A stretch of DNA of 64,000 bases from Candidatus Poribacteria bacterium (lineage in GTDB: Bacteria > Poribacteria > WGA-4E > WGA-3G): NCBI GenBank assembly GCA_965205025.1, contig CBDBFU010000025.1:1-64000 (forward strand), in the 5' to 3' direction. Positions within the stretch are counted from its first letter, which is position 1; each line of letters begins with the position of its first letter. The notes beneath the pieces are model-generated. The model saw only the letters and a list, made by a program, of their open reading frames with translations. It ran no database searches and was not told the origin of the DNA. The position numbers were made by a program, and so were the translations under genes. Shown here piece by piece: positions 1 to 64,000 of the stretch.

Positions 1-1
1 C

Positions 2-1042
2 ATTGAATCATATAAGGCACATCCAGATGTGGATCGACTTGCATTATGTGATTTAAAAGAAGATAGATTATCAAAATGGGCAAAACAGTATGAAATATCT
101 GAAACATACGCAAGCCTTGACGAAATCTGTAAATCAGATATAGATGCTTTGGTAATTATCACACAACATTGGATACATGCTCCCCAAGCTATACAAGCAA
201 TGGAAGCAGGAAAGCATGTATATACTGCCGTTCCAGCTGCTGTTTCGTTAGAGGAATGTGAACAATTAGTCCGAACAGTTGAACGGACGGGTATGATATA
301 TATGAATGGTGAGACAAGTTATTTCCGTCCGGAGACTGCATTCTGTCGTCAAAAAGCATCAGAAGGGGCATTCGGTGAGTTTGTTCACTGTCGAGCGGAA
401 TATTTCCACGATATGAGTCATGGTCTCTATGATGTAGCAAAAAACCGATGGGGTGAACAGTGGAGTCTCAATAAAAGTGGGGGTATTCCAATGTACTATC
501 CTACACACTCAACCTGTTTCCCAATATCTGTTATGAAGGCACATGCTACCTCTGTTTCCGCACAAGGCTATGTCTATCCTAACGATGATTGGTTCCGTAC
601 GGATACTATCTATGAAAACCCATTCTCAAATGAAGTCGGTTTATTCACAATGAGCAATGGGGCAACCATGCAAATTTGTGAATTTAGACGGATAGGACAT
701 CCAGGCTCTGAACGACCAAGTGGAATATATGGCACTGAGGGGAGTTATGAACAAAGTCTTGCGGGAAAGGTATGGGCAGATAAAACTGGTAGTCAAGTAA
801 TACAACCTGACAAATTCCATGAACCTTTACCAGAAGCACTCACACAGAATTTAGGTGGTCACGGGGGTTCACATGCCTACCTTGTCCACGAATTTGTGGA
901 TTCAGTTAATAAACAAAGATTACCACGGATAAATGTATGGGAAGCAGTACGGTATTGTGCACCAGGTCTTGTTGCACATGATTCTGCACTCCGTGATGGA
1001 GAAGTTCTACCCATACCTGATTGGGGAAATGCTCCTGAATAA
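2..1042 (+). CDS. Gfo/Idh/MocA family oxidoreductase (5' truncated by window edge)
   Basis: Frame is open to the window edge (IESYKAHPDVDR...). Contains the DALVIITQHWIHAPQAIQAMEAGKHV segment typical of the GFO_IDH_MocA NAD-binding domain. Confidence 0.85.
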   Translation: MESYKAHPDVDRLALCDLKEDRLSKWAKQYEISETYASLDEICKSDIDALVIITQHWIHAPQAIQAMEAGKHVYTAVPAAVSLEECEQLVRTVERTGMIYMNGETSYFRPETAFCRQKASEGAFGEFVHCRAEYFHDMSHGLYDVAKNRWGEQWSLNKSGGIPMYYPTHSTCFPISVMKAHATSVSAQGYVYPNDDWFRTDTIYENPFSNEVGLFTMSNGATMQICEFRRIGHPGSERPSGIYGTEGSYEQSLAGKVWADKTGSQVIQPDKFHEPLPEALTQNLGGHGGSHAYLVHEFVDSVNKQRLPRINVWEAVRYCAPGLVAHDSALRDGEVLPIPDWGNAPE

Positions 1043-1068
1043 TGACTGTGTGAGTGAAATTAGTTTCC

Positions 1069-1211
1069 CCACAAACGTCAATTTAAGTATTATATTCTTC
1101 TGTAGGAGGGAACTCCGATTCCCGACTGTATTTGGGGAACGCGATTCGAACATCCCTCCTACAAAAGATTCCATTTTACATTCAATCTAAGCACTAAATT
1201 GACGTCTATGG
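1069..1211. mobile_element. MITE-like element with CCAYARACGTCAATTTA TIRs enclosing an inverted GTAG-REP doublet
   Basis: Left end CCACAAACGTCAATTTA; reverse complement of right end CCATAGACGTCAATTTA. Internal TGTAGGAGGGA...TCCCTCCTACA. Related ends near 30448-30465 and 59539-59556. Confidence 0.7.
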
Positions 1212-1350
1212 TAAGTATAGTCAGTTCACTACGATTTCATTATAATAGATTGGAGAAATCAGCGTTGATTCACAATACTAATTTCAGTATAATTATATCC
1301 TGTTCTCACGTTATTTTATAATAAATCATATCAATTACATATATATAAAA

Positions 1351-1680
1351 TTAACGCCAGTTTGATAATAAAAAACGTCAGATCGATAAACAGAATTTTG
1401 TCCTGAAGATAGTCTTTGTAGCACAAACTTTCATGAAGATTAAGTAAATATTTCGGTAATTCTAATTTTCCCAAACCCGGTAGGCGGGGAATGCTAAATA
1501 GCATTCATACCGTTGATTTGCGGTTTCCTAACCACGGGGAATGCCATAAGGCATTCATACCGTTGATTTGGATCTTATCTTTAAAATTACCGAATTTAAA
1601 AATTAATCTTCATCCAGTTTGTGCACTCTGGTGTTGACTAAAAGATCGGGGTACAATGTGTATTATCAAACTCACGTTAA
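1351..1680. mobile_element. MITE-like element with TTAACGNNAGTTTGATAATA TIRs, interrupted by a nested element
   Basis: Left TTAACGCCAGTTTGATAATA; reverse complement of right TTAACGTGAGTTTGATAATA. An uninterrupted near-identical body lies at about 12294-12431. Confidence 0.75.
1433..1613. mobile_element. Hairpin-loop-inserted MITE (ATGAAG family), copy 1
   Basis: TIRs ATGAAGATTAA...TCGGTAATT / AATTACCGA...TTAATCTTCAT. Splits the hairpin GCACAAACT-TTC|CC-AGTTTGTGC; the empty version is at 12354-12375. Confidence 0.85.
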
Positions 1681-1713
1681 AAATACTATCAGAAAAGAAA
1701 GGTATCATAAATT

Positions 1714-4293
1714 ATGAAAACTGTTTCCTATACAATATTTCTTATTTTATATTTAATTGTCATTCCATTCTCATACAATTGTTTTGCCCAAGATTCCCCA
1801 CAATGGCATCTACCTGTTGGTGCTACAAAACGTCTTGGTAAAGGTTGGCTTTATGAACTTCAATACTCCCCTGATGGCAATCAACTTGCCGCTGCAGGTT
1901 CATTAGGGGTTTGGATCTACGATACAAAAACAGATGAAGAAATTGCTCTCTACCCAGGTGAAGGATGGGGTATTTCATCACTCACCTATTCTCCTGATGG
2001 TTCGATGCTTACCGCAGGAAGTGCAAATGGTATCATTCGAATATGGGATCCCATGACAGGTGTGATACAACATCAAATTGACGCACATTGGAGAAGTATT
2101 AGAAGTCTTGCATTCAACTCTGATGGGTCAATTCTCGCCAGTGGGAGTAGAGATAGAACGATTCGTTTATGGAACCCACAGACGGGTGAATTTCTTCATA
2201 CATTAAGAGGTCATACAGATGGAGTCAATAGTGTTACATTCAATGGTGATGGTACTTTATTAATCAGTGGTAGTCGTGATGATTCAATCAGGATTTGGGA
2301 TGTTGACACAGGAGTACAAATACAATCTCTTGAAGTACATCGTGATAATGTAGCACATGTTGTTGTGAGTCCAGATGGTAAAACTCTTGCCAGTGGGGAT
2401 TTAAACTCCATTATCCATCTATGGGATACTACTACATGGACAGTAAAACAGACTCTCCTCGGTCATACATCTCATATTTATCACATGGTCTATAGTCCTG
2501 ATGGCAGTATCCTGGCAAGTGCAGGTGAAGATGATACGATACGATTGTGGAACGCGGATACAGGTGAACAACTAAATAGTATCACTGAACATACAGCAGA
2601 TATATTTGGTCTTGCTTTCACACCTGATGGGTCAGTACTTACAAGTGGGGCATGGGACGCATCTATCCGTTCATGGGATCCTCAAACAGGTGAACATATT
2701 AAGACAATTACCGGACATACAGATGCAGTCGTTAGTGTCACCTTCAGTGGAGATGGTAGTATTCTCGCGACTCGCAGTTGGGATAAAACCATTCGTTTGT
2801 GGGATGCTGATACAGGGCAACTTCGACACACTCTCATAGGCCACCAAGATGATGTCGACATTGTCGTGTTTAGTCCAGATGGTAGAACTCTCGCCAGCGG
2901 AAGTCAAGACAATACCGTTCGTCTATGGGATGCAATCACTGGGGAACATATTAAGACACTCAGAGGACACTATTCCTATCTTATTAGTTTAGCATTTAGT
3001 CCAGATGGTAGTATACTTGCAAGTGGTAGTGAGGACGACAGCATCCGGTTATGGAATGTTGCTAATGGTAGATATATCGGTGGTTTATTCGAACATGAAG
3101 CCGGTGTTGAAACCCTTTCTTTTAGTCCTGATGGGACAATGCTGGCAAGTGGAAGTCGAGATGACAAAATCATTATATGGGATCTCGAAACAAGGGATGT
3201 AATCCGAACTATTAGTGAACATGAAGACGATGTCTGGACAGTTGCATTCAGTCCAGATGGTAAGAAACTCGCAAGTGGCGGTAGGGACACGGTATCTTTA
3301 TGGGATGTTCAGATGGGTGAACTTCTACAAACATTTCGTAGACCCCTTAACGTTGATACAACAGTTAGTATACCAGAAGATTTAGATGGTGATACACCAA
3401 CAGACCTACCAGCAACAGCAACAAGTATCGTTTTTTCTCCAGATGGAAAAGTACTTGTGAGTGGAAGTTATGATGCTACAATACGGCTATGGGATACAAC
3501 TACAGGTGAACAACTGTCAACATTAGATGGACATACATATTCAATCACAAGTGTAGCCGTTAGTCCAGATGGTAGTACCATAGCAAGTGGTAGTTTCGAT
3601 GGAACTGTCATTCTATGGGCGTTCCCGCTTCCATTTACGACGACCCAATTACTTACTATACTTGCAGATGTGAATAACGATGGTGATGTCAATGTTCTTG
3701 ATATTGTACTGGTGGCATCAAGTTTCGGGCAATCGGGTGAGAGTCCTGCGGATATTAATGGGGATGGTGCTGTAGACCTATTAGATCTCTATCTGGTTGG
3801 AAATGCAATAGCCAATATAGAATCCGCGCCAGCAATCCAAGCTTATGCCAGAGAAAATCTCACGGCAGAACAGGTTGAAGAATGGTTGACACTGGCAAAG
3901 CAAGAATTAACCCAAATTGGTAACCTCACTCATCAAGAACAAGTCACCTATCATACCGGAATAGATGTTCTGGAACAACTCCTACAAACATTGATACCTA
4001 AACAGACACAATTGTTAGCTAATTATCCAAACCCATTCAATCCGGAAACTTGGATACCCTATACTTTAACAGCTTCAGCAGATGTATCGATTACAATACA
4101 TTCATCGGATGGTAAGTTGGTTCGTACATTACTCATTGGCAATAAACCTGCGGGGATATACCAAAATCCTTCTGACGCAGCCTATTGGAATGGAAATAAT
4201 GACTATGGTGAAGCTGTTGCAAGTGGTGTCTATTTTTATACGCTCACTGCGGGAGATTTCACATCCACACGGAAGATGTTTATACGGAAGTAA
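1714..4293 (+). CDS. Secreted WD40-repeat protein with dockerin/EF-hand-like domain and FlgD-Ig/T9SS-CTD-like C-terminus
   Basis: Signal peptide; about 13-14 GH...WD repeats; DVNNDGDVNVLD and DINGDGAVDLLD loops; LLANYPNPFNPETWIPY...ASGVYFY tail. Confidence 0.9.
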   Translation: MKTVSYTIFLILYLIVIPFSYNCFAQDSPQWHLPVGATKRLGKGWLYELQYSPDGNQLAAAGSLGVWIYDTKTDEEIALYPGEGWGISSLTYSPDGSMLTAGSANGIIRIWDPMTGVIQHQIDAHWRSIRSLAFNSDGSILASGSRDRTIRLWNPQTGEFLHTLRGHTDGVNSVTFNGDGTLLISGSRDDSIRIWDVDTGVQIQSLEVHRDNVAHVVVSPDGKTLASGDLNSIIHLWDTTTWTVKQTLLGHTSHIYHMVYSPDGSILASAGEDDTIRLWNADTGEQLNSITEHTADIFGLAFTPDGSVLTSGAWDASIRSWDPQTGEHIKTITGHTDAVVSVTFSGDGSILATRSWDKTIRLWDADTGQLRHTLIGHQDDVDIVVFSPDGRTLASGSQDNTVRLWDAITGEHIKTLRGHYSYLISLAFSPDGSILASGSEDDSIRLWNVANGRYIGGLFEHEAGVETLSFSPDGTMLASGSRDDKIIIWDLETRDVIRTISEHEDDVWTVAFSPDGKKLASGGRDTVSLWDVQMGELLQTFRRPLNVDTTVSIPEDLDGDTPTDLPATATSIVFSPDGKVLVSGSYDATIRLWDTTTGEQLSTLDGHTYSITSVAVSPDGSTIASGSFDGTVILWAFPLPFTTTQLLTILADVNNDGDVNVLDIVLVASSFGQSGESPADINGDGAVDLLDLYLVGNAIANIESAPAIQAYARENLTAEQVEEWLTLAKQELTQIGNLTHQEQVTYHTGIDVLEQLLQTLIPKQTQLLANYPNPFNPETWIPYTLTASADVSITIHSSDGKLVRTLLIGNKPAGIYQNPSDAAYWNGNNDYGEAVASGVYFYTLTAGDFTSTRKMFIRK

Positions 4294-4310
4294 GATGACA
4301 ACATAGAAAC

Positions 4311-4341
4311 AAAAGGAAGGACGTAATGTCCTTCCTTTTTT
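4311..4341 (+). terminator. Intrinsic terminator (potentially bidirectional)
   Basis: AAAAGGAAGGAC-gtaat-GTCCTTCCTTTTTT just after the stop at 4293. Confidence 0.8.
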
Positions 4342-4490
4342 ATTTTAACCTAACGTGAGATCGGTATAAGCAATATTATCCTCTTTGTAGGAAGGATTCC
4401 AATTCCCGATTCTTACATTTCTTCTGTAGGAGGGAACTCCGATTCCCGATTCTCTTTGTAGAAACGGTTGAAATGTCTATAGTAAACTTT

Positions 4491-4591
4491 ATGAGGATTA
4501 AGTAAATATTTCGGTAATCCTGGCCATAAACTTATCGTAGGGGCGGGGTTAACCCGCCCGTATATTACCGATTTAAAAAATTAATCTTCAT
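4491..4591. mobile_element. Hairpin-loop-inserted MITE (ATGAAG family), copy 2
   Basis: ATGAGGATTAAG...TCGGTAAT / ATTACCGA...TTAATCTTCAT. Flanks rejoin as AAACT-TT|TT-AGTTT. Carries the GTAGGGGCGGGGTTAACCCGCCC hairpin. Confidence 0.8.
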
Positions 4592-4821
4592 TTAGTTTGT
4601 GCCTCATAGTGCCGCAAACTAAAAGTTTTCGGTATAAATAGAAATCCATAAGCTTGTGCAACTTGCTTCAGACAAAATGTGCATCCATTCTTGTGTAATG
4701 GTAAGAAGTTCTCATATATGAAAATTTAATCAAACATTGAACAAATTACCCATCACAAAAAGGAGAATAGTTCTTTAGGTAATTCAATTAAGAATGAACC
4801 TATAACCGTGCAGATATATCT

Positions 4822-6102
4822 ATGAAAAATAAAATAAGAGATACAGTTGAAATACCCTCTTTTTCCAATGAGGATAATGAAGAATTGAAATTATGTATAG
4901 AAAACCTGAAAAGAATTGGTAATGCACTCCAAGACTATGAACGAGATAATAATACATTTCCAGAGTGGCTTTCCGACCTATATCCTACCTATTTAGAAGA
5001 TAACAACTATCTCATCTGCCCCGCTGATGAGGATAAAGGCATACAAATTCTGCCTTATGATGTTGATCCAAACCTACCCGTAAGTTATTCCTATGACTGT
5101 GATCCAGAGTATTATGAAAGATGGATGAAACAGGAACGACAAGTTTATAGTGATGCAAATCCAATCGTTAGATGTACCCATCACGGCAATATAGAGTCAG
5201 ATTCTTCTTTACTCACCAATCTCCATATAAATTTGAGCTTTTCAAATTCTATTTATATATCTGAAGGAGATTGGAGGAAGTCTCCAGTAGAAATGTATGG
5301 AGGACTTGAAGAAGCAATATCTGCATACGAAAATGCAATCGAACTCGTACCTGAAGATCCAAGTTTCTTCAATCTATATTCTGAGCTTATTCGTCTCTAT
5401 GTTACCACCGACCGAGAAAAAGATGCGGAAAACCTTATTGATAGTTTCAAATCCATTATGAAACCACATGATGAAGACATCATGCGGTTCCGAGATTATT
5501 TTACGCTTTTGGAAATGTTACGTGCATGCAACAAACATCAAGATGCACTTCAGCTGTGTGAGAATCTTGAAAGAACAGAAAAGAAAAACCCATGGCTAAA
5601 GAGTCTTTATCGGGAATTGGCAGTGACTCACGAAGAACTGGGTAATATCGAACTTGCAGATACGTATTTTGGTAAGTATGATTCAAAGCGGGAGATGATT
5701 GGAAAACCTGCTCCTGATTTTTCTAAAATAGATATTGAGGGCAACCCTATTTCACTCAAAGATTATCAAGGAAAAGTTGTACTTATCGACTTTTGGGGAA
5801 TGCCTTGCGGTCCCTGTATTGCCGAAATGCCAAATATACTGAAGGTCTATAATACATATAATCATCTCGGTTTTGAGGTAATCGGAGTTATGGTTAACTA
5901 TGATGAAGAGGAACTCAATAAATATCTATCTAAGTGTAAACTACCATGGCGACTGATAAATGAAGGAAACGATAGTATACTTAAAAAGTTATACCATGTT
6001 CGCGGGATACCATCCCCATGGCTTATTGATAGGCAGGGAATTGTGATTTCGTATCAAGCAAGAGGTGCGAAATTGAAAAAGCTTGTTGAAGAAGCTTTAT
6101 AG
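4822..6102 (+). CDS. TPR-like plus TlpA/AhpC-TSA thioredoxin-fold protein with pseudopilin-like N-terminal domain
   Basis: C-terminal IGKPAPDF...GKVVLIDFWGMPCGPC...GIPSPWLIDRQG; helical TPR-like middle region. Confidence 0.8.
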   Translation: MKNKIRDTVEIPSFSNEDNEELKLCIENLKRIGNALQDYERDNNTFPEWLSDLYPTYLEDNNYLICPADEDKGIQILPYDVDPNLPVSYSYDCDPEYYERWMKQERQVYSDANPIVRCTHHGNIESDSSLLTNLHINLSFSNSIYISEGDWRKSPVEMYGGLEEAISAYENAIELVPEDPSFFNLYSELIRLYVTTDREKDAENLIDSFKSIMKPHDEDIMRFRDYFTLLEMLRACNKHQDALQLCENLERTEKKNPWLKSLYRELAVTHEELGNIELADTYFGKYDSKREMIGKPAPDFSKIDIEGNPISLKDYQGKVVLIDFWGMPCGPCIAEMPNILKVYNTYNHLGFEVIGVMVNYDEEELNKYLSKCKLPWRLINEGNDSILKKLYHVRGIPSPWLIDRQGIVISYQARGAKLKKLVEEAL

Positions 6103-6339
6103 TAAAATCCATAATTACTTGAACACAACGGTAGGTTCGGTTTCCTAACCGAACCTATGTCCAATCGTGCGGTTAGATGAGGATTAAGTTTTAAATTCGG
6201 CAATTCTCATTATTCCAAACCCTGTAGGTTCGGTTTCCTAACCGAACTGAATTTCCTATCACATTACCGAATTATTATTTTAATCTTCATGAAACCGCAC
6301 CTACCAGGGAGTGTAAACTTATTTTTGGATTTCACTATA
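6098..6339. mobile_element. MITE-like element with TATAGTRAAATCCA TIRs; holds a REP doublet and a nested MITE
   Basis: Left TATAGTAAAATCCATAATTACTTGAACAC; reverse complement of right TATAGTGAAATCCAAAAATAAGTTTACAC. TA at both ends. Confidence 0.75.
6177..6290. mobile_element. Hairpin-loop-inserted MITE (ATGAAG family), copy 3
   Basis: Same TIRs as copies 1-2. Flanks rejoin exactly as GTGCGGTT-AG|GA-AACCGCAC, which is found intact at 53304-53323. Confidence 0.88.
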
Positions 6340-6348
6340 AAATCATAA

Positions 6349-7542
6349 CTAAGGACAATGTTGATCAAGAACAGTTTCAGAATCAACTTGAATTCTAACA
6401 GGTTTATAATAGGTCTTAATCCTCTCTATATCCACTTCCACACCAAGACCAGGATCATCTTTTACACGGACTAAACCATCAGCATCAATTTGAAACGGAT
6501 TCTTCACAATACATTCTGATAACTCAGAACCTGCTGCGGGATATTCCAATAGATTAAAATCTGGATTCGTGGCAAAAATATGAAGTGATGCTGCCAGACT
6601 CAGATGACTCTTAAATGTATGGTTTACATATTGAATACCGTTTTGTTCGGCAAGTTGTCTAACCTGAAAAGAAGGGTATATCCCACCAATACGGCCAGCA
6701 TCTATTTGCACATAATCAATGCCACCATTTACGATTATATCCTCAGCCATGCGAAACGTGCTTGAACCTTCACCAGCTGCAATTGATACGGATGGATTTT
6801 TAGATTTTAATGTACTATATGCTTCAACCGCATCAGGTCCAAGGGGTTCTTCCAACCATGTTGGAGAAAATTCAGAAAATACTTCAGCTCGTTCAAATGC
6901 TGTTTCGTAATCTATTCCCCAAACTACTCCTGCATCAATCATTATCTGGTTATCATTCCCCATACCTTCACGGGCAGCCCGAACAAGTGCAATATCATTC
7001 TCCTCACCGTACTTTCCCATAGGTCCCCAACCGAATTTTGCTGCTTGATAACCCCTTTCCTCTAAATCTACTGCTATTTGGTATGTGTCTTCAGGTGTAT
7101 CCCCAAAAAGAACTGATGCGTATGGTAACTTTGCTTGAGGGGTTTTAGGGGTATCAGTCATCTCAGCAAGTAAGCTATAAATCGGTTGCTTTAATTTCTT
7201 ACCGATAATATCCCAGAGAGCAATTTCAGCTCCACTATAGGCATGATGTATCTGCTGAATGTCTAATGCATTTCTCAGGACTTTATCACTTAATCGGAGA
7301 ATATCCTCAGGAGAATCAAGTGTTTCACCAATCAACGAAGTGCGAATATTGATTATATTTCCATGCGACATCGGACAACAATATACCGCAATACTTACCA
7401 AAGGTGATGCATCACATTCTCCCCAACCTTCTATGTCTTCATCCGTACGGATTCTGACTAAGAGAGTATCCTGAGTACCATCTGCAGCTGATGTAATCTC
7501 TGGCATCCGTAAATAGAATGGGTCTACAGAAACTATTTTCAT
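6349..7542 (-). CDS. Mandelate racemase/muconate lactonizing enzyme family enolase
   Basis: EGWGE, IALWDIIGK, IMIDAG, WLEEP, AAGE, and PGLGVEVD motifs. Confidence 0.9.
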   Translation of the reverse strand: MKIVSVDPFYLRMPEITSAADGTQDTLLVRIRTDEDIEGWGECDASPLVSIAVYCCPMSHGNIINIRTSLIGETLDSPEDILRLSDKVLRNALDIQQIHHAYSGAEIALWDIIGKKLKQPIYSLLAEMTDTPKTPQAKLPYASVLFGDTPEDTYQIAVDLEERGYQAAKFGWGPMGKYGEENDIALVRAAREGMGNDNQIMIDAGVVWGIDYETAFERAEVFSEFSPTWLEEPLGPDAVEAYSTLKSKNPSVSIAAGEGSSTFRMAEDIIVNGGIDYVQIDAGRIGGIYPSFQVRQLAEQNGIQYVNHTFKSHLSLAASLHIFATNPDFNLLEYPAAGSELSECIVKNPFQIDADGLVRVKDDPGLGVEVDIERIKTYYKPVRIQVDSETVLDQHCP

Positions 7543-8045
7543 TCTTCTACTGCTATGTCTTCGTCTGATGAATCTGTTTCTTCAGATGGAATTGCTGTGA
7601 TTGACTGTTCCATTTGTTCACTTGTAGCTTCAGCTAATGAACGAATTACTGAGATGGCAAACCAACTAACTAATCCGGCTGCCGCACCAGCACATACAGC
7701 AATGGCTGCACCTTTAGGAGAGGTAAATTTATCTAATGTCTCATTATCTACTGTACATGAAATATTACTTATATTTCTAATCGCAACACCTCTGGTTTCA
7801 CCGGAGTGTAGGTATTCTACGGTAGGAGAATCGTCAGATTCTATTTCTATATTTGCATTCATATCCTCTGTATCAACTGCATAACTTCTATCACCTTGTT
7901 CTCCGATCCAACTTGCTTTCAGACCCCGAACACCTGTATCATCATGGATAGGTTCAACACGGGTATTGGTGAGAATCCTACCAAGAAAACCTAAGGTTAA
8001 GTCTTTAGATTTGGATACTGCTGAACGTAATTTTGTTGTATTCAT
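7539..8045 (-). CDS. Hypothetical protein with a C-terminal transmembrane helix
   Basis: 168-aa ORF with GGAG RBS; ATGA overlap with the next gene; hydrophobic AAIAVCAGAAAGLVSWFAISVI segment. Confidence 0.6.
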   Translation of the reverse strand: MNTTKLRSAVSKSKDLTLGFLGRILTNTRVEPIHDDTGVRGLKASWIGEQGDRSYAVDTEDMNANIEIESDDSPTVEYLHSGETRGVAIRNISNISCTVDNETLDKFTSPKGAAIAVCAGAAAGLVSWFAISVIRSLAEATSEQMEQSITAIPSEETDSSDEDIAVEE

Positions 8046-8256
8046 ATCTTGTTCTCCTTTATATTTTATGAAATTCTATTTTCACATATTCATTTAAAAA
8101 ATGCAACCCTATTAGATTACAGGGGTGTGTAAAGTTTATGGCATTAACAAGCATCAAATGAAACCGATCAAACATTTTTATAAAATTAAAAAATGAAGAA
8201 AACACCCATCTCTAACAACTAACATACATATATCAAAAAAACAGAAAAACATAATA

Positions 8257-8400
8257 ATGAGGATTAAGTTTTAAATTCGGTAATTCCCATTTTCCCAAAC
8301 TTGGTAGGTTCGGTTTCCTAACCACGGGGAATGCTAAATAGCATTCATACCGTTGAAACGATTTTCTAACACATTACCGAATTATTATTTTAATCTTCAT
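8257..8400. mobile_element. Hairpin-loop-inserted MITE (ATGAAG family), copy 4
   Basis: Same TIRs. Flanks rejoin as AAACATAA-TA|AA-TTATGTTT. Confidence 0.85.
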
Positions 8401-8568
8401 AATTATGTTTGTCTAAATGAAAATAAAATTATACCATATTATATAGTTCATATTATATTTACTAATACTACAATAGTTTGGACAATTATTATTCATGAAC
8501 AAGCTGAGTTTCTAATGATTAGTCTTTTTTGTGAGTTTTCTATATCTGTGGAATCCTACAAGAATACC

Positions 8569-8640
8569 GCACTCCAGCGGAGTGCTATGTCTATAGATAA
8601 CATTATCGGTACATTCTTGCACTCCAGCGGAGTGCTATGT
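8569..8640. repeat. Tandem pair of GCACTCC-AGC-GGAGTGC-TATGT hairpin repeats
   Basis: Two identical palindromes. A third copy is at 53411-53430. Confidence 0.8.
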
Positions 8641-9180
8641 GTTGATTCACAATATACCGCTCCGATGGAACAATGAGGGTTATATTTATGTTTAAAGTTA
8701 GAAATAATACTGATGAAGTAAACCGATTACTTAGAATGAGTTTACATATGAAGTGTCCAAACTATAGGCATACTAAAACAATGCTAATACATTACACGAA
8801 AAACGATCCTAATTACGAAATCTTATATACGTCAAAAAGCATACCTTTTTATCCGTTGGGAATGTAAAAATCAGGAAGCACAACAAAAACACAAAATCAC
8901 ACTTTTTCGAAATTCTTATAAAGTCAATTCAAAGTGGAGTAAAGCCAGTCTATGACAGGGGTTACAGGGGTAATTTACACCAATTTCAATGTCACACCGT
9001 GTGACAAAAAGTGTAACTTTTTCATTTTTTCGACCCATACAGAAATGCAACAAAAACACGATCTACTAACTGAGTATTTAGGATTAAATGACTGTTTTTA
9101 CACCTGATTTATAGTCTGTATATTAGGATTAACAATTCTAATTCAGAAGAAACTGAGTATCTAATGATAAGTCTATTTTT

Positions 9181-9401
9181 TATTTAGTTTTAAGAATTCT
9201 CATTTATGAGGTTAAGAAAGAGATTAAGATTGAACAGTAATATTTATCATATTTACTAATCGCTATTCTTCTCTTCTGTAGGAACGATATCCGAATCGCT
9301 ACTCTTTAAGTGTGAGGATTGGCGCGAATCAGTATCGCTTCTTCTATAGATAAGAAATAACAAATGTTATGAAATCTGAATAAAACACCTAAAACTAAAT
9401 A
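9181..9401. mobile_element. MITE-like element (CAGGGTTATTTAGTTTTA family) with internal GTAG-REP
   Basis: TATTTAGTTTTA ... TAAAACTAAATA inverted ends. Same ends at 55230-55467 and 58586-58739. Confidence 0.65.
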
Positions 9402-9466
9402 CCTTGTGATTCAGTAAGATAATCTTTACTATATTCGAGAATTAGGTTAAACTTTCTAAACGCTAA

Positions 9467-10285
<819 letters not shown>

Positions 10286-10288
10286 CGT

Positions 10289-11659
10289 ATGAAGAATGCT
10301 ATAGTTTTAGCAGCAGGATTAGGTCGGAAAGTATGGCCGTATGGTGAATTTCGACAAAAATGTACAATTCCTGTTGCCAATAAACCAATAATTCGTCGAA
10401 TTGTTGAAGATCTGACAAAAGTAGGATGTATCAGGATTATAGTTGTGGTAGGACACTTCGCGCAACAAGTACGGGGGGCAGTTGCGGATCTACCTAATGT
10501 TGAATTTGTTACGCAACCTACACCAGAAGGTACTGCGGATGCTGTTCTCACAGCGCTCAAACAACTTAACGGTGAAGATTATCTGGTAATATACGGTGAT
10601 GTTGTAACCACTTCAGATAATTATCGTTCTTTTATAACAGAGTTCGAAAATAATAATGTAGACGCAGCTGCATTAATTCAATCACTTGGAAGTGAAGATC
10701 CAAGCGATTGGATCTGTGCTAAGACAAATAACGGATCCATTTCAGGAATTGAAGGACATCCGCGGGGTGGTTCCTATCGTCTTGGCGGAATATACGCTTT
10801 TAAGAACTCTGCAACGCAATTCTTAGTTAAGAATACGGGGATTGTAACCCAAGTACCAGTCGGTGGTATGCCTCCACCAGAATCTGAAATTGCGCAATCC
10901 ATTCAACTTATGATAGAGGATGGAAAAGAGGTATTAGTTGTTGAATCAACAGACTTTTTAGTTGATGTTGATAAACCATGGCATGTACTTGAAGCTAATA
11001 ATAGATTTGTAAAGCATCTTACGAAACAAATTGACACAAATCAATTATCAAAGGGGGCTAAAATCTCTGATGCGGCTGAAATTAATGGGAATGTGGTCTT
11101 AGGTGAAAACACTGTTATTGGACCTCGTGTCGTTGTAAATGGAAACCTAATAGCTGGAGCAAATAACAATATTACAAACGGGGCAATTTTACACGGAGAT
11201 ATTTTCATAGGTAATCAATGCCGAATCAGTGATTATTGTGATGTTTCCAGTAGTTCAATTGGAAATAGATGTATTATAGGACATGGGGCTGAATTGGCAG
11301 GTGTATTATTTGACAAAGTATACCTATATCATTATTGTGAAATGTCCGGTGTTTTTGGTTCAGCAACCGATATAGGGGCGGCAACTGTATGCGGAACACT
11401 TCGATTCGATGACCGAGATACACCTATTCAAGTTGAAGGACGTTATGAAATACCCAATTACGGGGCAAATGAAACATACATGGGGGATTATTGTAGAACT
11501 GGTGTGAATGCTATAATTATGCCAGGAAGACGAATTGGTTCTTATAGTGTGGTTGGACCTGGAGTCATTCTATACGAGGACGTTCCCAGTAAGACGATGG
11601 TCATGGCAAAACAAGAATTGATTACCAAACCTTGGGGTCCTGAGAAATATGGCTGGTAG
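10289..11659 (+). CDS. Sugar-phosphate nucleotidyltransferase with left-handed beta-helix (GlmU-like bifunctional)
   Basis: AIVLAAGLG...K; QPTPEGTADA; YGD; C-terminal hexapeptide repeats. Confidence 0.85.
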   Translation: MKNAIVLAAGLGRKVWPYGEFRQKCTIPVANKPIIRRIVEDLTKVGCIRIIVVVGHFAQQVRGAVADLPNVEFVTQPTPEGTADAVLTALKQLNGEDYLVIYGDVVTTSDNYRSFITEFENNNVDAAALIQSLGSEDPSDWICAKTNNGSISGIEGHPRGGSYRLGGIYAFKNSATQFLVKNTGIVTQVPVGGMPPPESEIAQSIQLMIEDGKEVLVVESTDFLVDVDKPWHVLEANNRFVKHLTKQIDTNQLSKGAKISDAAEINGNVVLGENTVIGPRVVVNGNLIAGANNNITNGAILHGDIFIGNQCRISDYCDVSSSSIGNRCIIGHGAELAGVLFDKVYLYHYCEMSGVFGSATDIGAATVCGTLRFDDRDTPIQVEGRYEIPNYGANETYMGDYCRTGVNAIIMPGRRIGSYSVVGPGVILYEDVPSKTMVMAKQELITKPWGPEKYGW

Positions 11660-11686
11660 GCAACTTAGCATATTGGTGAACAATAT

Positions 11687-12073
11687 CTAATCTGAAAGCA
11701 GTTCTTTTAGGAGAGTTGTGAGTTCTTCGTTTCCAGCTGCAAGTTCAAATACTCTATTCTTTTTTCTTTCTATAGCATTTTCATTCTCGGTACTTGTTAT
11801 CGGTTCCCATAGGATTTCAAGGTCTTTAGGATTCAAACGATCATAGTTAACTTTAACAATTGATAAAGCGTAATCATCTGGAATAAGGACTATCCAATCA
11901 ATTGTTTCACCCCGTTCAGAATAACTTCTATCTACTGTTAGTTTGGAATCTTGATAAGGGACGTTTTTCTTAACCCATTGTTTGCGTCCAAGAGCATCAA
12001 TTTCAAAAAGCCCAACCTCTAACCAATTACGACCAGCACCATTGGGTTTAGTGGTAACTTCTATACGATGCAT
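11687..12073 (-). CDS. Hypothetical protein
   Basis: 128-aa ORF with GGAG RBS; no recognisable motif. Confidence 0.6.
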   Translation of the reverse strand: MHRIEVTTKPNGAGRNWLEVGLFEIDALGRKQWVKKNVPYQDSKLTVDRSYSERGETIDWIVLIPDDYALSIVKVNYDRLNPKDLEILWEPITSTENENAIERKKNRVFELAAGNEELTTLLKELLSD

Positions 12074-12293
12074 TTAGTGGTTCTCCAGTATGTAATTAAA
12101 CTGTGATATTTATCCTATATTGGTGGTAGAATATCGTAAGTTTATCACATTTTGATTCTTATTTCAAGACAAGTATAAAAATTGATTCTATAAGATTTAT
12201 GACATCAGGAGTGTTAAAGAAGGTTTTTAATTTCACTTTGTAACAAAGAATACATACTGAACTTAATTGATACTAAACCATACCTATATCATA

Positions 12294-12431
12294 TTTGATA
12301 ATAAAAAATGTCAGTTCCATAAATAGAATTTTGTCCTGAAGATAGTCTTTGTAGCACAAACTTTCCAGTTTGTGCACTCTGGTGTTAACTAAAAGTTCGG
12401 GTTACAATGTGTCTTATCAAACTCACGTTAA
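12294..12431. repeat. Uninterrupted (empty) copy of the 1351-1680 element, left TIR decayed
   Basis: Near-identical to 1361-1432 plus 1614-1680. Intact hairpin GTA-GCACAAACT-TTCC-AGTTTGTGC. Confidence 0.8.
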
Positions 12432-12634
12432 ATAATATAATCAGTTAATGTAGGGGGATTATTTCGATTGAACTATGTGAATATAGAGTAAAAGAATGCT
12501 CACATAATATAGTTGACTTAAAATCTTATTTCATGTTACACTCTCAATGAGCATTCACGCGCAAACTCTCCTATATAATAAGTGTATTTATATGTTCCTC
12601 ATCATTTTATAAAACAGGTCGATGGTATTTTGAT

Positions 12635-13906
12635 ATGCAAATTCACATGAAATATGGACACAGCACAATTCCTATTAATATCCCTGATAAGAATGTTATC
12701 GGTATCATGAAACCTTCAGAAGCGAAGGTTTTACTCGATCCAGATACAATTATACGCCAGTCTATTTCAGAACCAATTGCATCATTACCCTTAGCAGAAC
12801 TTGCTAAAGGACGGAACTCTGCATGTATAGTCATCTCAGATATCACACGACCTGTTCCAAATAAATTGATACTTCCACCTATATTAGAAACACTTGAACG
12901 AGAAGGTATATCACGTAATCAAATAACCATACTCATTGCCACTGGTATTCACCGACCAAATGAAGGAAAGGAACTTGAGGAAATGGTAGGACGTGATATT
13001 ATGAACTCCTATCGAATCGTAAACCATTTTTCTCAAGATCTTGAAACACATGCCAATCTGGGTAAAACTAAGAACGGCACACCTGTTTTTATTGATAAGA
13101 CCTATCTGAACTCCGATTTAAAAATTGCTACGGGGTTAATTGAACCACATCTGATGGCAGGTTATTCTGGAGGTAGAAAAGCCATTTGTCCGGGGATTGC
13201 CTCAATTGAAACAATGAAGGTGATGCATGGTCCTGAGATTATGGAACATCCAAATTGTTCCGTCGGTATATTGGATGGAAACCCTTTCCATATAGAAGCA
13301 ACTGAGATTGCTTTGATGGCAGGTGTCGATTTCAATCTTAATGTCGCAATAGATAAAGATCGACTGATTACCGGTGTATTTGCTGGTGATTTAGTTCAAT
13401 CTCATATCGTTGGGGCAAGATTTGTAGAAGAAAAAGCAACAGCTACAATTTCATCTGCTGCTGATGCAGTCATTGTATCAAGTGCAGGTTACCCTTTGGA
13501 TTCTACATTCTATCAGGCAATAAAAGGTTTATTAACTGCTGTTGAAATCGTTAAAGAGGGTGGTAGTATCTTACTTTTAGCTGCCTGTAGTGAAGGAATT
13601 GGGAGTAAGCCTTTTACTGATTTATTATTCAAGACAGATGATCTAACGGCATTTGTTGATGGATTATATAACCCTGCAAATTTTGTTATAGATCAATGGC
13701 AATTAGAAGAATTAGCTAAAGTGGCGCGGAAAGCGGATATCTATTTCTATTCAGATGGAATACCTTTTCATCAGAGATCGAAGTTATTTGTTCATGCATT
13801 GAAAAACCCACAAGAAGGGATTGAACAGATCTTTCACCAATACGGGGAAGATGTTCAGATTGCTGCTATACCAGAAGGACCGTATGTCCTTGCCAAATTA
13901 GCATAG
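12635..13906 (+). CDS. larA: Nickel-pincer-dependent lactate racemase family protein
   Basis: ISDITRPVP, ATGIHR, IEPHLMAGYSGGRK, and GYPLDSTFYQAIK motifs. Confidence 0.88.
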   Translation: MQIHMKYGHSTIPINIPDKNVIGIMKPSEAKVLLDPDTIIRQSISEPIASLPLAELAKGRNSACIVISDITRPVPNKLILPPILETLEREGISRNQITILIATGIHRPNEGKELEEMVGRDIMNSYRIVNHFSQDLETHANLGKTKNGTPVFIDKTYLNSDLKIATGLIEPHLMAGYSGGRKAICPGIASIETMKVMHGPEIMEHPNCSVGILDGNPFHIEATEIALMAGVDFNLNVAIDKDRLITGVFAGDLVQSHIVGARFVEEKATATISSAADAVIVSSAGYPLDSTFYQAIKGLLTAVEIVKEGGSILLLAACSEGIGSKPFTDLLFKTDDLTAFVDGLYNPANFVIDQWQLEELAKVARKADIYFYSDGIPFHQRSKLFVHALKNPQEGIEQIFHQYGEDVQIAAIPEGPYVLAKLA

Positions 13907-13985
13907 AATACTTCTTGATCGATTTTCAATCTGTATAATCAATTAGTCGGGTAAACTTTGGGAATAACCAAAAGAGCGTGCAATA

Positions 13986-14657
13986 ATGGATACTTCAATC
14001 GTGAAACTCAGAGGATATAAGGATGGGTTACATCTAATCGTCAATCCAAGGATCTCGTTATCTGAGATTGAATTGGCAATTCAAGAACTATTTGCCAAGA
14101 TGAATCAACCGTTAACGGGGACATCAATCCAAATTGATTTGCAACCACCAGTCCTAAATCCTGAAGATTCAAAACATTTAGAAACACACTTGACCGAAAC
14201 CTATAATCTCGTAGTCAACGGTGTAAATATTTTTGGAGAGTCGGGAGAAACCCCTATTCTTGCTGCCCCTGCTACACATAGTATTTCAACTGATCTATCA
14301 CAGGGACAAAATATAGATTTTGATAACGCACAAGTTGTACGACAGACAATTCGATCAGGACAGACAACACGTTGTTTGAGTGGGAGCGTTATCATTTATG
14401 GTGATGTAAACCCAGGAGGTGAAGTCATTTCAGCAGGTGATATTGTTGTACTTGGTGCCTTACGCGGTACAGCACACGCAGGTGCAAATGGGAGACTTTC
14501 ATCTGTAATTGTAGCAATGGAATTAGTGCCTCTACAGCTCCAAATTGGTTCATATGTTAACCGTCCACCAGTTGGACAAAAGCCAAGAGGTTACCCAGAA
14601 ATCGCCAGAGTGGGTGCAGAAGATATAATCATTGTTGAAGAGTTTATTAAGTTCTAA
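13986..14657 (+). CDS. minC: Septum site-determining protein MinC
   Basis: RSGQ...GDVNPGGEVISAGDIVVLGALRGTAHAG; lies upstream of minD. Confidence 0.92.
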   Translation: MDTSIVKLRGYKDGLHLIVNPRISLSEIELAIQELFAKMNQPLTGTSIQIDLQPPVLNPEDSKHLETHLTETYNLVVNGVNIFGESGETPILAAPATHSISTDLSQGQNIDFDNAQVVRQTIRSGQTTRCLSGSVIIYGDVNPGGEVISAGDIVVLGALRGTAHAGANGRLSSVIVAMELVPLQLQIGSYVNRPPVGQKPRGYPEIARVGAEDIIIVEEFIKF

Positions 14658-14674
14658 AGAAGGAAGGTACGATT

Positions 14675-15469
14675 ATGGGAAAGGTTATCGTTATTACTTC
14701 TGGTAAGGGGGGAGTCGGCAAAACGACATCTACTGCGAATATTGGGACTGCTTTAGCCATGATAGGTAAAACAGTAGCAATAATTGATGCTGATGTTGGT
14801 TTACGAAACCTTGATGTCGTGATGGGCTTAGAAAGTAGAATTGTCTTTACATCAATGGATGTTATTGACAAAAGATGTGAACTTGAAAAAGCCCTTGTAA
14901 AAGACCGACGTGTTGAAGATCTAATGCTGCTCGCGGCATCACAACGAAACAGAAAAGACGATATCAAACCTGAACAGATGAAGGATATATGTGGACGTCT
15001 GAAAGAAGACTATGAGTATGTTCTCGTGGATTCACCAGCAGGTATTGAACAAGGGTTCCACAATGCAGCTGCTGGTGCTGACGAAGCCATCATAATTACA
15101 ACACCTGATGTATCTGCAATAAGAGATGCAGATAGAATCATCGGACTCTTACAAAACCAAGGAATTGATCTAATAAATCTAATACTGAATAGATTATCTC
15201 CTACACTCGTTAGAAAAGGTAATATGATTAGCAAAAATGATGTATTAGATATTCTTAACATTGATCTACTCGGTATAGTCCCAGAAGATGCTGGCGTAAT
15301 CGCATCTACAAACCGAGGTGTACCACTTGTACATAACGACGGTTCACCCGGAGCCGATGCGTATATGCGAATAGCACGGCGGATTACTGGACAAAATATC
15401 CCAATTCCTGAAATGCGAGAAGACACTTTCTTCGCTCAGATAATCAACTGGTTCTCAAGAAAGAATTAA
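14675..15469 (+). CDS. minD: Septum site-determining ATPase MinD
   Basis: TSGKGGVGKTT; DADVGLRNLD; DSPAGIEQG; C-terminal amphipathic helix. Confidence 0.97.
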   Translation: MGKVIVITSGKGGVGKTTSTANIGTALAMIGKTVAIIDADVGLRNLDVVMGLESRIVFTSMDVIDKRCELEKALVKDRRVEDLMLLAASQRNRKDDIKPEQMKDICGRLKEDYEYVLVDSPAGIEQGFHNAAAGADEAIIITTPDVSAIRDADRIIGLLQNQGIDLINLILNRLSPTLVRKGNMISKNDVLDILNIDLLGIVPEDAGVIASTNRGVPLVHNDGSPGADAYMRIARRITGQNIPIPEMREDTFFAQIINWFSRKN

Positions 15470-15478
15470 GAGGAAAAC

Positions 15479-15736
15479 ATGGATTTCAGAAGTTTATTTA
15501 CTCGGAAATCAAAGACAAGTGATATTGCAACACAGCGATTGAAACTTGTTCTAACACAAGATAGGTTCGATATAAACGAAGAATCAATGAAGAAACTTCA
15601 GTTTGAGTTAACTCAGGTCTTGGCTAAATATTTTCAATTTACTATGAATTCAGTTAGTATGTCACTTAAACAAGATGGAAATTCATATGTTCTCATGGCA
15701 GATATTCCCTGCGGGAGGATAAACACTGAGCAATAA
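15479..15736 (+). CDS. minE: Cell division topological specificity factor MinE
   Basis: TSDIATQRLKLVLTQDR motif; follows minD. Confidence 0.9.
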   Translation: MDFRSLFTRKSKTSDIATQRLKLVLTQDRFDINEESMKKLQFELTQVLAKYFQFTMNSVSMSLKQDGNSYVLMADIPCGRINTEQ

Positions 15737-15777
15737 TATAATCCTTATACATTTCATAGATTATCTCTTCTGATATA

Positions 15778-16581
15778 CTATTTTAGGATTACTTCATATA
15801 TCGCCTTAGCAACGCCGTTTTCATCATTTGTAGAAGTGATGTAATCGGCGTTTTCTTTTACAGGTTCTACTGCGTTACCCATAGCTATACCAAAACCAGC
15901 AGTTTGTAGCAGACTTTCATCATTATAACTATCACCAAATGCTACAATACTACCTAACGAAATACCATACCTATCAGCAAGAGCTTCCAACGCTCGGCCT
16001 TTCGTAACATTCGGGTTCATAAACTCAATATATTCTGGTTGAGTTTGGGTGACATAAAGTTTTTCACTATATGTAGTTTTATATTCATTCAATAAGGTAG
16101 GTAACTGCTCAGGGGGAAGAATTATGAGTAATTTCGTTGGAGTCTCATCATTAAACTTAGCAAGGTCCCCAACTTGGTTCGCAGGTACACCAGTTCTGGT
16201 TTCGTAAAGTTCACTCCATTTATTTATTTCTGCCACATATAGTTCATCATTCAAACAGAAATTCAGGTGTAAACCCTTTTCAGTACAGTCAGAAACGATT
16301 TCCATTGCATGGTCTGCAGGAACAGGAGTATGATGGAATATCTCGTCAGTTGAAGCGTGTTTGACCATTCCACCATTATAAGAAATAATTGGATTCTGTA
16401 ATCCTATCTGATTGCTAATAGGTAAAATTGAACGGTGCATCCTACCAGAGATTAACACCACAGTTATATTGTTTTTTTCAAGCTCTTGAAGTGCAGTACA
16501 ATTCTCTTCGGATAGTAGATTATCACTATTCAAGAGAGTTCCATCTAAATCAAAAGCTGCTAATTTACACGATATATTCAT
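15778..16581 (-). CDS. Cof-type HAD-IIB hydrolase
   Basis: FDLDGTLL; SGR; TKG; FGDSYND; MGNA. Confidence 0.93.
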   Translation of the reverse strand: MNISCKLAAFDLDGTLLNSDNLLSEENCTALQELEKNNITVVLISGRMHRSILPISNQIGLQNPIISYNGGMVKHASTDEIFHHTPVPADHAMEIVSDCTEKGLHLNFCLNDELYVAEINKWSELYETRTGVPANQVGDLAKFNDETPTKLLIILPPEQLPTLLNEYKTTYSEKLYVTQTQPEYIEFMNPNVTKGRALEALADRYGISLGSIVAFGDSYNDESLLQTAGFGIAMGNAVEPVKENADYITSTNDENGVAKAIYEVILK

Positions 16582-16595
16582 ATAAATTTATAATC

Positions 16596-17714
16596 CTACC
16601 ATAATCCTTGTTCAGTATTTTTATCAAATAAATGCATCTGTTTTTCATCGAAATCTAACCAGATTCTATCACCTATATCAACAGTAAATGTTGGATGTGT
16701 CCTAACTCTGAATAGAATGGGCTCATCCGTATCTTTATGATTACCTAACCTTAAGTCAAGAATATTAACTGCTCCAAGCGGTTCAATCAGGTGTACGTGA
16801 GCAGTTATCTTTCTTCCCATTTCTTGATTTGATGCCGTAATGTGTTCAGGTCTAATTCCTAAGACAAAATCAGAAGCAGATTCTCTTTGCTTTATTATAG
16901 ACTGTTGCTGCGGTGATAGATCTATCTGAATATCTGTATGGTGTAACTGTAAGACAAGATCACCATTGTTAGTTGTACATTCTACATCAAGCAAATTCAT
17001 AGAAGGACTACCCATAAATCCTGCAACAAAAAGACTTTTTGGTTTGTTGTAAACCTCATTAGGTGTTCCAATTTGTTGTAAGACTCCCTGATGCATTACT
17101 GCTATTCTATCAGCAAGAGACATAGCTTCAACCTGATCATGTGTCACAAATATCGTTGTCGCCCCTATTTCATGCTGTAACCGTTTTATTTCAGCACGTG
17201 TATCAATACGGAGTTTTGCATCTAAATTTGCCATAGGTTCGTCTAATAGATATACTTTCGGTTGACGTACCATTGCCCGACCTAAAGCTACACGTTGCAT
17301 TTCACCACCACTGAGAACACCGGGTTTTCTTGATAGAAGTTCGGTAATCTGTAGTATCTCAGCAACTCTCTTAACTTGCGAATCAATCTCTGCCTTCTCT
17401 ACTTTCACTGCTTTTAATGGAAAGGCAATATTATCATACACACTTAGATGAGGATATAATGCATAGAACTGAAATACAAATGCGATATCCCGATCTGCAG
17501 GTGATAAATTATTCACACGCTGCCCATCAATGAGGATATCGCCTTCTTCTGGGTGTTCAAGTCCTGCAATTATGCGAAGTGTTGTCGTCTTACCGCAACC
17601 GGAAGGACCTAAAAATACAACAAACTCTTTGTCTTCGACGACAAGGTTGAAGTCTCTAACAGCAACCACATTTCCAAAACGTTTAACGATATTTTCTAAT
17701 CTGATTTCTGCCAT
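16596..17714 (-). CDS. Carbohydrate ABC transporter ATP-binding protein (MalK/UgpC type)
   Basis: GPSGCGKTT; LSGGEMQRVALGR; LLDEP; VTHDQVEAM; TOBE region (GIRPEH). Confidence 0.93.
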   Translation of the reverse strand: MAEIRLENIVKRFGNVVAVRDFNLVVEDKEFVVFLGPSGCGKTTTLRIIAGLEHPEEGDILIDGQRVNNLSPADRDIAFVFQFYALYPHLSVYDNIAFPLKAVKVEKAEIDSQVKRVAEILQITELLSRKPGVLSGGEMQRVALGRAMVRQPKVYLLDEPMANLDAKLRIDTRAEIKRLQHEIGATTIFVTHDQVEAMSLADRIAVMHQGVLQQIGTPNEVYNKPKSLFVAGFMGSPSMNLLDVECTTNNGDLVLQLHHTDIQIDLSPQQQSIIKQRESASDFVLGIRPEHITASNQEMGRKITAHVHLIEPLGAVNILDLRLGNHKDTDEPILFRVRTHPTFTVDIGDRIWLDFDEKQMHLFDKNTEQGLW

Positions 17715-17831
17715 TTAATTACAATCTGTATTACTCATACATCACATTAGTGTAATTACTGGGTGTAAGGATTTCTACACAGAATATTGAAGAATCCATC
17801 TACACCAGAGATTACGAAAACACAGAATATA

Positions 17832-18632
17832 TCATGGTTGATGGTCTGTGTTAATGGGTGGTTCATCTTTTTCTAAGAAACGATCAATGGTATTATGCGT
17901 TGCTGGACTTGTGCGAAAATCAGCAATCCAAGGTTCACGGAAATATGCTTGTTTCTCTCGAGGCAAACCATTAAGTACTTCAGGTGGTATTCTAAGGCGA
18001 TGCCAGTGTGTCGCTAAATGTGCATATGCATTTAGAATTGCAATGCGTGGTGTTTCCCGTTGCCATACGGGACCCGCATGACAGAGATTCTCTGTGAAGA
18101 AGATTGCACTCCCTGCTGGACATTCATAGGTCATGAGGTATGGACTTCGTTTGCCATCTTCTAATGACATGTGTTCGGGATGCATTGGAAAGTTTGCTTT
18201 ATGACTACCTACTATGAAATGTGTACCACCATCATCTTTAGAAACATCCGTAAGTTCAAACACAACCCGCACCATACCAGCGTGTATCCTTCCATTCTTT
18301 ACACGATACCCGAATATGGGATCAGCTTGTCCAGGACCACCCCCATGCAATCCTCCATGTTCTTGGCCCTTCGTCCGCCAAACAGAGAATGTACTCTCCA
18401 TTCTGATGTCTGGTCCGATAATTTGATGAAGGACATCTATCACTTTTGGATGGTCAATTAACAGACTTGAAGCACCCCCTGGAACAGCTCTGTGTTCAGG
18501 TGGTAAAGAATTAGGATTATGTCTAATCCTATCAAGTTGATCGACTATCTCTCCTACTTCATCCTTAGTGATAATTGCCGGACGAACGAGGAAACCAGTT
18601 AAGTCAAATCGAAATTTTTCTTCATCGGTCAT
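17832..18632 (-). CDS. Phytanoyl-CoA dioxygenase (PhyH) family protein
   Basis: EEKFRFDLTGFLV; GLHGG; GSHKANF; FTENLCH. Confidence 0.8.
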   Translation of the reverse strand: MTDEEKFRFDLTGFLVRPAIITKDEVGEIVDQLDRIRHNPNSLPPEHRAVPGGASSLLIDHPKVIDVLHQIIGPDIRMESTFSVWRTKGQEHGGLHGGGPGQADPIFGYRVKNGRIHAGMVRVVFELTDVSKDDGGTHFIVGSHKANFPMHPEHMSLEDGKRSPYLMTYECPAGSAIFFTENLCHAGPVWQRETPRIAILNAYAHLATHWHRLRIPPEVLNGLPREKQAYFREPWIADFRTSPATHNTIDRFLEKDEPPINTDHQP

Positions 18633-18690
18633 AGTTCTAACTCCTCTGATTTTCTATTGTGTGACAGTATTCGAGTTATGACAGTATTCG

Positions 18691-19518
18691 CTAAAGTCTA
18701 ATTTCCTTGAATGCTTCAATCTGTGCTGTTATTGCGCGTTCAGTTGGTAGACGTTCAGCACTGGATGCACCATAAAAACCTACAACCCCTTGAGTATTTT
18801 CAAGTACATAGGTGGCATCATCCGGTTCAGCAATCGGACCGCCATGACAAATTACGAGAATATCAGGATTAACCCCTTTAGCAGCATCGTGAATGGCTTG
18901 TACCCGTTTTGCAGCGTCTTCAAGTGTGAATGACGTTTTTGCACCAATGGATCCTTTTGTTGTTAATCCCATATGTGCAACGAGAATATCTGCACCCGCA
19001 TCCGCCATCTGCTCTGCTTCTGTTTCATTGAAAGCATAAGGTGTTGTGAGTAAATTCATATCATGTGCTTTACGAATCATCTCTACCTCTGGACCATATC
19101 CCATATCTGTTTCTTCAAGCAACTGACGGAATGTTCCATCTATCAGACCTACAGTCGGAAAATTCTGTACACCTGAAAAACCGACTGCATCAATTTGTTG
19201 TAGAAAAACATCCATCAAACGGAAAGGATCGGTACCGCAAACACCCGCCAATACCGGAGTGTCTCTTACCACAGGCAGTACTTCACTCGCCATTTCAACT
19301 ACAATCTGATTGGCATCACCGTAAGGCATCATACCTGCCAGTGACCCTCTACCAGCCATACGGAATCTACCTGAGTTGTAGATAATTATCAGGTCTATAC
19401 CACCTGCTTCCTCACATTTAGCGGAGATTCCTGTTCCTGCACCTGCCCCTATGATAGGTTTCCCACTATCAATGTTCATCCTTAGTTTATCTAAAATATC
19501 TTCACGTTTGAATTTCAC
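18691..19518 (-). CDS. Phosphoenolpyruvate hydrolase-like / TIM-barrel signal transduction family protein
   Basis: [11 protein letters not shown]; [16 protein letters not shown]; GVQNFPTVG; CHGGPIA. Confidence 0.88.
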
Positions 19519-19573
19519 AATACGATTTCCTTTCTTTTTTCAGCATAGACAATAACTTAAAATCTGTTAGATG

Positions 19574-20749
19574 TCAACGTCGCGCATGTTGTGATTCTTT
19601 AGGGGCACGGTATTCAACATTGAGATGTGGAGTATCTAACCTTACATGTCCTTGATGCCGAGACTTAAGACAACTCTCTAATGTACCACTTACCAGTAAT
19701 GTTCTTTCTGCTGGATATGGTGCAATCCCTGTTTCATAGAGCTCCTCAATTTTTGCTATAAGACAAGCGGAATAGGTAACATTCGGTGTTGGGGTTAAGA
19801 AGAACTGGGTTGACACAGGAACAGGTTCGTTCTTAAGTTTGGCAGCAAAACAGTAATCTCTTACTGCACCGTTTAGCATGAGTAACGTTGCCTTGAACCC
19901 ATCATTATATTCAATAAAATATGCTGCTGGATTGTCAACCAATTTATAGAGTTCCCCTGTACCGATCAAATTCTGTGTTCGTCCATCCTCATCAGTCAAT
20001 CCGCATGGTGTATCACTACGAGACAAGGCAGCTTCTAACAATTCCAATGACCAACGTCCATCTTCACCTGCTTTCCAAACTTCATCACCATCAATCAGTT
20101 GAACAGCAGCGACACCAGTTTCACCCCCTTTTCTCCGCTCAACCATACACTGCATAGCTTCCAATGCGTGGTAGTCCATTGGATCGGACCCGCCAACACC
20201 AACCATAACCGCACCTTCTAATTCATGATCATAAGGTATATCAACATCAGGTAAACGCCATGTGACAGGTAGGGATGACCCGGATAGAACACCAAAACCG
20301 AGACGATGACCATCGTCAACCATCTCTTTAGCTTTCTCAAAGTTATAGGATAGGTGTTTATCGTTGAAGATTGGAACTGCACGTCCATCTTCCTCAAATA
20401 CCTTTACACACTCCTTAAAGAATTCATACCGAGGATACAATACTTGACTCAACTCATTGTTAGGATAATCACCATGTTCACCAATAGAGAGAACAGCATC
20501 CACAGCGATCTTATCACCACCACACCTAAGTGCTTCCGCAATAGTAGGGTACACAGTAAACCCAAATTCTCTTGCGCGATCTTCGCTTTGTTCACCTTCA
20601 GGTTTCTGGTCAACGTACAAGGAAACCACCTTCATATTAGGACGATGCCATTTCCCTTCTCTTGGATACCCTACAAGAAAACGATCTGCAAAATGTTGTG
20701 CATGTGATAGATATCTATAAATAGTTGTAATAACTGCAATTCGTTTCAT
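19574..20749 (-). CDS. Conserved hypothetical Gfo/Idh/MocA-like oxidoreductase (paralog 1)
   Basis: Start moved to the ATG at 20749 (GGAGG RBS). Motifs VLSIGEHGDYP, FNDKHLS, GSSLPVTWR, YHALE, YPAERTLL. Confidence 0.75.
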   Translation of the reverse strand: MKRIAVITTIYRYLSHAQHFADRFLVGYPREGKWHRPNMKVVSLYVDQKPEGEQSEDRAREFGFTVYPTIAEALRCGGDKIAVDAVLSIGEHGDYPNNELSQVLYPRYEFFKECVKVFEEDGRAVPIFNDKHLSYNFEKAKEMVDDGHRLGFGVLSGSSLPVTWRLPDVDIPYDHELEGAVMVGVGGSDPMDYHALEAMQCMVERRKGGETGVAAVQLIDGDEVWKAGEDGRWSLELLEAALSRSDTPCGLTDEDGRTQNLIGTGELYKLVDNPAAYFIEYNDGFKATLLMLNGAVRDYCFAAKLKNEPVPVSTQFFLTPTPNVTYSACLIAKIEELYETGIAPYPAERTLLVSGTLESCLKSRHQGHVRLDTPHLNVEYRAPKESQHARR

Positions 20750-20753
20750 AGAA

Positions 20754-21947
20754 TTAAGTCCTCCAGAAGGTTGAATCTTCAGTTGCTTGATATGATATGT
20801 CAAGGTGTGGTGTGTCTATCTTTGCTTCATTATCAAATAGACTATCAACACCCGCAGCAACGAGACCTGTTGTCAATAGTGTACGTTCAACTGGATATGT
20901 AGGTTCACCAGAAAGGAACATCTTTTCAATATTGTTCACCAGTGGTGAGAAAAAGTTCGCCAATGTTGTCCGAGCAGGTGGCATGGGAAGATACATCTGA
21001 GTTGAAAGAATGTCTTGATTGGATCCAATATAAGCAGCGAAGTTAAAATCTTGTACCAACCCATTCATCAATATCATTGTTGATTTGAGACCGTCGTTAT
21101 GTTCGTATTGATATGCAATGGGATCTTTGACAATTTCCTTCATTTCATCCAATGTTGGGAAGGGATTATTAAATCCTTGACGAGAGGGTGTAAGCGTATG
21201 ACTCCGAGAAAGTGCGGATTCAAACAATTCGCGGGACCAGAGTCTCTCATGATACACATTCCAAAATGATTCACCCCGATATGCCTGCAACCATTTTACT
21301 CCACTTTCACCACCTTCACGTCGTTCGACCATACATTGTAATGTCTCTAAGGCATGAAAATCATAACTATCTACACCGCCATATCCTACACAAACTCCTT
21401 CCGACACCGATGTTCCCAAAGGCATGTCAATTGATGGTGTACGCCAGGTAACAGGAAGTGACGATCCAGCCATAAATGCGAATCCCATTGACTGGGAAAT
21501 ATCGTACATCTCTTGTGCCCAATCCCAATTCCAAGATAAATGTTTATCAAGAAATACAGGTACACTTCTCCCACTATTCTCGAATACTTCAACCATTTCC
21601 ATGAAGTGTTCATAGCGTGGATATAGACGTTGACCTTTATCGTTAGACGGATATTCCCCATGTTCCCCGATTAGTAAAACACCGTCAACTGCCAGTTCTT
21701 CACCACCCAGGGTGAGTGCTTCTGCAATTGTACGATATCCTTTCATTGTTGGGAATCGTTCTAACCGATCTTTGCTGATGTCATTTTCTTTCACTTGTTC
21801 AACATAGAGTGAGACAAGATCCATTGGTGGATAATGATGTCGACTATTCCAACCATATCCTTCTAAGAATCGATCAACAATGTGTTGTGTATGTGCATAT
21901 TTATGGTAAATAGTTGTAATTGCCGCAATCTTTGGACGGTTATCCAT
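20754..21947 (-). CDS. Conserved hypothetical Gfo/Idh/MocA-like oxidoreductase (paralog 2)
   Basis: Same motifs as its neighbour: IGEHGEYP, FLDKHLS, GSSLPVTWR, YPVERTLL. Confidence 0.75.
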   Translation of the reverse strand: MDNRPKIAAITTIYHKYAHTQHIVDRFLEGYGWNSRHHYPPMDLVSLYVEQVKENDISKDRLERFPTMKGYRTIAEALTLGGEELAVDGVLLIGEHGEYPSNDKGQRLYPRYEHFMEMVEVFENSGRSVPVFLDKHLSWNWDWAQEMYDISQSMGFAFMAGSSLPVTWRTPSIDMPLGTSVSEGVCVGYGGVDSYDFHALETLQCMVERREGGESGVKWLQAYRGESFWNVYHERLWSRELFESALSRSHTLTPSRQGFNNPFPTLDEMKEIVKDPIAYQYEHNDGLKSTMILMNGLVQDFNFAAYIGSNQDILSTQMYLPMPPARTTLANFFSPLVNNIEKMFLSGEPTYPVERTLLTTGLVAAGVDSLFDNEAKIDTPHLDISYQATEDSTFWRT

Positions 21948-21962
21948 TCTTCCTCCTTCGTA

Positions 21963-22841
21963 TCAAACATTGTTCTTTGCCCATCTGTTGGGTCCAGGAC
22001 CGGGTTTATGTTCTTCACGAATCCTCTTAAATTCTTCGGGTGAGGTGACAACATTATTCGGTTTCAATGTACTTCGTGCAAGGAAACCAGCTTCGGGTTG
22101 ATATCCTGTGGGTTTGGCTGCATCCTGATAACGTGAATCAACACTCCAACGTACTTGGTGGCTGACATTTGGAATTGATCGATGGGGTGTAAGGTTTGTC
22201 AGCAATAATACACTTCCAAAATTAACGGGTATTACAACTGGTTCCACATCCGGGAATTCTTCATCCGGTATTTCAAGATAGAAGTTCTCTGGATTCTGTC
22301 GGTGAAGAAATACACCATCACGATGTGCATGTGGCATGACTTCAAGGCAACCATTTTCAATGGTAGCATCAATTAGTGGAATCCAAATTGTAAGTTGTAA
22401 GACAGAATCACATCTGGGTTCCATATAACCAGCATCTTGATGCCATGGGACTAATGTTCGAGCATGTTCAGGGAGTTTTGGTCTGACACGATATGCTGGA
22501 TGACACATTATCTCTGGACCAACAAGTGATTCAGCAATATCAAGTAGTTTAGGATTGATGAGTAGATCAAAGAGGGCAGCCCCGGTATGTGCACCACTAA
22601 AAACCTTTTGAAACACTGCAGGTGATTGTTCAGTAATTTTTGCTAAACGGGTGTCGAAACCTTCCTCTTTGAATTCAGAATCAATCTCACCATCTCCGAA
22701 AAGTTCTTTGGCACCAGTGTCAACAATCTGTTCAAACTCCTTAATGAGTGGAGTGAGATCATCAGAGGAAAGTGCATCTTCAACGAGTAAATAACCATTT
22801 TCATTGAAATCATGTATCTGAGAATTGGATAGAGTCTTCAT
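21963..22841 (-). CDS. Phytanoyl-CoA dioxygenase (PhyH) family protein
   Basis: FNENGYLLVE; PWHQD (HxD); WIPL...ENGCL; TPHRS...R. Confidence 0.9.
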   Translation of the reverse strand: MKTLSNSQIHDFNENGYLLVEDALSSDDLTPLIKEFEQIVDTGAKELFGDGEIDSEFKEEGFDTRLAKITEQSPAVFQKVFSGAHTGAALFDLLINPKLLDIAESLVGPEIMCHPAYRVRPKLPEHARTLVPWHQDAGYMEPRCDSVLQLTIWIPLIDATIENGCLEVMPHAHRDGVFLHRQNPENFYLEIPDEEFPDVEPVVIPVNFGSVLLLTNLTPHRSIPNVSHQVRWSVDSRYQDAAKPTGYQPEAGFLARSTLKPNNVVTSPEEFKRIREEHKPGPGPNRWAKNNV

Positions 22842-22848
22842 AATATCT

Positions 22849-23268
22849 TTAAATCTGAACGAGTTCTATTAGTATTCCATCTGGATCTTTTGTACAAGCC
22901 ACACCCACTGCATCAGGTGCACTAATCGGTTCAGATAGGAATTCCACTCCTTTCTGTTCTAAACTGTCAATAACATTCTGTATATCTTCAACAATAAACG
23001 TTAACCAACGTACCCCTGCAGAGAATTCATTCAATGGCGTAGGTGGCGGATTTTGTATATCCATCAGTTTGATAAGAGTGTTTCCTGCTTTCAGTCGTAC
23101 TTGACGAAACCCAGTTGGGGCAAGTCCTACATCAGTTGCAAGGTCGGATGGAATCTCTAAGTCCATTACAATTTCTAATCCCAATTTATTATGATAGAAA
23201 TCTAATGAAGCATCAAAATCACTACAAGTAATCGCTATATCAATAATTGGATGTGATAGATTTAACAC
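22849..23268 (-). CDS. VOC/glyoxalase family protein
   Basis: AITCSDFDASLDFY...LG; KDPDGILIELVQ. Confidence 0.88.
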   Translation of the reverse strand: MLNLSHPIIDIAITCSDFDASLDFYHNKLGLEIVMDLEIPSDLATDVGLAPTGFRQVRLKAGNTLIKLMDIQNPPPTPLNEFSAGVRWLTFIVEDIQNVIDSLEQKGVEFLSEPISAPDAVGVACTKDPDGILIELVQI

Positions 23269-23271
23269 AAA

Positions 23272-25107
23272 CTAACCTCCATTCACAACAAAGATTGCTT
23301 CTCGGAATTGTCCTAAAGGTTTATAATTGTATGTAATATCAAATGGTATCACTATACGAGTAGGTTCACTATTATTAAGAGAAGCAACCTTGGGTATTGG
23401 AATAGTAAAGTCAATACAACCATCCGATTTTGGTTCAACCATTATTTCTTTGAGGGGAATTTCAGCTTCCCAATCTTTAAGTAAAATAGGTTGAGCAATT
23501 AATGAACGAGATTCAGATGAATGATTGGTTACTTGGAGCTGTATGGAAACATCTTTTCCTGCTATAATTTCTTGTTCATAAGGATAACATCTTACCCACT
23601 GGTCATCCATCCCGTAGTTGGCATGATCCCAAGGAAATAGGTCGGTAAAACATTCTTCACGTTCAGATAGTGTATTTAACATAAAGTTGATTTCTGAATT
23701 CGTAAAATCAAACGCTGGATTCACATGACAGTTGAAAATATGGGTTGGTTCTAATTTTTTGATTAATTTTAAACATCTATCATAACCCACTCCATTACCG
23801 AGTAGATTTCTATTGCCTGCACAATAATCGTCTATACCTGCCATTGTAAATGAATCCCCACTAAAGAACATACTAACGTTCTTCCCCTCAACGAGCAACC
23901 CGCCATGGTAGTATGTCTGTCCGGGAAAATGGTAGGCTGTCATTGTAAACTCATTCCATTGCCATGAGTCACCATTTTGAGTGACTCTGTCTACGCGTGT
24001 TTCAGCAGGAGATATACATGGAAGACGGTATGCCTTAGGATTTACAATTACATCAGCAACGACTGAATCAGTTATCGTTTCACAAGGAAAGGTTTGTTGA
24101 AATTCCGGTATTCCATTCACATGGTCATCGTGGTAATGTGTGACCCAGAACTGTGTCACGTGAGAAATATCACCATCGTCTTGCATCTGTTGTATCTGTG
24201 TTACGATATTAGGTGATCCACAATCCATGACAAAAGCTTCTTTTGTGTTGGAAATAATTATCCAAGTCGTGCCGATATGTCGTAGGAAATCTGGGGGTGG
24301 TTTCCCTTCCCGAATCTGCATGTGATCATCTCGGTCATTGAATTCAGCAAACATATCAGGAAAATAGTGTCTAAGTGCAGAAATTGATACATACTTATCG
24401 TAGCAAATGTCTATCTGATTATATAGCTTGGTTATTGCAGCATCAGGATTCTCTATTATTTTACCATGTGTAGGTATAAGTACTGTAGGGGATACTTGTT
24501 TGACCTTTTCCAAACTATCCTTCAATTCATCTCTTGCACCCAGAAAACCGTGGTAATCAGTGGTCTGTTGTCCTTTTTGTAGACTATAAAGATCCCAAAT
24601 TTTCCCTTCATCATAGATCAGGTCCCCAGTAAAAGCCATCAACTGATCATCAATATCAACCAGATACGTCACACTTCCATCAGTATGTCCAGGGGTATCA
24701 AACACAGAAATTACAGCCGGTCCCCATTCAAACTGGGTGCCTTCAGAATAGGTATCAGATACAGGAATAGAACGGGGTAGCATGAGATTATGGGGGTGGC
24801 AGTTGTATAAGTGCCATCTATATTTGGAATCATTCCAAAATGACTCCACATTAGAGAACCACTGTTCCTCAGCTGCTGGTACTCCGATACGTACATTCTC
24901 AGGTATATAGAATCCAGAAGTATTATCCCTATGGTGGTGAGTGTATATAATCTGGTCAATATGGGTTATCCCCAAATCATCAAGAGTTTCTTGTAAAGCA
25001 TTACCACTGGGGTCAATTAGTAGTGTACGTGTTCCATCTCTGATAATACCTGTATTCACATGATCGTGATTAACAAATAAATGAGGACTCAATTTGGAAT
25101 ATGGCAT
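23272..25107 (-). CDS. Tandem MBL-fold metallo-hydrolase with C-terminal Ig-like domain
   Basis: THHHRDN...TPGHT...TGD...PTHG in the first domain; THYHDDH...PGQT...SGD in the second. Confidence 0.85.
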   Translation of the reverse strand: MPYSKLSPHLFVNHDHVNTGIIRDGTRTLLIDPSGNALQETLDDLGITHIDQIIYTHHHRDNTSGFYIPENVRIGVPAAEEQWFSNVESFWNDSKYRWHLYNCHPHNLMLPRSIPVSDTYSEGTQFEWGPAVISVFDTPGHTDGSVTYLVDIDDQLMAFTGDLIYDEGKIWDLYSLQKGQQTTDYHGFLGARDELKDSLEKVKQVSPTVLIPTHGKIIENPDAAITKLYNQIDICYDKYVSISALRHYFPDMFAEFNDRDDHMQIREGKPPPDFLRHIGTTWIIISNTKEAFVMDCGSPNIVTQIQQMQDDGDISHVTQFWVTHYHDDHVNGIPEFQQTFPCETITDSVVADVIVNPKAYRLPCISPAETRVDRVTQNGDSWQWNEFTMTAYHFPGQTYYHGGLLVEGKNVSMFFSGDSFTMAGIDDYCAGNRNLLGNGVGYDRCLKLIKKLEPTHIFNCHVNPAFDFTNSEINFMLNTLSEREECFTDLFPWDHANYGMDDQWVRCYPYEQEIIAGKDVSIQLQVTNHSSESRSLIAQPILLKDWEAEIPLKEIMVEPKSDGCIDFTIPIPKVASLNNSEPTRIVIPFDITYNYKPLGQFREAIFVVNGG

Positions 25108-25202
25108 TCATATTTCCTTTTTTGAAGTATGATTCAGAAAAGTATCATTATAATAGCAGAATTGTGGGGAATGTAATTATACTTATCTCTCTAATTTATC
25201 AT

Positions 25203-26597
25203 TTACTGGTTAATTAATTCTTTCATATCTTTTTCAATGATGGCAATTCTGGGTTTATGAGCCGGAGATCCACTGAAATCAACGAAACGCCACTTGCCAT
25301 CCCAACTGGATATAGCATAATGCTTGTCATTACCTGATCCTGCAGGTTCATAGACGTTTTTATATAACCAGTTCGTATAATCAAATGTTTCACCAGAATC
25401 CCACTTCCAGATCTTTTCTTTCGGACTATATAGCAGACCTAACCAAAATGTTGAGTTTTTAAAAACTACATTAAGCCAATTTTGTTCCTCTTCACTTGTA
25501 ATAGTAAGTAGGTAGGCATTTTCAGCAATGGCTATTTCTTTAGCTTCTTTACCACTCTCACATGTAACTGCCTTGTAGCCGTGTTTATTCTCAGGATTGA
25601 CAACCCAAACGGTTGGTATATTTGATATTGGATTATAATGATTTTCTACTTTATCAACACTCTCAATAATTACATCTGTAATATCGTTTGGATTTCCATT
25701 CAATGTCAATATCATTCCTTCATGATGTTGATTATGAGATAAATAGAATAGTTCTGAATAAGCAGATAGTCCTCTATATTTAATTCCCCATCCATGAATA
25801 CCTGGTGAATAAACAGAATGATTGAACATTCCATTTGAATCAGTTTCAATATTGAAATTCAATGGATATCCTTGTGTCGTATCTTGAGTCAACCTTCCAC
25901 CCTTGACTTCTAAAGATACATTTGCTAATGGTGTACCATCCAAAAATTGGATCTTACCGGACACATTGATAGGTTTCTTTTCTTTTGTATTCATGATAAT
26001 ATCAATATCTTCAATATCTGAACCAGGTTTAATTGCGAATGTGACCGCTCCTGTAATAGAATTGGGAAGGAATTGGTATGGATAAAAGAATACTTTTCCA
26101 TATCGAATTGCATTTATTTCTTGTGATGGTCTATAATCCTTGAGTTTTGGTTCGGCTATTTTCGAGTCTTCTTCTTGTATAAGTTCAGATAATACCATTA
26201 ATTGGACTGTACCAGATACAATTTTTCTAATTGTAAATTCTCCCTCTAAATTTGTCTTAGTCATTAGAAAAGGTGGTTGGGGAAGCAATTGTTGTTCGTC
26301 TGGTATTACTTCTCCCAATTCATCATGAAAACTGGATGAACGCTGTCTTAAAAAAGGATATCGAGATCTGTCATATAATGTATCTAACTCACTAAATTCT
26401 CCAAACGTAACATAGAGAAGAACTACTGTTGTTGGCGCAACCGGTTCACCATAAGGAGTAATTACTCGTCCAGTTAATGTTGCTGGTTTTTCCTCAGCTG
26501 CGAATGAAGAATTACCGAAAGTGAAAAATAAACTTAAAAAGGTCGAAATTGTAACACACTTTATTAGGTATTTATTACTGTGGGATAGAATCATCAT
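25203..26597 (-). CDS. Secreted carboxypeptidase-regulatory-like plus C-type lectin domain protein (array member 4)
   Basis: Signal peptide; LTGRV...GEPV beta-sandwich; WVVNPENKHGY...LLTITSEEEQNWL...FWLGL...YTNW. Start codon uncertain. Confidence 0.8.
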   Translation of the reverse strand: MMILSHSNKYLIKCVTISTFLSLFFTFGNSSFAAEEKPATLTGRVITPYGEPVAPTTVVLLYVTFGEFSELDTLYDRSRYPFLRQRSSSFHDELGEVIPDEQQLLPQPPFLMTKTNLEGEFTIRKIVSGTVQLMVLSELIQEEDSKIAEPKLKDYRPSQEINAIRYGKVFFYPYQFLPNSITGAVTFAIKPGSDIEDIDIIMNTKEKKPINVSGKIQFLDGTPLANVSLEVKGGRLTQDTTQGYPLNFNIETDSNGMFNHSVYSPGIHGWGIKYRGLSAYSELFYLSHNQHHEGMILTLNGNPNDITDVIIESVDKVENHYNPISNIPTVWVVNPENKHGYKAVTCESGKEAKEIAIAENAYLLTITSEEEQNWLNVVFKNSTFWLGLLYSPKEKIWKWDSGETFDYTNWLYKNVYEPAGSGNDKHYAISSWDGKWRFVDFSGSPAHKPRIAIIEKDMKELINQ

Positions 26598-27786
26598 GCA
26601 TGCCTTTTTCAATGATTGCATATTTTATGACACGACTTAGAATGTTACCGGGTTCAATTGCGACCCATTTCTTATTTGAGAAATCCATAATAACTCCAAT
26701 CGTCTTGTTTCCAGTAGTCGGATAATTTGGTCTCTTGCCGGTTCTCCAATTCTCATAAGTAAGTGGTTGTTTATTATCCCAAATCCACTGTCCATCTTGC
26801 TTAGGTAAACTTAGACCTATCCAGAAACAGGTTTTCTCAGGAAATAGATTCTCAATCCATTTCTGTTCAACTTCATCATTGATAATAAGAAGATTGGCAT
26901 TTTCGGCTTGTGCTATTGTTTTGGCATTCAGCAAACTATAACAATGAATCTTCTTATACAATCTTCCAGTAGATGGGTTCTGTATCCATACTGTTTCAGG
27001 CTTTTTCTTTCTTTTATCATCTTTCACTACAAAAACAAGATCATCATATCGTTCTCCATCTTTAAGATTGATATCATTAGATGTATGCGTAAAACCATTA
27101 TAATTTATCGTCACGGTATATTTTGCAGGTTTGTCTTGCGAATATGTAACGAAATATCCTTCATTGTCAGTCATAAAGGATCTTTTTAGACTTCCACCAC
27201 TACTTCCTCTTCCTCCACCAGGTAGAATGTGTTCTCTAAAGGAATGAATTGAGAGTTCAATCTTCTCATTAATCAAGGGTGTTCCATCTTCAAGAAGAAC
27301 TTGTCCTCTAATTCTCATTCGGGGAGTCTTCACATTGACTGTTACATTCTCAAGGTGTTCACCCGGGGCAACAGAGAAGACAATTTTCCCAAATGATACT
27401 GGCATTGCTCTTCGAAAGGCGATGGAGTATATAATTACATCCCCAATTTCAACGGAGATAATTTCATGATCAGATCCATGTTCAGGAAACAAAATGAATT
27501 GCGAGGAAACTGGTTCAATATTAGGTATAGAAAAACGTCCTTCCTTATCTGTAACATCTCTCAACCACGTCGGGAAAGGTGTACGTTGTTTCAAACCACC
27601 TCTCTCAACTTTACCAGGTTTTACGGCAATTACTATATTTGTAACCGGTTTACCATCAGCATCTATTACCTGTCCAGAAACACGTGACAAGTCTTGCTGT
27701 GCAAAACACACTGAGATAGAACTGAACATGCAGATAAATAGAATGTGAAGAAAAGCATACTTGGAATGTGTATAAGTCATATTCAT
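26575..27786 (-). CDS. Secreted carboxypeptidase-regulatory-like plus C-type lectin domain protein (array member 3)
   Basis: VSGQVIDADGKPV; INDEVEQKWI...FWIGL...YENW. Confidence 0.82.
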   Translation of the reverse strand: MNMTYTHSKYAFLHILFICMFSSISVCFAQQDLSRVSGQVIDADGKPVTNIVIAVKPGKVERGGLKQRTPFPTWLRDVTDKEGRFSIPNIEPVSSQFILFPEHGSDHEIISVEIGDVIIYSIAFRRAMPVSFGKIVFSVAPGEHLENVTVNVKTPRMRIRGQVLLEDGTPLINEKIELSIHSFREHILPGGGRGSSGGSLKRSFMTDNEGYFVTYSQDKPAKYTVTINYNGFTHTSNDINLKDGERYDDLVFVVKDDKRKKKPETVWIQNPSTGRLYKKIHCYSLLNAKTIAQAENANLLIINDEVEQKWIENLFPEKTCFWIGLSLPKQDGQWIWDNKQPLTYENWRTGKRPNYPTTGNKTIGVIMDFSNKKWVAIEPGNILSRVIKYAIIEKGMHDDSIPQ

Positions 27787-29015
27787 TCTATTTTTTTCTC
27801 CAAGATTGCCATTGATACCTGACCAACTCGACGTCCGCCAGTATTAATACCCTTCACCCATTTTCCACTTACATCTCCCCATGTAGCATCACCAGACAAA
27901 ATTGCATGATCATTCATTTCGTCTTCATGATGGGGTCTTCTATCCTCATTACCTAAGAAATTCAAAAAAGATAGAGGATGTTTTGTGAGTCGAAGCAGGT
28001 CTTTCTCAGGTACACCCCAATTGGTATAGGTTACAGGTTCGCCTGTCTCCCATTCCCATTTCCCTTCTATATTAGAATCCGTTAATCCAATCCAGTATGC
28101 TCTATGAGTAAAAACAGACTCAAGCCATATCTGTTCTTCCTCAGTTGTAATGGAAACAAGATGAGCGTTTTCTTTATTTGCAATGACTTTCGCATCAATC
28201 CAATCCTTACATTTAATCCATTTGTATGCATGACCATTTTCAGGGTTTACAATCCAAACCCCGGGTATATCTGGAACTCCATAATAGTCTCGGGAACTAT
28301 TATCATTTGATAAGTCAGTCACAAGTTCATCCAGATCATTAGGACCACCATCTAATCTTAACACTATGGATTCATGCTGTATATTTTCATCAATGAAGAA
28401 AGGTGTTGATTCGAACTTTAATCCACGATAGTTAATGGATAATACATATACGCCTTGTGAGTATACAATATTTTTGAAATTTCCTTTCGAATCGGTCTGT
28501 AAGGTCTTTTTAAACCTGGATCCACTATCAGACCCAGTTGATAATGTATCAAAGTTAATCTGTACAAAAGTATCGGCGAGTGGCTTACCGTCCTTGAACA
28601 CAATCTGGCCTTTGATCCTAAGTCGAGGTGATGCAATGACTTCAATGTTATCAATATTTGATCCTGGTTTTAAAGCATAATTGAGGGTATCAAGCCGATC
28701 CCATCCATGATAGTAGAATGCTATATTACCAAACTTGATTGCACGAACATTAATCTTGTCATAAATGTTAAATTGGGTATGGCTTGAAGGTATATTCATG
28801 ATAGTAAACCGTCCATTAGAATCAGTAGTTGATATTATAACTCCAATTCCAATAGCAATATCAGATATTGGTTCACCATTTGATGTAATGACTCGACCGG
28901 AAACCATTGCAGGTTGATTCTGTGCGTTAGCTTCTCCTGTAATTAGTAGAATTGGAACAAGAGTAATTATTGACAATATGAATTTACAGATTCTATTGTT
29001 AATATATGACATCAT
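27783..29015 (-). CDS. Secreted carboxypeptidase-regulatory-like plus C-type lectin domain protein (array member 2)
   Basis: VSGRVITSNGEPI; HLVSITTEEEQIWL...YWIGLTD...WEWETGEPVTYTNW. Confidence 0.85.
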   Translation of the reverse strand: MMSYINNRICKFILSIITLVPILLITGEANAQNQPAMVSGRVITSNGEPISDIAIGIGVIISTTDSNGRFTIMNIPSSHTQFNIYDKINVRAIKFGNIAFYYHGWDRLDTLNYALKPGSNIDNIEVIASPRLRIKGQIVFKDGKPLADTFVQINFDTLSTGSDSGSRFKKTLQTDSKGNFKNIVYSQGVYVLSINYRGLKFESTPFFIDENIQHESIVLRLDGGPNDLDELVTDLSNDNSSRDYYGVPDIPGVWIVNPENGHAYKWIKCKDWIDAKVIANKENAHLVSITTEEEQIWLESVFTHRAYWIGLTDSNIEGKWEWETGEPVTYTNWGVPEKDLLRLTKHPLSFLNFLGNEDRRPHHEDEMNDHAILSGDATWGDVSGKWVKGINTGGRRVGQVSMAILEKKIE

Positions 29016-29124
29016 GGAAATCTCCTTTTACTGAGAAGAATTACTACTGATGGAGAATAGTTAATTGAATATAGGTATAAAATGTCCAATTATTGAATTA
29101 TTTTAAACTCCTCAAACCTATAGA

Positions 29125-30351
29125 TTAAAATTTATCCTTTTCCAATATTGCATGCTTGACGAATTGGTAGAGAGGGTTGTTATCCTCTATTGGAATCCAT
29201 TTCTTATTAGAAAAAAGAAGTGCTACCGATACATTCGATTTACCGTTGTATTCCTTTTGATATATATCGGTATGCCAATTTGTATATTTGATAGGATTTC
29301 CGTTATTCCACATCCATGACTTATCTTTTTCAGGCGTCTGTAAACCAATCCAAAAGAATACTCTTTTCGTAAATCTTGCCTCTATCCATTTCTGTTCTGC
29401 TTCATCTTCTATCGTAAGAAGATATGCATTTTCCGCTTTTGCTTTTATTAAGGCATCATTCCAACTACTACATTCTATTTTTTTATATGCATGGTTGTTT
29501 TCAGGATTGACTGACCACATTTCCTTACGCATTTTCTCTCTATCTTCTTGTAGTTTAAGCTCTTTTTTAAGACCTTTTAGTCGTAAAGTGAGATTATCTT
29601 TACGTTGTCCTTTTTTGAGTCGAAACCATCTCGTTTTAGCATATACCCCCTTGTACTTAACCGACACACAGTATTCCTCATTATCATCAGGGGCATAGGA
29701 AACATAATATCCATGTGCATCTGTTGTGACAATTCTTCCTGAAGATCCTCCACTTCCACCAGAACTAAAGAAAAATAGGAATGTGTCCCGGTCTCTTCTG
29801 TGTACAGTTAAACTTATCTCTGTATTTGTAAGTGGTGTTCCATCATTGAAGAGTATTCTACCACTGACACGCATTCTCGGTTCTTGTACATTTACAATTA
29901 CATCTTCAACTGACTGTCCTGGATCAATTGCAAATGTTGGTTTTCCAAACCAAGTGGGGTGACTTTGACGAAAGGCTGTAGAATGAATGGAAATATCCCC
30001 AATCTCAATCGAGATTATCTCATAAGGTGACCCAAGTTCTGGTAGAATGACGAATCGTGATGGACCAGGTGATATGTTAGTTAGTCTAAATGAACCATCC
30101 TTATCTGTTGCGGTTTTAGACCAAGATGAAAACGGTTCACGCAATCCTTCTTCGGATCCTCTTTTCATTATAACAGGTTTGATGGCAAGATCTATACCTG
30201 CAACCGGATCACCTTTTGAATCCACCACATGACCAGAGATGCTTGATTTATTATCCTGAGCACGAGTATGCCAACAAACTGCGAAGGAAAGGATTAGAAT
30301 TACAATGAAAATGTAGGAATGTCTATGATATAGGCTTTTCATTATCTTCAC
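29125..30351 (-). CDS. Secreted carboxypeptidase-regulatory-like plus C-type lectin domain protein (array member 1)
   Basis: ISGHVVDSKGDPV; YLLTIEDEAEQKWI...FWIGL...YTNW. Confidence 0.82.
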   Translation of the reverse strand: MKIMKSLYHRHSYIFIVILILSFAVCWHTRAQDNKSSISGHVVDSKGDPVAGIDLAIKPVIMKRGSEEGLREPFSSWSKTATDKDGSFRLTNISPGPSRFVILPELGSPYEIISIEIGDISIHSTAFRQSHPTWFGKPTFAIDPGQSVEDVIVNVQEPRMRVSGRILFNDGTPLTNTEISLTVHRRDRDTFLFFFSSGGSGGSSGRIVTTDAHGYYVSYAPDDNEEYCVSVKYKGVYAKTRWFRLKKGQRKDNLTLRLKGLKKELKLQEDREKMRKEMWSVNPENNHAYKKIECSSWNDALIKAKAENAYLLTIEDEAEQKWIEARFTKRVFFWIGLQTPEKDKSWMWNNGNPIKYTNWHTDIYQKEYNGKSNVSVALLFSNKKWIPIEDNNPLYQFVKHAILEKDKF

Positions 30352-30526
30352 TCCTTATAGATTTAAATGAAAGTTAAACAAACTGTTTAGGGTTCTTGAT
30401 TCGGAGATCGCTTCTACAGAAGAGCAAATATTAGACCTAATTAAACGCTAAATTGACACCCTTGGTGTGGTTAAGAAATCGTATCTACCAGAGATATTAT
30501 TAATCAAAATGGTATAGGATAGCATC

Positions 30527-30925
30527 TTATAGAAATACCATTGGATTAACATCAAACTTGTTTGCTAAGGAATGAATATGTCTTACAGTTAATTCCGTAT
30601 CACCCGTTAGTATTGCTAATACAGTATTAGGAGGACCGAGTTCAGGAAAATCAGACGGTTCGAGATGAAGTTCTTCCATAAAATACTTTATGATCTCAAT
30701 TCCACTACATTCTGGAATTGGATGGTATTTCTCTTCATAAGCATGTATGAGAGTTCCAAGTATATCAAGCAGTTCATAGAGTGGGTGCTCTTCATTTGTC
30801 CCTACTTCATCAACCAACTCATTTAAAGCTGCAACCGCTTTTTTGTATTCGACTTCATTTCGTATTGAAAAGAGTGGTTGAACTACCTGCCAATGAGTCT
30901 GTATATCTTTACCAATGATATTCAT
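30527..30925 (-). CDS. HigA-type antitoxin / XRE HTH transcriptional regulator
   Basis: IRNEVEY...LLDILGTLIHAYEEKYHPI...LTVRHIHSLANKFDVNP, the pattern of E. coli-type HigA. Confidence 0.8.
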   Translation of the reverse strand: MNIIGKDIQTHWQVVQPLFSIRNEVEYKKAVAALNELVDEVGTNEEHPLYELLDILGTLIHAYEEKYHPIPECSGIEIIKYFMEELHLEPSDFPELGPPNTVLAILTGDTELTVRHIHSLANKFDVNPMVFL

Positions 30926-30939
30926 TCTTCCGAAATAAA

Positions 30940-32328
30940 CTATTCCTCTGCAAATTGAGGCCTACCAAGTGCGTCCGTCCTACCCTGTCGTTTATAATGT
31001 GGAAGATGACCGTCTGCATCTGCTAAGATGCGTTCATGTGCAAGTGCAATTCGGTCTATTCCCTTTTCAGTAATATCGTTTTGACATGTTGGATCAGCTT
31101 CAAGATCAAAGAGACGGGTCCCACTATTGAGATCCACGCTTGAGAAATACCAACTCTTAGCATCTTTATACCATACTGAGTTGACATATCGGCATGTAAG
31201 ATATTCCCGTGAATTGAAGCCACTCTTCCCTTCCACGAGTGGGAGGAGACTTTGACCGTGCAATTCACCTGCAGGTTCAACTTCACTTGCTGCCATTACG
31301 GTTGCAGGGACATCAACTGTATAAACGAATTCATCGCAGATAGTGCCAGCATTAATGCCATCAGGATGTCGTACTAACAAGGGTATATCCATTGTTCCTG
31401 GATACATGAAATTAGCAGGTTTACCAGTTGCTTTATCTGGATTTTCTGCGAAATTGGTGCCGTGATCACTTAGGAAGATAATTAGAGTATTGTCCCGTAA
31501 TCCAAGTCTGTCAATAGTGTCGACAAGTCTTCCGAACCATGTGTCTACAAGTGTAACTAACCCAGCATAGTTTGCTTTTACACTTGGGAGACGGTTCTCA
31601 AGTTCTTCATTATTTAACGAACCGTATGGTAGGTTAAGACAGATTGGTTCGCGGTCCTCTCTACTACCATATAGATCATAGTAATGGAGTGGTGCTTCCC
31701 ATGTTTCATGGGGTGTGAAACCGTCTACATATAGGTAAAATGGCGTATTCTTATTGTTGTGTTCCACAAATTCTATAGCTGATCGGAACAATCTTGCTGT
31801 TGGCCAAGTTTCCTCGGGACGTTCAGGTTGAACATTCATAATATGGGAACGTATGCGTGGTTCATTTCCCCGATATCTGGCAACTTGCTTAGGATCTACA
31901 TTTGCGCCGCCTCGGTATCTATCTTCAGCTTGTCCGCGTACAAATTGCCATTGGCGGAATCCACGTGTGAAGTTCATTCCTGGAACAAAATAGTGTGGAA
32001 CATCTGCAAAGAATCCTGTTTGATACCCGTTTTGTACCAATGATTCAGCAATCGCAGGTTCGTCTGATGACATAGGTTGCCATCCGGGAGTATAGACATT
32101 ATCCCAAGGCACAGGATTATATGTTTTAAATGGATAAATTCGTCTACCTGTATGTAGGGTGCGCCGCGTAGGTATGGTCGGTAGAACTTCTGGATGTGCA
32201 TTGGTAAACCTGACCCCCTGTTCTGCAAAACGTGCTAAATTTGGGGTATGTACCCAGTCATTACCATACGGACTTAAATAGGCTGTACGGAGTGTATCTG
32301 AAACTACAACTACAATGTTCCAACTCAT
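30940..32328 (-). CDS. Sulfatase-like hydrolase with Thr at the Cys/Ser (FGly) position
   Basis: NIVVVVSDTLR; HTPNL; PTIPTRRTLHTG; TPHE; SDHG. Confidence 0.85.
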   Translation of the reverse strand: MSWNIVVVVSDTLRTAYLSPYGNDWVHTPNLARFAEQGVRFTNAHPEVLPTIPTRRTLHTGRRIYPFKTYNPVPWDNVYTPGWQPMSSDEPAIAESLVQNGYQTGFFADVPHYFVPGMNFTRGFRQWQFVRGQAEDRYRGGANVDPKQVARYRGNEPRIRSHIMNVQPERPEETWPTARLFRSAIEFVEHNNKNTPFYLYVDGFTPHETWEAPLHYYDLYGSREDREPICLNLPYGSLNNEELENRLPSVKANYAGLVTLVDTWFGRLVDTIDRLGLRDNTLIIFLSDHGTNFAENPDKATGKPANFMYPGTMDIPLLVRHPDGINAGTICDEFVYTVDVPATVMAASEVEPAGELHGQSLLPLVEGKSGFNSREYLTCRYVNSVWYKDAKSWYFSSVDLNSGTRLFDLEADPTCQNDITEKGIDRIALAHERILADADGHLPHYKRQGRTDALGRPQFAEE

Positions 32329-32398
32329 GTATATCCTCCAAGAAAATATTAATTATGATAGGTGATATAAGGTTTTCGATGATATAATTCTGTGTATT

Positions 32399-32698
32399 TT
32401 ACGCGGTATAATCAAATACCAATACATCGTCAACAAGTGGACGAATATGTTCACCTGCGACTTTTTTGTGATAAGGATGTGGTAGGTATGTATCTCTCGC
32501 TGCTTCATCTGTAAAACGCACAATAAAGCCAAATTCATATCCTTGACTCTTACCTTCAGGACTGTGGTTTGTTCCGAAAGTTATAGACTCTATTCCAGGA
32601 ATTTCATCTGACATAGACATCAAGGCGTCTGACATAGTACTTAATTGTACATCATTAACATCTGACTTTAACTTAAGTAGAACGATATGTTCAACCAT
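32399..32698 (-). CDS. Dabb / stress-responsive A/B barrel protein
   Basis: MVEHIVLLKLK...IPGI...YLPHPYH...VFDY. Start placed at the ATG at 32698. Confidence 0.88.
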   Translation of the reverse strand: MVEHIVLLKLKSDVNDVQLSTMSDALMSMSDEIPGIESITFGTNHSPEGKSQGYEFGFIVRFTDEAARDTYLPHPYHKKVAGEHIRPLVDDVLVFDYTA

Positions 32699-32977
32699 TT
32701 CAATGCTCCGATCTGATTTGATTTTGTTGTTTTCATAATTATATAAGGAAGGTGAACATGGAACACGGATCAATTATTCGCAGTCCGTTATACCTTCCAC
32801 AAAAGATCAAGGACTTCGTATGAGACAAGATGTATGGTAAATTAATTGAATGATGGTATATACTATTAGTATCTCACATACACTCATTAACATCAAGATA
32901 TTTGTCCTATAAGCACTTAATACATATTCTACTCTGGGATTGGGAAGATATTATTAAGTAAAATAATAGGGAAAACT

Positions 32978-35017
32978 ATGAAGACACTTAACCTTATTTG
33001 TATCACACTGCTATTATTCACCACATACTTATCAGATAACCAAGCAGAAGAGTATGCACAAACAGGATTACCCGATGGTGCCTATGCACGGTTAGGTAAG
33101 GGAAATATCAATGTGATGCGTTTTACGCCAGATGGAACACACTTGGCTGTGGGAACAGATGCTGCTCTGTTGGTTTATAATATAAAAACTGGTGCTGAAA
33201 CAATTCTCTCAGTTGGAGAGAAGATGAAAAATCAGATCCTTGCATTTACTCCTGAGGGGAAAATCCTTGCTTCTACGGGGGAAGGTGAGTCTGCAATCAA
33301 ATTTTGGGATTGGAAAAATTCTAAGCAACTAAAGAATCTAACCATAACACATAAGTTTTTAGGAATTTCTGACTTGTGCTTTGATGATGATAAAACCCTT
33401 ATCATTCTCTCAAGTAATGGTCATATTAGAAAGTGGGACATTAACAGTTCTCAGGAAATTTCAAGAACACAATTTAATAACACAAAGTCAGAAAAGGTAA
33501 TTTCCCAAGATGGTAGTATTTATGTCAGTGGTGACCCAGTTCAAGGGAGAATAAGGATCTGGAGTATTTCGCAAGGTAAATTGGGTAATGAACTTATGGT
33601 CAAACAAGATGGTATAATTCAAAAGTCAGTCAAAAGTTTGTTTCAATCCAATGATAAGAATGGCAAAAATAAGAATGGAATACGTAGAATTGCGATTTCA
33701 ACTGATAAGAAACAAATAGTAAGTTATCATAAGGATAACATTGTTCGATTATGGGATACTACATCAAAGAATCAAAGGATTTTATTTAGACTTCAATCCG
33801 GTCACGTGAATGCCATGACGTTTTCTTTTGACAATAGATTCCTTGCAATTGGAAAAACTGATAAGACAATACCGATGTGGGATTTAATCAATAAACGTCC
33901 CCATACTCTTCTCAAGGGGCATAAAAAGGGAATTCAGGCACTTGCCTTTTCTCCGAATGAAGATGGTCTCATTGCAAGTGGAAGTAGTGATGGAACTATC
34001 CGTTTATGGAATTCTATATCTGGTGTTGAACGTGGTATAATTGCAACAGGTTATTCTGATTCAATTGAAACCCTTGCTTTTACGATGGATAACAACACTC
34101 TTTATACTGCCACCGAAAGTGGACTTGTGCAACATTGGCATGCAAAAACAGGTAGAGAAATTGGGACTCCATTCTATAGTGAAGAAGATTGTTTTATTGG
34201 TGTTACATTCTCTCATGACATGAAATACTTTGTATATCAAGGTGGCAGAAAAGTTCCCTCAAAATCCAATGGTGGATATAATCTTGATCTTACTGGGAAA
34301 GGGATAAGGCTATGGTATATTCCTCCCTGGAAAGAAAATCTAACCCCTGCCTGGAAAGAAAAACTAACCATACCGAGTACACCCTTATCCGTTACTTTTT
34401 CACCGGACAATCGATTCATAGGCACATCATCATATCCGGATGGAATAGTTCTATGGGATGTTAATACGGGTGAAAAATCCATTGTGTTTCATCCTGAGAA
34501 AGGGAGATTTAGAATACCTCTGTTTTCTCCAAATGGTGTATTACTTGTGCTGTATGGTAGTCGTGACCCAATTGAAGCCTGGAATCTTATCAACCAGGAA
34601 GCGGTACCAGTAGCCAACAATAATGATTTATACTCAATAACATTTTCACCTGACAGTAAGCTGCTTGCTGCAAAGGATTCCAATGGGATTGTACTTTTTG
34701 ATGTCACACCAAATGAGATAACATACCGTACATCACTTACACCTAAGGATAATAGTGGATCTGGCAGGTTATTATTATTTTCTCCAGACGCGAAAATACT
34801 CTTAGAATCACGTTCAAGTGGTCAAAATCACAACATCAGATTATGGGATGTGGAGTCTAAGACTGAAATTGGTTCAATCACAGGACATGTCAACTACATA
34901 CAGACTATGACGTTTTCTCATGATGGTAAGATACTCGCAAGTAGTGCGTCTAATGGTGCAGTATTATTATGGGACTGGGAAAAAATAGAAGAGTCTATGG
35001 GGTTAAACAAGGAATAA
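32978..35017 (+). CDS. Secreted WD40 beta-propeller protein (array member 1)
   Basis: Signal peptide; GLPDGAYARLGKG; WD repeats; C-terminal LLWDWEKI. Confidence 0.9.
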   Translation: MKTLNLICITLLLFTTYLSDNQAEEYAQTGLPDGAYARLGKGNINVMRFTPDGTHLAVGTDAALLVYNIKTGAETILSVGEKMKNQILAFTPEGKILASTGEGESAIKFWDWKNSKQLKNLTITHKFLGISDLCFDDDKTLIILSSNGHIRKWDINSSQEISRTQFNNTKSEKVISQDGSIYVSGDPVQGRIRIWSISQGKLGNELMVKQDGIIQKSVKSLFQSNDKNGKNKNGIRRIAISTDKKQIVSYHKDNIVRLWDTTSKNQRILFRLQSGHVNAMTFSFDNRFLAIGKTDKTIPMWDLINKRPHTLLKGHKKGIQALAFSPNEDGLIASGSSDGTIRLWNSISGVERGIIATGYSDSIETLAFTMDNNTLYTATESGLVQHWHAKTGREIGTPFYSEEDCFIGVTFSHDMKYFVYQGGRKVPSKSNGGYNLDLTGKGIRLWYIPPWKENLTPAWKEKLTIPSTPLSVTFSPDNRFIGTSSYPDGIVLWDVNTGEKSIVFHPEKGRFRIPLFSPNGVLLVLYGSRDPIEAWNLINQEAVPVANNNDLYSITFSPDSKLLAAKDSNGIVLFDVTPNEITYRTSLTPKDNSGSGRLLLFSPDAKILLESRSSGQNHNIRLWDVESKTEIGSITGHVNYIQTMTFSHDGKILASSASNGAVLLWDWEKIEESMGLNKE

Positions 35018-35164
35018 ACAGAAATATCCATTTAAAAGAAGATTATTCACTTGCCATTTATACTTGATACTATCCTATTCTACTTTCTTGTATCAATTTA
35101 ACAATACAATTTAAACTTTGATACAATAATATACAAGGCAATCTGATTATTACAATAGGAACTT

Positions 35165-37153
35165 ATGATGATACAAAAACGTCCGATTCTCTCTGTACTT
35201 CTACTCTTTTTAATATCAAGCTCAATCAGTTATGCTCAGGATAATACACAAACCGGATTGCCGGATGGTGCGATAGCAAGATTGGGTAAAGGTGGGATAA
35301 ATATCATGCGTTTTTCTCCTGACGGATCACGTTTGGCAGTGGGAACGGATGTAGGAGTATGGGTTTACGATGTCTCTGATGGTATCGGAAAAACTCTACC
35401 AAGCGAAAACTATGGTCAAGTAAGTACACTTGCGTTTTCACCTGATGGAAAAATTCTTGTCAGTGGTGGTTCGAATCCATATATAAATATTTGGGAATTA
35501 AATACAGGGAAGATCCTTACAACTCTTACTATAGATGGTAAACTTCCGACTGTAACAGATCTATTCTTTCACGACTCATTTCTTTTCAGTGTAAAAGATC
35601 ATTACGAAATCATGAAATGGGGTATTCATACAATTAAAGAGGAATTGAATTTAGAATTAGAGAATTCTAATAAAACTGTGTCATCCAGTAATCAGAAAAT
35701 TACTGTCTCAGGAGATAGTTCTGGTAAAATCACAGTTCGAAATGCAATTACGGGAGATAGGGTAGCAACTCTAAATGGACATCAAGAATCAACTGAAAAA
35801 GATATAATTACACTTGGAATTACTGATGATAATAAAATATTGGTGAGTGCAGGTAGAGATAAGACGATTCAATTATGGGATATACCGAACCAGACTCAAT
35901 TAGCAAGCATCAAGAGACAAAAAGCTTGGGTGACGTCTATAGCATTCTCTGAAGATAGAAAAATACTTGCTACTGGATATGCATCTGATGTGATTAAATT
36001 GTGGAATGTGAATACTCGACGTGAACTTAGAACACTTAAAGGACATAATAACACTATTAACGCTTTAACCTTCGCTCCTGAAAGCACGCCAAATTATGGG
36101 GCATGCCTTGCAAGTGGAAGTGCTGATGGTACAATACGATTTTGGGATCCAAAAACAGGAAAAGAACTGGTTACATTCACCGATGGACACACTGAGTGGG
36201 TTAAAACTATTGCTTTCACTAATTCTGATTCACAAATCGTTAGTGCAGCCTATAACGGTGTGATTGAAAAATGGAATTTACAAACTAAACTGAGAGAGGC
36301 TATATTCCATACGTCTCAGTTTGATGACACAGAATCGGTTGTGTTGTCATCAGATGCTACTCACTATGCAGTGCTTGGAAAGAGAGGAACACAATTCGCA
36401 TTTGAACAGGATAGTTGGGGATATAAATCCACAGGACTATTTCGTACAAGTTTCCAATTATGGGATCTCACAACCGAGAAGAAAATCCCCGGTTCATGGC
36501 ATAGTATTTTTGTCAAAATAGCAGGATCTGTATTCTCACCGGATGGCAAACTATTTGCTTATGATAACTCAAGTAAGATTATAATCGTTGATATCGATAC
36601 AAAAACGGAATTATACCGTATAGAGGAAAGAAACTCCTTTGATAGGAAGTTAGCCATCTCTCCTGATGGAAAATTACTTGTGTTTACAGATAAGTCGGGA
36701 AAAGCAAAAGTTTTAGTCTTGGAAACTCAACATGAGATCGCTCTTCCATTAAAAGATCGTACCAGTGTTTTCACATTCTCTCCAGATGGTTCTACACTTG
36801 CAACTAAAGGAAAGAACATACATATATGGAAAATGGATTCAAACAAAAAGGGAGAGAACAAGACTTTGTCCAACAGTTTTAATGCACTCAGAAGTGTCAT
36901 GACATTCTCTCCAGATGGAAATATACTTGCCTGTTTTAATGTAGATACCCATGAGGATAGATGGAGATATGGGATTAAATTGATTGATGTCAGAACAGAT
37001 AAAGTGTTGGCTATACTATCGGGACACACTGAACCGATTGAGACATTAGTCTTTTCTCATACTGGAAAAATACTTGCAAGTGGAAGTATGGATGGTACAA
37101 TCCTTCTTTGGGATTGGGAAGAAATAATCTCACAACAAATAAAGGATGAATAG
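35165..37153 (+). CDS. Secreted WD40 beta-propeller protein (array member 2)
   Basis: GLPDGAIARLGKGGIN ... DGTILLWDWE. Confidence 0.9.
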   Translation: MMIQKRPILSVLLLFLISSSISYAQDNTQTGLPDGAIARLGKGGINIMRFSPDGSRLAVGTDVGVWVYDVSDGIGKTLPSENYGQVSTLAFSPDGKILVSGGSNPYINIWELNTGKILTTLTIDGKLPTVTDLFFHDSFLFSVKDHYEIMKWGIHTIKEELNLELENSNKTVSSSNQKITVSGDSSGKITVRNAITGDRVATLNGHQESTEKDIITLGITDDNKILVSAGRDKTIQLWDIPNQTQLASIKRQKAWVTSIAFSEDRKILATGYASDVIKLWNVNTRRELRTLKGHNNTINALTFAPESTPNYGACLASGSADGTIRFWDPKTGKELVTFTDGHTEWVKTIAFTNSDSQIVSAAYNGVIEKWNLQTKLREAIFHTSQFDDTESVVLSSDATHYAVLGKRGTQFAFEQDSWGYKSTGLFRTSFQLWDLTTEKKIPGSWHSIFVKIAGSVFSPDGKLFAYDNSSKIIIVDIDTKTELYRIEERNSFDRKLAISPDGKLLVFTDKSGKAKVLVLETQHEIALPLKDRTSVFTFSPDGSTLATKGKNIHIWKMDSNKKGENKTLSNSFNALRSVMTFSPDGNILACFNVDTHEDRWRYGIKLIDVRTDKVLAILSGHTEPIETLVFSHTGKILASGSMDGTILLWDWEEIISQQIKDE

Positions 37154-37156
37154 ACA

Positions 37157-39274
37157 ATGAAATATAGGATGAGTTTCTTATACTTATTATCATGTGTTTT
37201 GGTAATGACTATTTCCTCAATCAGTCATGCACAAGATGACAATTACTCTGAATTACCAGATGGTGCAATCGGAAGACTTGGAAAAGGAAGTATTATCGTC
37301 ATGAAGTTTTCTCCTGATGGTAAACATTTGGCTGTTGGTACTACCATTGGGGGGTGGTTATATGATGTGGATACACATGATGTTATTGGTTTGCATCCAA
37401 GTCAACCGAGACAGGTTAACAACACAGTTTTCAAATCAAAAAATAATAACGAAACATGGAACCCAAGTGATGTATCTATAGTCAATCATTTAATATTTTC
37501 TTCTGACAATCGTATACTTGCTGCAAGTGAATCTTCAAATGGTATTATACAATTATGGGATGTTGATACAGGTCAACAACTTAAGACACTTCCCTTAACA
37601 ATTAAACGTGATTCTGTTTCAGCAATTGCCTTTTCAGACGACAATAAAACACTCATTGCCCCAAATTATTTTGGCGAGATTATACATTGGGATATATCCA
37701 CCGGTAATTTGATAGATCATATTGATAATTACAGACCTGATCTAACGCTGATAGAAGAAGATAATAAATCCGGCAACCATTCTGGTGATATAGTGGCATT
37801 TTCAAATGATAGTAAGACTTTTGTCAGTGGTGATCCAAAAGAGGGACAGATACGTCTATGGGATGCACTTACAGGACAACAACTTGGCAACTTTAAAGTC
37901 AAGACGAAATTTAAAGGGATATCCAAACGAGAGCCTGAACCCCTTAAAGGTGTTAATGTACTGGCATATTCACCAAATGGAAAAGCTATTGCCTGTGGTC
38001 ATGATGATAATACAATAAGATTATATGACATATTAACAAAAACAGAGATTGCTGTGCTTAAAGGCCATCAAGAACGAATTAACACAATTACTTATTCACC
38101 TGATAGTTCAAAACTCGTTAGTGGGAGCGCAGATAACACAATACGTTTTTGGGATGTTAATAAGAAAAAAGAACTATTCAAACTAACCGGTTATAAGAGT
38201 CAAATCGTTGAGTTAACTTTCTCTCCTGATGGGAAAATACTTGCAAGTAGTGGTTATGACGGATCTATTCGATTCTTAGATCCAAATAGTGGCAGGGAAT
38301 TGAAGATTTTTACTACTGGACATATTAGTTCAACAATTGGTTTAGCCTTTACTGAAGATAACAAAATGCTTTTCAGTGCAGCATCTAATGGTTCAGTTCA
38401 TATATGGGACGTTAATAGTGGTACCACACTACCATCACCAAATGTCGAACATTATGATAGAACAGAAGCTTTTGCTTTTTCAGGGGATGCGACACTATAT
38501 GCAAGTCATGGTGCGGATACTGTGGTGCGGTCAAGGGGAAGTAATACACGTACAAGTTGGTTACCACATTCTGATACACATCTATGGTCACTTCCACATG
38601 GACAAAATATCATCTCACTTCCACAAGGTTATAGTGCATTAACTTTTTCTCCCAATAATCAGCTGCTTGCTGCCAGTAGTACTAAACAGACAGATTTATG
38701 GAATGTTCATACAGGAACAAAAACCTTCAGTCTTGATGTTAGGCAATTCTTCACTAATGTGGTAGTAAGATTCTCACCCGATGGAAATATACTGACTACA
38801 GGTGGCATCAATGGAGAAGTACATATATGGGATGTAAAATCTGGTGATAAAATCAGTACGTTGAGTTCTGGGTTACGCGAATTCTCAAGAGATTTGGCTT
38901 ATTCCCCTGACAATTCTATTCTCGCCGTCAGTTATGTTAATGACTACTTAAAATTATGGAATTTAAAAACCAAGAAGGAAATGTATACACTCCTTACACA
39001 CAAGGACAAGGTTTGGATAGAAAGGATACTGTTTTCTCCTGATGGTAAAACCCTATTGGTCACGACTCGTGACTTCAAAATACTCAGAGAAATACGATTA
39101 TTCGATGTAGAAACAAGGAAGGAATTACCTCCTATCCAAACAGGACATACAGTTGGTATTAATGCATTAGTATTTTCACATGGCGGGAAAACCCTTGCCA
39201 CTGGCGCAGCGGATGGCACAATCCTACTCTGGGATTGGGATAAAATCAATAAGAAAATATCTATTGGAAATTGA
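37157..39274 (+). CDS. Secreted WD40 beta-propeller protein (array member 3)
   Basis: ELPDGAIGRLGKG ... DGTILLWDWD. Confidence 0.9.
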   Translation: MKYRMSFLYLLSCVLVMTISSISHAQDDNYSELPDGAIGRLGKGSIIVMKFSPDGKHLAVGTTIGGWLYDVDTHDVIGLHPSQPRQVNNTVFKSKNNNETWNPSDVSIVNHLIFSSDNRILAASESSNGIIQLWDVDTGQQLKTLPLTIKRDSVSAIAFSDDNKTLIAPNYFGEIIHWDISTGNLIDHIDNYRPDLTLIEEDNKSGNHSGDIVAFSNDSKTFVSGDPKEGQIRLWDALTGQQLGNFKVKTKFKGISKREPEPLKGVNVLAYSPNGKAIACGHDDNTIRLYDILTKTEIAVLKGHQERINTITYSPDSSKLVSGSADNTIRFWDVNKKKELFKLTGYKSQIVELTFSPDGKILASSGYDGSIRFLDPNSGRELKIFTTGHISSTIGLAFTEDNKMLFSAASNGSVHIWDVNSGTTLPSPNVEHYDRTEAFAFSGDATLYASHGADTVVRSRGSNTRTSWLPHSDTHLWSLPHGQNIISLPQGYSALTFSPNNQLLAASSTKQTDLWNVHTGTKTFSLDVRQFFTNVVVRFSPDGNILTTGGINGEVHIWDVKSGDKISTLSSGLREFSRDLAYSPDNSILAVSYVNDYLKLWNLKTKKEMYTLLTHKDKVWIERILFSPDGKTLLVTTRDFKILREIRLFDVETRKELPPIQTGHTVGINALVFSHGGKTLATGAADGTILLWDWDKINKKISIGN

Positions 39275-39277
39275 CAG

Positions 39278-41275
39278 ATGTTCCAAAAATTTATATCATA
39301 TTCACTTTTCTTTCTTTTTTTGACTATTACTATAACCCTATACGCGCAAGATAATACGCAAGTAGGACTACCTGAAGGAGCAATCGCACGATTGGGTAAG
39401 GGTGGAATTAATACAATGCAGTTTTCACCTGATGGGTCTCTACTCGCTGTCGGTACTGATGTTGGAGTATGGTTTTATGACGCATCAAGTGGAAAAGAAA
39501 CGGCTTTATTCACAGGATACACTGGACGCATAGATGCACTTGATTTCTCACATGATGGAAATATGTTAGCAAGTGGTGGATTTGCAAATCCAATTGTACA
39601 AATTTGGGATCCACGTAATGGCAATAAACTAAACACAATAGAGTTAATAGATAAGACTGATAGGCTTACAGGCTTGGGGTTTTCCAATGATGGTAAAACA
39701 CTAACCAGTGTTGATCTTTGGGGTAGGATAAGCCATCATGACCTGGTTAACAAAACCCAAGATATTTTGGATGTTTCTTCGGGACCACCTGGTGGGTTGG
39801 CAGTATTTTCTCCTGATGGAAACACTATTGCCAGTACTTCGTTTGAGAATGAAGGGAAGATTTTCTTGTGGGATAGTAAATCGGGGAAACAACAAGCAAT
39901 ATATAAAGGACATTCGAGTAGATTAAAAGGGGATAGTTTTATCAATTCTGTTATTTCTGATATTTTTAATACACCCAGGTATGCTGATATAAACTCATTC
40001 GATTTCTCACCAGATGGGAAAATACTGGCAAGTGGAAGCATGGACGAAACTGTTCAGTTGTGGGATGTGATAAACCACTCTAAGATTGCTACATTAAAAG
40101 GTCATAGAAATGTAATTACAACTGTTGCCTTTTCATCAGATGGTAAAACTATAGCGAGTGGGGATGGAGAGAAATTAATAAAACTATGGGATATTAATAC
40201 GAAACGTGAACGTTCTACACTATCTGGTCATACTCATGGAATTACTGCCTTGGTGTTCAGTCCAGATGGAAAAACATTAGCAAGTGGGAGTAGGGATGGA
40301 ACTATTCGGTTTTGGAATTCGCACACTGCCAAAGAAATTGGAATCTTTGCCACTGGTCATATAGACTCTGTGAATTCAATAGCATTTAACAAGAATGGAT
40401 CATCATTAGTCAGTGCATCTTCTTACGGTAGTGTAGATGTATGGAGTATCAAGACCGCACGGGAGTTGACTACCATTACAGAAAGTCAGACGAATTCGAT
40501 AAGTACTTCTGCTTTCTCACCTGATGGTACCCTATTCGCAAGTTATGGTAGAACATATATAGATCGTAGTACTGGTAAGATTCGTTTATTCAGAGTGGAA
40601 TCAGGTGATGAATTGCTTGGTCCCTGGAATGAAATAAATGACTCTGTTGATGAATTACTGTTCACACATGATAATAGGTTTTTATACGCGAATACCGGAA
40701 AGGGAATTCGTAGTTGGAATATACTCACGGGAAAGGAGTATTTTCCATTTGGAGCGGAACCAGCACGGGGGCGAGGGTTAGCGATTGCACCCAATGGAAA
40801 ATATATTGCAATGGAGACATTTCGCGGTATACTCAGGGTATGGGATGTAGATGCTCAAAGTGATTTACATATTCCGATTACGAAAAATGTGTCAGGACTT
40901 GCTTTTTCTCCAGACAGTATGTACATTGTCCAAACCCATTTTAATGATGGTACAATCCTATGGGAATTAGCCGCAAAAGAGTTAGAGGAATATAATCTAT
41001 ATGAGGAGAAATTAAAAGGATTTAACCCTATATTGACATTCTCACCAGATGGATCTATGCTTGTCGCTTCTGTAAGTGATTTGTGGACTCATCATATAAA
41101 AATACTTAATGTTGACACTGGAACCCTCCACACAACCTTAACTGGACACACTGAAGATATTACTGCGTTGAAGTTCTCACAAGATGGGACAACACTTGCA
41201 AGTGCGAGTAAAGATGGTACTATATTACTTTGGGATTGGGATAAAATCAAAAAAAAGATATCTAAAGGAGATTGA
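39278..41275 (+). CDS. Secreted WD40 beta-propeller protein (array member 4)
   Basis: GLPEGAIARLGKGGIN ... DGTILLWDWD. Confidence 0.9.
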   Translation: MFQKFISYSLFFLFLTITITLYAQDNTQVGLPEGAIARLGKGGINTMQFSPDGSLLAVGTDVGVWFYDASSGKETALFTGYTGRIDALDFSHDGNMLASGGFANPIVQIWDPRNGNKLNTIELIDKTDRLTGLGFSNDGKTLTSVDLWGRISHHDLVNKTQDILDVSSGPPGGLAVFSPDGNTIASTSFENEGKIFLWDSKSGKQQAIYKGHSSRLKGDSFINSVISDIFNTPRYADINSFDFSPDGKILASGSMDETVQLWDVINHSKIATLKGHRNVITTVAFSSDGKTIASGDGEKLIKLWDINTKRERSTLSGHTHGITALVFSPDGKTLASGSRDGTIRFWNSHTAKEIGIFATGHIDSVNSIAFNKNGSSLVSASSYGSVDVWSIKTARELTTITESQTNSISTSAFSPDGTLFASYGRTYIDRSTGKIRLFRVESGDELLGPWNEINDSVDELLFTHDNRFLYANTGKGIRSWNILTGKEYFPFGAEPARGRGLAIAPNGKYIAMETFRGILRVWDVDAQSDLHIPITKNVSGLAFSPDSMYIVQTHFNDGTILWELAAKELEEYNLYEEKLKGFNPILTFSPDGSMLVASVSDLWTHHIKILNVDTGTLHTTLTGHTEDITALKFSQDGTTLASASKDGTILLWDWDKIKKKISKGD

Positions 41276-41278
41276 CAG

Positions 41279-43591
41279 ATGTTACGAAAAACTGTTTCAA
41301 ATTCACTTTTCCTTCTGTTTCTTTCTATAACTATAACCCTCTATGCACAAGATAATACGCAGGTAGGACTACCTGAGGGTGCAATCGCACGTCTGGGGAA
41401 AGGAGGAATTAATATAATGCAATTTTCACCTAATGGAAAACATCTTGTCGTCGGAACAGATGTCTGTCTCTGGGTATATGATACAAAGACGGGTGATGAT
41501 AAGGGTTTATTTACGGATAAACCTGGACATATTAACGCTATTGCATTTTCACCAGACGGGAAAAAGGTTGCAAGTGGTGGGTTTTCAAACCCAATAATTC
41601 AGATATGGGAATTGGAGTCCGGAAATAAACTCAATAATTTCAGATTTACCAGTGAAACAAATTCAATAAGTAGTTTAGCTTATTCTGAGGATGGTAGCAC
41701 GCTCATAATTTTAGATAAATTTGGAGAACTGAAACATTGGGATATTGAGGCAAATCAAATAGTGGCTAATACCCACGGTGTAGATAGACATGAAGTGATA
41801 ATTTATTCTGGTGTGCTTAATGCATTTGCAGCTGGTCAAGAGAATGGACGAATACACTTCTATGACGCAACTACAGGAAAACAGCAAAAAGGTTTAATTG
41901 GACATTCAAGTCTTTTTAATAGAGATGATAAAAATATTTGGTCGTTGGCATTCTCAAACGACGGAACTTTGTTGGCAAGTGGGAGTATGGATAAGACTGT
42001 CCGTTTATGGGATACTGAGAATCGTAAGCACCTTGCGAAATTCTCTTTACATGAATCATGGATTACAGCCGTAGCGTTCTCCAACGATGGTAGTATTTTG
42101 GCGAGTGGGGATGCAAATAAGAAAATCATACTGTGGGATACTGAAACAAATGCAAAAAGGGAACTGGAAGGACACACAAGTGGTATTTGTGTGCTTGCAT
42201 TTTCTCCTGATGGTACAACTTTAGCAAGTGGAAGCTATGATGGTACAATCCGCTTCTGGAATCCATCCACAGGTGAGGAAATATCAACATTCACAACAGG
42301 ACATTCGAAATTTATTACATCATTGGCATTCTCGAATGAGGATACTATACTTACCTCTGTGGATTTTAATGGTACTGTTGACCTATGGAATATGAGGACA
42401 AAACAGGGGCATTCATTCCTAAACACTGGACAAAATACAGTGGATAGCGCGACTTCCCTTTCTCATGATGCGATGCTATATGCAGCAATGGGTAATAACT
42501 ATACAACTGCATTTTATCCATTAGGTTTTGGATGGAGAGGAGGAGGTAGTGGTAGAAGAGAATCGAAGTTTCAAGTATGGAACCTATCCACAAGAGAGGA
42601 ATTGCATGGACCTTGGACGCATCAGAATTATTATATTAATGCGGTAACTTTTTCTCCTGATAGCAAGATGCTTGTAGTCAGTGACAGAGGTAGAGGTATA
42701 CTCTCATGGAACATTGATACTGGTGAAGAAACAGTCTTACTTAATCAAAGATCCCATTGGAAAAATAAACTAATTTTCTCTCCAAATGGAAGAATGGTTG
42801 CATTTCAGGGAGGACATTCCACATCACATATATGGAATTATGAGACACAACAGGAGATCACCCCTGAGTATATGAAACGTAATTCTTCAGCTATATCATT
42901 TTCTCCAGACAATATGATACTCGCGGTAGCATACCGAAATCAGATGGTATTATGGGATATTGTAGAGAATGAATTTAATGAACGAGGTAGTATGAAGATA
43001 GGTATTATAGAAGAAATAACATTCTCTCCTGATGGAAAATTAATTATTAGTGCAAACGCACAAGGATGGAAATATTACATAAAAGTTTGGGATGTAGAAA
43101 CAGGAAACGAATTACTATCATTAAACGGGCACACCGAAAAAATAAAAGTATTAAGGTTTTCTCATAATGGAAAAATACTTGCAACTGGAAGTATGGATGG
43201 AACAGTTCTTTTATGGGATTGGGAGCAGATCAAACAAAAACTCTTAATTGAACGTGTTGATAATCTTACAACTAATCTCATACCTCCTGTAATCCTGCCA
43301 GAATACGAAAGTAAAGAAGCGGAAGCTGAAGCAGTAAAATTATGGCTAAAAGAGAATGGATATACACTTGAAATCACACCAAACCGTTTTTCGCTTAAGC
43401 ATGCCGAATCAAGTAGTACTATCTCTGGCTTAGGTGGTGGCAGACTCTCCAGTGGTGATGTGGATATAGTAGTGAATAATCCCTTTTTCACTATAAAGGT
43501 ATTTAAGATTGGTACGGGGACATTTATACATGAAAATGGTGAAATCAAATATCATGAAATAGAAGAGGTAGAGAATACAAAAGAGGAATAA
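41279..43591 (+). CDS. Secreted WD40 beta-propeller protein with an extra ~115-aa C-terminal domain (array member 5)
   Basis: Same termini as the other members, plus an extension after LLWDWEQI. Confidence 0.9.
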   Translation: MLRKTVSNSLFLLFLSITITLYAQDNTQVGLPEGAIARLGKGGINIMQFSPNGKHLVVGTDVCLWVYDTKTGDDKGLFTDKPGHINAIAFSPDGKKVASGGFSNPIIQIWELESGNKLNNFRFTSETNSISSLAYSEDGSTLIILDKFGELKHWDIEANQIVANTHGVDRHEVIIYSGVLNAFAAGQENGRIHFYDATTGKQQKGLIGHSSLFNRDDKNIWSLAFSNDGTLLASGSMDKTVRLWDTENRKHLAKFSLHESWITAVAFSNDGSILASGDANKKIILWDTETNAKRELEGHTSGICVLAFSPDGTTLASGSYDGTIRFWNPSTGEEISTFTTGHSKFITSLAFSNEDTILTSVDFNGTVDLWNMRTKQGHSFLNTGQNTVDSATSLSHDAMLYAAMGNNYTTAFYPLGFGWRGGGSGRRESKFQVWNLSTREELHGPWTHQNYYINAVTFSPDSKMLVVSDRGRGILSWNIDTGEETVLLNQRSHWKNKLIFSPNGRMVAFQGGHSTSHIWNYETQQEITPEYMKRNSSAISFSPDNMILAVAYRNQMVLWDIVENEFNERGSMKIGIIEEITFSPDGKLIISANAQGWKYYIKVWDVETGNELLSLNGHTEKIKVLRFSHNGKILATGSMDGTVLLWDWEQIKQKLLIERVDNLTTNLIPPVILPEYESKEAEAEAVKLWLKENGYTLEITPNRFSLKHAESSSTISGLGGGRLSSGDVDIVVNNPFFTIKVFKIGTGTFIHENGEIKYHEIEEVENTKEE

Positions 43592-43594
43592 ACA

Positions 43595-45562
43595 ATGATT
43601 CATCATATTTTCAGACTTTTAGTTCTGTTGACAGTAACCTTTCATTTTAGTGTGTATGCTCAAGAATCAACACAGAACGGTTTACCAGACGGGGCAATAG
43701 CACGACTCGGTAAGGGTGGGATAAATCTCATGCAGTACTCTCCTGATGGGAAATATCTTGTCGTAGGAACAGATGTTGGTGTATGGGTATATGATACGAA
43801 GACTGGTGATGAGAAGGGATTACTTGCTGATAAACCTGGACAGATTAATGCACTTGCTTTTTCACCGGATAGTAAAACACTTGCCAGTGGAGGATTTGCA
43901 AACAAGATTATTCAATTGTGGAATTTGGATACTGGTAAAAAACTCAGGAATTTTATATTAACCAATGAAACAGATTCAACCCACGGTTTAGCTTTTTCTG
44001 AGGATGGTGATCTACTCATTATTTTACAGAGATCTGGAGTAATGAAACATTGGGAAATTCAAACGAATCAAATAGTGTCTAATGCCTATAAGGTGAAAGA
44101 TCATGAAGCAATTGCATATTCTAAACAGCTCAATGTTTTTGCCACTGGACTGGATAATGGGAGAATCCACTTCTATGATGCTACAACAGGAAAACCGAAA
44201 AGAGGTTTAATTGGGCATGCCAGTCTTTTTAATAGCGACGATAAGACTATTTGGAATTTATCATTCTCAAACGACGGAACTATGCTTGCCAGTGGAAGTA
44301 TGGATAAGACTGTACGATTATGGGATACAGTCAAACGAAAAAGTCTTGGAAAATTCTCTGGACATGAAACATATATCACTGCTGTGGCTCTATCTTACAA
44401 TGGGAAAATCTTGGCGAGTGGTGATGCTAAAAAGAATATAATTCTTTGGGATACGAAAACCAAGCAAAAACTGGGAGAATTGGTAGGACATACAAATGGA
44501 ATCTGTGCACTTGCGTTTTCACCTGATGGAACTACCTTAGCAAGTGGAAGTTATGATGGGACAATTCGTTTTTGGAATCCAATAAATGGAGAGGAGATAT
44601 CAATTTTCACAACTGGTCATTCAAAATGGATTCAGTCATTGGCATTTACAAGAAACGATACTACACTAACTTCTACGGATTTTAATGGTACTATCGATCT
44701 ATGGAATTTGAAAACAAAAAAGGGGCTCTCGTACTTCAATATTGGACAAGGTAAATCAGTAGGCACTGCAACTATATCACAGGATGCAGTTCTATTTTCA
44801 GCAAAAAAACATACCTATACAACTGCTTTTCACCCATTAAGTTTTAGTAGTAGGGGTGGTGGCAGTAGAATGGGTGTAAGTCTTCAAGTATGGAATATTT
44901 CGACAGGTGAAGAAATTCATGGACCTTGGGAAAATCAGAAATTGGATATAAATGCAATGACATTCTCTCCAGATAAGAAAAACTTAGTAGTAAGGGATAG
45001 ACATAAAGGCGTTTATTCATGGAATATTGATACTGGAGAGGAAAGAATTATATTTAACAATCGGTCCCAATGGGAAAATAAATTAACCTTTTCACCAAAC
45101 GGCAAATTTCTCGCGTTTAATGGTCGACATTCCTCCACACATATATGGGAGAGTGTAACATATCAAGATATAACCCCTGAGGATATGATAGAAGCCTCGG
45201 CTATAGCATTTTCACCTGACAATACACTACTTGCAATGGAGCAGCGTGATATGCTTGTTTTATGGGATATCCAAGGTACAGAATTCACAGAACGAGGAAG
45301 TATTAAAGTAGGGAACATTGAGGGGCTGCTATTTACCCCTGATGGGAAATACGTCCTATCTGCTAACATAGATAGATGGCAATATAATATAAGAATTTGG
45401 GATATCGAAACAGGAAATTATTTATTATCCTTACTCGGACACACAGAGAAAATTAAAGCAATGAGATTTTCTCATAACGGACAAATACTCGCAACTGGGA
45501 GTCTGGATGGAACTATCCTTCTATGGGATTGGGAACAAATCAGTCATAGACTTAAAAAATAA
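43595..45562 (+). CDS. Secreted WD40 beta-propeller protein (array member 6; close paralog of member 5)
   Basis: Body highly similar to 41279-43591 (NGRIHFYDATTGK..GLIGH.SLFN.DDK). Confidence 0.9.
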   Translation: MIHHIFRLLVLLTVTFHFSVYAQESTQNGLPDGAIARLGKGGINLMQYSPDGKYLVVGTDVGVWVYDTKTGDEKGLLADKPGQINALAFSPDSKTLASGGFANKIIQLWNLDTGKKLRNFILTNETDSTHGLAFSEDGDLLIILQRSGVMKHWEIQTNQIVSNAYKVKDHEAIAYSKQLNVFATGLDNGRIHFYDATTGKPKRGLIGHASLFNSDDKTIWNLSFSNDGTMLASGSMDKTVRLWDTVKRKSLGKFSGHETYITAVALSYNGKILASGDAKKNIILWDTKTKQKLGELVGHTNGICALAFSPDGTTLASGSYDGTIRFWNPINGEEISIFTTGHSKWIQSLAFTRNDTTLTSTDFNGTIDLWNLKTKKGLSYFNIGQGKSVGTATISQDAVLFSAKKHTYTTAFHPLSFSSRGGGSRMGVSLQVWNISTGEEIHGPWENQKLDINAMTFSPDKKNLVVRDRHKGVYSWNIDTGEERIIFNNRSQWENKLTFSPNGKFLAFNGRHSSTHIWESVTYQDITPEDMIEASAIAFSPDNTLLAMEQRDMLVLWDIQGTEFTERGSIKVGNIEGLLFTPDGKYVLSANIDRWQYNIRIWDIETGNYLLSLLGHTEKIKAMRFSHNGQILATGSLDGTILLWDWEQISHRLKK

Positions 45563-45636
45563 ACGTGGTGAGAATCTGATGTGAAATCAAATATCATTAA
45601 ATAGAAGATACAGAGAATATAAAATAGGAGTAAAAA

Positions 45637-47608
45637 ATGATCCATCATATTTGCAGACTCTTAGTTCTGTTGACATTAGTCTTTCACGTTATTGGGTATG
45701 CGGAAAACTCAGAACAAACCCATGTACCTGAAGGAGCTATCGCACGTTTTGGCAAGGGTGGGATAAATCTTATTCGGTTTTCACCGGACGGTTCAAAACT
45801 GGCTGTTGGAACAGATATTGGACTTTGGGTGTATGATGTCAAGGATGGTGTATCCTCTGGTTTATTTACCCGAGATATAGGTCAAGTGAATGTCCTGGCA
45901 TTTTCAAAGGATGGTGGTTTACTGGCAAGTGGTGGAGATGGGAATCCAATTCTTCAGGTTTGGAACATTCATTCCAACAAAGTCCATTCATCAGTGAATT
46001 TACATAAAGGTGAAATGGCATTACGAGCCTTAACATTTCACAACCGACTTATTTACACAATGAGCAGGTCTGCAGATATGGTCTCCTATAATCCTGATAT
46101 TGGTGTAAAATTATCTGACAATCGTTTTTATTATAATTACGGTCTCTCGACCTTCTCGGATGATGGAGCTACACTTGCAGGTGTAACTCATAATGGTGAG
46201 ATCCACTTACGTGATGTCAAGACCGGAAAAAAAATTGCACAATTAATTGGCCCTGAAGACACGAAAAAAGAAGAAATTACTATTCTTTCATTTTCTTCAG
46301 ATGGGAGGATTCTTGCAGGTGGGAGCGAGGATAAATCAGTACATTTATGGAATACTGTAAAGCATGAAAAGATCACACAATTAAAGGGATATAAAGGGTT
46401 GATAACGGCAATTGCATTTTCAGATGACAGTAAGACAATTGCAAGTGCAGATGCAAGTAAGGAAATAACCGTGTGGAATATAGATACTGGTACAAAACAG
46501 TGTTCTATCAAAGGTCATAAGAATACCATTAACACCCTAACTTTTTCTCCTTCAACAACACCCGAATACGGAATGTGTCTTGCCAGTGGTAGTGCGGATG
46601 GAACTATCCGTTTTTGGAATCCAACCGATGGAAATGAACTCACAGTATTCTCAACTGATTATACAGAAATAATAAGGGCAGTTGCATTCTCAAACAACTC
46701 TACACTTGTTTCAGCATCGTATAATGGTGGTGTAAACATTTGGAATTTGAGCACCTATGACTTAGAGGAAAGTATTAAGATAGGGGAAAATGATGCAGTT
46801 GGTTTATTAACAATTTCCTCAGATTGCACACTTATTGCAGCACAAGATTCAGAAGAATATCTAAGGTCGACAACACACGGTTACGAGATTTCTCGAGAAG
46901 CAGATAGAAATAACAATATCGGGTTATGGTCGATTCCAGTTGGCGAAAAAATTGCCGTATTACAGAGAGAACTAAAACAAGGTGATATAGATATTGCAGA
47001 GTTTGCCCCCAACAGTAATATTATTGCCATACCACAATCTGATACTATTTTTGGCTATCATGTTCTCACAGGGACTGAATTGTTTAGTTTGAAAACTGAA
47101 AGACCGAGTTTCGGTGGTAAATTAGTCTTCTCTCACGATGGAGATTGGATTGCTACGATAGGTCATCACACACATCCACATGTATGGAATTTAGAATCAC
47201 TTGATGAACCCCCAAGAGTGTCTGAGAAAGTAGGACTTTCTTTAGTCTTCTCACCTGATAGTAACACCCTTGTTCTGGTTGGGTTTGATGGGATGTACCT
47301 ATGGAAATTTAAAGCAAATTCCCAAGAGATGCAGACAATCACATTGCAGAAATTTGGTAGTTTAGATCAAACCATAGAATTTTCACCTGACGGAACTAAG
47401 CTATTGGAGTCTGCGATGAGTTTTGATTACCGAATTAGAATATGGGACATACAAACAGGCAAGATTTTAGATACCTTGTCTGTTCATACTGAGTCTGTTA
47501 CAACCTTGGCTTTCTCACCAGATACAAAGTTATTGGCAAGTGGAAGTTATGATGGAACCGTCTTATTATGGGATTGGGAGAAAAATCTCATCGAAACTGA
47601 ATCAGTAA
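45637..47608 (+). CDS. Secreted WD40 beta-propeller protein (array member 7); probable extra A near the 3' end
   Basis: The ORF as given runs to 47679 and overlaps the next gene. Removing one A from the run at 47581-47585 gives WDWEKISSKLNQ* (TAA 47606-47608), like the paralogs. Confidence 0.8.
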
Positions 47609-47623
47609 TATATGGATACATTA

Positions 47624-49611
47624 ATGAAAAGTGTATTATTTTCTATATTTCTACTCCTAATTGCGTTATACCATCATAGTTATGCTGATTATAATTCTCA
47701 TATCGGTATTCCTGAGGATGCAATTGCACGCCTTGGTAAGGGTGGAATCAATCTGATGCAGTTCTCACCAGATGGCACAAAACTGGCTGTAGGTACAGAT
47801 GTGGGGATGTGGATATACAATGTGGCAACCGGTCAAGAGACTCCTCTTTTTCCAGTCCACACTGGAGAAGTTAATGCGCTTGCTTTTTCGTCAGATGGGA
47901 GTAGGCTTGCAAGTGGTGGACGGTATGACTCGGGCCTTCATATATGGAACACAAAATCAAATAAGCTTCTTTCAACCCATACAAATTGAACAAGCACCTA
48001 AATCTTCATCATTGACGATGGCATTTAATCAGAAAACACTTATCAATATAAATAGAAATGGGATAACCTATTGGGATCAGACAACAGATGATATTAGGTC
48101 AGAATTGCTACCCAAATTCACCCAGGAATAGAGTAATGTTATCTAATAACGGTGAAATGATCGCTGTTGTTGATAAAGATAGAAAAGTCCATCTATATGA
48201 TGTTAACACAAGAAAGCGTCTAACTGTTATTGAAGGACATAAAGCCGAGGATGAAACTAAAGTTTTAGCATTAGTATTTTCCCCTGATGGCAAGTACCTT
48301 GCCAGTGGAAGTGAAGATAATACTGTTATAATATATGATATACAGAATAGTATAAAACTTGCGACACTTATAGGACATTCAGCATGGGTTACCTGCCTTG
48401 CGTTCTCAAAGGATGGGAAGACATTAGCCAGTGGAGATGCAAAAAAGGTGATAAAACTCTGGGATATAGAAAACATTTAAGGAGAGAGTGTCACTAATAG
48501 GACACAATAATACAATCTCTGCTTTGGTCTTCGCACCTATAGCATCAAAAAAATATGGAGGATGTCTGGCAAGTGGAAGTATAGATGGTACGATACGGTT
48601 TTGGAATCCAATTGATGGGAAGGAGATACAAACTTTTGCATCTGGACATATAGAATCAATTAAAGCGTTGGCATTTTCTGACACAGACATGACAATATCA
48701 ACTGGAGCAATTAATGGAACAGTAGACGTGTGGAGTTTACAAACGCACGACATCATAAACACTTTCACTAAGGGACAATGCGACGCAGTTAATCACATAG
48801 CATTCTCACCTACAGGTAAACATTATGTAAGACAGGGTTGGCAAGGATTACTGTGGTATGATTCAATCGGGTTTATTTATCAAGGAGAATTCTCTTGGAA
48901 TACTAAAGTCCAATCATGGCATATTGCATCAGGTAAAGAAATACAGAATAATTGGGTAGACGATTTAAGTGGATTTGATTATCTCATTTTTTCTCTCCTA
49001 TCGACAATATTATAGCTGTTACCAATAACAAACACTTAAGAATACATCATCTAAACACAGGTCTTGAGCTTTATGAAATTGAAATTAATTCTGATTCAGG
49101 GATAAGATCTCCGATTTTCTCACCCGATGGAAAATGGATTGCAACTCGTGGAAGGACTGGTACTGCATATATATGGAATGTACAACATCCTAATAGACCG
49201 CCATTTGTATCAACAGAGAAAGGAATTTCTATAGTATTCTCACCTGATAGCTCTACACTTGCAATTGGGAGTAGATCAGGCATCTATTTTTGGAAATTCC
49301 GTGTTAAACAAGATTCTGAACCAACCTATATCTCAAATAAAATGAGTGGTGCTCGTAATTTGTTGGCATTTTCACCTGACGGCACAATTATCTTAGTAAC
49401 ATCAGATAACTATTTCTCCGTAAAAACAATAAAACTATTGGATGTGGAAACGGGAAAAAGTTTAGGTGAATTATCCGGACACACAGAATCTATTACCACT
49501 CTTGTGTATTCACATGATGGGAAGATATTAGCAAGTGGTAGTGATGATGGAACTGTTCTGTTATGGGATTGGGAGAAAATCGTTGGACGTATTAAAGTGG
49601 AGAAATTATAA
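47624..49611 (+). pseudogene. WD40 beta-propeller protein (array member 8) broken by four frameshifts (likely sequencing errors)
   Basis: ORF pieces 47612-47989, 47799-48131, 48088-48480, 48488-49015 and 49342-49611 join into one full-length paralog after removing extra bases in homopolymer runs. Confidence 0.8.
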
Positions 49612-49625
49612 CCGAAGACTGTTAC

Positions 49626-49883
49626 CTAATAAATAATGCATGCCCCACCAGTACATACGCTTCCTGACTGTTGGGTTGCATCACCAGCATTAGATTTTGA
49701 TTCACCTGCTTCAAATTCAGATATAAGTGATACAGTATTATCAGATGGTTTCGTTATGTTAAATTGAAGTGCATCACTTGATGTAAATGCGACTGTACAA
49801 CCTGAAAGCAATCCTACGAAGAAAAATCCACCTATAAACATTAGTACCATAATACTTCCTATCTTCACGAATCTATACCTCAA
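49626..49883 (-). CDS. Small putative lipoprotein with C-terminal CTGGAC motif
   Basis: Hydrophobic leader with LSGC lipobox; ends SVCTGGACIIY; overlaps the DUF362 stop. Confidence 0.65.
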   Translation of the reverse strand: MRYRFVKIGSIMVLMFIGGFFFVGLLSGCTVAFTSSDALQFNITKPSDNTVSLISEFEAGESKSNAGDATQQSGSVCTGGACIIY

Positions 49884-50985
49884 TTTTAAGTAGATTTACC
49901 TGATCAAGTGAATTCATACCTAATTCTAAACTGGCGGCTGATGAAATATGGTTAGCGTATTTCGATATAGACCCTAATCCCATTTCCTCACGTTTTTGAT
50001 TTACTGTTTGGAGAATTAATGTATCAAGGATGACTGGATCAGGACCAACAAACATAGATCCGTACTTCCATGTGCTTTCCTCGTGATATGTGGGACCACG
50101 GTCAAAGGATGCTACCAGTCCATCAACGATATTTAATACAACTTTATCCTTAATAATCTTATTCTCAAATATCTCACCGATAGCAGGATTACAATATAAG
50201 GGTTTACCATGGAATCTTCGAGTATTATCAACACTTCCAAAAGCCATGTTCTTTAGACACCCACTCACACCTGCCATATCGTGTTGCTTTAGAACAGGCA
50301 CATTTATTACCACATCCACCAAATTAGTTAGAATACGCGAATATCTTGATCGGGTACTCTCATTTTCTCGTCTTGCAATACTATCTTTCTCTGTTTCATA
50401 GAAGACTTCATCATCATACCCAATATCATCTGTATCAGATGCGAAAGTACGTACATCCCCTTCCTCTTTCTTTATTGGATAACCTGCATTTAGAAGATGT
50501 GCTTCAAACCGATCCCAGATGATAATCTGTTTCCTTAAAACACCTGCGGTAAATAAACTCTCAATGATTTTATCGACAATTATGGAGTGTGTGCTTAGAT
50601 TTGGTCCAGCGAGTGGGTTGATTTTTATTCCAACAATTGCATCAGGTAGAATAAAATCGCGCCATGCCTCTTTTGCAGTTTCACGTCCTGTCAGTTTCAT
50701 CATAGCGTTGTCAATCATTTCACCGACAACATCTTCGTTAAGAATATCATCTTCCCAAACGGATTTACCTATGACTTCTGCGACTGGGGGTAGAGTTTCC
50801 TTTTGCACGGGATCTCTTATCACCCTACCACCAATTTGTCCGAAGGCGGGGAGTGTTGTTAATGCTGCAGTACTAAGTATACCCATCTGACCAAGGAATT
50901 GGCGACGGTTAAACTTATCTCGTTGTTCTACTGTTTCTTGGCAGTCAAGAAGAATATTATCTACAACTTTGTCGTTCTTATTCAT
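49873..50985 (-). CDS. DUF362 domain protein with Tat signal
   Basis: NRRQFL twin-arginine motif; VGIKINP; INVPVLKQH...GVSGCLKNMAFG; DPVILD. Confidence 0.85.
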   Translation of the reverse strand: MNKNDKVVDNILLDCQETVEQRDKFNRRQFLGQMGILSTAALTTLPAFGQIGGRVIRDPVQKETLPPVAEVIGKSVWEDDILNEDVVGEMIDNAMMKLTGRETAKEAWRDFILPDAIVGIKINPLAGPNLSTHSIIVDKIIESLFTAGVLRKQIIIWDRFEAHLLNAGYPIKKEEGDVRTFASDTDDIGYDDEVFYETEKDSIARRENESTRSRYSRILTNLVDVVINVPVLKQHDMAGVSGCLKNMAFGSVDNTRRFHGKPLYCNPAIGEIFENKIIKDKVVLNIVDGLVASFDRGPTYHEESTWKYGSMFVGPDPVILDTLILQTVNQKREEMGLGSISKYANHISSAASLELGMNSLDQVNLLKIEV

Positions 50986-51865
50986 TGAGTTTATTCAATT
51001 CTTCCAATGTCGTTGCGGTTGGCACTCTACCGAACTGTTTATCGAGAGATTTCCAAGCGATTGTTCCATCTGTATCAATGATAAACGTTGCAGCTCGTGA
51101 AATCTGGTTCAGCGGTTGTTCAAAAATGTTGTATAATGTGGTGGCTACCTTTTTACCATCGGATAATATGATATATGTCAGATTATTATTATCGGTTGTT
51201 CGTTTTGTTAATCCAATGCCCTCAACACTTATTGCGATTAACTCTGCTCCAGCTGCTTTAATCTCACCATAGTTTTGTTGCAACTCAACGAGTTGATTAA
51301 TGCAAGCCCCTCAGCCACCAGTACGATAGAATACAAGAACTACTCTTTTTTCTTCACCGATATAATCAGAGAGGGAATATAGATCACCGTTCCCATCAGG
51401 TAATTCAAAATCTGGTGCTTTTGCGCCAATTTTTAAACCTTCACCTGGAGGTAATTCGGTTGATTGTGGAGGTAAGTCAAACTCTTCAATTTCAGGAAAC
51501 TTTTGTTTTGTGAGAATTACTTTTTCTATTGAAACATTTGTTCCTTGAGCTACTACTACTTCCACTTCAAATTGTTCATACCCGTTAGCAACAAACATAA
51601 TTTTGTAATTTCCAGCTTCAAGATCTGTGAATTTGAAACTACCTTCCGCAACAGTCTGTCTGATTATTTGACTATCTAACAATAGGGTGGCTTGAATCGG
51701 AACACCATCAATCAACAGCACCTCTCCTTGAATTGTACCAGATGAAGTTTCAGTTCCAGGAACAACATCTAATGAATTGTCTGTATTTCCACAACCTATG
51801 ATTGTAGAGCAGATTGCAATGATTACAAAGAAGATATATGATTGATTCAATGTGTACCTCCTCAT
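50978..51865 (-). CDS. Selenoprotein: lipoprotein with beta-sandwich domain plus AhpC/TSA peroxiredoxin-like domain (UGAC motif), 295 aa
   Basis: ORFs 51311-51865 and 50978-51283 are in frame. Reading through TGA 51311-51313 gives VVLVFYRTGG-U-GAC-INQLVELQQNY. IIGC lipobox. Confidence 0.88.
51281..51295 (-). promoter_or_regulatory. Putative bacterial SECIS apical hairpin
   Basis: mRNA CAACUC-GUU-GAGUUG; the loop starts with G after a 21-nt spacer from the UGA. Confidence 0.7.
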
Positions 51866-52045
51866 CTAATTTTATTCTATCTGATTATCTCTATAATACA
51901 TCAATTAATTTATAACAAAGACAAGGTGTTATGGCTGTAGTGCTGTATTTAATAAAACAATGTACTACATAAAGTTAGAATCTACGTTAACGAGAATGAT
52001 GCAAACTCACAATATGTAGTACAGTCAGGTTAATGTTATAAATAA

Positions 52046-53146
52046 CTATAGTTTCCCTAATTCTGTCAGGATCTGTGCGGTAGGTACACGATGGTTTGTT
52101 GTTCCAAGAGTTGTCCAAGCAACAGTTCCATCTAATTTAATGACAAAGCCAGATGGACGTGCGATCCTTTTATTGTTTGGATCAATTACATTATATGCAC
52201 CAATCGTTTCTCTTTCAGAATCAGAAAGAACTGGAAACTTTAACTTTCTATTTTCAACAGAATTTTTCGTGGCTGCTTGATTATCAGAACTAATAGCGAT
52301 TAATTCTGCGCCTTCAGCTTTAATTTTGTCATAGTTTTGCTGCAACTCAACGAGTTGGTCTAAGCAGAATGGTCACCACCCACCTCTATAAAATATGACA
52401 ACGACTTTCTTACTTCCGATAAGATCTTGAAGAGCCAACAAATCACCGTCACCATTGGGAAGTTCAAAAACGGGTGCTTCACTTCCAATGCTCAAACCTT
52501 GACCTGGATCTAATTCCTCAATTACAGGAATTGCTGTGAGGGCTACATCCAATCCATAGGTTTCATTTGCTGCTATAGGATCAATATTAACTATTCCGTC
52601 ATTATATCCTTCAAGTGAGACCATTATTGTAAATGCTTGATCAACAGGGAGATTCTCAATTATAAATGTACCATCAGCTGTGGTTAAAGTTTCATGCTTT
52701 TCACCAGACTTATCTGTTAATTGGACAAGTACACCTGATAATTTATCTCCGGTTTCGGCATCTGTTAGCATACCTTTTATGTGTGATACAGGAACGGCTG
52801 ATTTTACGAGTGAAATTCTATCTAAAGATTTTGTTTCCCCTGCAGTAACAGATGCATTTAATTCTGTCGATTCATATCCTTGTGCAGACACTTGAACGGT
52901 ATAACTACCTGCTTCAAGTTCTTTAAACTCATAACTACCATCTGCTTCAACTTGTGCAACAAGGATTCCATCCTTTAACAGTCTTACTTGAACTGTAACA
53001 CCATCAATAGAATCCACTTCCCCCATGAGTGTACTCGGTTCAATTTCGACTTCTGGTGTGGGGTCGACTGGATCTTCAGTAGATCCACAACCAAATAAGA
53101 CCAATATCAAGATTGGTAATATGAGAAACAAATGTAAATGTTTCAT
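52046..53146 (-). CDS. Selenoprotein: lipoprotein with two carboxypeptidase-regulatory-like domains plus AhpC/TSA peroxiredoxin-like domain (UPFC motif), 366 aa
   Basis: ORFs 52373-53146 and 52046-52345 are in frame. Reading through TGA 52373-52375 gives VVVIFYRGGW-U-PFC-LDQLVELQQNY (canonical FYRGxWCPxC). LFGC lipobox. Confidence 0.92.
52343..52357 (-). promoter_or_regulatory. Putative bacterial SECIS apical hairpin
   Basis: Identical CAACUC-GUU-GAGUUG at the same 21-nt spacing; possible lower stem UGCU/AGCA. Confidence 0.7.
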
Positions 53147-53187
53147 GATTTTGTTCCTTTAAATCAATAATTCTTCATTAAATATAT

Positions 53188-53455
53188 CCCAAGTTGCTAC
53201 TAACTGATTTTGATCGTTTCAACACAGTTTTTCAGACTCTTTCCTCACCCCAGATGAAGTTAAAGAATTTATTCGGGTAATTTCCAGTTTCTTGTAGAAT
53301 CCTGTGCGGTTAGGAAACCGCACCTACCAGCTCTGGGTCCAAATTACCTATTTTATTTTTTTTAACTTCATGAGGGGTGATATGTCTATAGAAAGGTATA
53401 TCAACGCCCTGCACTCCAGCGGAGTGCTATATAAGTAAATAGGTGGCAACTTGGG
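53188..53455. mobile_element. MITE-like element with CCCAAGTTGCYAC TIRs and a possible 8-9 bp target duplication
   Basis: Left CCCAAGTTGCTAC; reverse complement of right CCCAAGTTGCCAC. TTAAATATA on both flanks. Contains a nested MITE and a GCACTCCAGCGGAGTGC hairpin. Confidence 0.72.
53254..53371. mobile_element. Hairpin-loop-inserted MITE (ATGAAG family), copy 5 (divergent)
   Basis: ATGAAGTTAAA...GGTAATTT / AAATTACC...TTTAACTTCAT. Flanks rejoin as TCACCCC-AG|GA-GGGGTGA. Confidence 0.85.
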
Positions 53456-53490
53456 TTAAATATAATTAATATGCTTCTGGATCATTATAT

Positions 53491-54279
53491 TTAATAGATA
53501 GATTTACTTTTTAAACTACCCCATGAGGTTGCAAGCTTACCTGCTGCCTCAACGGATGTAATTGTAGCTAATCCATCGTTCATAATGGCGTCTAAATCTG
53601 CTTCATCCAATGCAACATCATAGAGCACAACTTCATCAATAATTCCAGTGGTATATCGATCAAAATGTCGACCTATATGGAATACACCTTCACTATTACC
53701 ATATCCACTATCGGTAGCATAATCAAGTTCTGCTTCCATTTTGCCATCAACCCATAGACTTGCTTTACCAGTATCAGCATTCGCAACACCAGCAATAAAA
53801 CGCCATGTATCATCGGCAATATCAGTTGTACTTTGTGGTCTATAGCTTGTCCCTGCACTATTTCGTAGGAAGAAGGTTATCTTCTTGTCTCCACCACCAT
53901 TCCAGAACATATACCATGGAAGTGCTTGAGATTTGTCTTCATAGTTCTTACCTGCGAGTGAACCTCCGACACTTGTACCTTTGTAATATACTGTAAGAGA
54001 AAAGGATGTACCTGCTTCAAATCCTATGGCATCTGCATGTGGAACTTCGACCCAATTCCCTGCACCATCAAATTGTAGTGCTTTTCCAAATTTTCCGTCT
54101 ACCCATTGTGCTCCGTGAATTGTACCATCGTTTTCATTTTGAGATGAATCGGTTGCAACCTCTCCACTGCCTTCATCAAACAACCACATTCCTCTGATAT
54201 TATCATAACCGAATTCTGCATAACTTGAAAGTTGTAGAATAGCAAATAACCCGATGATTGCTATAACTAACCCCAACAC
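53491..54279 (-). CDS. Secreted LamG/ConA-like domain protein
   Basis: WLFDEGSG...DSS; WVDGKFGKALQFDG; GIIDEV; C-terminal GKLATSWGSLK. Start codon uncertain. Confidence 0.88.
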   Translation of the reverse strand: MLGLVIAIIGLFAILQLSSYAEFGYDNIRGMWLFDEGSGEVATDSSQNENDGTIHGAQWVDGKFGKALQFDGAGNWVEVPHADAIGFEAGTSFSLTVYYKGTSVGGSLAGKNYEDKSQALPWYMFWNGGGDKKITFFLRNSAGTSYRPQSTTDIADDTWRFIAGVANADTGKASLWVDGKMEAELDYATDSGYGNSEGVFHIGRHFDRYTTGIIDEVVLYDVALDEADLDAIMNDGLATITSVEAAGKLATSWGSLKSKSIY

Positions 54280-54306
54280 CTATATATAATCTCATTAAAA
54301 TCCCCT

Positions 54307-55101
54307 TTATTGAATCTTGACTTTTATTCTACCCCATGTGGTAGTTAATTTTTGTTTTGCGTCAACTGAAGCAGCCTCTTCAAGTCCGTTATCCATGATT
54401 GTATTCATAGCGTCTTCATCTAAAGCAGTATTGAAGAGTCCTACTTCATCAATAATCCCTGATGTATACCTATTGTAATGGCGTCCAAAATGTAATACAC
54501 TTTCAGTTGTCCCGTAGCCATCATTCTTATCGAAATCTACTTCTGCTTCTTGGTTGCCATCTATCCAGATACTGATTTTCCCGGCTTTTGCGTCTGCTCT
54601 TCCAACTACGAAGTGCCACTTATCGTCACCTATCTGACTTGTGCTATCTGCACGAAAACTCTGACTTGCGGAATTTCGTAGATATAGTGTTACTTTGTTA
54701 TCTGCACCACCATTCCATAGCAAAAACCATGGTAATACTTGTGATGTGTCTTCATAACCTTTACCAACAAGCGCCCCTCCAACTTTTGATCCCTTAAAAT
54801 ATACTGTAATTGTGAAGGAGATACCTTTCTTAAATCCGACTGTATCTGAATGATCAACTGAAACCCATCCATCTGTACCATTATATTCCAAGGCTTTGCC
54901 AAACTTTCCATCTACCCATTTGACACCACCCTCAATTTTTCCATCATTCCCGTTTGTCGAAGAATCTTTGACTGTATTTCCAGTGCCTTCATTAAAAAGC
55001 CACATACCCATGATGGTATCAGGTTCTATGGCTGCGTTCGTAGCGGTAATAAGAAGAAAACATAAACCTACTACTAATATACTTATTCGCATTATATTCA
55101 T
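54307..55101 (-). CDS. Secreted LamG/ConA-like domain protein (tandem paralog)
   Basis: WLFNEGTG; WVDGKFGKAL; GIIDEV; KLTTTWGRIK. Confidence 0.9.
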   Translation of the reverse strand: MNIMRISILVVGLCFLLITATNAAIEPDTIMGMWLFNEGTGNTVKDSSTNGNDGKIEGGVKWVDGKFGKALEYNGTDGWVSVDHSDTVGFKKGISFTITVYFKGSKVGGALVGKGYEDTSQVLPWFLLWNGGADNKVTLYLRNSASQSFRADSTSQIGDDKWHFVVGRADAKAGKISIWIDGNQEAEVDFDKNDGYGTTESVLHFGRHYNRYTSGIIDEVGLFNTALDEDAMNTIMDNGLEEAASVDAKQKLTTTWGRIKVKIQ

Positions 55102-55229
55102 AATTCTCTCACTTTTTATAAGATAATAAAGTTGTTTGAATTCGATTATTCGACCAATTAACAGTATATAATTACCTAAGAAATTATATCACATATACCC
55201 TTATCGGTCAAGGTTTTAAGCCATTAGAC

Positions 55230-55467
55230 CAGCATTATTTAGCTTTCGTGTTTTCTGCTATATTTTTCACATTTCTATATAAACTGCCTGTAGGTTAGGT
55301 TTCGTTCCTCAATTATGGGGTTGAGGAACGAAACCTATAAGTGTAAACTTAAGGACTGAAACCCGACATCTTTCGTTCCTGTTGGGTTTCGCAAACTCAA
55401 TACAACCTGCAAGATAAACCCTAAGTAACACACATCAACGAAAGATTCTTAAAACTAAATAACCCTG
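55230..55467. mobile_element. MITE-like element (CAGGGTTATTTAGTTTTA family) with long internal hairpins
   Basis: Left CAGCATTATTTAGCTTT; right AAAACTAAATAACCCTG. Internal TAGGTTTCGTTCCTCAA...TTGAGGAACGAAACCTA inverted repeat. Confidence 0.65.
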
Positions 55468-55585
55468 GGTCTGTGATGAATCAATCATCACAGACTATTT
55501 TAGTTATATGTATAAGATAGAGTATTACACAAATTTCATTGGAATACCTTATATAGAAAACAGGAAATATGATCGATTTCTGAAA

Positions 55586-56789
55586 TTAGTCAATTTCACG
55601 AATATCTAAATTTCTCTCCTCTAATGTTCTTCTACGTCGCGGTAGGTCTCCAAATAAAGGTCTGAAATACCCCGCTCCTTCAGGAGACAAGTGGTATCGC
55701 TCAGAATCGTAAAAGCGAGGATCAAGACTCCTTCTGATAACATGACCAGACTCATCACGTTTTAATACCTGATCTAATGGTAACATTATCGGTTCAATAC
55801 CTACATCAGTTCTGGTGATAGTAGCAACTCCATTTACCATTCCATCAGAAAGAGACCGTACTGCTAACGCCCCTGCTTTTATGGCGGTATCTCTATCAAG
55901 TGGTATTGGACTACCACATCTTTGTAAATATCCAAGAATTAATGCTCTAAATAAAGAACTGTTAATTTCAGGTAATCGTTTTTTCATTGCTTCAACAATA
56001 ATCTCTGAACATCCACCTGGTTTTGTATGGCCAAAGGCATCAAGTTCTGCCTGTGATGAAATCATTAATTCTCCTACATCATTTCGTATACCTTCTGAAA
56101 CAACGACGATTACATTCCCTTGTTCTGTGTGCTTCTCACGGATTGCCTCAGCTAATTTTATCAGGTTGATATGGTACTTCAGGAACAACAATTAGATCTG
56201 CCAACCCGTATGCTGCTGATAATGTCAACCATCCTGCATCCCTTCCCATTGCCTCAACAACAATCACACGGTCATGAGAGTATGTTGTTGTTCTTAGGTC
56301 ACGTACCGCATCTATCACACGACTGGCTGCAGATGGAAATCCAGGACAAAAATAATTTACCATCTTCGAATAATCTACCGAATCTCCTTCAGGAGGATTT
56401 ATACCCACATCATTATCAATAGTTTTTGTCACAAAAACTGTGGTAAACTGTTCAGACAATGCTGTACCAACAGTTAACGTATCATCTCCCCCTATTGGAA
56501 TAAGCCCACTGATATTTAGCCTCTTAAGATTATCAATTGCCTCACCTAATTTATCCGATGCAATTAGGTTCGTTCGGGAACTCTTTAAAATCGTACCTCC
56601 ATGATTCTCATCAATAAGATCAGGTGTAAGAGTAAAGTATTTACCACCCTTTAAAACTCCTCTCCAACCCTCCATAAATCCTATAAGCTCAAAACCGAGT
56701 TCCTCGGATTTTAGGGCAATACCTTTAAGGGTGGCATTGAGAGCACTTGTATCACCACCTCCTGTTAAAACACCTATCTTTTTTCGCAT
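55586..56789 (-). CDS. pfkA: 6-phosphofructokinase (PfkA family), split by one frameshift
   Basis: GVLTGGGD; GGDDT; KTIDND; EAMGRDAGW; VSEG; LGYLQR. Removing one base of the run at 56156-56159 gives PEVPYQPDKLAEAIREKH. Confidence 0.85.
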
Positions 56790-56889
56790 ATAAACTCCTA
56801 ACTAAGAATAGAAATTTGAGGTTAATTTTATTCATCATATATTTGTAAACATAAAATATATTTTAAATTCAAGAATATAATCACTTTTT

Positions 56890-58461
56890 CTACATAGCTA
56901 CATCAACTACTGTCGGTTTTCCAAGTGAGAGTGCTTTTTCAACTGTCGGTCTAAAGTCATCAATATTGTTAACCCGTAGTCCAACTGCTCCAAAAGATTC
57001 AGCAAACTGAACAAAATCAGGGTTAACTAACTCTACACCAATCCTCTTGCCAAATCGACGTAACTGGCCTCTTTCAATCGAGGTATATTGACTATCATTC
57101 ATAATAATTGTAACTACGGGCAGGTCATACATAACTGCTGTAGCCAGATCGGGACTTGTCATTAAAAAGCCACCATCACCACTGAGAGCAACAACCTTCC
57201 TTTGTGGGTAAGCAACCTGCGCACCAATCGCTCCGGTCAGTCCAATCCCCATTGCCACTGATATCCCTGAAAATATATAACTTCCTGGATAATATGTTGG
57301 AAAATGTGTTAATGCACCATATCCAGTTATATTTACATCAACAGAAAGTATGGCATCACGAGGCATTAAATCTCGAAGTTCTCTAAGTATTCTCGGTGGT
57401 TCACTTGACGTAAATTCTCGATTTAATTCTACCAATCTTTCTTCCCATTTAGAATAGAGTTTCTCTTCTTTGAGTATACTATTTAATTGTTTGAGTACTA
57501 ATTTGGGATTAGCACCAATTCCAACTGTGGCGGGGTATTCCTTGTTTATCTCCTCTACATCAGCTTCAATGTGAATTAAGGGTTTAGATAATTTTAATGA
57601 CCAATTCGCAGTATCACGATACGTAAATCTTGTTCCAATTGCAATTATTAGATCTGATTCCTTTAAAGCGGTTTGTGAATAACTATCTCTAAACATACCA
57701 ATACAATAAGGAGAATCTTCGGGAACAGATCCTTTTCCCATCCCAGTCATAGATAGTGGGGAATCTAAATAGGAAGCAAACTCCAATAATTCATCGGAGG
57801 ACCGTGTATGGTTTATACCACTACCAGATATAATTAAAGGTCTTTCAGCATCGTGAATTAGCTGAATGGCAGAATCAATATCCTCTGGTAGTGCCATGGT
57901 TTGGATTCCATTAATTCTTCTTGGAACTTGTTGCTCTGTTTCCGCTTGTAATGCATCCGTAGCAAGTTCAATTAGTACTGGACCCGGACGACCTGAACGT
58001 AAAACACCGAAAGCTCGATTTACTGCATTTGGTATCTGATGAACATGATGAACTATTTCGATATGTTTTGTCATGGATTCAAAAGCAGATTCTTGATCTA
58101 ATCCATGAAAACTTTTCCTTGGATCTTTATGGGCAAGATAAGATGCATTTTGACCAGTAATCCAAAGAACAGGTGAGGATGCAGTAAATGCTTCGCATAT
58201 TCCAATTGATGCATTATTTGAGCCAGGTCCTGGAACAGTCATACAAACACCAACTTCACCAGTTGCTCTCGCATAACCATCCGCCATGAAAGCCGCACCA
58301 CCTTCATGACGAGTTACATAATGCTTAATATCATCTTGGTTATAGTATAGTGCCTCGTATACAGTATCAAGATGATTTCCAGGTAAACCGAATATCACAT
58401 CAACACCTTGGGTTTTAAGGCACTCTACAAAAAGGTTCCCACCAGTTATAAATTTCATCAA
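56890..58461 (-). CDS. Thiamine-diphosphate-dependent enzyme (acetolactate synthase-like)
   Basis: FGLPG; RHEGGAAFMADGYAR; GPG; GRPGPV; GDGGF...MND. Confidence 0.9.
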   Translation of the reverse strand: MMKFITGGNLFVECLKTQGVDVIFGLPGNHLDTVYEALYYNQDDIKHYVTRHEGGAAFMADGYARATGEVGVCMTVPGPGSNNASIGICEAFTASSPVLWITGQNASYLAHKDPRKSFHGLDQESAFESMTKHIEIVHHVHQIPNAVNRAFGVLRSGRPGPVLIELATDALQAETEQQVPRRINGIQTMALPEDIDSAIQLIHDAERPLIISGSGINHTRSSDELLEFASYLDSPLSMTGMGKGSVPEDSPYCIGMFRDSYSQTALKESDLIIAIGTRFTYRDTANWSLKLSKPLIHIEADVEEINKEYPATVGIGANPKLVLKQLNSILKEEKLYSKWEERLVELNREFTSSEPPRILRELRDLMPRDAILSVDVNITGYGALTHFPTYYPGSYIFSGISVAMGIGLTGAIGAQVAYPQRKVVALSGDGGFLMTSPDLATAVMYDLPVVTIIMNDSQYTSIERGQLRRFGKRIGVELVNPDFVQFAESFGAVGLRVNNIDDFRPTVEKALSLGKPTVVDVAM

Positions 58462-58585
58462 ATTTTTATTTTTCTATTAGTATGATTAGCAGAATTTTAG
58501 ACTATTATAGATCAAATATATCATTGAATATATCCTATAAGAATACTCAATTCCATCACTTCTGTCAAGTATTCAATCAATGTTA

Positions 58586-58739
58586 CAGGGTTATTTAGTT
58601 TTAAGAATTCTCAGTTCCTGAGTGTTACTGAAAGTTTGTTTCGTAGGTTGGGTTGAACCGCAGGTGAAACCCAACATTTCTTGTATGTCCAATGCTATTT
58701 CTATTTTCACACTTTTTCTATAAGACCTAAAATAATTTG
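58586..58739. mobile_element. MITE-like element (CAGGGTTATTTAGTTTTA family) with GTAG-REP
   Basis: The first ~60 nt match the reverse complement of 55410-55467. Internal GTAGGTTGGGTT...AACCCAAC hairpin. Right end is degenerate. Confidence 0.6.
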
Positions 58740-58911
58740 AAGAATACATAAACTTCTAACATCTAACATACATATTCACAATAATATAAAATAAATTATA
58801 AATATTTGTCAAAATCAATATAAAATGGTGCGATACTATATCGTTCAATAATTGTAAACTAAAACTAACACATGACACGAAAGCTACAAGATTTCGTAGC
58901 TCTTATCAGAA

Positions 58912-58985
58912 TTCATACTTCAATAGAATACCAATCTGATAATTAAAGTTCATACTTCAATAGAATACCAATCTGATAATTAAAG
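58912..58985. repeat. Perfect 37-bp tandem duplication
   Basis: TTCATACTTCAATAGAATACCAATCTGATAATTAAAG twice, with no spacer. Confidence 0.9.
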
Positions 58986-59406
58986 TTAAATTCATCATCT
59001 GAAAATAGGATAATCCATGTTTGATTTACAACTAATGATACCAATTCTAATAAATAAAATGTCATTACACAAATTTTATGGAATTGAATATGATTGGAAA
59101 CTATCTTCTGTAGGAGCGATCTCCTGGTCGCGACTTGGAGATTTGCCCTACAGAATCTCCACAATCAATACAACAGTATTTTTTAGATATGGTATAATAT
59201 CAAAAATGTCAACTTTTGTAGTTGATTTCCAAATCATGATTTCCGTAGTCTAAATAAACAGATAAAGAGGATAATCAAATCGATTTACACACCATATTTT
59301 TTTAGTTTTTCAAATTTTAAAATTTTACACCGATTAATCAAATCCTTTGTTATCCCAACCCTCAACAGGGTTTTTGGCTCATCAAAATGTCATTTCTTAA
59401 AAAGCG

Positions 59407-59451
59407 ACTTGAAAAACTTGAAAAACTTGAAGAGTTTGAAAAACTTGAAAA
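59407..59451. repeat. 9-bp tandem repeat (ACTTGAAAA), about 5 units
   Basis: ACTTGAAAA ACTTGAAAA ACTTGAAGA GTTTGAAAA ACTTGAAAA. Confidence 0.8.
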
Positions 59452-60325
59452 TAGACCGACTTCAAACAAAACAGACTATCATACACATCAGAAAACAACA
59501 AAGTGTTGCTAAGAATAGGGTGTGTAAAGTTATTGTCACCATAGGTGTTAATTTACTCATTAGACTCTTCTGTAGGAGAGAACCCCGATTCCCGATTCTT
59601 CTCTTCCCCTTCGTAGAAGCGGGGTTTCCCTGTCCGTTGGTTCAATATATAGCAAATGATGAATTCAAAGAATTCTACAAACAAACGATTTATAAGAGAT
59701 GTTCTAATATCTTATCAAAATGGATGGTAAAAAATTTAACATAAAATATCCAAATCAATGGCTTATAAGGAAAGTAAAAGACACAAAAGTTATCATTCTT
59801 GCAAATTCTTGTAACTTTAAAAAAGTGGCTGTAAACCCAATGTAGTACTGACGGGACAGAGGTTTTACCAACGTTACACCATGTAACAAAAAGTGTAACT
59901 TTTAAAACATTGTAATACTAATAATATAACTAATGTGAATAATCTGATGATAACCAAAATGCATTTACACCTACTTAAGTTATATAATAATTAACATATG
60001 TGATTCACGGAGAATTGATGCTTTTAAATTATAAACCCTTACAGGATAAGGGTTCGTAAAATTGCTCCGTGAAGGTTTCCGTGAAAGTACAATCATCTCA
60101 AACCACAAAATATTAACACTTTTTCCATTCACATTATCCATACATCTAACATAATTAGGTATTTTATCTACTTTGAAAGTATAAGGAGCGTTTGGAGTAT
60201 CCAGATACAATAGCAGCGTAATGTTTAGGGACAAAAACTTTACGCAATCTCGGTATGTTGTCAGTATTGTCATATCATGATATACTTCTATATATTCTGA
60301 TAATGATTATAGGAGAATATTACTA

Positions 60326-61102
60326 ATGTTGAATATAAAGACATATACTATGATGTCATGTATTTTGATATGCATAGGAACGATTGTTTGTTATGGTGAT
60401 GGTGGGTATGAATATATACCTGATGAGAATACTCTGGGTTTATGGCATTTCAATGATGGAAAGGTTACAGATGAATCTGATAATGGAGTGAAGGCTGACA
60501 TTGAAGGGAAAGGGGCATGGGATAATAATCAGGATTGGAATAAGGAAAAAGTAGCAGGGAAATCCTTCAATTTTGATGGGAATACAGCAATTTCCCTTGG
60601 TAAAGCTGATGAGTTGATCCCCGATATTGCTATCACAGTTGAAGCATGGGTATATCCTGAAGATTTAACAGGTTGGCGACTTATATGTGCAAATTGGGAC
60701 GGTCCTCCGGGTGCTTTTCACTTAGGTGTTTCAAATGGAGGAGCAAAATTTCACATAAATACCAGCAAAGGGACTTCTTCTGCGGAAGCGGGTGGTGCAC
60801 TTGAGCTTGAAAAGTGGCAACACATCGCTGGAACATTCGATTCCAAGACAATAAAACTCTATATAGATGGAAAAGAAGCTGCATCTACAAATCATAGTGG
60901 AAAATTACAAAAAGGGGATTACGATGTCGTAATAGGGAGTAAGAATACACGGCAATTTAAATGGAAAGGTTTGATTGATGAAGTTCGAATCAGTGATATT
61001 GCTCGTGATTCCGATGTACTTAGTCCTAACCTTAAAGGCCCCCAATCTGTTAAGTTTACAAAATCAACTTTACCTATTGTATGGGGTAGCCTAAAGCAAT
61101 GA
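60326..61102 (+). CDS. Secreted LamG/ConA-like domain protein
   Basis: LGLWHFND; ITVEAWVYP; WQHIAGTFD...LYIDG; GLIDEVRIS; tail LPIVWGSLK. Confidence 0.9.
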   Translation: MLNIKTYTMMSCILICIGTIVCYGDGGYEYIPDENTLGLWHFNDGKVTDESDNGVKADIEGKGAWDNNQDWNKEKVAGKSFNFDGNTAISLGKADELIPDIAITVEAWVYPEDLTGWRLICANWDGPPGAFHLGVSNGGAKFHINTSKGTSSAEAGGALELEKWQHIAGTFDSKTIKLYIDGKEAASTNHSGKLQKGDYDVVIGSKNTRQFKWKGLIDEVRISDIARDSDVLSPNLKGPQSVKFTKSTLPIVWGSLKQ

Positions 61103-62814
61103 CCCAAGGTTCTATAACACAAGAGAAATCAATTACTAATGAGCATGTCCAATCAAAACTGATTCGTGCGATAGACGCATTATCTTTGATGCAGAAATCA
61201 GAAGGGAATTTTGAAGGAAAACTCTCCTCCAGCACATTTCCATCTTGTGCTTATGCATGGATTCAACTGATTCAAGGAGATATACCTGAAGAATCACTAA
61301 TCAACTGGTTCATAGATAATCAGAGCGAAGATGGTGCATGGGGATTAGACACTGCTAATCAGACAAATCCAAATTCTACATTGTTTGTACGTCTAATTTT
61401 GGAAGAAGTGTTTAACCAACAAACAGATCCCGATCTTGAAAAAACACTGTCCCATATCCCCGAGTATAAACAAAATCTTGGATTAGTAAAATTGGCATAC
61501 GCTACCTTTGGACGGTTTAATTGGCAGGATTTGACAATTCCAAAGAATGCAATCCCTCTTATTAAACTTGTTAAATTCCTATCTCAATTCCCACCTTTAA
61601 GTAAATTGCTAAAGCCTCCAAGACATAAACTCCCACCTGTTGATATATTCAATACCTCTCTATTTGAAGAATTATTCATTGCTGAACAACATACATTGGT
61701 TCCAGTTTTTATCCTGATTGAGTTAAATACCACGAATCGAACTGATGTTATTAACTCTCTTGTTGCATGGTTAAAATTAAAAGTATTAGGGGACGGTAGT
61801 TGGTTTCGTGTTAATTATATTACCGCGTTATCAGTGTTAGCTTTGATAGAAGTTGATAAGACAGACCATACTGATCCTGAGATTCCACACTTTATTGAGA
61901 AAGGGATGAATTGGCTCAGATCAACTAAGAATCCTGATGGTGGCTATCGTGAAGCCATAAACCTGAATGTGTGGGATACAGCCCTCAGTATCATTGCTTT
62001 AACTGAGATTGATGAATTACCGTCTGGTAAAACTGATTTAATTCATACTGCTGCACAATGGATTGTAGATCATCAGAATGAGGATGGTGGATGGGCATTT
62101 TCAGGAATGAAAGATAGTACACTTCCCAGTGATGCTGATGATACTGCCTTAGGAACACTGTCGTTAATTCGATCTAAGTTATCCACGGATGAAGCGAGAA
62201 GTTCTATAGATAATGGTGTAAGGTGGCTACTTGATAATCAAGGTTCAGATGGCAGTTGGAGTACATACCAACCTGGAGAAGGTGATGTTGGATGTATTAG
62301 TATTACTGTTCATGCTATTGAGGCGTTGTTAGAGTATGGGGACAATCTTGAATCAATAAATCATGGTATTCGATGGCTACAAAATTCAATTCATCCTGAT
62401 GGGTATTGGGATGATTTGTGGTTAGCAAAGAGGACCTATGGGACTGCATGTGCAATTACAGCATTGGTAAAGACAGGATTTGACGATGCTTCTGAGATTT
62501 CACAAGGTGTCCGCTGGTTGGAACAGAATCAGAATCCTGATGGTGGTTGGGGAGAAGATATGTTTGGAAACCCAACAAAAAGCACAGTTGAGCAAACCGC
62601 ATGGTGTACTTATACGCTATTATTAACTGATTATGAAAATCCTTCTGCACGAAAAGGGATACAATATCTGATTGATACTCAAGATGAAAACGGAACATGG
62701 AAGGATAGTTGTGTTGGTATTTATTGGGAAATAATCGGGGGATATAGTGATCCAATTTATGCATCTGTTTTTCCTATATTGGCACTAAATCAGTATCTAA
62801 GAGTGAAAAAATAG
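61099..62814 (+). CDS. Squalene-hopene cyclase-like terpene cyclase (prenyltransferase/squalene oxidase repeats)
   Basis: Repeated QxxDGxW motifs; VWDTAL; catalytic-type DADDTA; YGTACA. Confidence 0.8.
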   Translation: MTQGSITQEKSITNEHVQSKLIRAIDALSLMQKSEGNFEGKLSSSTFPSCAYAWIQLIQGDIPEESLINWFIDNQSEDGAWGLDTANQTNPNSTLFVRLILEEVFNQQTDPDLEKTLSHIPEYKQNLGLVKLAYATFGRFNWQDLTIPKNAIPLIKLVKFLSQFPPLSKLLKPPRHKLPPVDIFNTSLFEELFIAEQHTLVPVFILIELNTTNRTDVINSLVAWLKLKVLGDGSWFRVNYITALSVLALIEVDKTDHTDPEIPHFIEKGMNWLRSTKNPDGGYREAINLNVWDTALSIIALTEIDELPSGKTDLIHTAAQWIVDHQNEDGGWAFSGMKDSTLPSDADDTALGTLSLIRSKLSTDEARSSIDNGVRWLLDNQGSDGSWSTYQPGEGDVGCISITVHAIEALLEYGDNLESINHGIRWLQNSIHPDGYWDDLWLAKRTYGTACAITALVKTGFDDASEISQGVRWLEQNQNPDGGWGEDMFGNPTKSTVEQTAWCTYTLLLTDYENPSARKGIQYLIDTQDENGTWKDSCVGIYWEIIGGYSDPIYASVFPILALNQYLRVKK

Positions 62815-62843
62815 GGAAATGCCAATAATTCTGACTACATAAG

Positions 62844-63515
62844 ATGATTTCAGTAATTATACCAGTCCTAAATGAAGACAAGATTTTAGAAAAAACACTA
62901 TATAGTTTACAACCTGAGTTGACAGGGCATGAACTTATAATTGTGGATGGTGGTAGTTCAGATACTTCGGTTGAAATTGCAAAAAAATATGGCACGGTCA
63001 TCATTTCTGTAAAGGGACGGGGAAAACAACTAAATGCTGGTGCTGAACAAGCAAATGGTGAGATTTTTGTCTTTTTACACGCGGATGTGTGGTTAGAAGA
63101 AGGGGCAATTGCTGCTGTAGGGAGAGCAATTACCTGTGGATATGTGGGTGGAGGCTTTATTCAGAAAATAGAAGGGAAAAATATACTCTACCGAATTATT
63201 GAGAAGTGTGCAAACCTCCGTGGAAAATATCTGAAGATATTCTATGGTGACAGTGGGATTTTTATTACACGAGACGGTTTTCAGCAAATTGGTGGTTTTC
63301 CTGATGTTCCTATAATGGAAGAGATGGAATTTTCAAAAGCATTACACAAACTTGGAGAAACAGTGATGATTAGCCCACGGATACACATATCAGCCCGTAG
63401 ATGGGAAACAGGTGGAATTATTCGTACTACATTAATCAACTGGCTCATAACAATACTTTACATACTTGGATTCTCCACAGACAGACTGGCACAATTATAT
63501 AAGAATATACGATAG
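62844..63515 (+). CDS. GT2 glycosyltransferase (TIGR04283-like)
   Basis: ISVIIPVLNE; VDGGSSD; FLHAD; YGD; IGGFP; SARRW. Confidence 0.88.
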   Translation: MISVIIPVLNEDKILEKTLYSLQPELTGHELIIVDGGSSDTSVEIAKKYGTVIISVKGRGKQLNAGAEQANGEIFVFLHADVWLEEGAIAAVGRAITCGYVGGGFIQKIEGKNILYRIIEKCANLRGKYLKIFYGDSGIFITRDGFQQIGGFPDVPIMEEMEFSKALHKLGETVMISPRIHISARRWETGGIIRTTLINWLITILYILGFSTDRLAQLYKNIR

Positions 63516-63520
63516 AATAA

Positions 63521-63550
63521 AAACGGGACAGAATTAATTCTGTCCCGTTT
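63521..63550. terminator. Perfect 30-bp palindrome, probable bidirectional terminator between convergent genes
   Basis: AAACGGGACAGAATT-AATTCTGTCCCGTTT. Confidence 0.75.
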
Positions 63551-63621
63551 CAACTTAGCTTTAGTGATTAGTTCCAATTCTGTTCACTTGGAATTATAAC
63601 TATTTTCCATTATTTTAATGA

Positions 63622-63999
63622 TTACTCCACTTTTTCAAAACCATTTCTACCGTTCTGTTGCCAATTATCTGATTTCTGTTTCAATTTTTCAATATCTAAT
63701 GGATTCTGTATATCCACGATATGTGGAGTGATGATGAAGACAATCTCTGTATCTTGGACTTCAGTTTCTGTACTCTTGAAAAGCCTACCAAGTAATGGAA
63801 TATCTCCAAGAATAGGCACTTTATTCTCGACTTCCTTCTGTTTCTTACGGATAATACCTCCAACCACAAGTTGTTGTCCGTCTTCTACATCTATATAAAC
63901 GCTCAGAGTATTATCATCTGTAATTGGGGCGTTAAAATCTGTAAACTCTATGAAATTACTTGCACTGATGTTAGTAATGTCTAAACCAATTGTCCTTTT
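63622..63999 (-). CDS. Secretin (GspD/PilQ family), C-terminal part; truncated by window edge
   Basis: VEDGQQLVVGGII...KVPILGDIPLLGRLFKS...EIVFIITPHIV. Frame is open to the edge. Confidence 0.88.
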   Translation of the reverse strand, partial: KRTIGLDITNISASNFIEFTDFNAPITDDNTLSVYIDVEDGQQLVVGGIIRKKQKEVENKVPILGDIPLLGRLFKSTETEVQDTEIVFIITPHIVDIQNPLDIEKLKQKSDNWQQNGRNGFEKVE

Positions 64000-64000
64000 A

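Follow-up and report, generated by a model that had tools for sequence, protein, structure and literature searches.

Several bacterial insertion sequences (ISs) are known to insert into palindromic repeats. IS1397 and ISKpn1, of the IS3 family, insert into PU loops and make 3-4-bp repeats. IS621 and ISPpu10, of the IS110 family, lack terminal inverted repeats (TIRs) and use a DEDD recombinase with a bridge or seek RNA guide at one specific sequence; a structural component has reportedly been proposed of late for ISPpu10 targeting. Elements of the IS200/IS605 group encode a HUH Y1 transposase, carry subterminal hairpins instead of TIRs and insert on the 3' side of a set tetra- or pentanucleotide. 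The spacing from the second D to the E/D in the IS630 family is usually in the low to mid 30s, and we know of no member of the IS630/mariner-type transposase family that inserts at hairpin tips. ISPsy8 is reported to occupy the axis of symmetry in a predicted REP hairpin and to make a 3-bp direct repeat (PMC1525189). IS1272 (IS1182 family) of Staphylococcus aureus is described as 'IR-replacing', with inverted-repeat (IR) targets of varied size and sequence, and is reported to make no ordinary target-site duplication (PMC5678879). ISY100 of Synechocystis is reported to insert almost exclusively at TA, which is duplicated (PMC2170065).

Here we describe a MITE family of a Candidatus Poribacteria bacterium that is likely mobilised by an IS630-family IS with hairpin-tip targeting in place of TA targeting. 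Like the REP- and PU-targeting IS1397, ISKpn1 and ISPsy8, this element inserts inside palindromic repeats, but whereas each of those is tied to one host REP family, it occupies dozens of unrelated stems. A REP-specific element of the IS1397/ISKpn1 type was rejected, since the transposase belongs to IS630 and not to IS3 and 43 distinct stems are used. As with IS1272, the inverted-repeat targets differ in size and sequence; IS1272, which has a transposase of another family, replaces its target IR, which is lost, whereas both arms were kept here at 122 of 152 sites, and IR replacement was therefore rejected. Insertion into repeated palindromic intergenic sequences is shared with IS621 and ISPpu10; an IS110/IS1111 assignment was rejected given a DDE_3 domain, 27-bp TIRs and many targets. 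Membership in IS200/IS605 was likewise rejected, with no HUH Y1 protein on the long copies, TIRs present and insertion within loops of variable sequence. The closest mechanistic analogue is the RAG1/2 transposase in vitro, although there a eukaryotic recombinase shows the property in vitro and it is not the natural lifestyle of a transposon family; the families are unrelated.

The window, the whole 64,000-nt stretch analysed, contains ten matches to the TIR pattern versus 0.01 expected from shuffles. Re-reading its sequence upheld the coordinates, ends and flanking arms of the five elements delimited by the first-pass annotation, all on the + strand. It had further claimed that deleting each element rejoins a palindrome; the arms were confirmed at all five, with the loop split 2|2 in four and 3|2 in the first. 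Copy 1 (1433-1613, 181 bp) has an interior with two GAATG...CATTC hairpin modules and TIRs that differ by a few bases from the TIR of the IS described below. It interrupts a hairpin of an S4-type repeat, with the left arm (1421-1429) and loop bases TTC at 1421-1432, and loop bases CC and the right arm (1616-1624) at 1614-1624. Copy 2 (4491-4591, 101 bp) splits a degenerate hairpin whose 5-bp left arm (4484-4488) and loop bases TT span 4484-4490, followed after the element by TT and the right arm (4594-4598) within 4592-4602. Copy 3 (6177-6290, 114 bp) lies between an 8-bp left arm (6167-6174) with loop bases AG (together 6167-6176) and GA with an 8-bp right arm (6293-6300; together 6291-6300). 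The AT-rich hairpin around copy 4 (8257-8400, 144 bp) consists of a left arm (8247-8254) and TA at 8247-8256 and of AA and a right arm (8403-8410) at 8401-8410. Copy 5 (53254-53371, 118 bp) belongs to a third subfamily and is flanked by a 7-bp left arm (53245-53251) plus AG at 53245-53253 and by GA plus a 7-bp right arm (53374-53380) at 53372-53380. It encloses an intact, unoccupied tetraloop hairpin of 20 nt, GTGCGGTT-AGGA-AACCGCAC (53304-53323).

Two empty versions of these targets had been pointed out in the window. Both exist, but not with the meaning first given to them. The unoccupied S4-type hairpin at 12354-12375, with 9-bp arms and loop TTCC, is an empty paralog of the copy 1 target and does differ by a single C, the base that stands to the left and to the right of the element; TTCC is the loop of the S4-type empty form, and the best paralogs of the copy 1 site were 1 nt shorter in 12 of 12 cases. 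The hairpin at 53304-53323 is a tetraloop variant of the target family of copy 3; the best long paralogs of the copy 3 site (97.5% and 96.7% identity, 120 nt) have the triloop AGA, one base shorter. Paralogs of the copy 4 site are odd palindromes 1 nt shorter. Of the 12 best paralogs listed for the copy 5 site, 9 have one nucleotide less, and most of these have the loop AGA. For copy 2, the paralog search returned no usable paralog.

The first-pass annotation had invoked a transposase to which it could put no name and had seen no gene for it in the window; the latter agrees with tblastn, which found no homologue on the window's contig. A search for long copies with the same TIRs and a transposase ORF now supplies the probable enzyme. 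It is an IS630-family (Tc1/mariner-type) DDE transposase of 384 aa, the one ORF of a 1,241-bp IS whose perfect 26-27-bp TIRs are nearly identical to the MITE ends (few bases apart). Eight intact copies, at least 99.9% identical, were found, none in the window, and the paired ones all lie in hairpins (7/7), with stems that are different GAATG variants and one unrelated stem. The protein scored 181.6 bits against the NCBIfam IS630 model NF033545 (cutoff 100, E 2.4e-53) and carries the Pfam domains DDE_3 (E 1.4e-22), HTH_32, HTH_29 and HTH_23; its AF2 model (pLDDT 82) had chains of the Mos1 transpososome as best PDB matches (E 9e-9 to 2e-7). In its HTH-HTH and DDE RNase-H-like domains, family-model match and best structural match it resembles IS630/Tc1-mariner transposases (ISY100, Mos1), as does the IS in being a single-ORF element of ~1.2 kb, within the family size of about 1.1-1.3 kb, with ~27-bp TIRs and derived MITEs.

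Judged from sequence and a predicted fold, IS630 membership is supported by the family model, the HTH and DDE architecture, and the size and TIRs, while TA insertion and the D-E spacing deviate. Unlike ISY100, the element has the hairpin tip as its target and usually a 1-nt flanking repeat, with TA|TA flanks at only 2 of 152 copies. Unlike the usual IS630 spacing, catalytic D273 and E334 are 61 residues apart; about 28 residues of the interval form a conserved insertion in which Q290, P299 and W302 are invariant. An ordinary IS630-like element, the second in this genome, served as an internal control: its three copies have D-32-E spacing, are TA-flanked and lie outside hairpins. The MITEs are short, non-coding and multi-copy, share their TIRs with an autonomous element of this genome, and are probably mobilised in trans by the 384-aa transposase; by analogy with ISY100, the chemistry would be cut-and-paste. 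They number at least 126, the count of paired copies of <=200 bp, and form at least three subfamilies, with 96-99% identity within a subfamily.

Perfect inverted arms, 6 bp or longer, flank 122 of the genome's 152 paired copies, in 43 distinct stems, and 98 of these 122 split the loop 2|2; at 30 copies a perfect stem of this length was absent. Random genome positions had such a stem in 1.4% of cases at any offset and in 0.025% with the 2|2 split fixed, and shifting one boundary by 1-3 nt left a 2|2 count of 0-4 instead of 105. The expectation that copies are mostly centred in hairpins thus held genome-wide, far above both controls. So did the claim of MITE insertion at the centre of unrelated hairpins, with more stems in other genomes.

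That structure rather than sequence is recognised, as first proposed, stood in part. Sequence information in the stems is low (no position of the collapsed set exceeds 0.22 bits, apart from one and its pairing partner, which reach ~0.5), though the arms are perfectly complementary. The preference for triloops with a Y-R closing pair and the dependence of orientation on the loop strand, on the other hand, are not purely structural. The closing pair is 5'-pyrimidine/3'-purine at 25 of 27 sites and the first loop base is T at 17 of 27; MITE orientation tracks the loop strand (63 vs 8), a dependence absent for the IS, which has two identical ends. Mild preferences at -3/+3 (Y/R) and -2/+2 (T, T/C), together with the palindromic target consensus reportedly seen for other DDE transposons, would suit sequence-directed targeting of B-form DNA, with a symmetric dimer of the transposase recognising a weak palindromic consensus around the insertion point and without hairpin extrusion. 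We consider this very improbable, because a weak consensus cannot yield perfect 7-15 bp complementarity across at least 43 unrelated stems, some GC-rich and others AT-rich, the stem columns hold almost no information though pairing is perfect, and a fixed stagger on B-DNA would not leave two bases per arm for 3-, 4- and 5-base loops. More probably, the enzyme recognises its target in the form of an extruded hairpin.

Insertion had been thought to leave no target duplication. Instead, an identical base precedes and follows the element at 110 of the 122 sites (at 57 of the 68 distinct ones), and the closest empty paralogs, compared for 100 sites, are 1 nt shorter at 73, equal at 11 and 1 nt longer at 15. 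By this comparison a triloop N1N2N3 becomes N1N2|N2N3 after insertion, whereas the length change is 0 for tetraloops and -1 for one pentaloop family (TAAAT), so that the constant feature is the two loop bases kept on each arm. No one rule covers all sites: three S4 sites (TTCC to TTC|CC) are exceptions to the 2|2 rule, and a fixed 1-nt stagger fails for the 15 sites with pentaloops and for about 11 whose length does not change. Empty versions carrying an extra TA or AT numbered 0 and 1, respectively, among 54 distinct sites. In a second genome (G031), triloops made up 49 of the 50 empty sites listed, and filled sites read CC|CA and TG|GG. An orthologous filled and empty pair was not found among the closest genomes (~90% identity), whose intergenic regions are unalignable, or in read contigs, which break at repeats; the duplication rule therefore rests on paralogs, from which the probable pre-insertion state of the sites is deduced. 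If some unknown transposase recognised hairpins and inserted bluntly with zero duplication, this would fit the sites unchanged in length (11/100), the exact empty 20-mers at 7 of 54 distinct sites and several perfect even palindromes cut exactly mid-axis (TG|CA five times; also L124, L137 and L161). The 1-nt direct repeat and the shorter paralogs at most sites argue against it, as does the identification of an IS630-family enzyme, and we regard blunt insertion as very unlikely.

Targets are mostly members of a few 120-140-bp repeat families with near-identical flanks, so the copies are not all independent and composite repeat-plus-MITE units may have been amplified. Carried further, this would mean few true insertions, the mobile or duplicated hairpin repeats having been amplified with the MITE already inside, and the 100% identity of some MITE groups would agree. 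We give this account very little credence, since MITE subtype and loop family occur in 55 distinct combinations among 77 oriented sites, the stems are as diverse as noted, near-identical IS copies lie in different GAATG variants and one unrelated stem, and IS and MITE lineages of other species use other hairpin families. Random insertion followed by selection for copies in harmless hairpin loops is scarcely credible: insertions into hairpins of intergenic repeats are likely neutral, but other intergenic positions are equally so, selection cannot give single-nucleotide precision at the dyad axis (a 1-nt boundary shift abolishes the signal), and IS copies that share at least 99.9% identity have had too little time for much loss by purifying selection.

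Under hairpin-tip targeting by the IS630-family transposase, integration would take place at the dyad axis (loop tip) of short hairpins or cruciforms of nearly any stem sequence, preferably triloops with a 5'-pyrimidine/3'-purine closing pair. Both strand transfers would be symmetric and leave two loop bases on each arm, so that a triloop would gain one base, its central base standing on both sides as an apparent 1-bp duplication; a tetraloop would gain none, and the TAAAT pentaloop would lose its central base. At the level of sequence, we take the insertion geometry, stem diversity, transposase family, 1-nt flanking repeat, orientation bias and recurrence elsewhere as established. Much more tentatively, the transposase may take its measure from the stem instead of from the distance between its two cuts. 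A transposon end would then be joined, on each strand, two nt 5' of the extruded hairpin's 3' arm, and the 'target duplication' would equal 4 minus loop length (+1, 0 or -1). The strong dependence of MITE orientation on the strand bearing the pyrimidine-rich loop would mean that the two ends act unequally, one after the other, on the two strand-specific hairpins, and the reaction could occur on single-stranded DNA at replication forks. If this whole reading were true, which is possible but doubtful, a mariner-type DDE enzyme would have become a structure-specific integrase, and the conserved insertion of 28 aa lying between D273 and E334 would be the candidate for reading the hairpin.

The same geometry recurs in other genomes. 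Arms of at least 6 bp flank 67 of 74 full-length IS copies from about 15 Candidatus Poribacteria MAGs and one actinomycete MAG, 52 of the 67 being split 2|2, and a stem of at least 6 bp is present at 26 of 39 MITE sites in three genomes (G005, G012 and G016). Distinct IS and MITE lineages in other species occupy other hairpin families. Among distant relatives (33-48% identity), about half lie outside palindromes and 5 of 33 are TA|TA-flanked, and 6 of 33 are enclosed by perfect palindromes whose arms measure 10 bp or more.

The five window elements (1433–1613, 4491–4591, 6177–6290, 8257–8400 and 53254–53371) have the positions, ends and flanking arms that the first-pass annotation gave them, and the degenerate end pattern matched the window ten times, in five pairs, against 0.01 matches expected from shuffles. 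Across the genome under study (G000; 5.66 Mb, 33 contigs, numbered with a C below), a strict end pattern gave 277 matches and a relaxed one 455 ends, some of them spurious. Pairing plus and minus ends of the relaxed set at most 3 kb apart yielded 152 copies and left 151 ends unpaired. By length, 126 of the paired copies were up to 200 bp, 14 were 201–700 bp, seven about 1,241 bp and five above 1.5 kb. Once the copies were excised in silico, the junction fell at the centre of a hairpin loop, as had been claimed from the window: a perfect inverted stem spanned it in 122/152 copies at a minimum length of 6 bp and in 113/152 at a minimum of 7 bp. Ninety-eight of these 122 showed an exact 2|2 split, with two unpaired loop bases left on each arm. 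Random genome positions gave a stem in 1.4% of cases at any offset and in 0.025% with the 2|2 split fixed, and the number of sites fitting a fixed 2|2 split fell from 105 to 0–4 once the left boundary was shifted by 1–3 nt. Re-pairing left and right flanks still gave a stem in a mean of 37/152, a control that measures family sharing, not chance, because arm families are common to many sites. The first-pass annotation had also raised the case in which the arms always travel with the element. They do not, since the host stems have 43 different sequences that range between GC-rich and AT-rich.

The first-pass annotation could not put a name to the transposase, and we found it as an IS630-family ORF on the 1,241-bp copies, which have MITE-like TIRs. 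This single ORF of 384 aa (395 aa with an upstream GTG start) scored 181.6 bits against the NCBIfam IS630 model (cutoff 100) and contained the Pfam domains DDE_3 and HTH. Its predicted structure, modeled from a 39-sequence alignment (pLDDT 82; an earlier AF2 model with 15 sequences and pLDDT 57 was left out), was nearest to that of the mariner enzyme Mos1 (E 9e-9), with Sleeping Beauty second. Eight intact copies of this insertion sequence (IS), at least 99.9% identical, were present in the genome, none of them on the window's contig, in agreement with the earlier statement that the window lacks a transposase gene. The IS has perfect TIRs of 26–27 bp, the MITE ends are the same sequence with a few changes, and the paired IS copies were all in hairpins split 2|2 (7/7). 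By protein, the element is an IS630-family IS with derived MITEs; its enzyme activity and its mobilization of the MITEs in trans are putative, as is extrusion of the target hairpins.

TA targeting is regarded as characteristic of the entire IS630/Tc1/mariner superfamily. Compared with the IS630 family, the element fails both the TA rule, with TA|TA flanks at only 2/152 copies, and the usual catalytic spacing. In its clade, 61 residues separate the second catalytic Asp from the Glu, and a conserved stretch of about 28 aa is inserted between them, at about residues 287–317, with Q290, P299, W302 and L316–I318 invariant. The same genome provides an internal contrast in a second, ordinary IS630-like element of 1,161 bp with D-32-E spacing, whose three copies (G000:C15:~265.9–267.1 kb, C24:~59.1–60.3 kb and C12:~314.3–315.5 kb) have TA at their flanks, lack inverted arms and lie outside hairpins. 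Three "long copies" of 1,590/1,594 bp, at G000:C26:41679–43668 (fetched as locus L002), G000:C32:142925–144514 and C28:219249–220842, proved to be MITEs with a nested IS4-family element (ORF of 463 aa; NF033592, 211 bits).

The claim that insertion leaves no target duplication has to be revised: judged from comparison within the genome, with paralogs (copies of the same repeat elsewhere) standing in for the pre-insertion state, one base is usually duplicated. For each copy, the flanks were rejoined (70 nt from either side) and compared with the whole genome, which gave a spanning paralog for 114 sites, 100 of them usable (at least 85% identity and at most two mismatches near the junction). The paralog was 1 nt shorter than the rejoined flanks at 73 of these sites, equal at 11, 1 nt longer at 15 and otherwise different at one. 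Independently of paralogs, the base before the element equaled the base after it at 110/122 hairpin sites (57/68 distinct sites), as it did at 21/30 sites where no perfect stem was present. Empty members (hairpins without an inserted element) of the most frequent target family, ACAAACT...AGTTTGT, have 3-nt (n=84) or 4-nt (n=58) loops. Subfamilies told apart by longer flanks have the invariant empty loops TTC, TCC, TTT, GAA, GGA and AAA, which read TT|TC, TC|CC, TT|TT, GA|AA, GG|GA and AA|AA, respectively, when filled. Among the window elements, paralogs gave TTCC to TTC|CC for element 1, AGA to AG|GA for element 3 (best paralogs 97.5% and 96.7% identical over 120 nt) and for element 5, and an odd palindrome with its central A duplicated for element 4; no usable paralog of element 2 was found in the genome.

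The footprint varied with loop length. All sites with a change of −1 (15/15) belonged to the GAATGNC...GNCATTC family, whose empty members are mostly TAAAT/ATTTA pentaloops (54) and whose filled members read TA|AT or AT|TA in 21/30 cases. Tetraloops were unchanged on insertion (AAAT to AA|AT, ATAA to AT|AA and, in another genome, TGCA to TG|CA). These sequence comparisons suggest a rule that fits most sites, namely that two loop bases are kept on each arm whatever the loop length. It is broken by three sites of S4, the hairpin repeat type hit by element 1 (TTCC to TTC|CC, and complement), and by two triloop sites without length change. A fixed 1-nt stagger would account for the S4 sites, but the pentaloop (−1) and tetraloop (0) sites do not fit it. 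Hidden GAATG hairpins with a TAT triloop were rejected as the source of the TA|AT sites: across 40 genomes of the genus, triloop members numbered 0–3 in each, and a TAT/ATA triloop was found once. A shorter element with a TA or AT duplication was likewise rejected, the predicted empty forms being absent (+TA 0/54 and +AT 1/54 distinct sites, the sole match spurious).

As for which hairpins are hit, the ACAAACT family had about 50 filled sites derived from triloops versus 84 empty triloops, and only four filled tetraloops versus 58 empty ones. Genome-wide, empty hairpins whose stems reach 7 bp or more numbered 1,149 triloops, 1,046 tetraloops and 564 pentaloops. After sites were collapsed by arm sequence, the closing pair was a 5' pyrimidine and 3' purine at 25/27 and the first loop base was T at 17/27, with nearly no sequence information in the remaining stem columns. 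In a genome census limited to perfect hairpins (stem ≥7 bp, loop 3–6 nt), about 3,200 were counted, and 5'-Y/3'-R closing pairs were in excess among the triloops (708 vs 441) and tetraloops (764 vs 282).

Database relatives of the transposase numbered 749, many of them on contigs close to 1,241 bp long. We fetched 80 IS loci from genome contigs (L046–L125), nearly all from Candidatus Poribacteria MAGs, together with one actinomycete MAG. Ends were recognizable in 74/80; flanking arms reached 6 bp or more in 67 of these (67/74), and 52 had a 2|2 split; the bases before and after the IS were identical at 51/67 IS sites. The actinomycete copy (L124, 41% identity) was in a perfect palindrome with 15-bp arms. 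In another genome, G031, the GCGCGGTT...AACCGCGC family had 73 empty members, with 49 triloops among the 50 listed, including CCA and TGG, and its filled sites read CC|CA and TG|GG. Three further species contributed 39 distinct MITE sites; the stem reached 6 bp or more in 26, the split was 2|2 in 17, and a 1-nt repeat was present in 32/39. Among distant metagenomic relatives (33–48% identity), both flanks were present in 33: perfect palindromes had arms of at least 10 bp in 6/33 and of at least 5 bp in 10/33, and 5/33 had TA|TA flanks. Hairpin targeting is thus an old habit of the IS clade, yet not a universal one.

Most MITEs have one end near the IS TIR and another that has diverged and starts ATGAGGATTAAG. 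Among the 98 sites that combine a 2|2 split with a stem of 6 bp or more, 21 have two ends of one type and were set aside; we turned the other 77 so that the diverged end lay to the left. Read this way, the loops were TTTC in 24 cases versus the complement GAAA in one, TCCC in 11 versus GGGA in two, TAAT in ten versus ATTA in none, TTTT in eight versus AAAA in two, TCCT in six versus AGGA in three, and GTTT in four versus AAAC in none, a total of 63 to 8 over six loop families. The bias was 41 to 8 among distinct combinations of MITE subtype and loop, and therefore does not come from one amplified composite. The IS, whose ends are identical, showed no clear bias in G031 (CC|CA 16 vs TG|GG 9). 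We infer that the two MITE ends are used unequally, probably sequentially, on two strand-specific loops. Single-end insertions were the commonest product of ISY100 in vitro (PMC2170065).

In the open-access papers searched, no IS630/Tc1/mariner transposase was described as targeting hairpin tips. Most alike in behavior are ISPsy8, a REP-targeting IS that likewise inserts at the symmetry axis, but with a 3-bp repeat and tied to one REP family (PMC1525189), and IS1272, which likewise targets diverse inverted repeats, but replaces them (PMC5678879). The closest mechanistic analogue is the RAG transposase, which in vitro favors the four nucleotides at the tips of extruded cruciforms and is affected by tip sequence (PMC1618415). 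A cyanobacterial link, to the Nostoc small dispersed repeats and the Nezha MITE, was dropped, related loci coming from Candidatus Poribacteria instead; the Anabaena 90 and Thiomargarita literature had no bearing on the element. A natural clade that has swapped TA for recognition of DNA shape would illustrate the rewiring of target choice in one of the transposase folds that are understood best. The clade numbers hundreds of copies in many genomes, and its marks are an unusual flanking repeat of 1 bp and a footprint that varies with loop length. The insertions may also constitute in vivo evidence that short palindromes in bacterial chromosomes are extruded or folded often enough for insertion. 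With its predicted activity, the compact 384-aa enzyme is a candidate tool for structure-directed integration.

We looked for orthologous empty sites in the two closest genomes, G004 (~90–92% identity over genes) and G018 (~86–92%), and found no clean filled/empty pair for the window sites; at element 1, G004 lacks the whole hairpin repeat together with the MITE, and its intergenic DNA could not be aligned. In the other direction, the flanks of 16 MITE sites in G004 and G018 were compared with G000, again with no clean pair. Two sequencing runs, X14 and X15, contain the stretch, and 13 others with small shares of it were left out; over window positions 1–20000, the Logan contigs of X14 and X15 end at every repeat, with no joint bridging an element. 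Copy 3 is in an intergenic cluster of hairpin repeats (6100–6339) with no counterpart in G004, and an intact GGTAGG-hairpin module (6130–6157) is located 10 bp upstream of the hairpin it hit.

The small repeats form nested mosaics. The MITE interiors (window 1479–1517, 1531–1569, 6217–6247, 8307–8357 and 53304–53323), different as they are, draw on one set of small hairpin modules that elsewhere are insertion targets. These modules are of the types GAATG...CATTC with ATACCGTTGAT, GGTAGG with TTCGGTT-TCCT-AACCGAA, and GTGCGGTT-AGGA-AACCGCAC. Insertion into hairpins helps explain how such mosaics accumulate in intergenic regions of these sponge-associated genomes. A further repeat, roughly 390 bp long (8799–9191) and lying between MITE copy 4 and the gene that follows, is found at no fewer than eight other loci in G000 (89–96% identity) and is also present in G004 and G018.

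What the first reader, a model, noticed from the sequence alone, without database searches (positions are those of the whole stretch)
50978..53146. Two tandem hidden selenoproteins: lipoprotein-anchored peroxiredoxin-like fusions (UPFC and UGAC) with identical SECIS-like hairpins
Seen in sequence: four ORFs in the track are two genes. Each TGA (52373-52375, 51311-51313) falls exactly at the first Cys position of the AhpC/TSA motif, giving FYRGGW-U-PFC and FYRTGG-U-GAC. The frame then continues for 27 nt into the downstream ORF. Both carry CAACTC-GTT-GAGTTG with the loop G after a 21-nt spacer from the UGA, although the neighbouring codons have diverged. Established knowledge: Prx-like UxxC proteins are a known bacterial selenoprotein family, and the bacterial SECIS consensus is a hairpin just 3' of the UGA with G at the start of the apical loop. 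Inference: the architecture is unusual, with a lipobox, one or two carboxypeptidase-regulatory-like beta-sandwich domains and then a Sec-redoxin. This implies an exported, stalk-mounted selenoenzyme.
Basis: partly seen in the sequence, partly recalled or inferred. Interest (0 to 1): 0.85.

Follow-up and report, generated by a model that had tools for sequence, protein, structure and literature searches.

The report
Two tandem selenocysteine redox lipoprotein genes
Two neighbouring genes of a sponge-associated Poribacteria genome each carry a "stop" codon that is almost certainly read as selenocysteine, in the active site of an exported, lipid-anchored redox protein; the selenoprotein family is already known, but this domain arrangement is not described and databases cut the genes in half.

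Summary
On the minus strand, 53146-52046 (366 aa) and 51865-50978 (295 aa) are single genes. Each has one in-frame TGA giving FYRGGW-U-PFC and FYRTGG-U-GAC, and the same hairpin CAACTC-GTT-GAGTTG starts 15 nt after the TGA.

The genome (Candidatus Poribacteria, 95% complete) has tRNA-Sec, selA, selB and a Sec-containing selD. TGA is otherwise an ordinary stop codon.

In 141 of 151 Poribacteria genomes searched, a homologue was found. Every listed match spanning the site carries one TGA, and no Cys form appeared. Synonymous sites inside the hairpin are frozen: Leu is CTC in 50/50 and TTG in 51/51, while a flanking conserved Leu uses five codons.

Cys homologues elsewhere read FYRGGWCPFC. The family is the known "Prx-like thiol:disulfide oxidoreductase" (PF00578, UxxC).

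What seems undescribed:
- a lipobox followed by one to three CarboxypepD_reg beta-sandwich domains;
- the tandem gene pair;
- a linked, Tat-signalled DUF362 gene.

It does not align with the peroxidatic Cys.

This scan already noted the same family in two other Poribacteria genomes. Verdict: real selenoproteins, a new variant of a known kind, moderate interest.

The parts
52046..53146 (-). Gene A: 366-aa selenoprotein precursor (stop TAG included)
   Evidence: Reading TGA as U gives one open frame. Pfam AhpC-TSA 5e-30 and CarboxypepD_reg 1.5e-23. Full-length orthologues with one TGA in relatives.
53087..53146 (-). Signal peptide with lipobox (MKHLHLFLILPILILVLFG-C20)
   Evidence: Sequence. The Cys is invariant in 32 of 32 aligned homologues. 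A PROSITE-like lipobox is present in 37 of 51 homologues, plus 6 with N at -1. Lgt and LspA are in the genome.
52817..53035 (-). First CarboxypepD_reg-like beta-sandwich of A (about residues 38-110)
   Evidence: Pfam CarbopepD_reg_2, best stretch 46-109; PF13620 reports two stretches. AF2 strands 38-107 have block-mean pLDDT 91-95 from residue 41.
52535..52786 (-). Second CarboxypepD_reg-like beta-sandwich of A (residues 121-204)
   Evidence: Pfam PF13620, best stretch 123-204. AF2 strands 121-203.
52049..52489 (-). Thioredoxin-fold Prx-like domain of A (residues 220-366) with U258-P-F-C261
   Evidence: Pfam AhpC-TSA 220-344. PDB by sequence: BCP 2cx3 2.3e-16, ResA 3c71 3.3e-15. Foldseek: Bcp4, AhpE, ResA with TMt 0.82-0.93.
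52373..52375 (-). In-frame TGA of A, read as Sec258
   Evidence: The same alignment column is TGA in 51 of 51 homologous genes from 30 loci.
52343..52357 (-). SECIS-like hairpin of A: CAACUC-GUU-GAGUUG
   Evidence: RNAalifold on 51 sequences predicts just this helix. Synonymous sites are frozen. One compensatory change and two G-U changes.
50978..51865 (-). Gene B: 295-aa selenoprotein precursor (stop TAA included)
   Evidence: Pfam AhpC-TSA 4.2e-28. The tandem partner is conserved in the genus.
51791..51865 (-). Signal peptide with lipobox of B (…STIIG-C25)
51524..51736 (-). Single CarboxypepD_reg-like domain of B (residues 44-114)
   Evidence: Pfam PF13620 1.1e-6, 29.3 bits, below the 32.3-bit cut-off. 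It aligns with the first sandwich of A.
50981..51430 (-). Prx-like domain of B (residues 146-295) with U185-G-A-C188
   Evidence: Pfam AhpC-TSA 146-271.
51311..51313 (-). In-frame TGA of B, read as Sec185
51281..51295 (-). SECIS-like hairpin of B, identical to that of A
49873..50985 (-). DUF362 gene with a twin-arginine signal (RRQFLG). Its ATG overlaps the end of gene B by 8 nt (ATGAATAA).
   Evidence: Pfam DUF362 1.8e-18. The overlap is read. The gene is found beside the selenoprotein gene(s) in 21 of the 30 loci, including four loci of genus g5 in another family.

Best explanation
Genes A and B are two paralogous selenoproteins of the 'Prx-like thiol:disulfide oxidoreductase' family (PF00578, UxxC). 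The ribosome reaches the in-frame UGA. SelB carrying Sec-tRNA(Sec) binds the 6-7 bp hairpin that starts 15 nt downstream and has G as the first loop base, and Sec is inserted instead of terminating. This step is inferred from conservation and not shown biochemically. The N-terminal signal peptide sends the chain through the Sec translocon, and Lgt and LspA lipidate and cleave it at the invariant Cys (inferred). One beta-sandwich domain in B, two in A and three in some relatives hold a C-terminal thioredoxin-fold domain away from the membrane. In that domain, Sec and the Cys three residues later cycle between selenol/thiol and selenenylsulfide. The enzyme most likely reduces disulfides, sulfenic acids or peroxides on envelope or extracellular substrates. 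It is probably recharged through a DsbD-type membrane reductase. A and B are probably co-expressed with a Tat-exported DUF362 protein.
For: Sec machinery: tRNA-Sec at 78.5 bits against a 47-bit cut-off, with anticodon tca; selB adjacent to it; selA at 518.8 bits; selD with one in-frame TGA. TGA is an ordinary stop elsewhere, closing 384 of 2206 long frames. Conservation: 41 of 41 genomes of the order and 141 of 151 of the phylum have a match. All 150 rows listed carry one TGA. In one search the only rows without a TGA are 21 that end at or before residue 211. TGA stands in the same column in 51 of 51 genes. Downstream residues are invariant in 32 of 32 sequences (C261, Q264, E267, L268, Q269, R353 and others). 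RNA-level selection: Leu+7 is CTC in 50/50, Leu+10 is TTG in 51/51 and Glu+9 is GAG in 50/51. In the same sequences Leu+24 uses 5 codons and Glu+23 is GAA in 43/47. Genome-wide, CTC is 12% and TTG 15% of Leu codons, and GAG is 24% of Glu codons. There is one compensatory C-G to U-A change and two A-U to G-U changes. RNAalifold predicts only this helix. Cys homologues read FYRGGWCPFC, and none of 9 fetched has QLxELQ, so that peptide motif goes with the SECIS. Export: the lipobox Cys is invariant in 32 of 32, and Lgt, LspA and a DsbD_TM protein are in the genome. Fold: AF2 pLDDT 88.4, with Prx and ResA as nearest structures. The family is named in the tables of PMC9312934 and PMC13188914 and as 'Prx-like 1' in PMC2398784 (passages seen).
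Against: There is no protein, selenium-labelling or RNA evidence. Folded alone, the hairpin is no more stable than shuffled sequence. Covariation is thin, with 1 compensatory pair in 51 sequences and 6 of 500 shuffles doing as well, because the helix hardly varies. A 3-nt loop on a 6-7 bp stem is at the small end of what I recall of the bSECIS model; the model's criteria were not seen in any paper read here. Neither the substrate nor the reductant has been identified. The localisation (inner membrane, outer membrane or cell surface) is unknown.
Confidence: 0.87

Rival explanations
1. The proteins are selenoproteins as described, but they act as true peroxiredoxins that reduce peroxide, not as thiol:disulfide oxidoreductases.
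For: The best PDB and Foldseek matches include the peroxidases BCP, Bcp4 and AhpE. The Cys of UxxC aligns with the peroxidatic Cys of BCP. An Arg before the FxI strand (IARPSGF in A, ISRAATF in B) is kept in most homologues. Selenols react fast with peroxides (general knowledge).
Against: The Pro and Thr of the PxxxTxxC motif are replaced by Arg and Sec. ResA-type CxxC reductases match equally well (3.3e-15; NCBIfam ResA is the top hit at 62 bits). The same genome holds a canonical TxxU peroxiredoxin at C12. The published family name is thiol:disulfide oxidoreductase (PMC9312934, passage seen).
Confidence: 0.3
2. The hairpin is only a by-product of a conserved peptide (QLxELQ). UGA is read through some other way, by near-cognate tRNA or a variant genetic code, inserting Trp, Cys or Gly rather than Sec.
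For: The hairpin is short and not thermodynamically distinctive. Covariation is minimal.
Against: Synonymous sites in the hairpin are frozen while flanking conserved codons drift. Cys homologues lack the peptide motif in 9 of 9 cases. The full Sec machinery is present. TGA ends 17% of long frames, and in several orthologues it ends these very genes just after ...GKL. The recoded site is the redox Cys position.
Confidence: 0.04
3. The TGAs are real stops. The locus holds four separate genes, or two decaying pseudogenes.
For: Public annotations call the 254-302-aa N-terminal pieces as separate proteins: the first 90 hits (P0003-P0092).
Against: A stop here would cut the thioredoxin fold at its active site. 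The 'downstream ORFs' start at a TTG inside the hairpin. One TGA and an intact downstream frame are kept in 141 of 151 genomes at 40-90% identity. No other stops or frameshifts occur, apart from one row with an extra TAA.
Confidence: 0.02

Closest known systems
Prx-like thiol:disulfide oxidoreductase selenoproteins (PF00578, UxxC/UxxU), called 'Prx-like 1' in the GOS survey (PMC2398784, Table 2, passage seen; PMC9312934 and PMC13188914, tables, passages seen)
   Same: The AhpC-TSA domain, Sec as the first residue of UxxC, abundant Cys homologues with CxxC, and a SECIS just 3' of the UGA inside the coding region.
   Different: Here the domain is the C-terminal end of a lipoprotein with one to three CarboxypepD_reg beta-sandwich domains. 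The genes stand in tandem and are linked to a Tat-signalled DUF362 gene. The Sec form is fixed across a whole phylum, with no Cys form found among the rows listed. None of these features appears in the passages I read. The GOS paper's Figure S1 on fusions is a supplement that I could not see.
Cys-containing 'peroxiredoxin-like family proteins' with FYRGGWCPFC (for example P0095 Woeseiaceae, P0110 Flavobacterium, P0119 Polyangiaceae)
   Same: The same active-site heptapeptide as gene A, with 30-43% identity over the redoxin domain.
   Different: They have Cys instead of Sec and are 200-260 aa long without beta-sandwich domains. None of 9 has the QLxELQ motif that encodes the hairpin.
ResA/TlpA-type extracytoplasmic thiol-disulfide oxidoreductases (PDB 3c71, 1st9)
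   Same: A membrane-tethered thioredoxin fold facing the envelope. Their W-C-P-x-C motif aligns with W-U-P-F-C. I recall that they are recharged through CcdA/DsbD.
   Different: The NCBIfam ResA score is 62 bits against a cut-off of 170. They use Cys, not Sec; a transmembrane anchor rather than a lipobox plus stalk; and they have a role in cytochrome c maturation that is not indicated here.
BCP/PrxQ and AhpE peroxiredoxins (PDB 2cx3, 3hjp, 1xvw)
   Same: The fold (TMt 0.87-0.93), a Cys at the peroxidatic position, and a mostly conserved Arg.
   Different: The Pro and Thr/Ser of PxxxT/SxxC are replaced by Arg and Sec. These peroxiredoxins are cytoplasmic, single-domain proteins.

Membership tests
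Bacterial SelB/SECIS-decoded selenoprotein | In-frame UGA conserved among orthologues, with conserved coding sequence downstream | tested here: met
   TGA in 51 of 51 aligned genes. One TGA in all 150 listed matches from the phylum. Invariant residues lie downstream.
Bacterial SelB/SECIS-decoded selenoprotein | tRNA-Sec, SelA, SelB and SelD present in the genome | tested here: met
   All four score above the curated cut-offs.
Bacterial SelB/SECIS-decoded selenoprotein | Hairpin shortly 3' of the UGA with G at the start of the apical loop (bSECIS model, criteria recalled) | tested here: met
   A 6-7 bp helix starts 15 nt after the UGA. The first loop base is G in 50 of 51 sequences. Synonymous sites are frozen. 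RNAalifold predicts the helix. Its stability is not above shuffles.
Bacterial SelB/SECIS-decoded selenoprotein | Homologues with Cys at the Sec position | tested here: met
   FYRGGWCPFC in the 9 Cys homologues fetched.
Bacterial SelB/SECIS-decoded selenoprotein | Selenium shown in the protein | not testable with these tools
   This needs 75Se labelling or mass spectrometry.
Prx-like thiol:disulfide oxidoreductase (PF00578, UxxC) | AhpC-TSA domain above Pfam's gathering score, spanning the Sec | tested here: met
   104.4 and 98.2 bits against a cut-off of 26.
Prx-like thiol:disulfide oxidoreductase (PF00578, UxxC) | UxxC redox motif | tested here: met
   U-PF-C and U-GA-C. U and C are invariant in 51 of 51.
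Canonical peroxiredoxin | PxxxT/SxxC active-site motif with the peroxidatic Cys, plus a conserved Arg | tested here: not met
   In the alignment to 2cx3, Pro is replaced by Arg and Ser/Thr by Sec. The Cys and, in most homologues, the Arg are kept.
ResA (NCBIfam NF002854) and SelL-related redox protein (NF040769) | Score above the curated cut-off | tested here: not met
   62.4 bits against 170, and 42.8 bits against 120.
Bacterial lipoprotein | Signal peptide ending in a lipobox with an invariant Cys, and Lgt and LspA in the genome | tested here: met
   No dedicated signal-peptide predictor was available.
Bacterial lipoprotein | Acylation and cleavage shown | not testable with these tools
   This is an experimental test.

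The most novel reading that the evidence does not exclude
Poribacteria have a phylum-wide, strictly selenium-dependent redox module outside the cytoplasm. Sec-redoxins are lipid-anchored on beta-sandwich stalks of adjustable length (1-3 domains). They work together with a Tat-exported DUF362 protein of unknown function, as an envelope or surface defence or signalling system fitted to life inside sponge tissue. The SECIS is so constrained that it has fixed the peptide QLxELQ in the enzyme.
Probability: 0.2. Interest if true: 0.6.

Novelty: new variant of a known kind. Interest (0 to 1): 0.4.

Why it matters
- Annotation: every close database entry seen ends at the TGA. These are the first 90 hits, named 'hypothetical', 'carboxypeptidase regulatory-like' or 'redoxin domain-containing'. 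The active redox domain of a protein present in most Poribacteria genomes is therefore missing from public protein sets.
- Biology: the family appears to be kept only in its Sec form across a phylum of sponge symbionts. It is exported and tethered, which points to selenium-dependent redox chemistry at the symbiont's envelope. It also offers a first functional lead for DUF362.
- SECIS evolution: the near-invariant hairpin shows clearly how an RNA signal inside a coding region freezes both synonymous sites and a peptide motif.
- Limit: the selenoprotein family itself is well known, and this scan has already reported it from other Poribacteria genomes.

Tried and rejected
- Single-sequence folding of four 60-nt stretches: z from -0.03 to +1.26 against shuffles, so energy alone says nothing.
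- Promoter and terminator scan of 49700-53500: 15 promoter-like sites against 14.6 expected, and 1 terminator-like site (on the plus strand) against 2.2 expected. Uninformative.
- tRNA scan of the window: none found. The tRNA-Sec lies on another contig.
- The look-up of sequencing runs: no RNA holder listed.
- Read laying on X1-X4: contigs only. X1 and X2 are identical over the whole stretch and may be the source. X3, from another study, carries a relative (46 other letters in 994 and 100 in 1295). None of the 40 rows shown touches 51311-51313 or 52373-52375, but 121 rows were not shown, so I draw nothing from it.
- PDB sequence search with the DUF362 protein: no match at E <= 0.01.
- DUF362 literature: 14 papers listed. 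In the one I opened, passages say only that it shares a Pfam clan with LarA's DUF2088.
It was repeated with the single protein, which reaches only close relatives. That gave 4 of 8 loci in Poribacteria MAGs carrying the redoxin part; the other 4 (Acidoferrales, Bacteroidetes) match only residues 52-132.
- Considered and rejected: a global TGA reassignment, pseudogenes, and a four-gene split.
- Not attempted: a census of all selenoprotein genes in the genome, and complex prediction with DUF362, because I do not claim binding.
Full report
**Observation.** On the minus strand the four ORFs of the track are two genes.
- Gene A (53146-52046) reads through TGA 52375-52373 as a 366-aa protein with ...FYRGGW-U-PFCLDQLVELQ.
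- Gene B (51865-50978) reads through TGA 51313-51311 as a 295-aa protein with ...FYRTGG-U-GACINQLVELQ.
- In both, the 'downstream ORF' begins 27 nt after the TGA at a TTG that is the last codon of the hairpin CAACTC-GTT-GAGTTG. The hairpin starts 15 nt after the TGA.
- Pfam's AhpC-TSA model matches across the TGA (E 5e-30 and 4e-28). PF13620 CarboxypepD_reg matches twice in A. In B it matches once, just below the cut-off.
- The 15-nt hairpin pattern occurs at four sites in the 5.66-Mb genome. Three of them lie exactly 15 nt after the in-frame TGA of a Prx-like gene: the two here and a third on contig C23.

**Organism and Sec machinery.** Close database hits and related loci are named Candidatus Poribacteria. 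The assembly is 95.5% complete, in 33 contigs, with 38.5% G+C. It holds:
- a tRNA-Sec (78.5 bits against a cut-off of 47; ARAGORN anticodon tca);
- selB directly beside it;
- selA (518.8 bits);
- selD with its own in-frame TGA.

TGA closes 384 of 2206 stop-to-stop frames of 300 or more codons. In several orthologues TGA ends these very genes right after ...GKL. TGA is therefore a normal stop unless a signal follows it. The same genome has three more AhpC/TSA-type frames with TGA in the active-site motif, at the Sec or peroxidatic-Cys position. One of them, on C12, is a canonical TxxU peroxiredoxin.

**Comparative evidence.**
- Order level: 41 of 41 genomes of the order (8 genera, 4 families) have a match. 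The only listed rows without a TGA are 21 that cover just the N-terminal domains and end at or before residue 211. A further 22 rows were not listed.
- Phylum level: 141 of 151 genomes match at E <= 1e-25, and all 150 listed rows carry one TGA; one row has an extra TAA. A further 181 rows were not listed. No Cys form appeared among the listed rows.
- From the 30 loci fetched I extracted 51 genes by a motif pattern that includes the U. TGA stands in the same column in all 51.
- Residues after the TGA are invariant in the 32-sequence protein alignment: C261, Q264, E267, L268, Q269, R353 and others.
- These rows are related genomes and not independent trials. Even so, identities fall to 40-60%, which leaves ample time for a non-functional stop to decay.

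**The hairpin.** RNAalifold on the 51 x 120-nt alignment predicts this helix and nothing else.
- Pair counts: 4 of 7 pairs never vary, one shows A-U to G-U in 2 sequences, and one shows a compensatory C-G to U-A change in L040. The optional seventh G-C pair is present in 31 of 51 sequences. Covariation is thin, with 6 of 500 shuffles reaching the observed value.
- Folded alone, the stretches are no more stable than shuffles.
- The decisive evidence is at synonymous sites. Leu+7 is CTC in 50 of 50, Leu+10 is TTG in 51 of 51, Glu+9 is GAG in 50 of 51 and Gln+6 is CAA in 49 of 51.
- In the same sequences the conserved Leu+24 uses five codons and Glu+23 is GAA in 43 of 47. Genome-wide, CTC and TTG make up 12% and 15% of Leu codons and GAG 24% of Glu codons.
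- The first loop base is G in 50 of 51.
- The Cys homologues from other phyla read FYRGGWCPFC, and none of 9 has QLxELQ. That peptide motif is best explained as the imprint of the RNA signal.
- The position (loop G 21 nt after the UGA) and the loop G fit the bSECIS model as I recall it. I did not see the model's criteria in the papers read.

**What the proteins are.** The published family is 'Prx-like thiol:disulfide oxidoreductase' (PF00578, UxxC/UxxU). It is listed as predicted with high confidence in PMC13188914 and PMC9312934. In the GOS survey it appears as 'Prx-like 1', with 225 Sec and 2,740 Cys sequences (PMC2398784). In each paper I saw passages only.
- By sequence, the nearest solved structures are a BCP peroxidase (2cx3, 2.3e-16) and ResA (3c71, 3.3e-15).
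- In the BCP alignment, Sec falls on the Ser of PxxxS/TxxC, the Pro is replaced by Arg, and the second Cys falls on the peroxidatic Cys. In ResA, Sec falls on the N-terminal Cys of W-C-P-H-C.
- The motif is therefore a thioredoxin-type redox pair, not a canonical peroxiredoxin centre.
- No NCBIfam model reaches its cut-off; ResA is best at 62 bits against 170.
- The AlphaFold2 model built from 32 read-through homologues has mean pLDDT 88.4. Residues 1-32 are disordered. Two beta-sandwiches are followed by a thioredoxin fold. pTM is 0.58, so the mutual arrangement of the domains is uncertain. Foldseek matches only the last domain (Bcp4, AhpE, ResA).

**Export and architecture.**
- The lipobox Cys is invariant in 32 of 32 aligned homologues.
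- A PROSITE-like lipobox pattern is met in 37 of 51 genes, and 6 more have N at -1. Of the other 8, two are cut at the 5' end or masked, and six show a G-C lipobox that my pattern missed.
- Lgt, LspA and a 626-aa DsbD_TM protein are encoded elsewhere in the genome.
- The number of beta-sandwich domains is 1 in B-type genes and in genus g5, 2 in A-type genes, and 3 in L042. This suits a spacer role.
- All of the first 90 database hits (P0003-P0092) are 254-302-aa pieces; those checked end at ...FYRGGW. They are unnamed, or named hypothetical, carboxypeptidase regulatory-like or redoxin domain-containing. Only 120 of 175 hits were listed.
- No full-length Cys protein with this architecture appeared in that search (201-641 aa searched). 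The single-protein locus search found the redoxin part only in Poribacteria MAGs.

**Context.** Gene B's end overlaps by 8 nt the ATG of a DUF362 gene with a twin-arginine signal. A DUF362 homologue lies beside the selenoprotein gene(s) in 21 of the 30 loci, including four loci of another family at 52-54% identity. Several of the remaining loci end too early to tell. DUF362 has no known function. It shares a Pfam clan with the LarA N-terminal domain (PMC11770544, passages), and no solved relative was found by sequence. Two LamG-like genes upstream are conserved within the genus. I claim linkage only, not interaction.

**Mechanism and rivals.** Most likely (0.87) Sec is inserted through SelB and the hairpin, and the products are lipid-anchored, extracytoplasmic UxxC redoxins. 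Within that reading I favour disulfide or sulfenate reduction over classical peroxidase chemistry, at roughly 0.6 to 0.3. Read-through without Sec (0.04) and true stops or pseudogenes (0.02) are contradicted by the synonymous-site pattern, the Sec machinery and the phylum-wide conservation.

**Novelty.** The family and the way it is decoded are known. The lipobox-stalk architecture, the tandem pair, the DUF362 linkage and the Sec-only state across Poribacteria are not in the passages I read.
- Searches for Poribacteria with selenoprotein or selenocysteine returned 1 and 3 papers. The one I opened concerns NiFeSe hydrogenases; by their listed titles the others concern sponge microbiomes.
- 'Carboxypeptidase regulatory-like' with selenoprotein returned none.
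- Supplements, which may list such fusions, were closed.
- This scan had already noted the same family in two other Poribacteria genomes (e1-4904560, e1-4729285) and another Sec family in this genome (e1-1430439).

Verdict: a correct first reading, a new variant of a known kind, interest 0.4.

Noticed in passing
own genome, contig C23:107588-108064 (-): A third Prx-like gene with in-frame TGA (FYATST-U-TVC). It has the same hairpin with an AGG loop, 15 nt after the TGA.
   Followed up: partly
own genome, contigs C2:184688-185149 (-) and C12:2285-2680 (+): Two more AhpC/TSA-type frames with in-frame TGA. One is a UxxS form (FFRGTW-U-PNS). The other is a canonical peroxiredoxin TxxU form (FTGG-U) with a different, larger downstream hairpin.
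   Followed up: partly
own genome, contig C4:104148-105074 (-): selD itself carries one in-frame TGA (…KCAG-U-ASKL), so the Sec pathway depends on Sec.
   Followed up: partly
window 47612-49611 (+): After three intact WD40-repeat genes (41279-47679), a further WD40 gene appears broken into several overlapping ORFs in different frames. It may be a decayed copy or may reflect assembly errors.
   Followed up: no
window 55586-56789 (-): Phosphofructokinase is split into two overlapping ORFs matching Pfam PFK positions 1-200 and 194-275. This suggests a frameshift or a sequencing error.
   Followed up: no
window 53491-55101 (-): Two paralogous LamG-like (Laminin_G_3) secreted proteins lie directly upstream of gene A. 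This neighbourhood is conserved within the genus.
   Followed up: partly
loci L019-L023, L026, L027, L032, L036 (3' ends of the orthologues): Several orthologues end with TGA right after ...GKL. Reading TGA as U adds spurious tails there, so the same codon serves as stop and as Sec within one gene.
   Followed up: partly
window 52341-52378 and 51045-51069, runs X1, X2, X4: High-depth contigs of other community members match only these short stretches: the TGA-plus-hairpin stretch (4-5 other letters in 38) and a 25-nt stretch. The signal region may be conserved at the DNA level in other organisms of the same samples.
   Followed up: no
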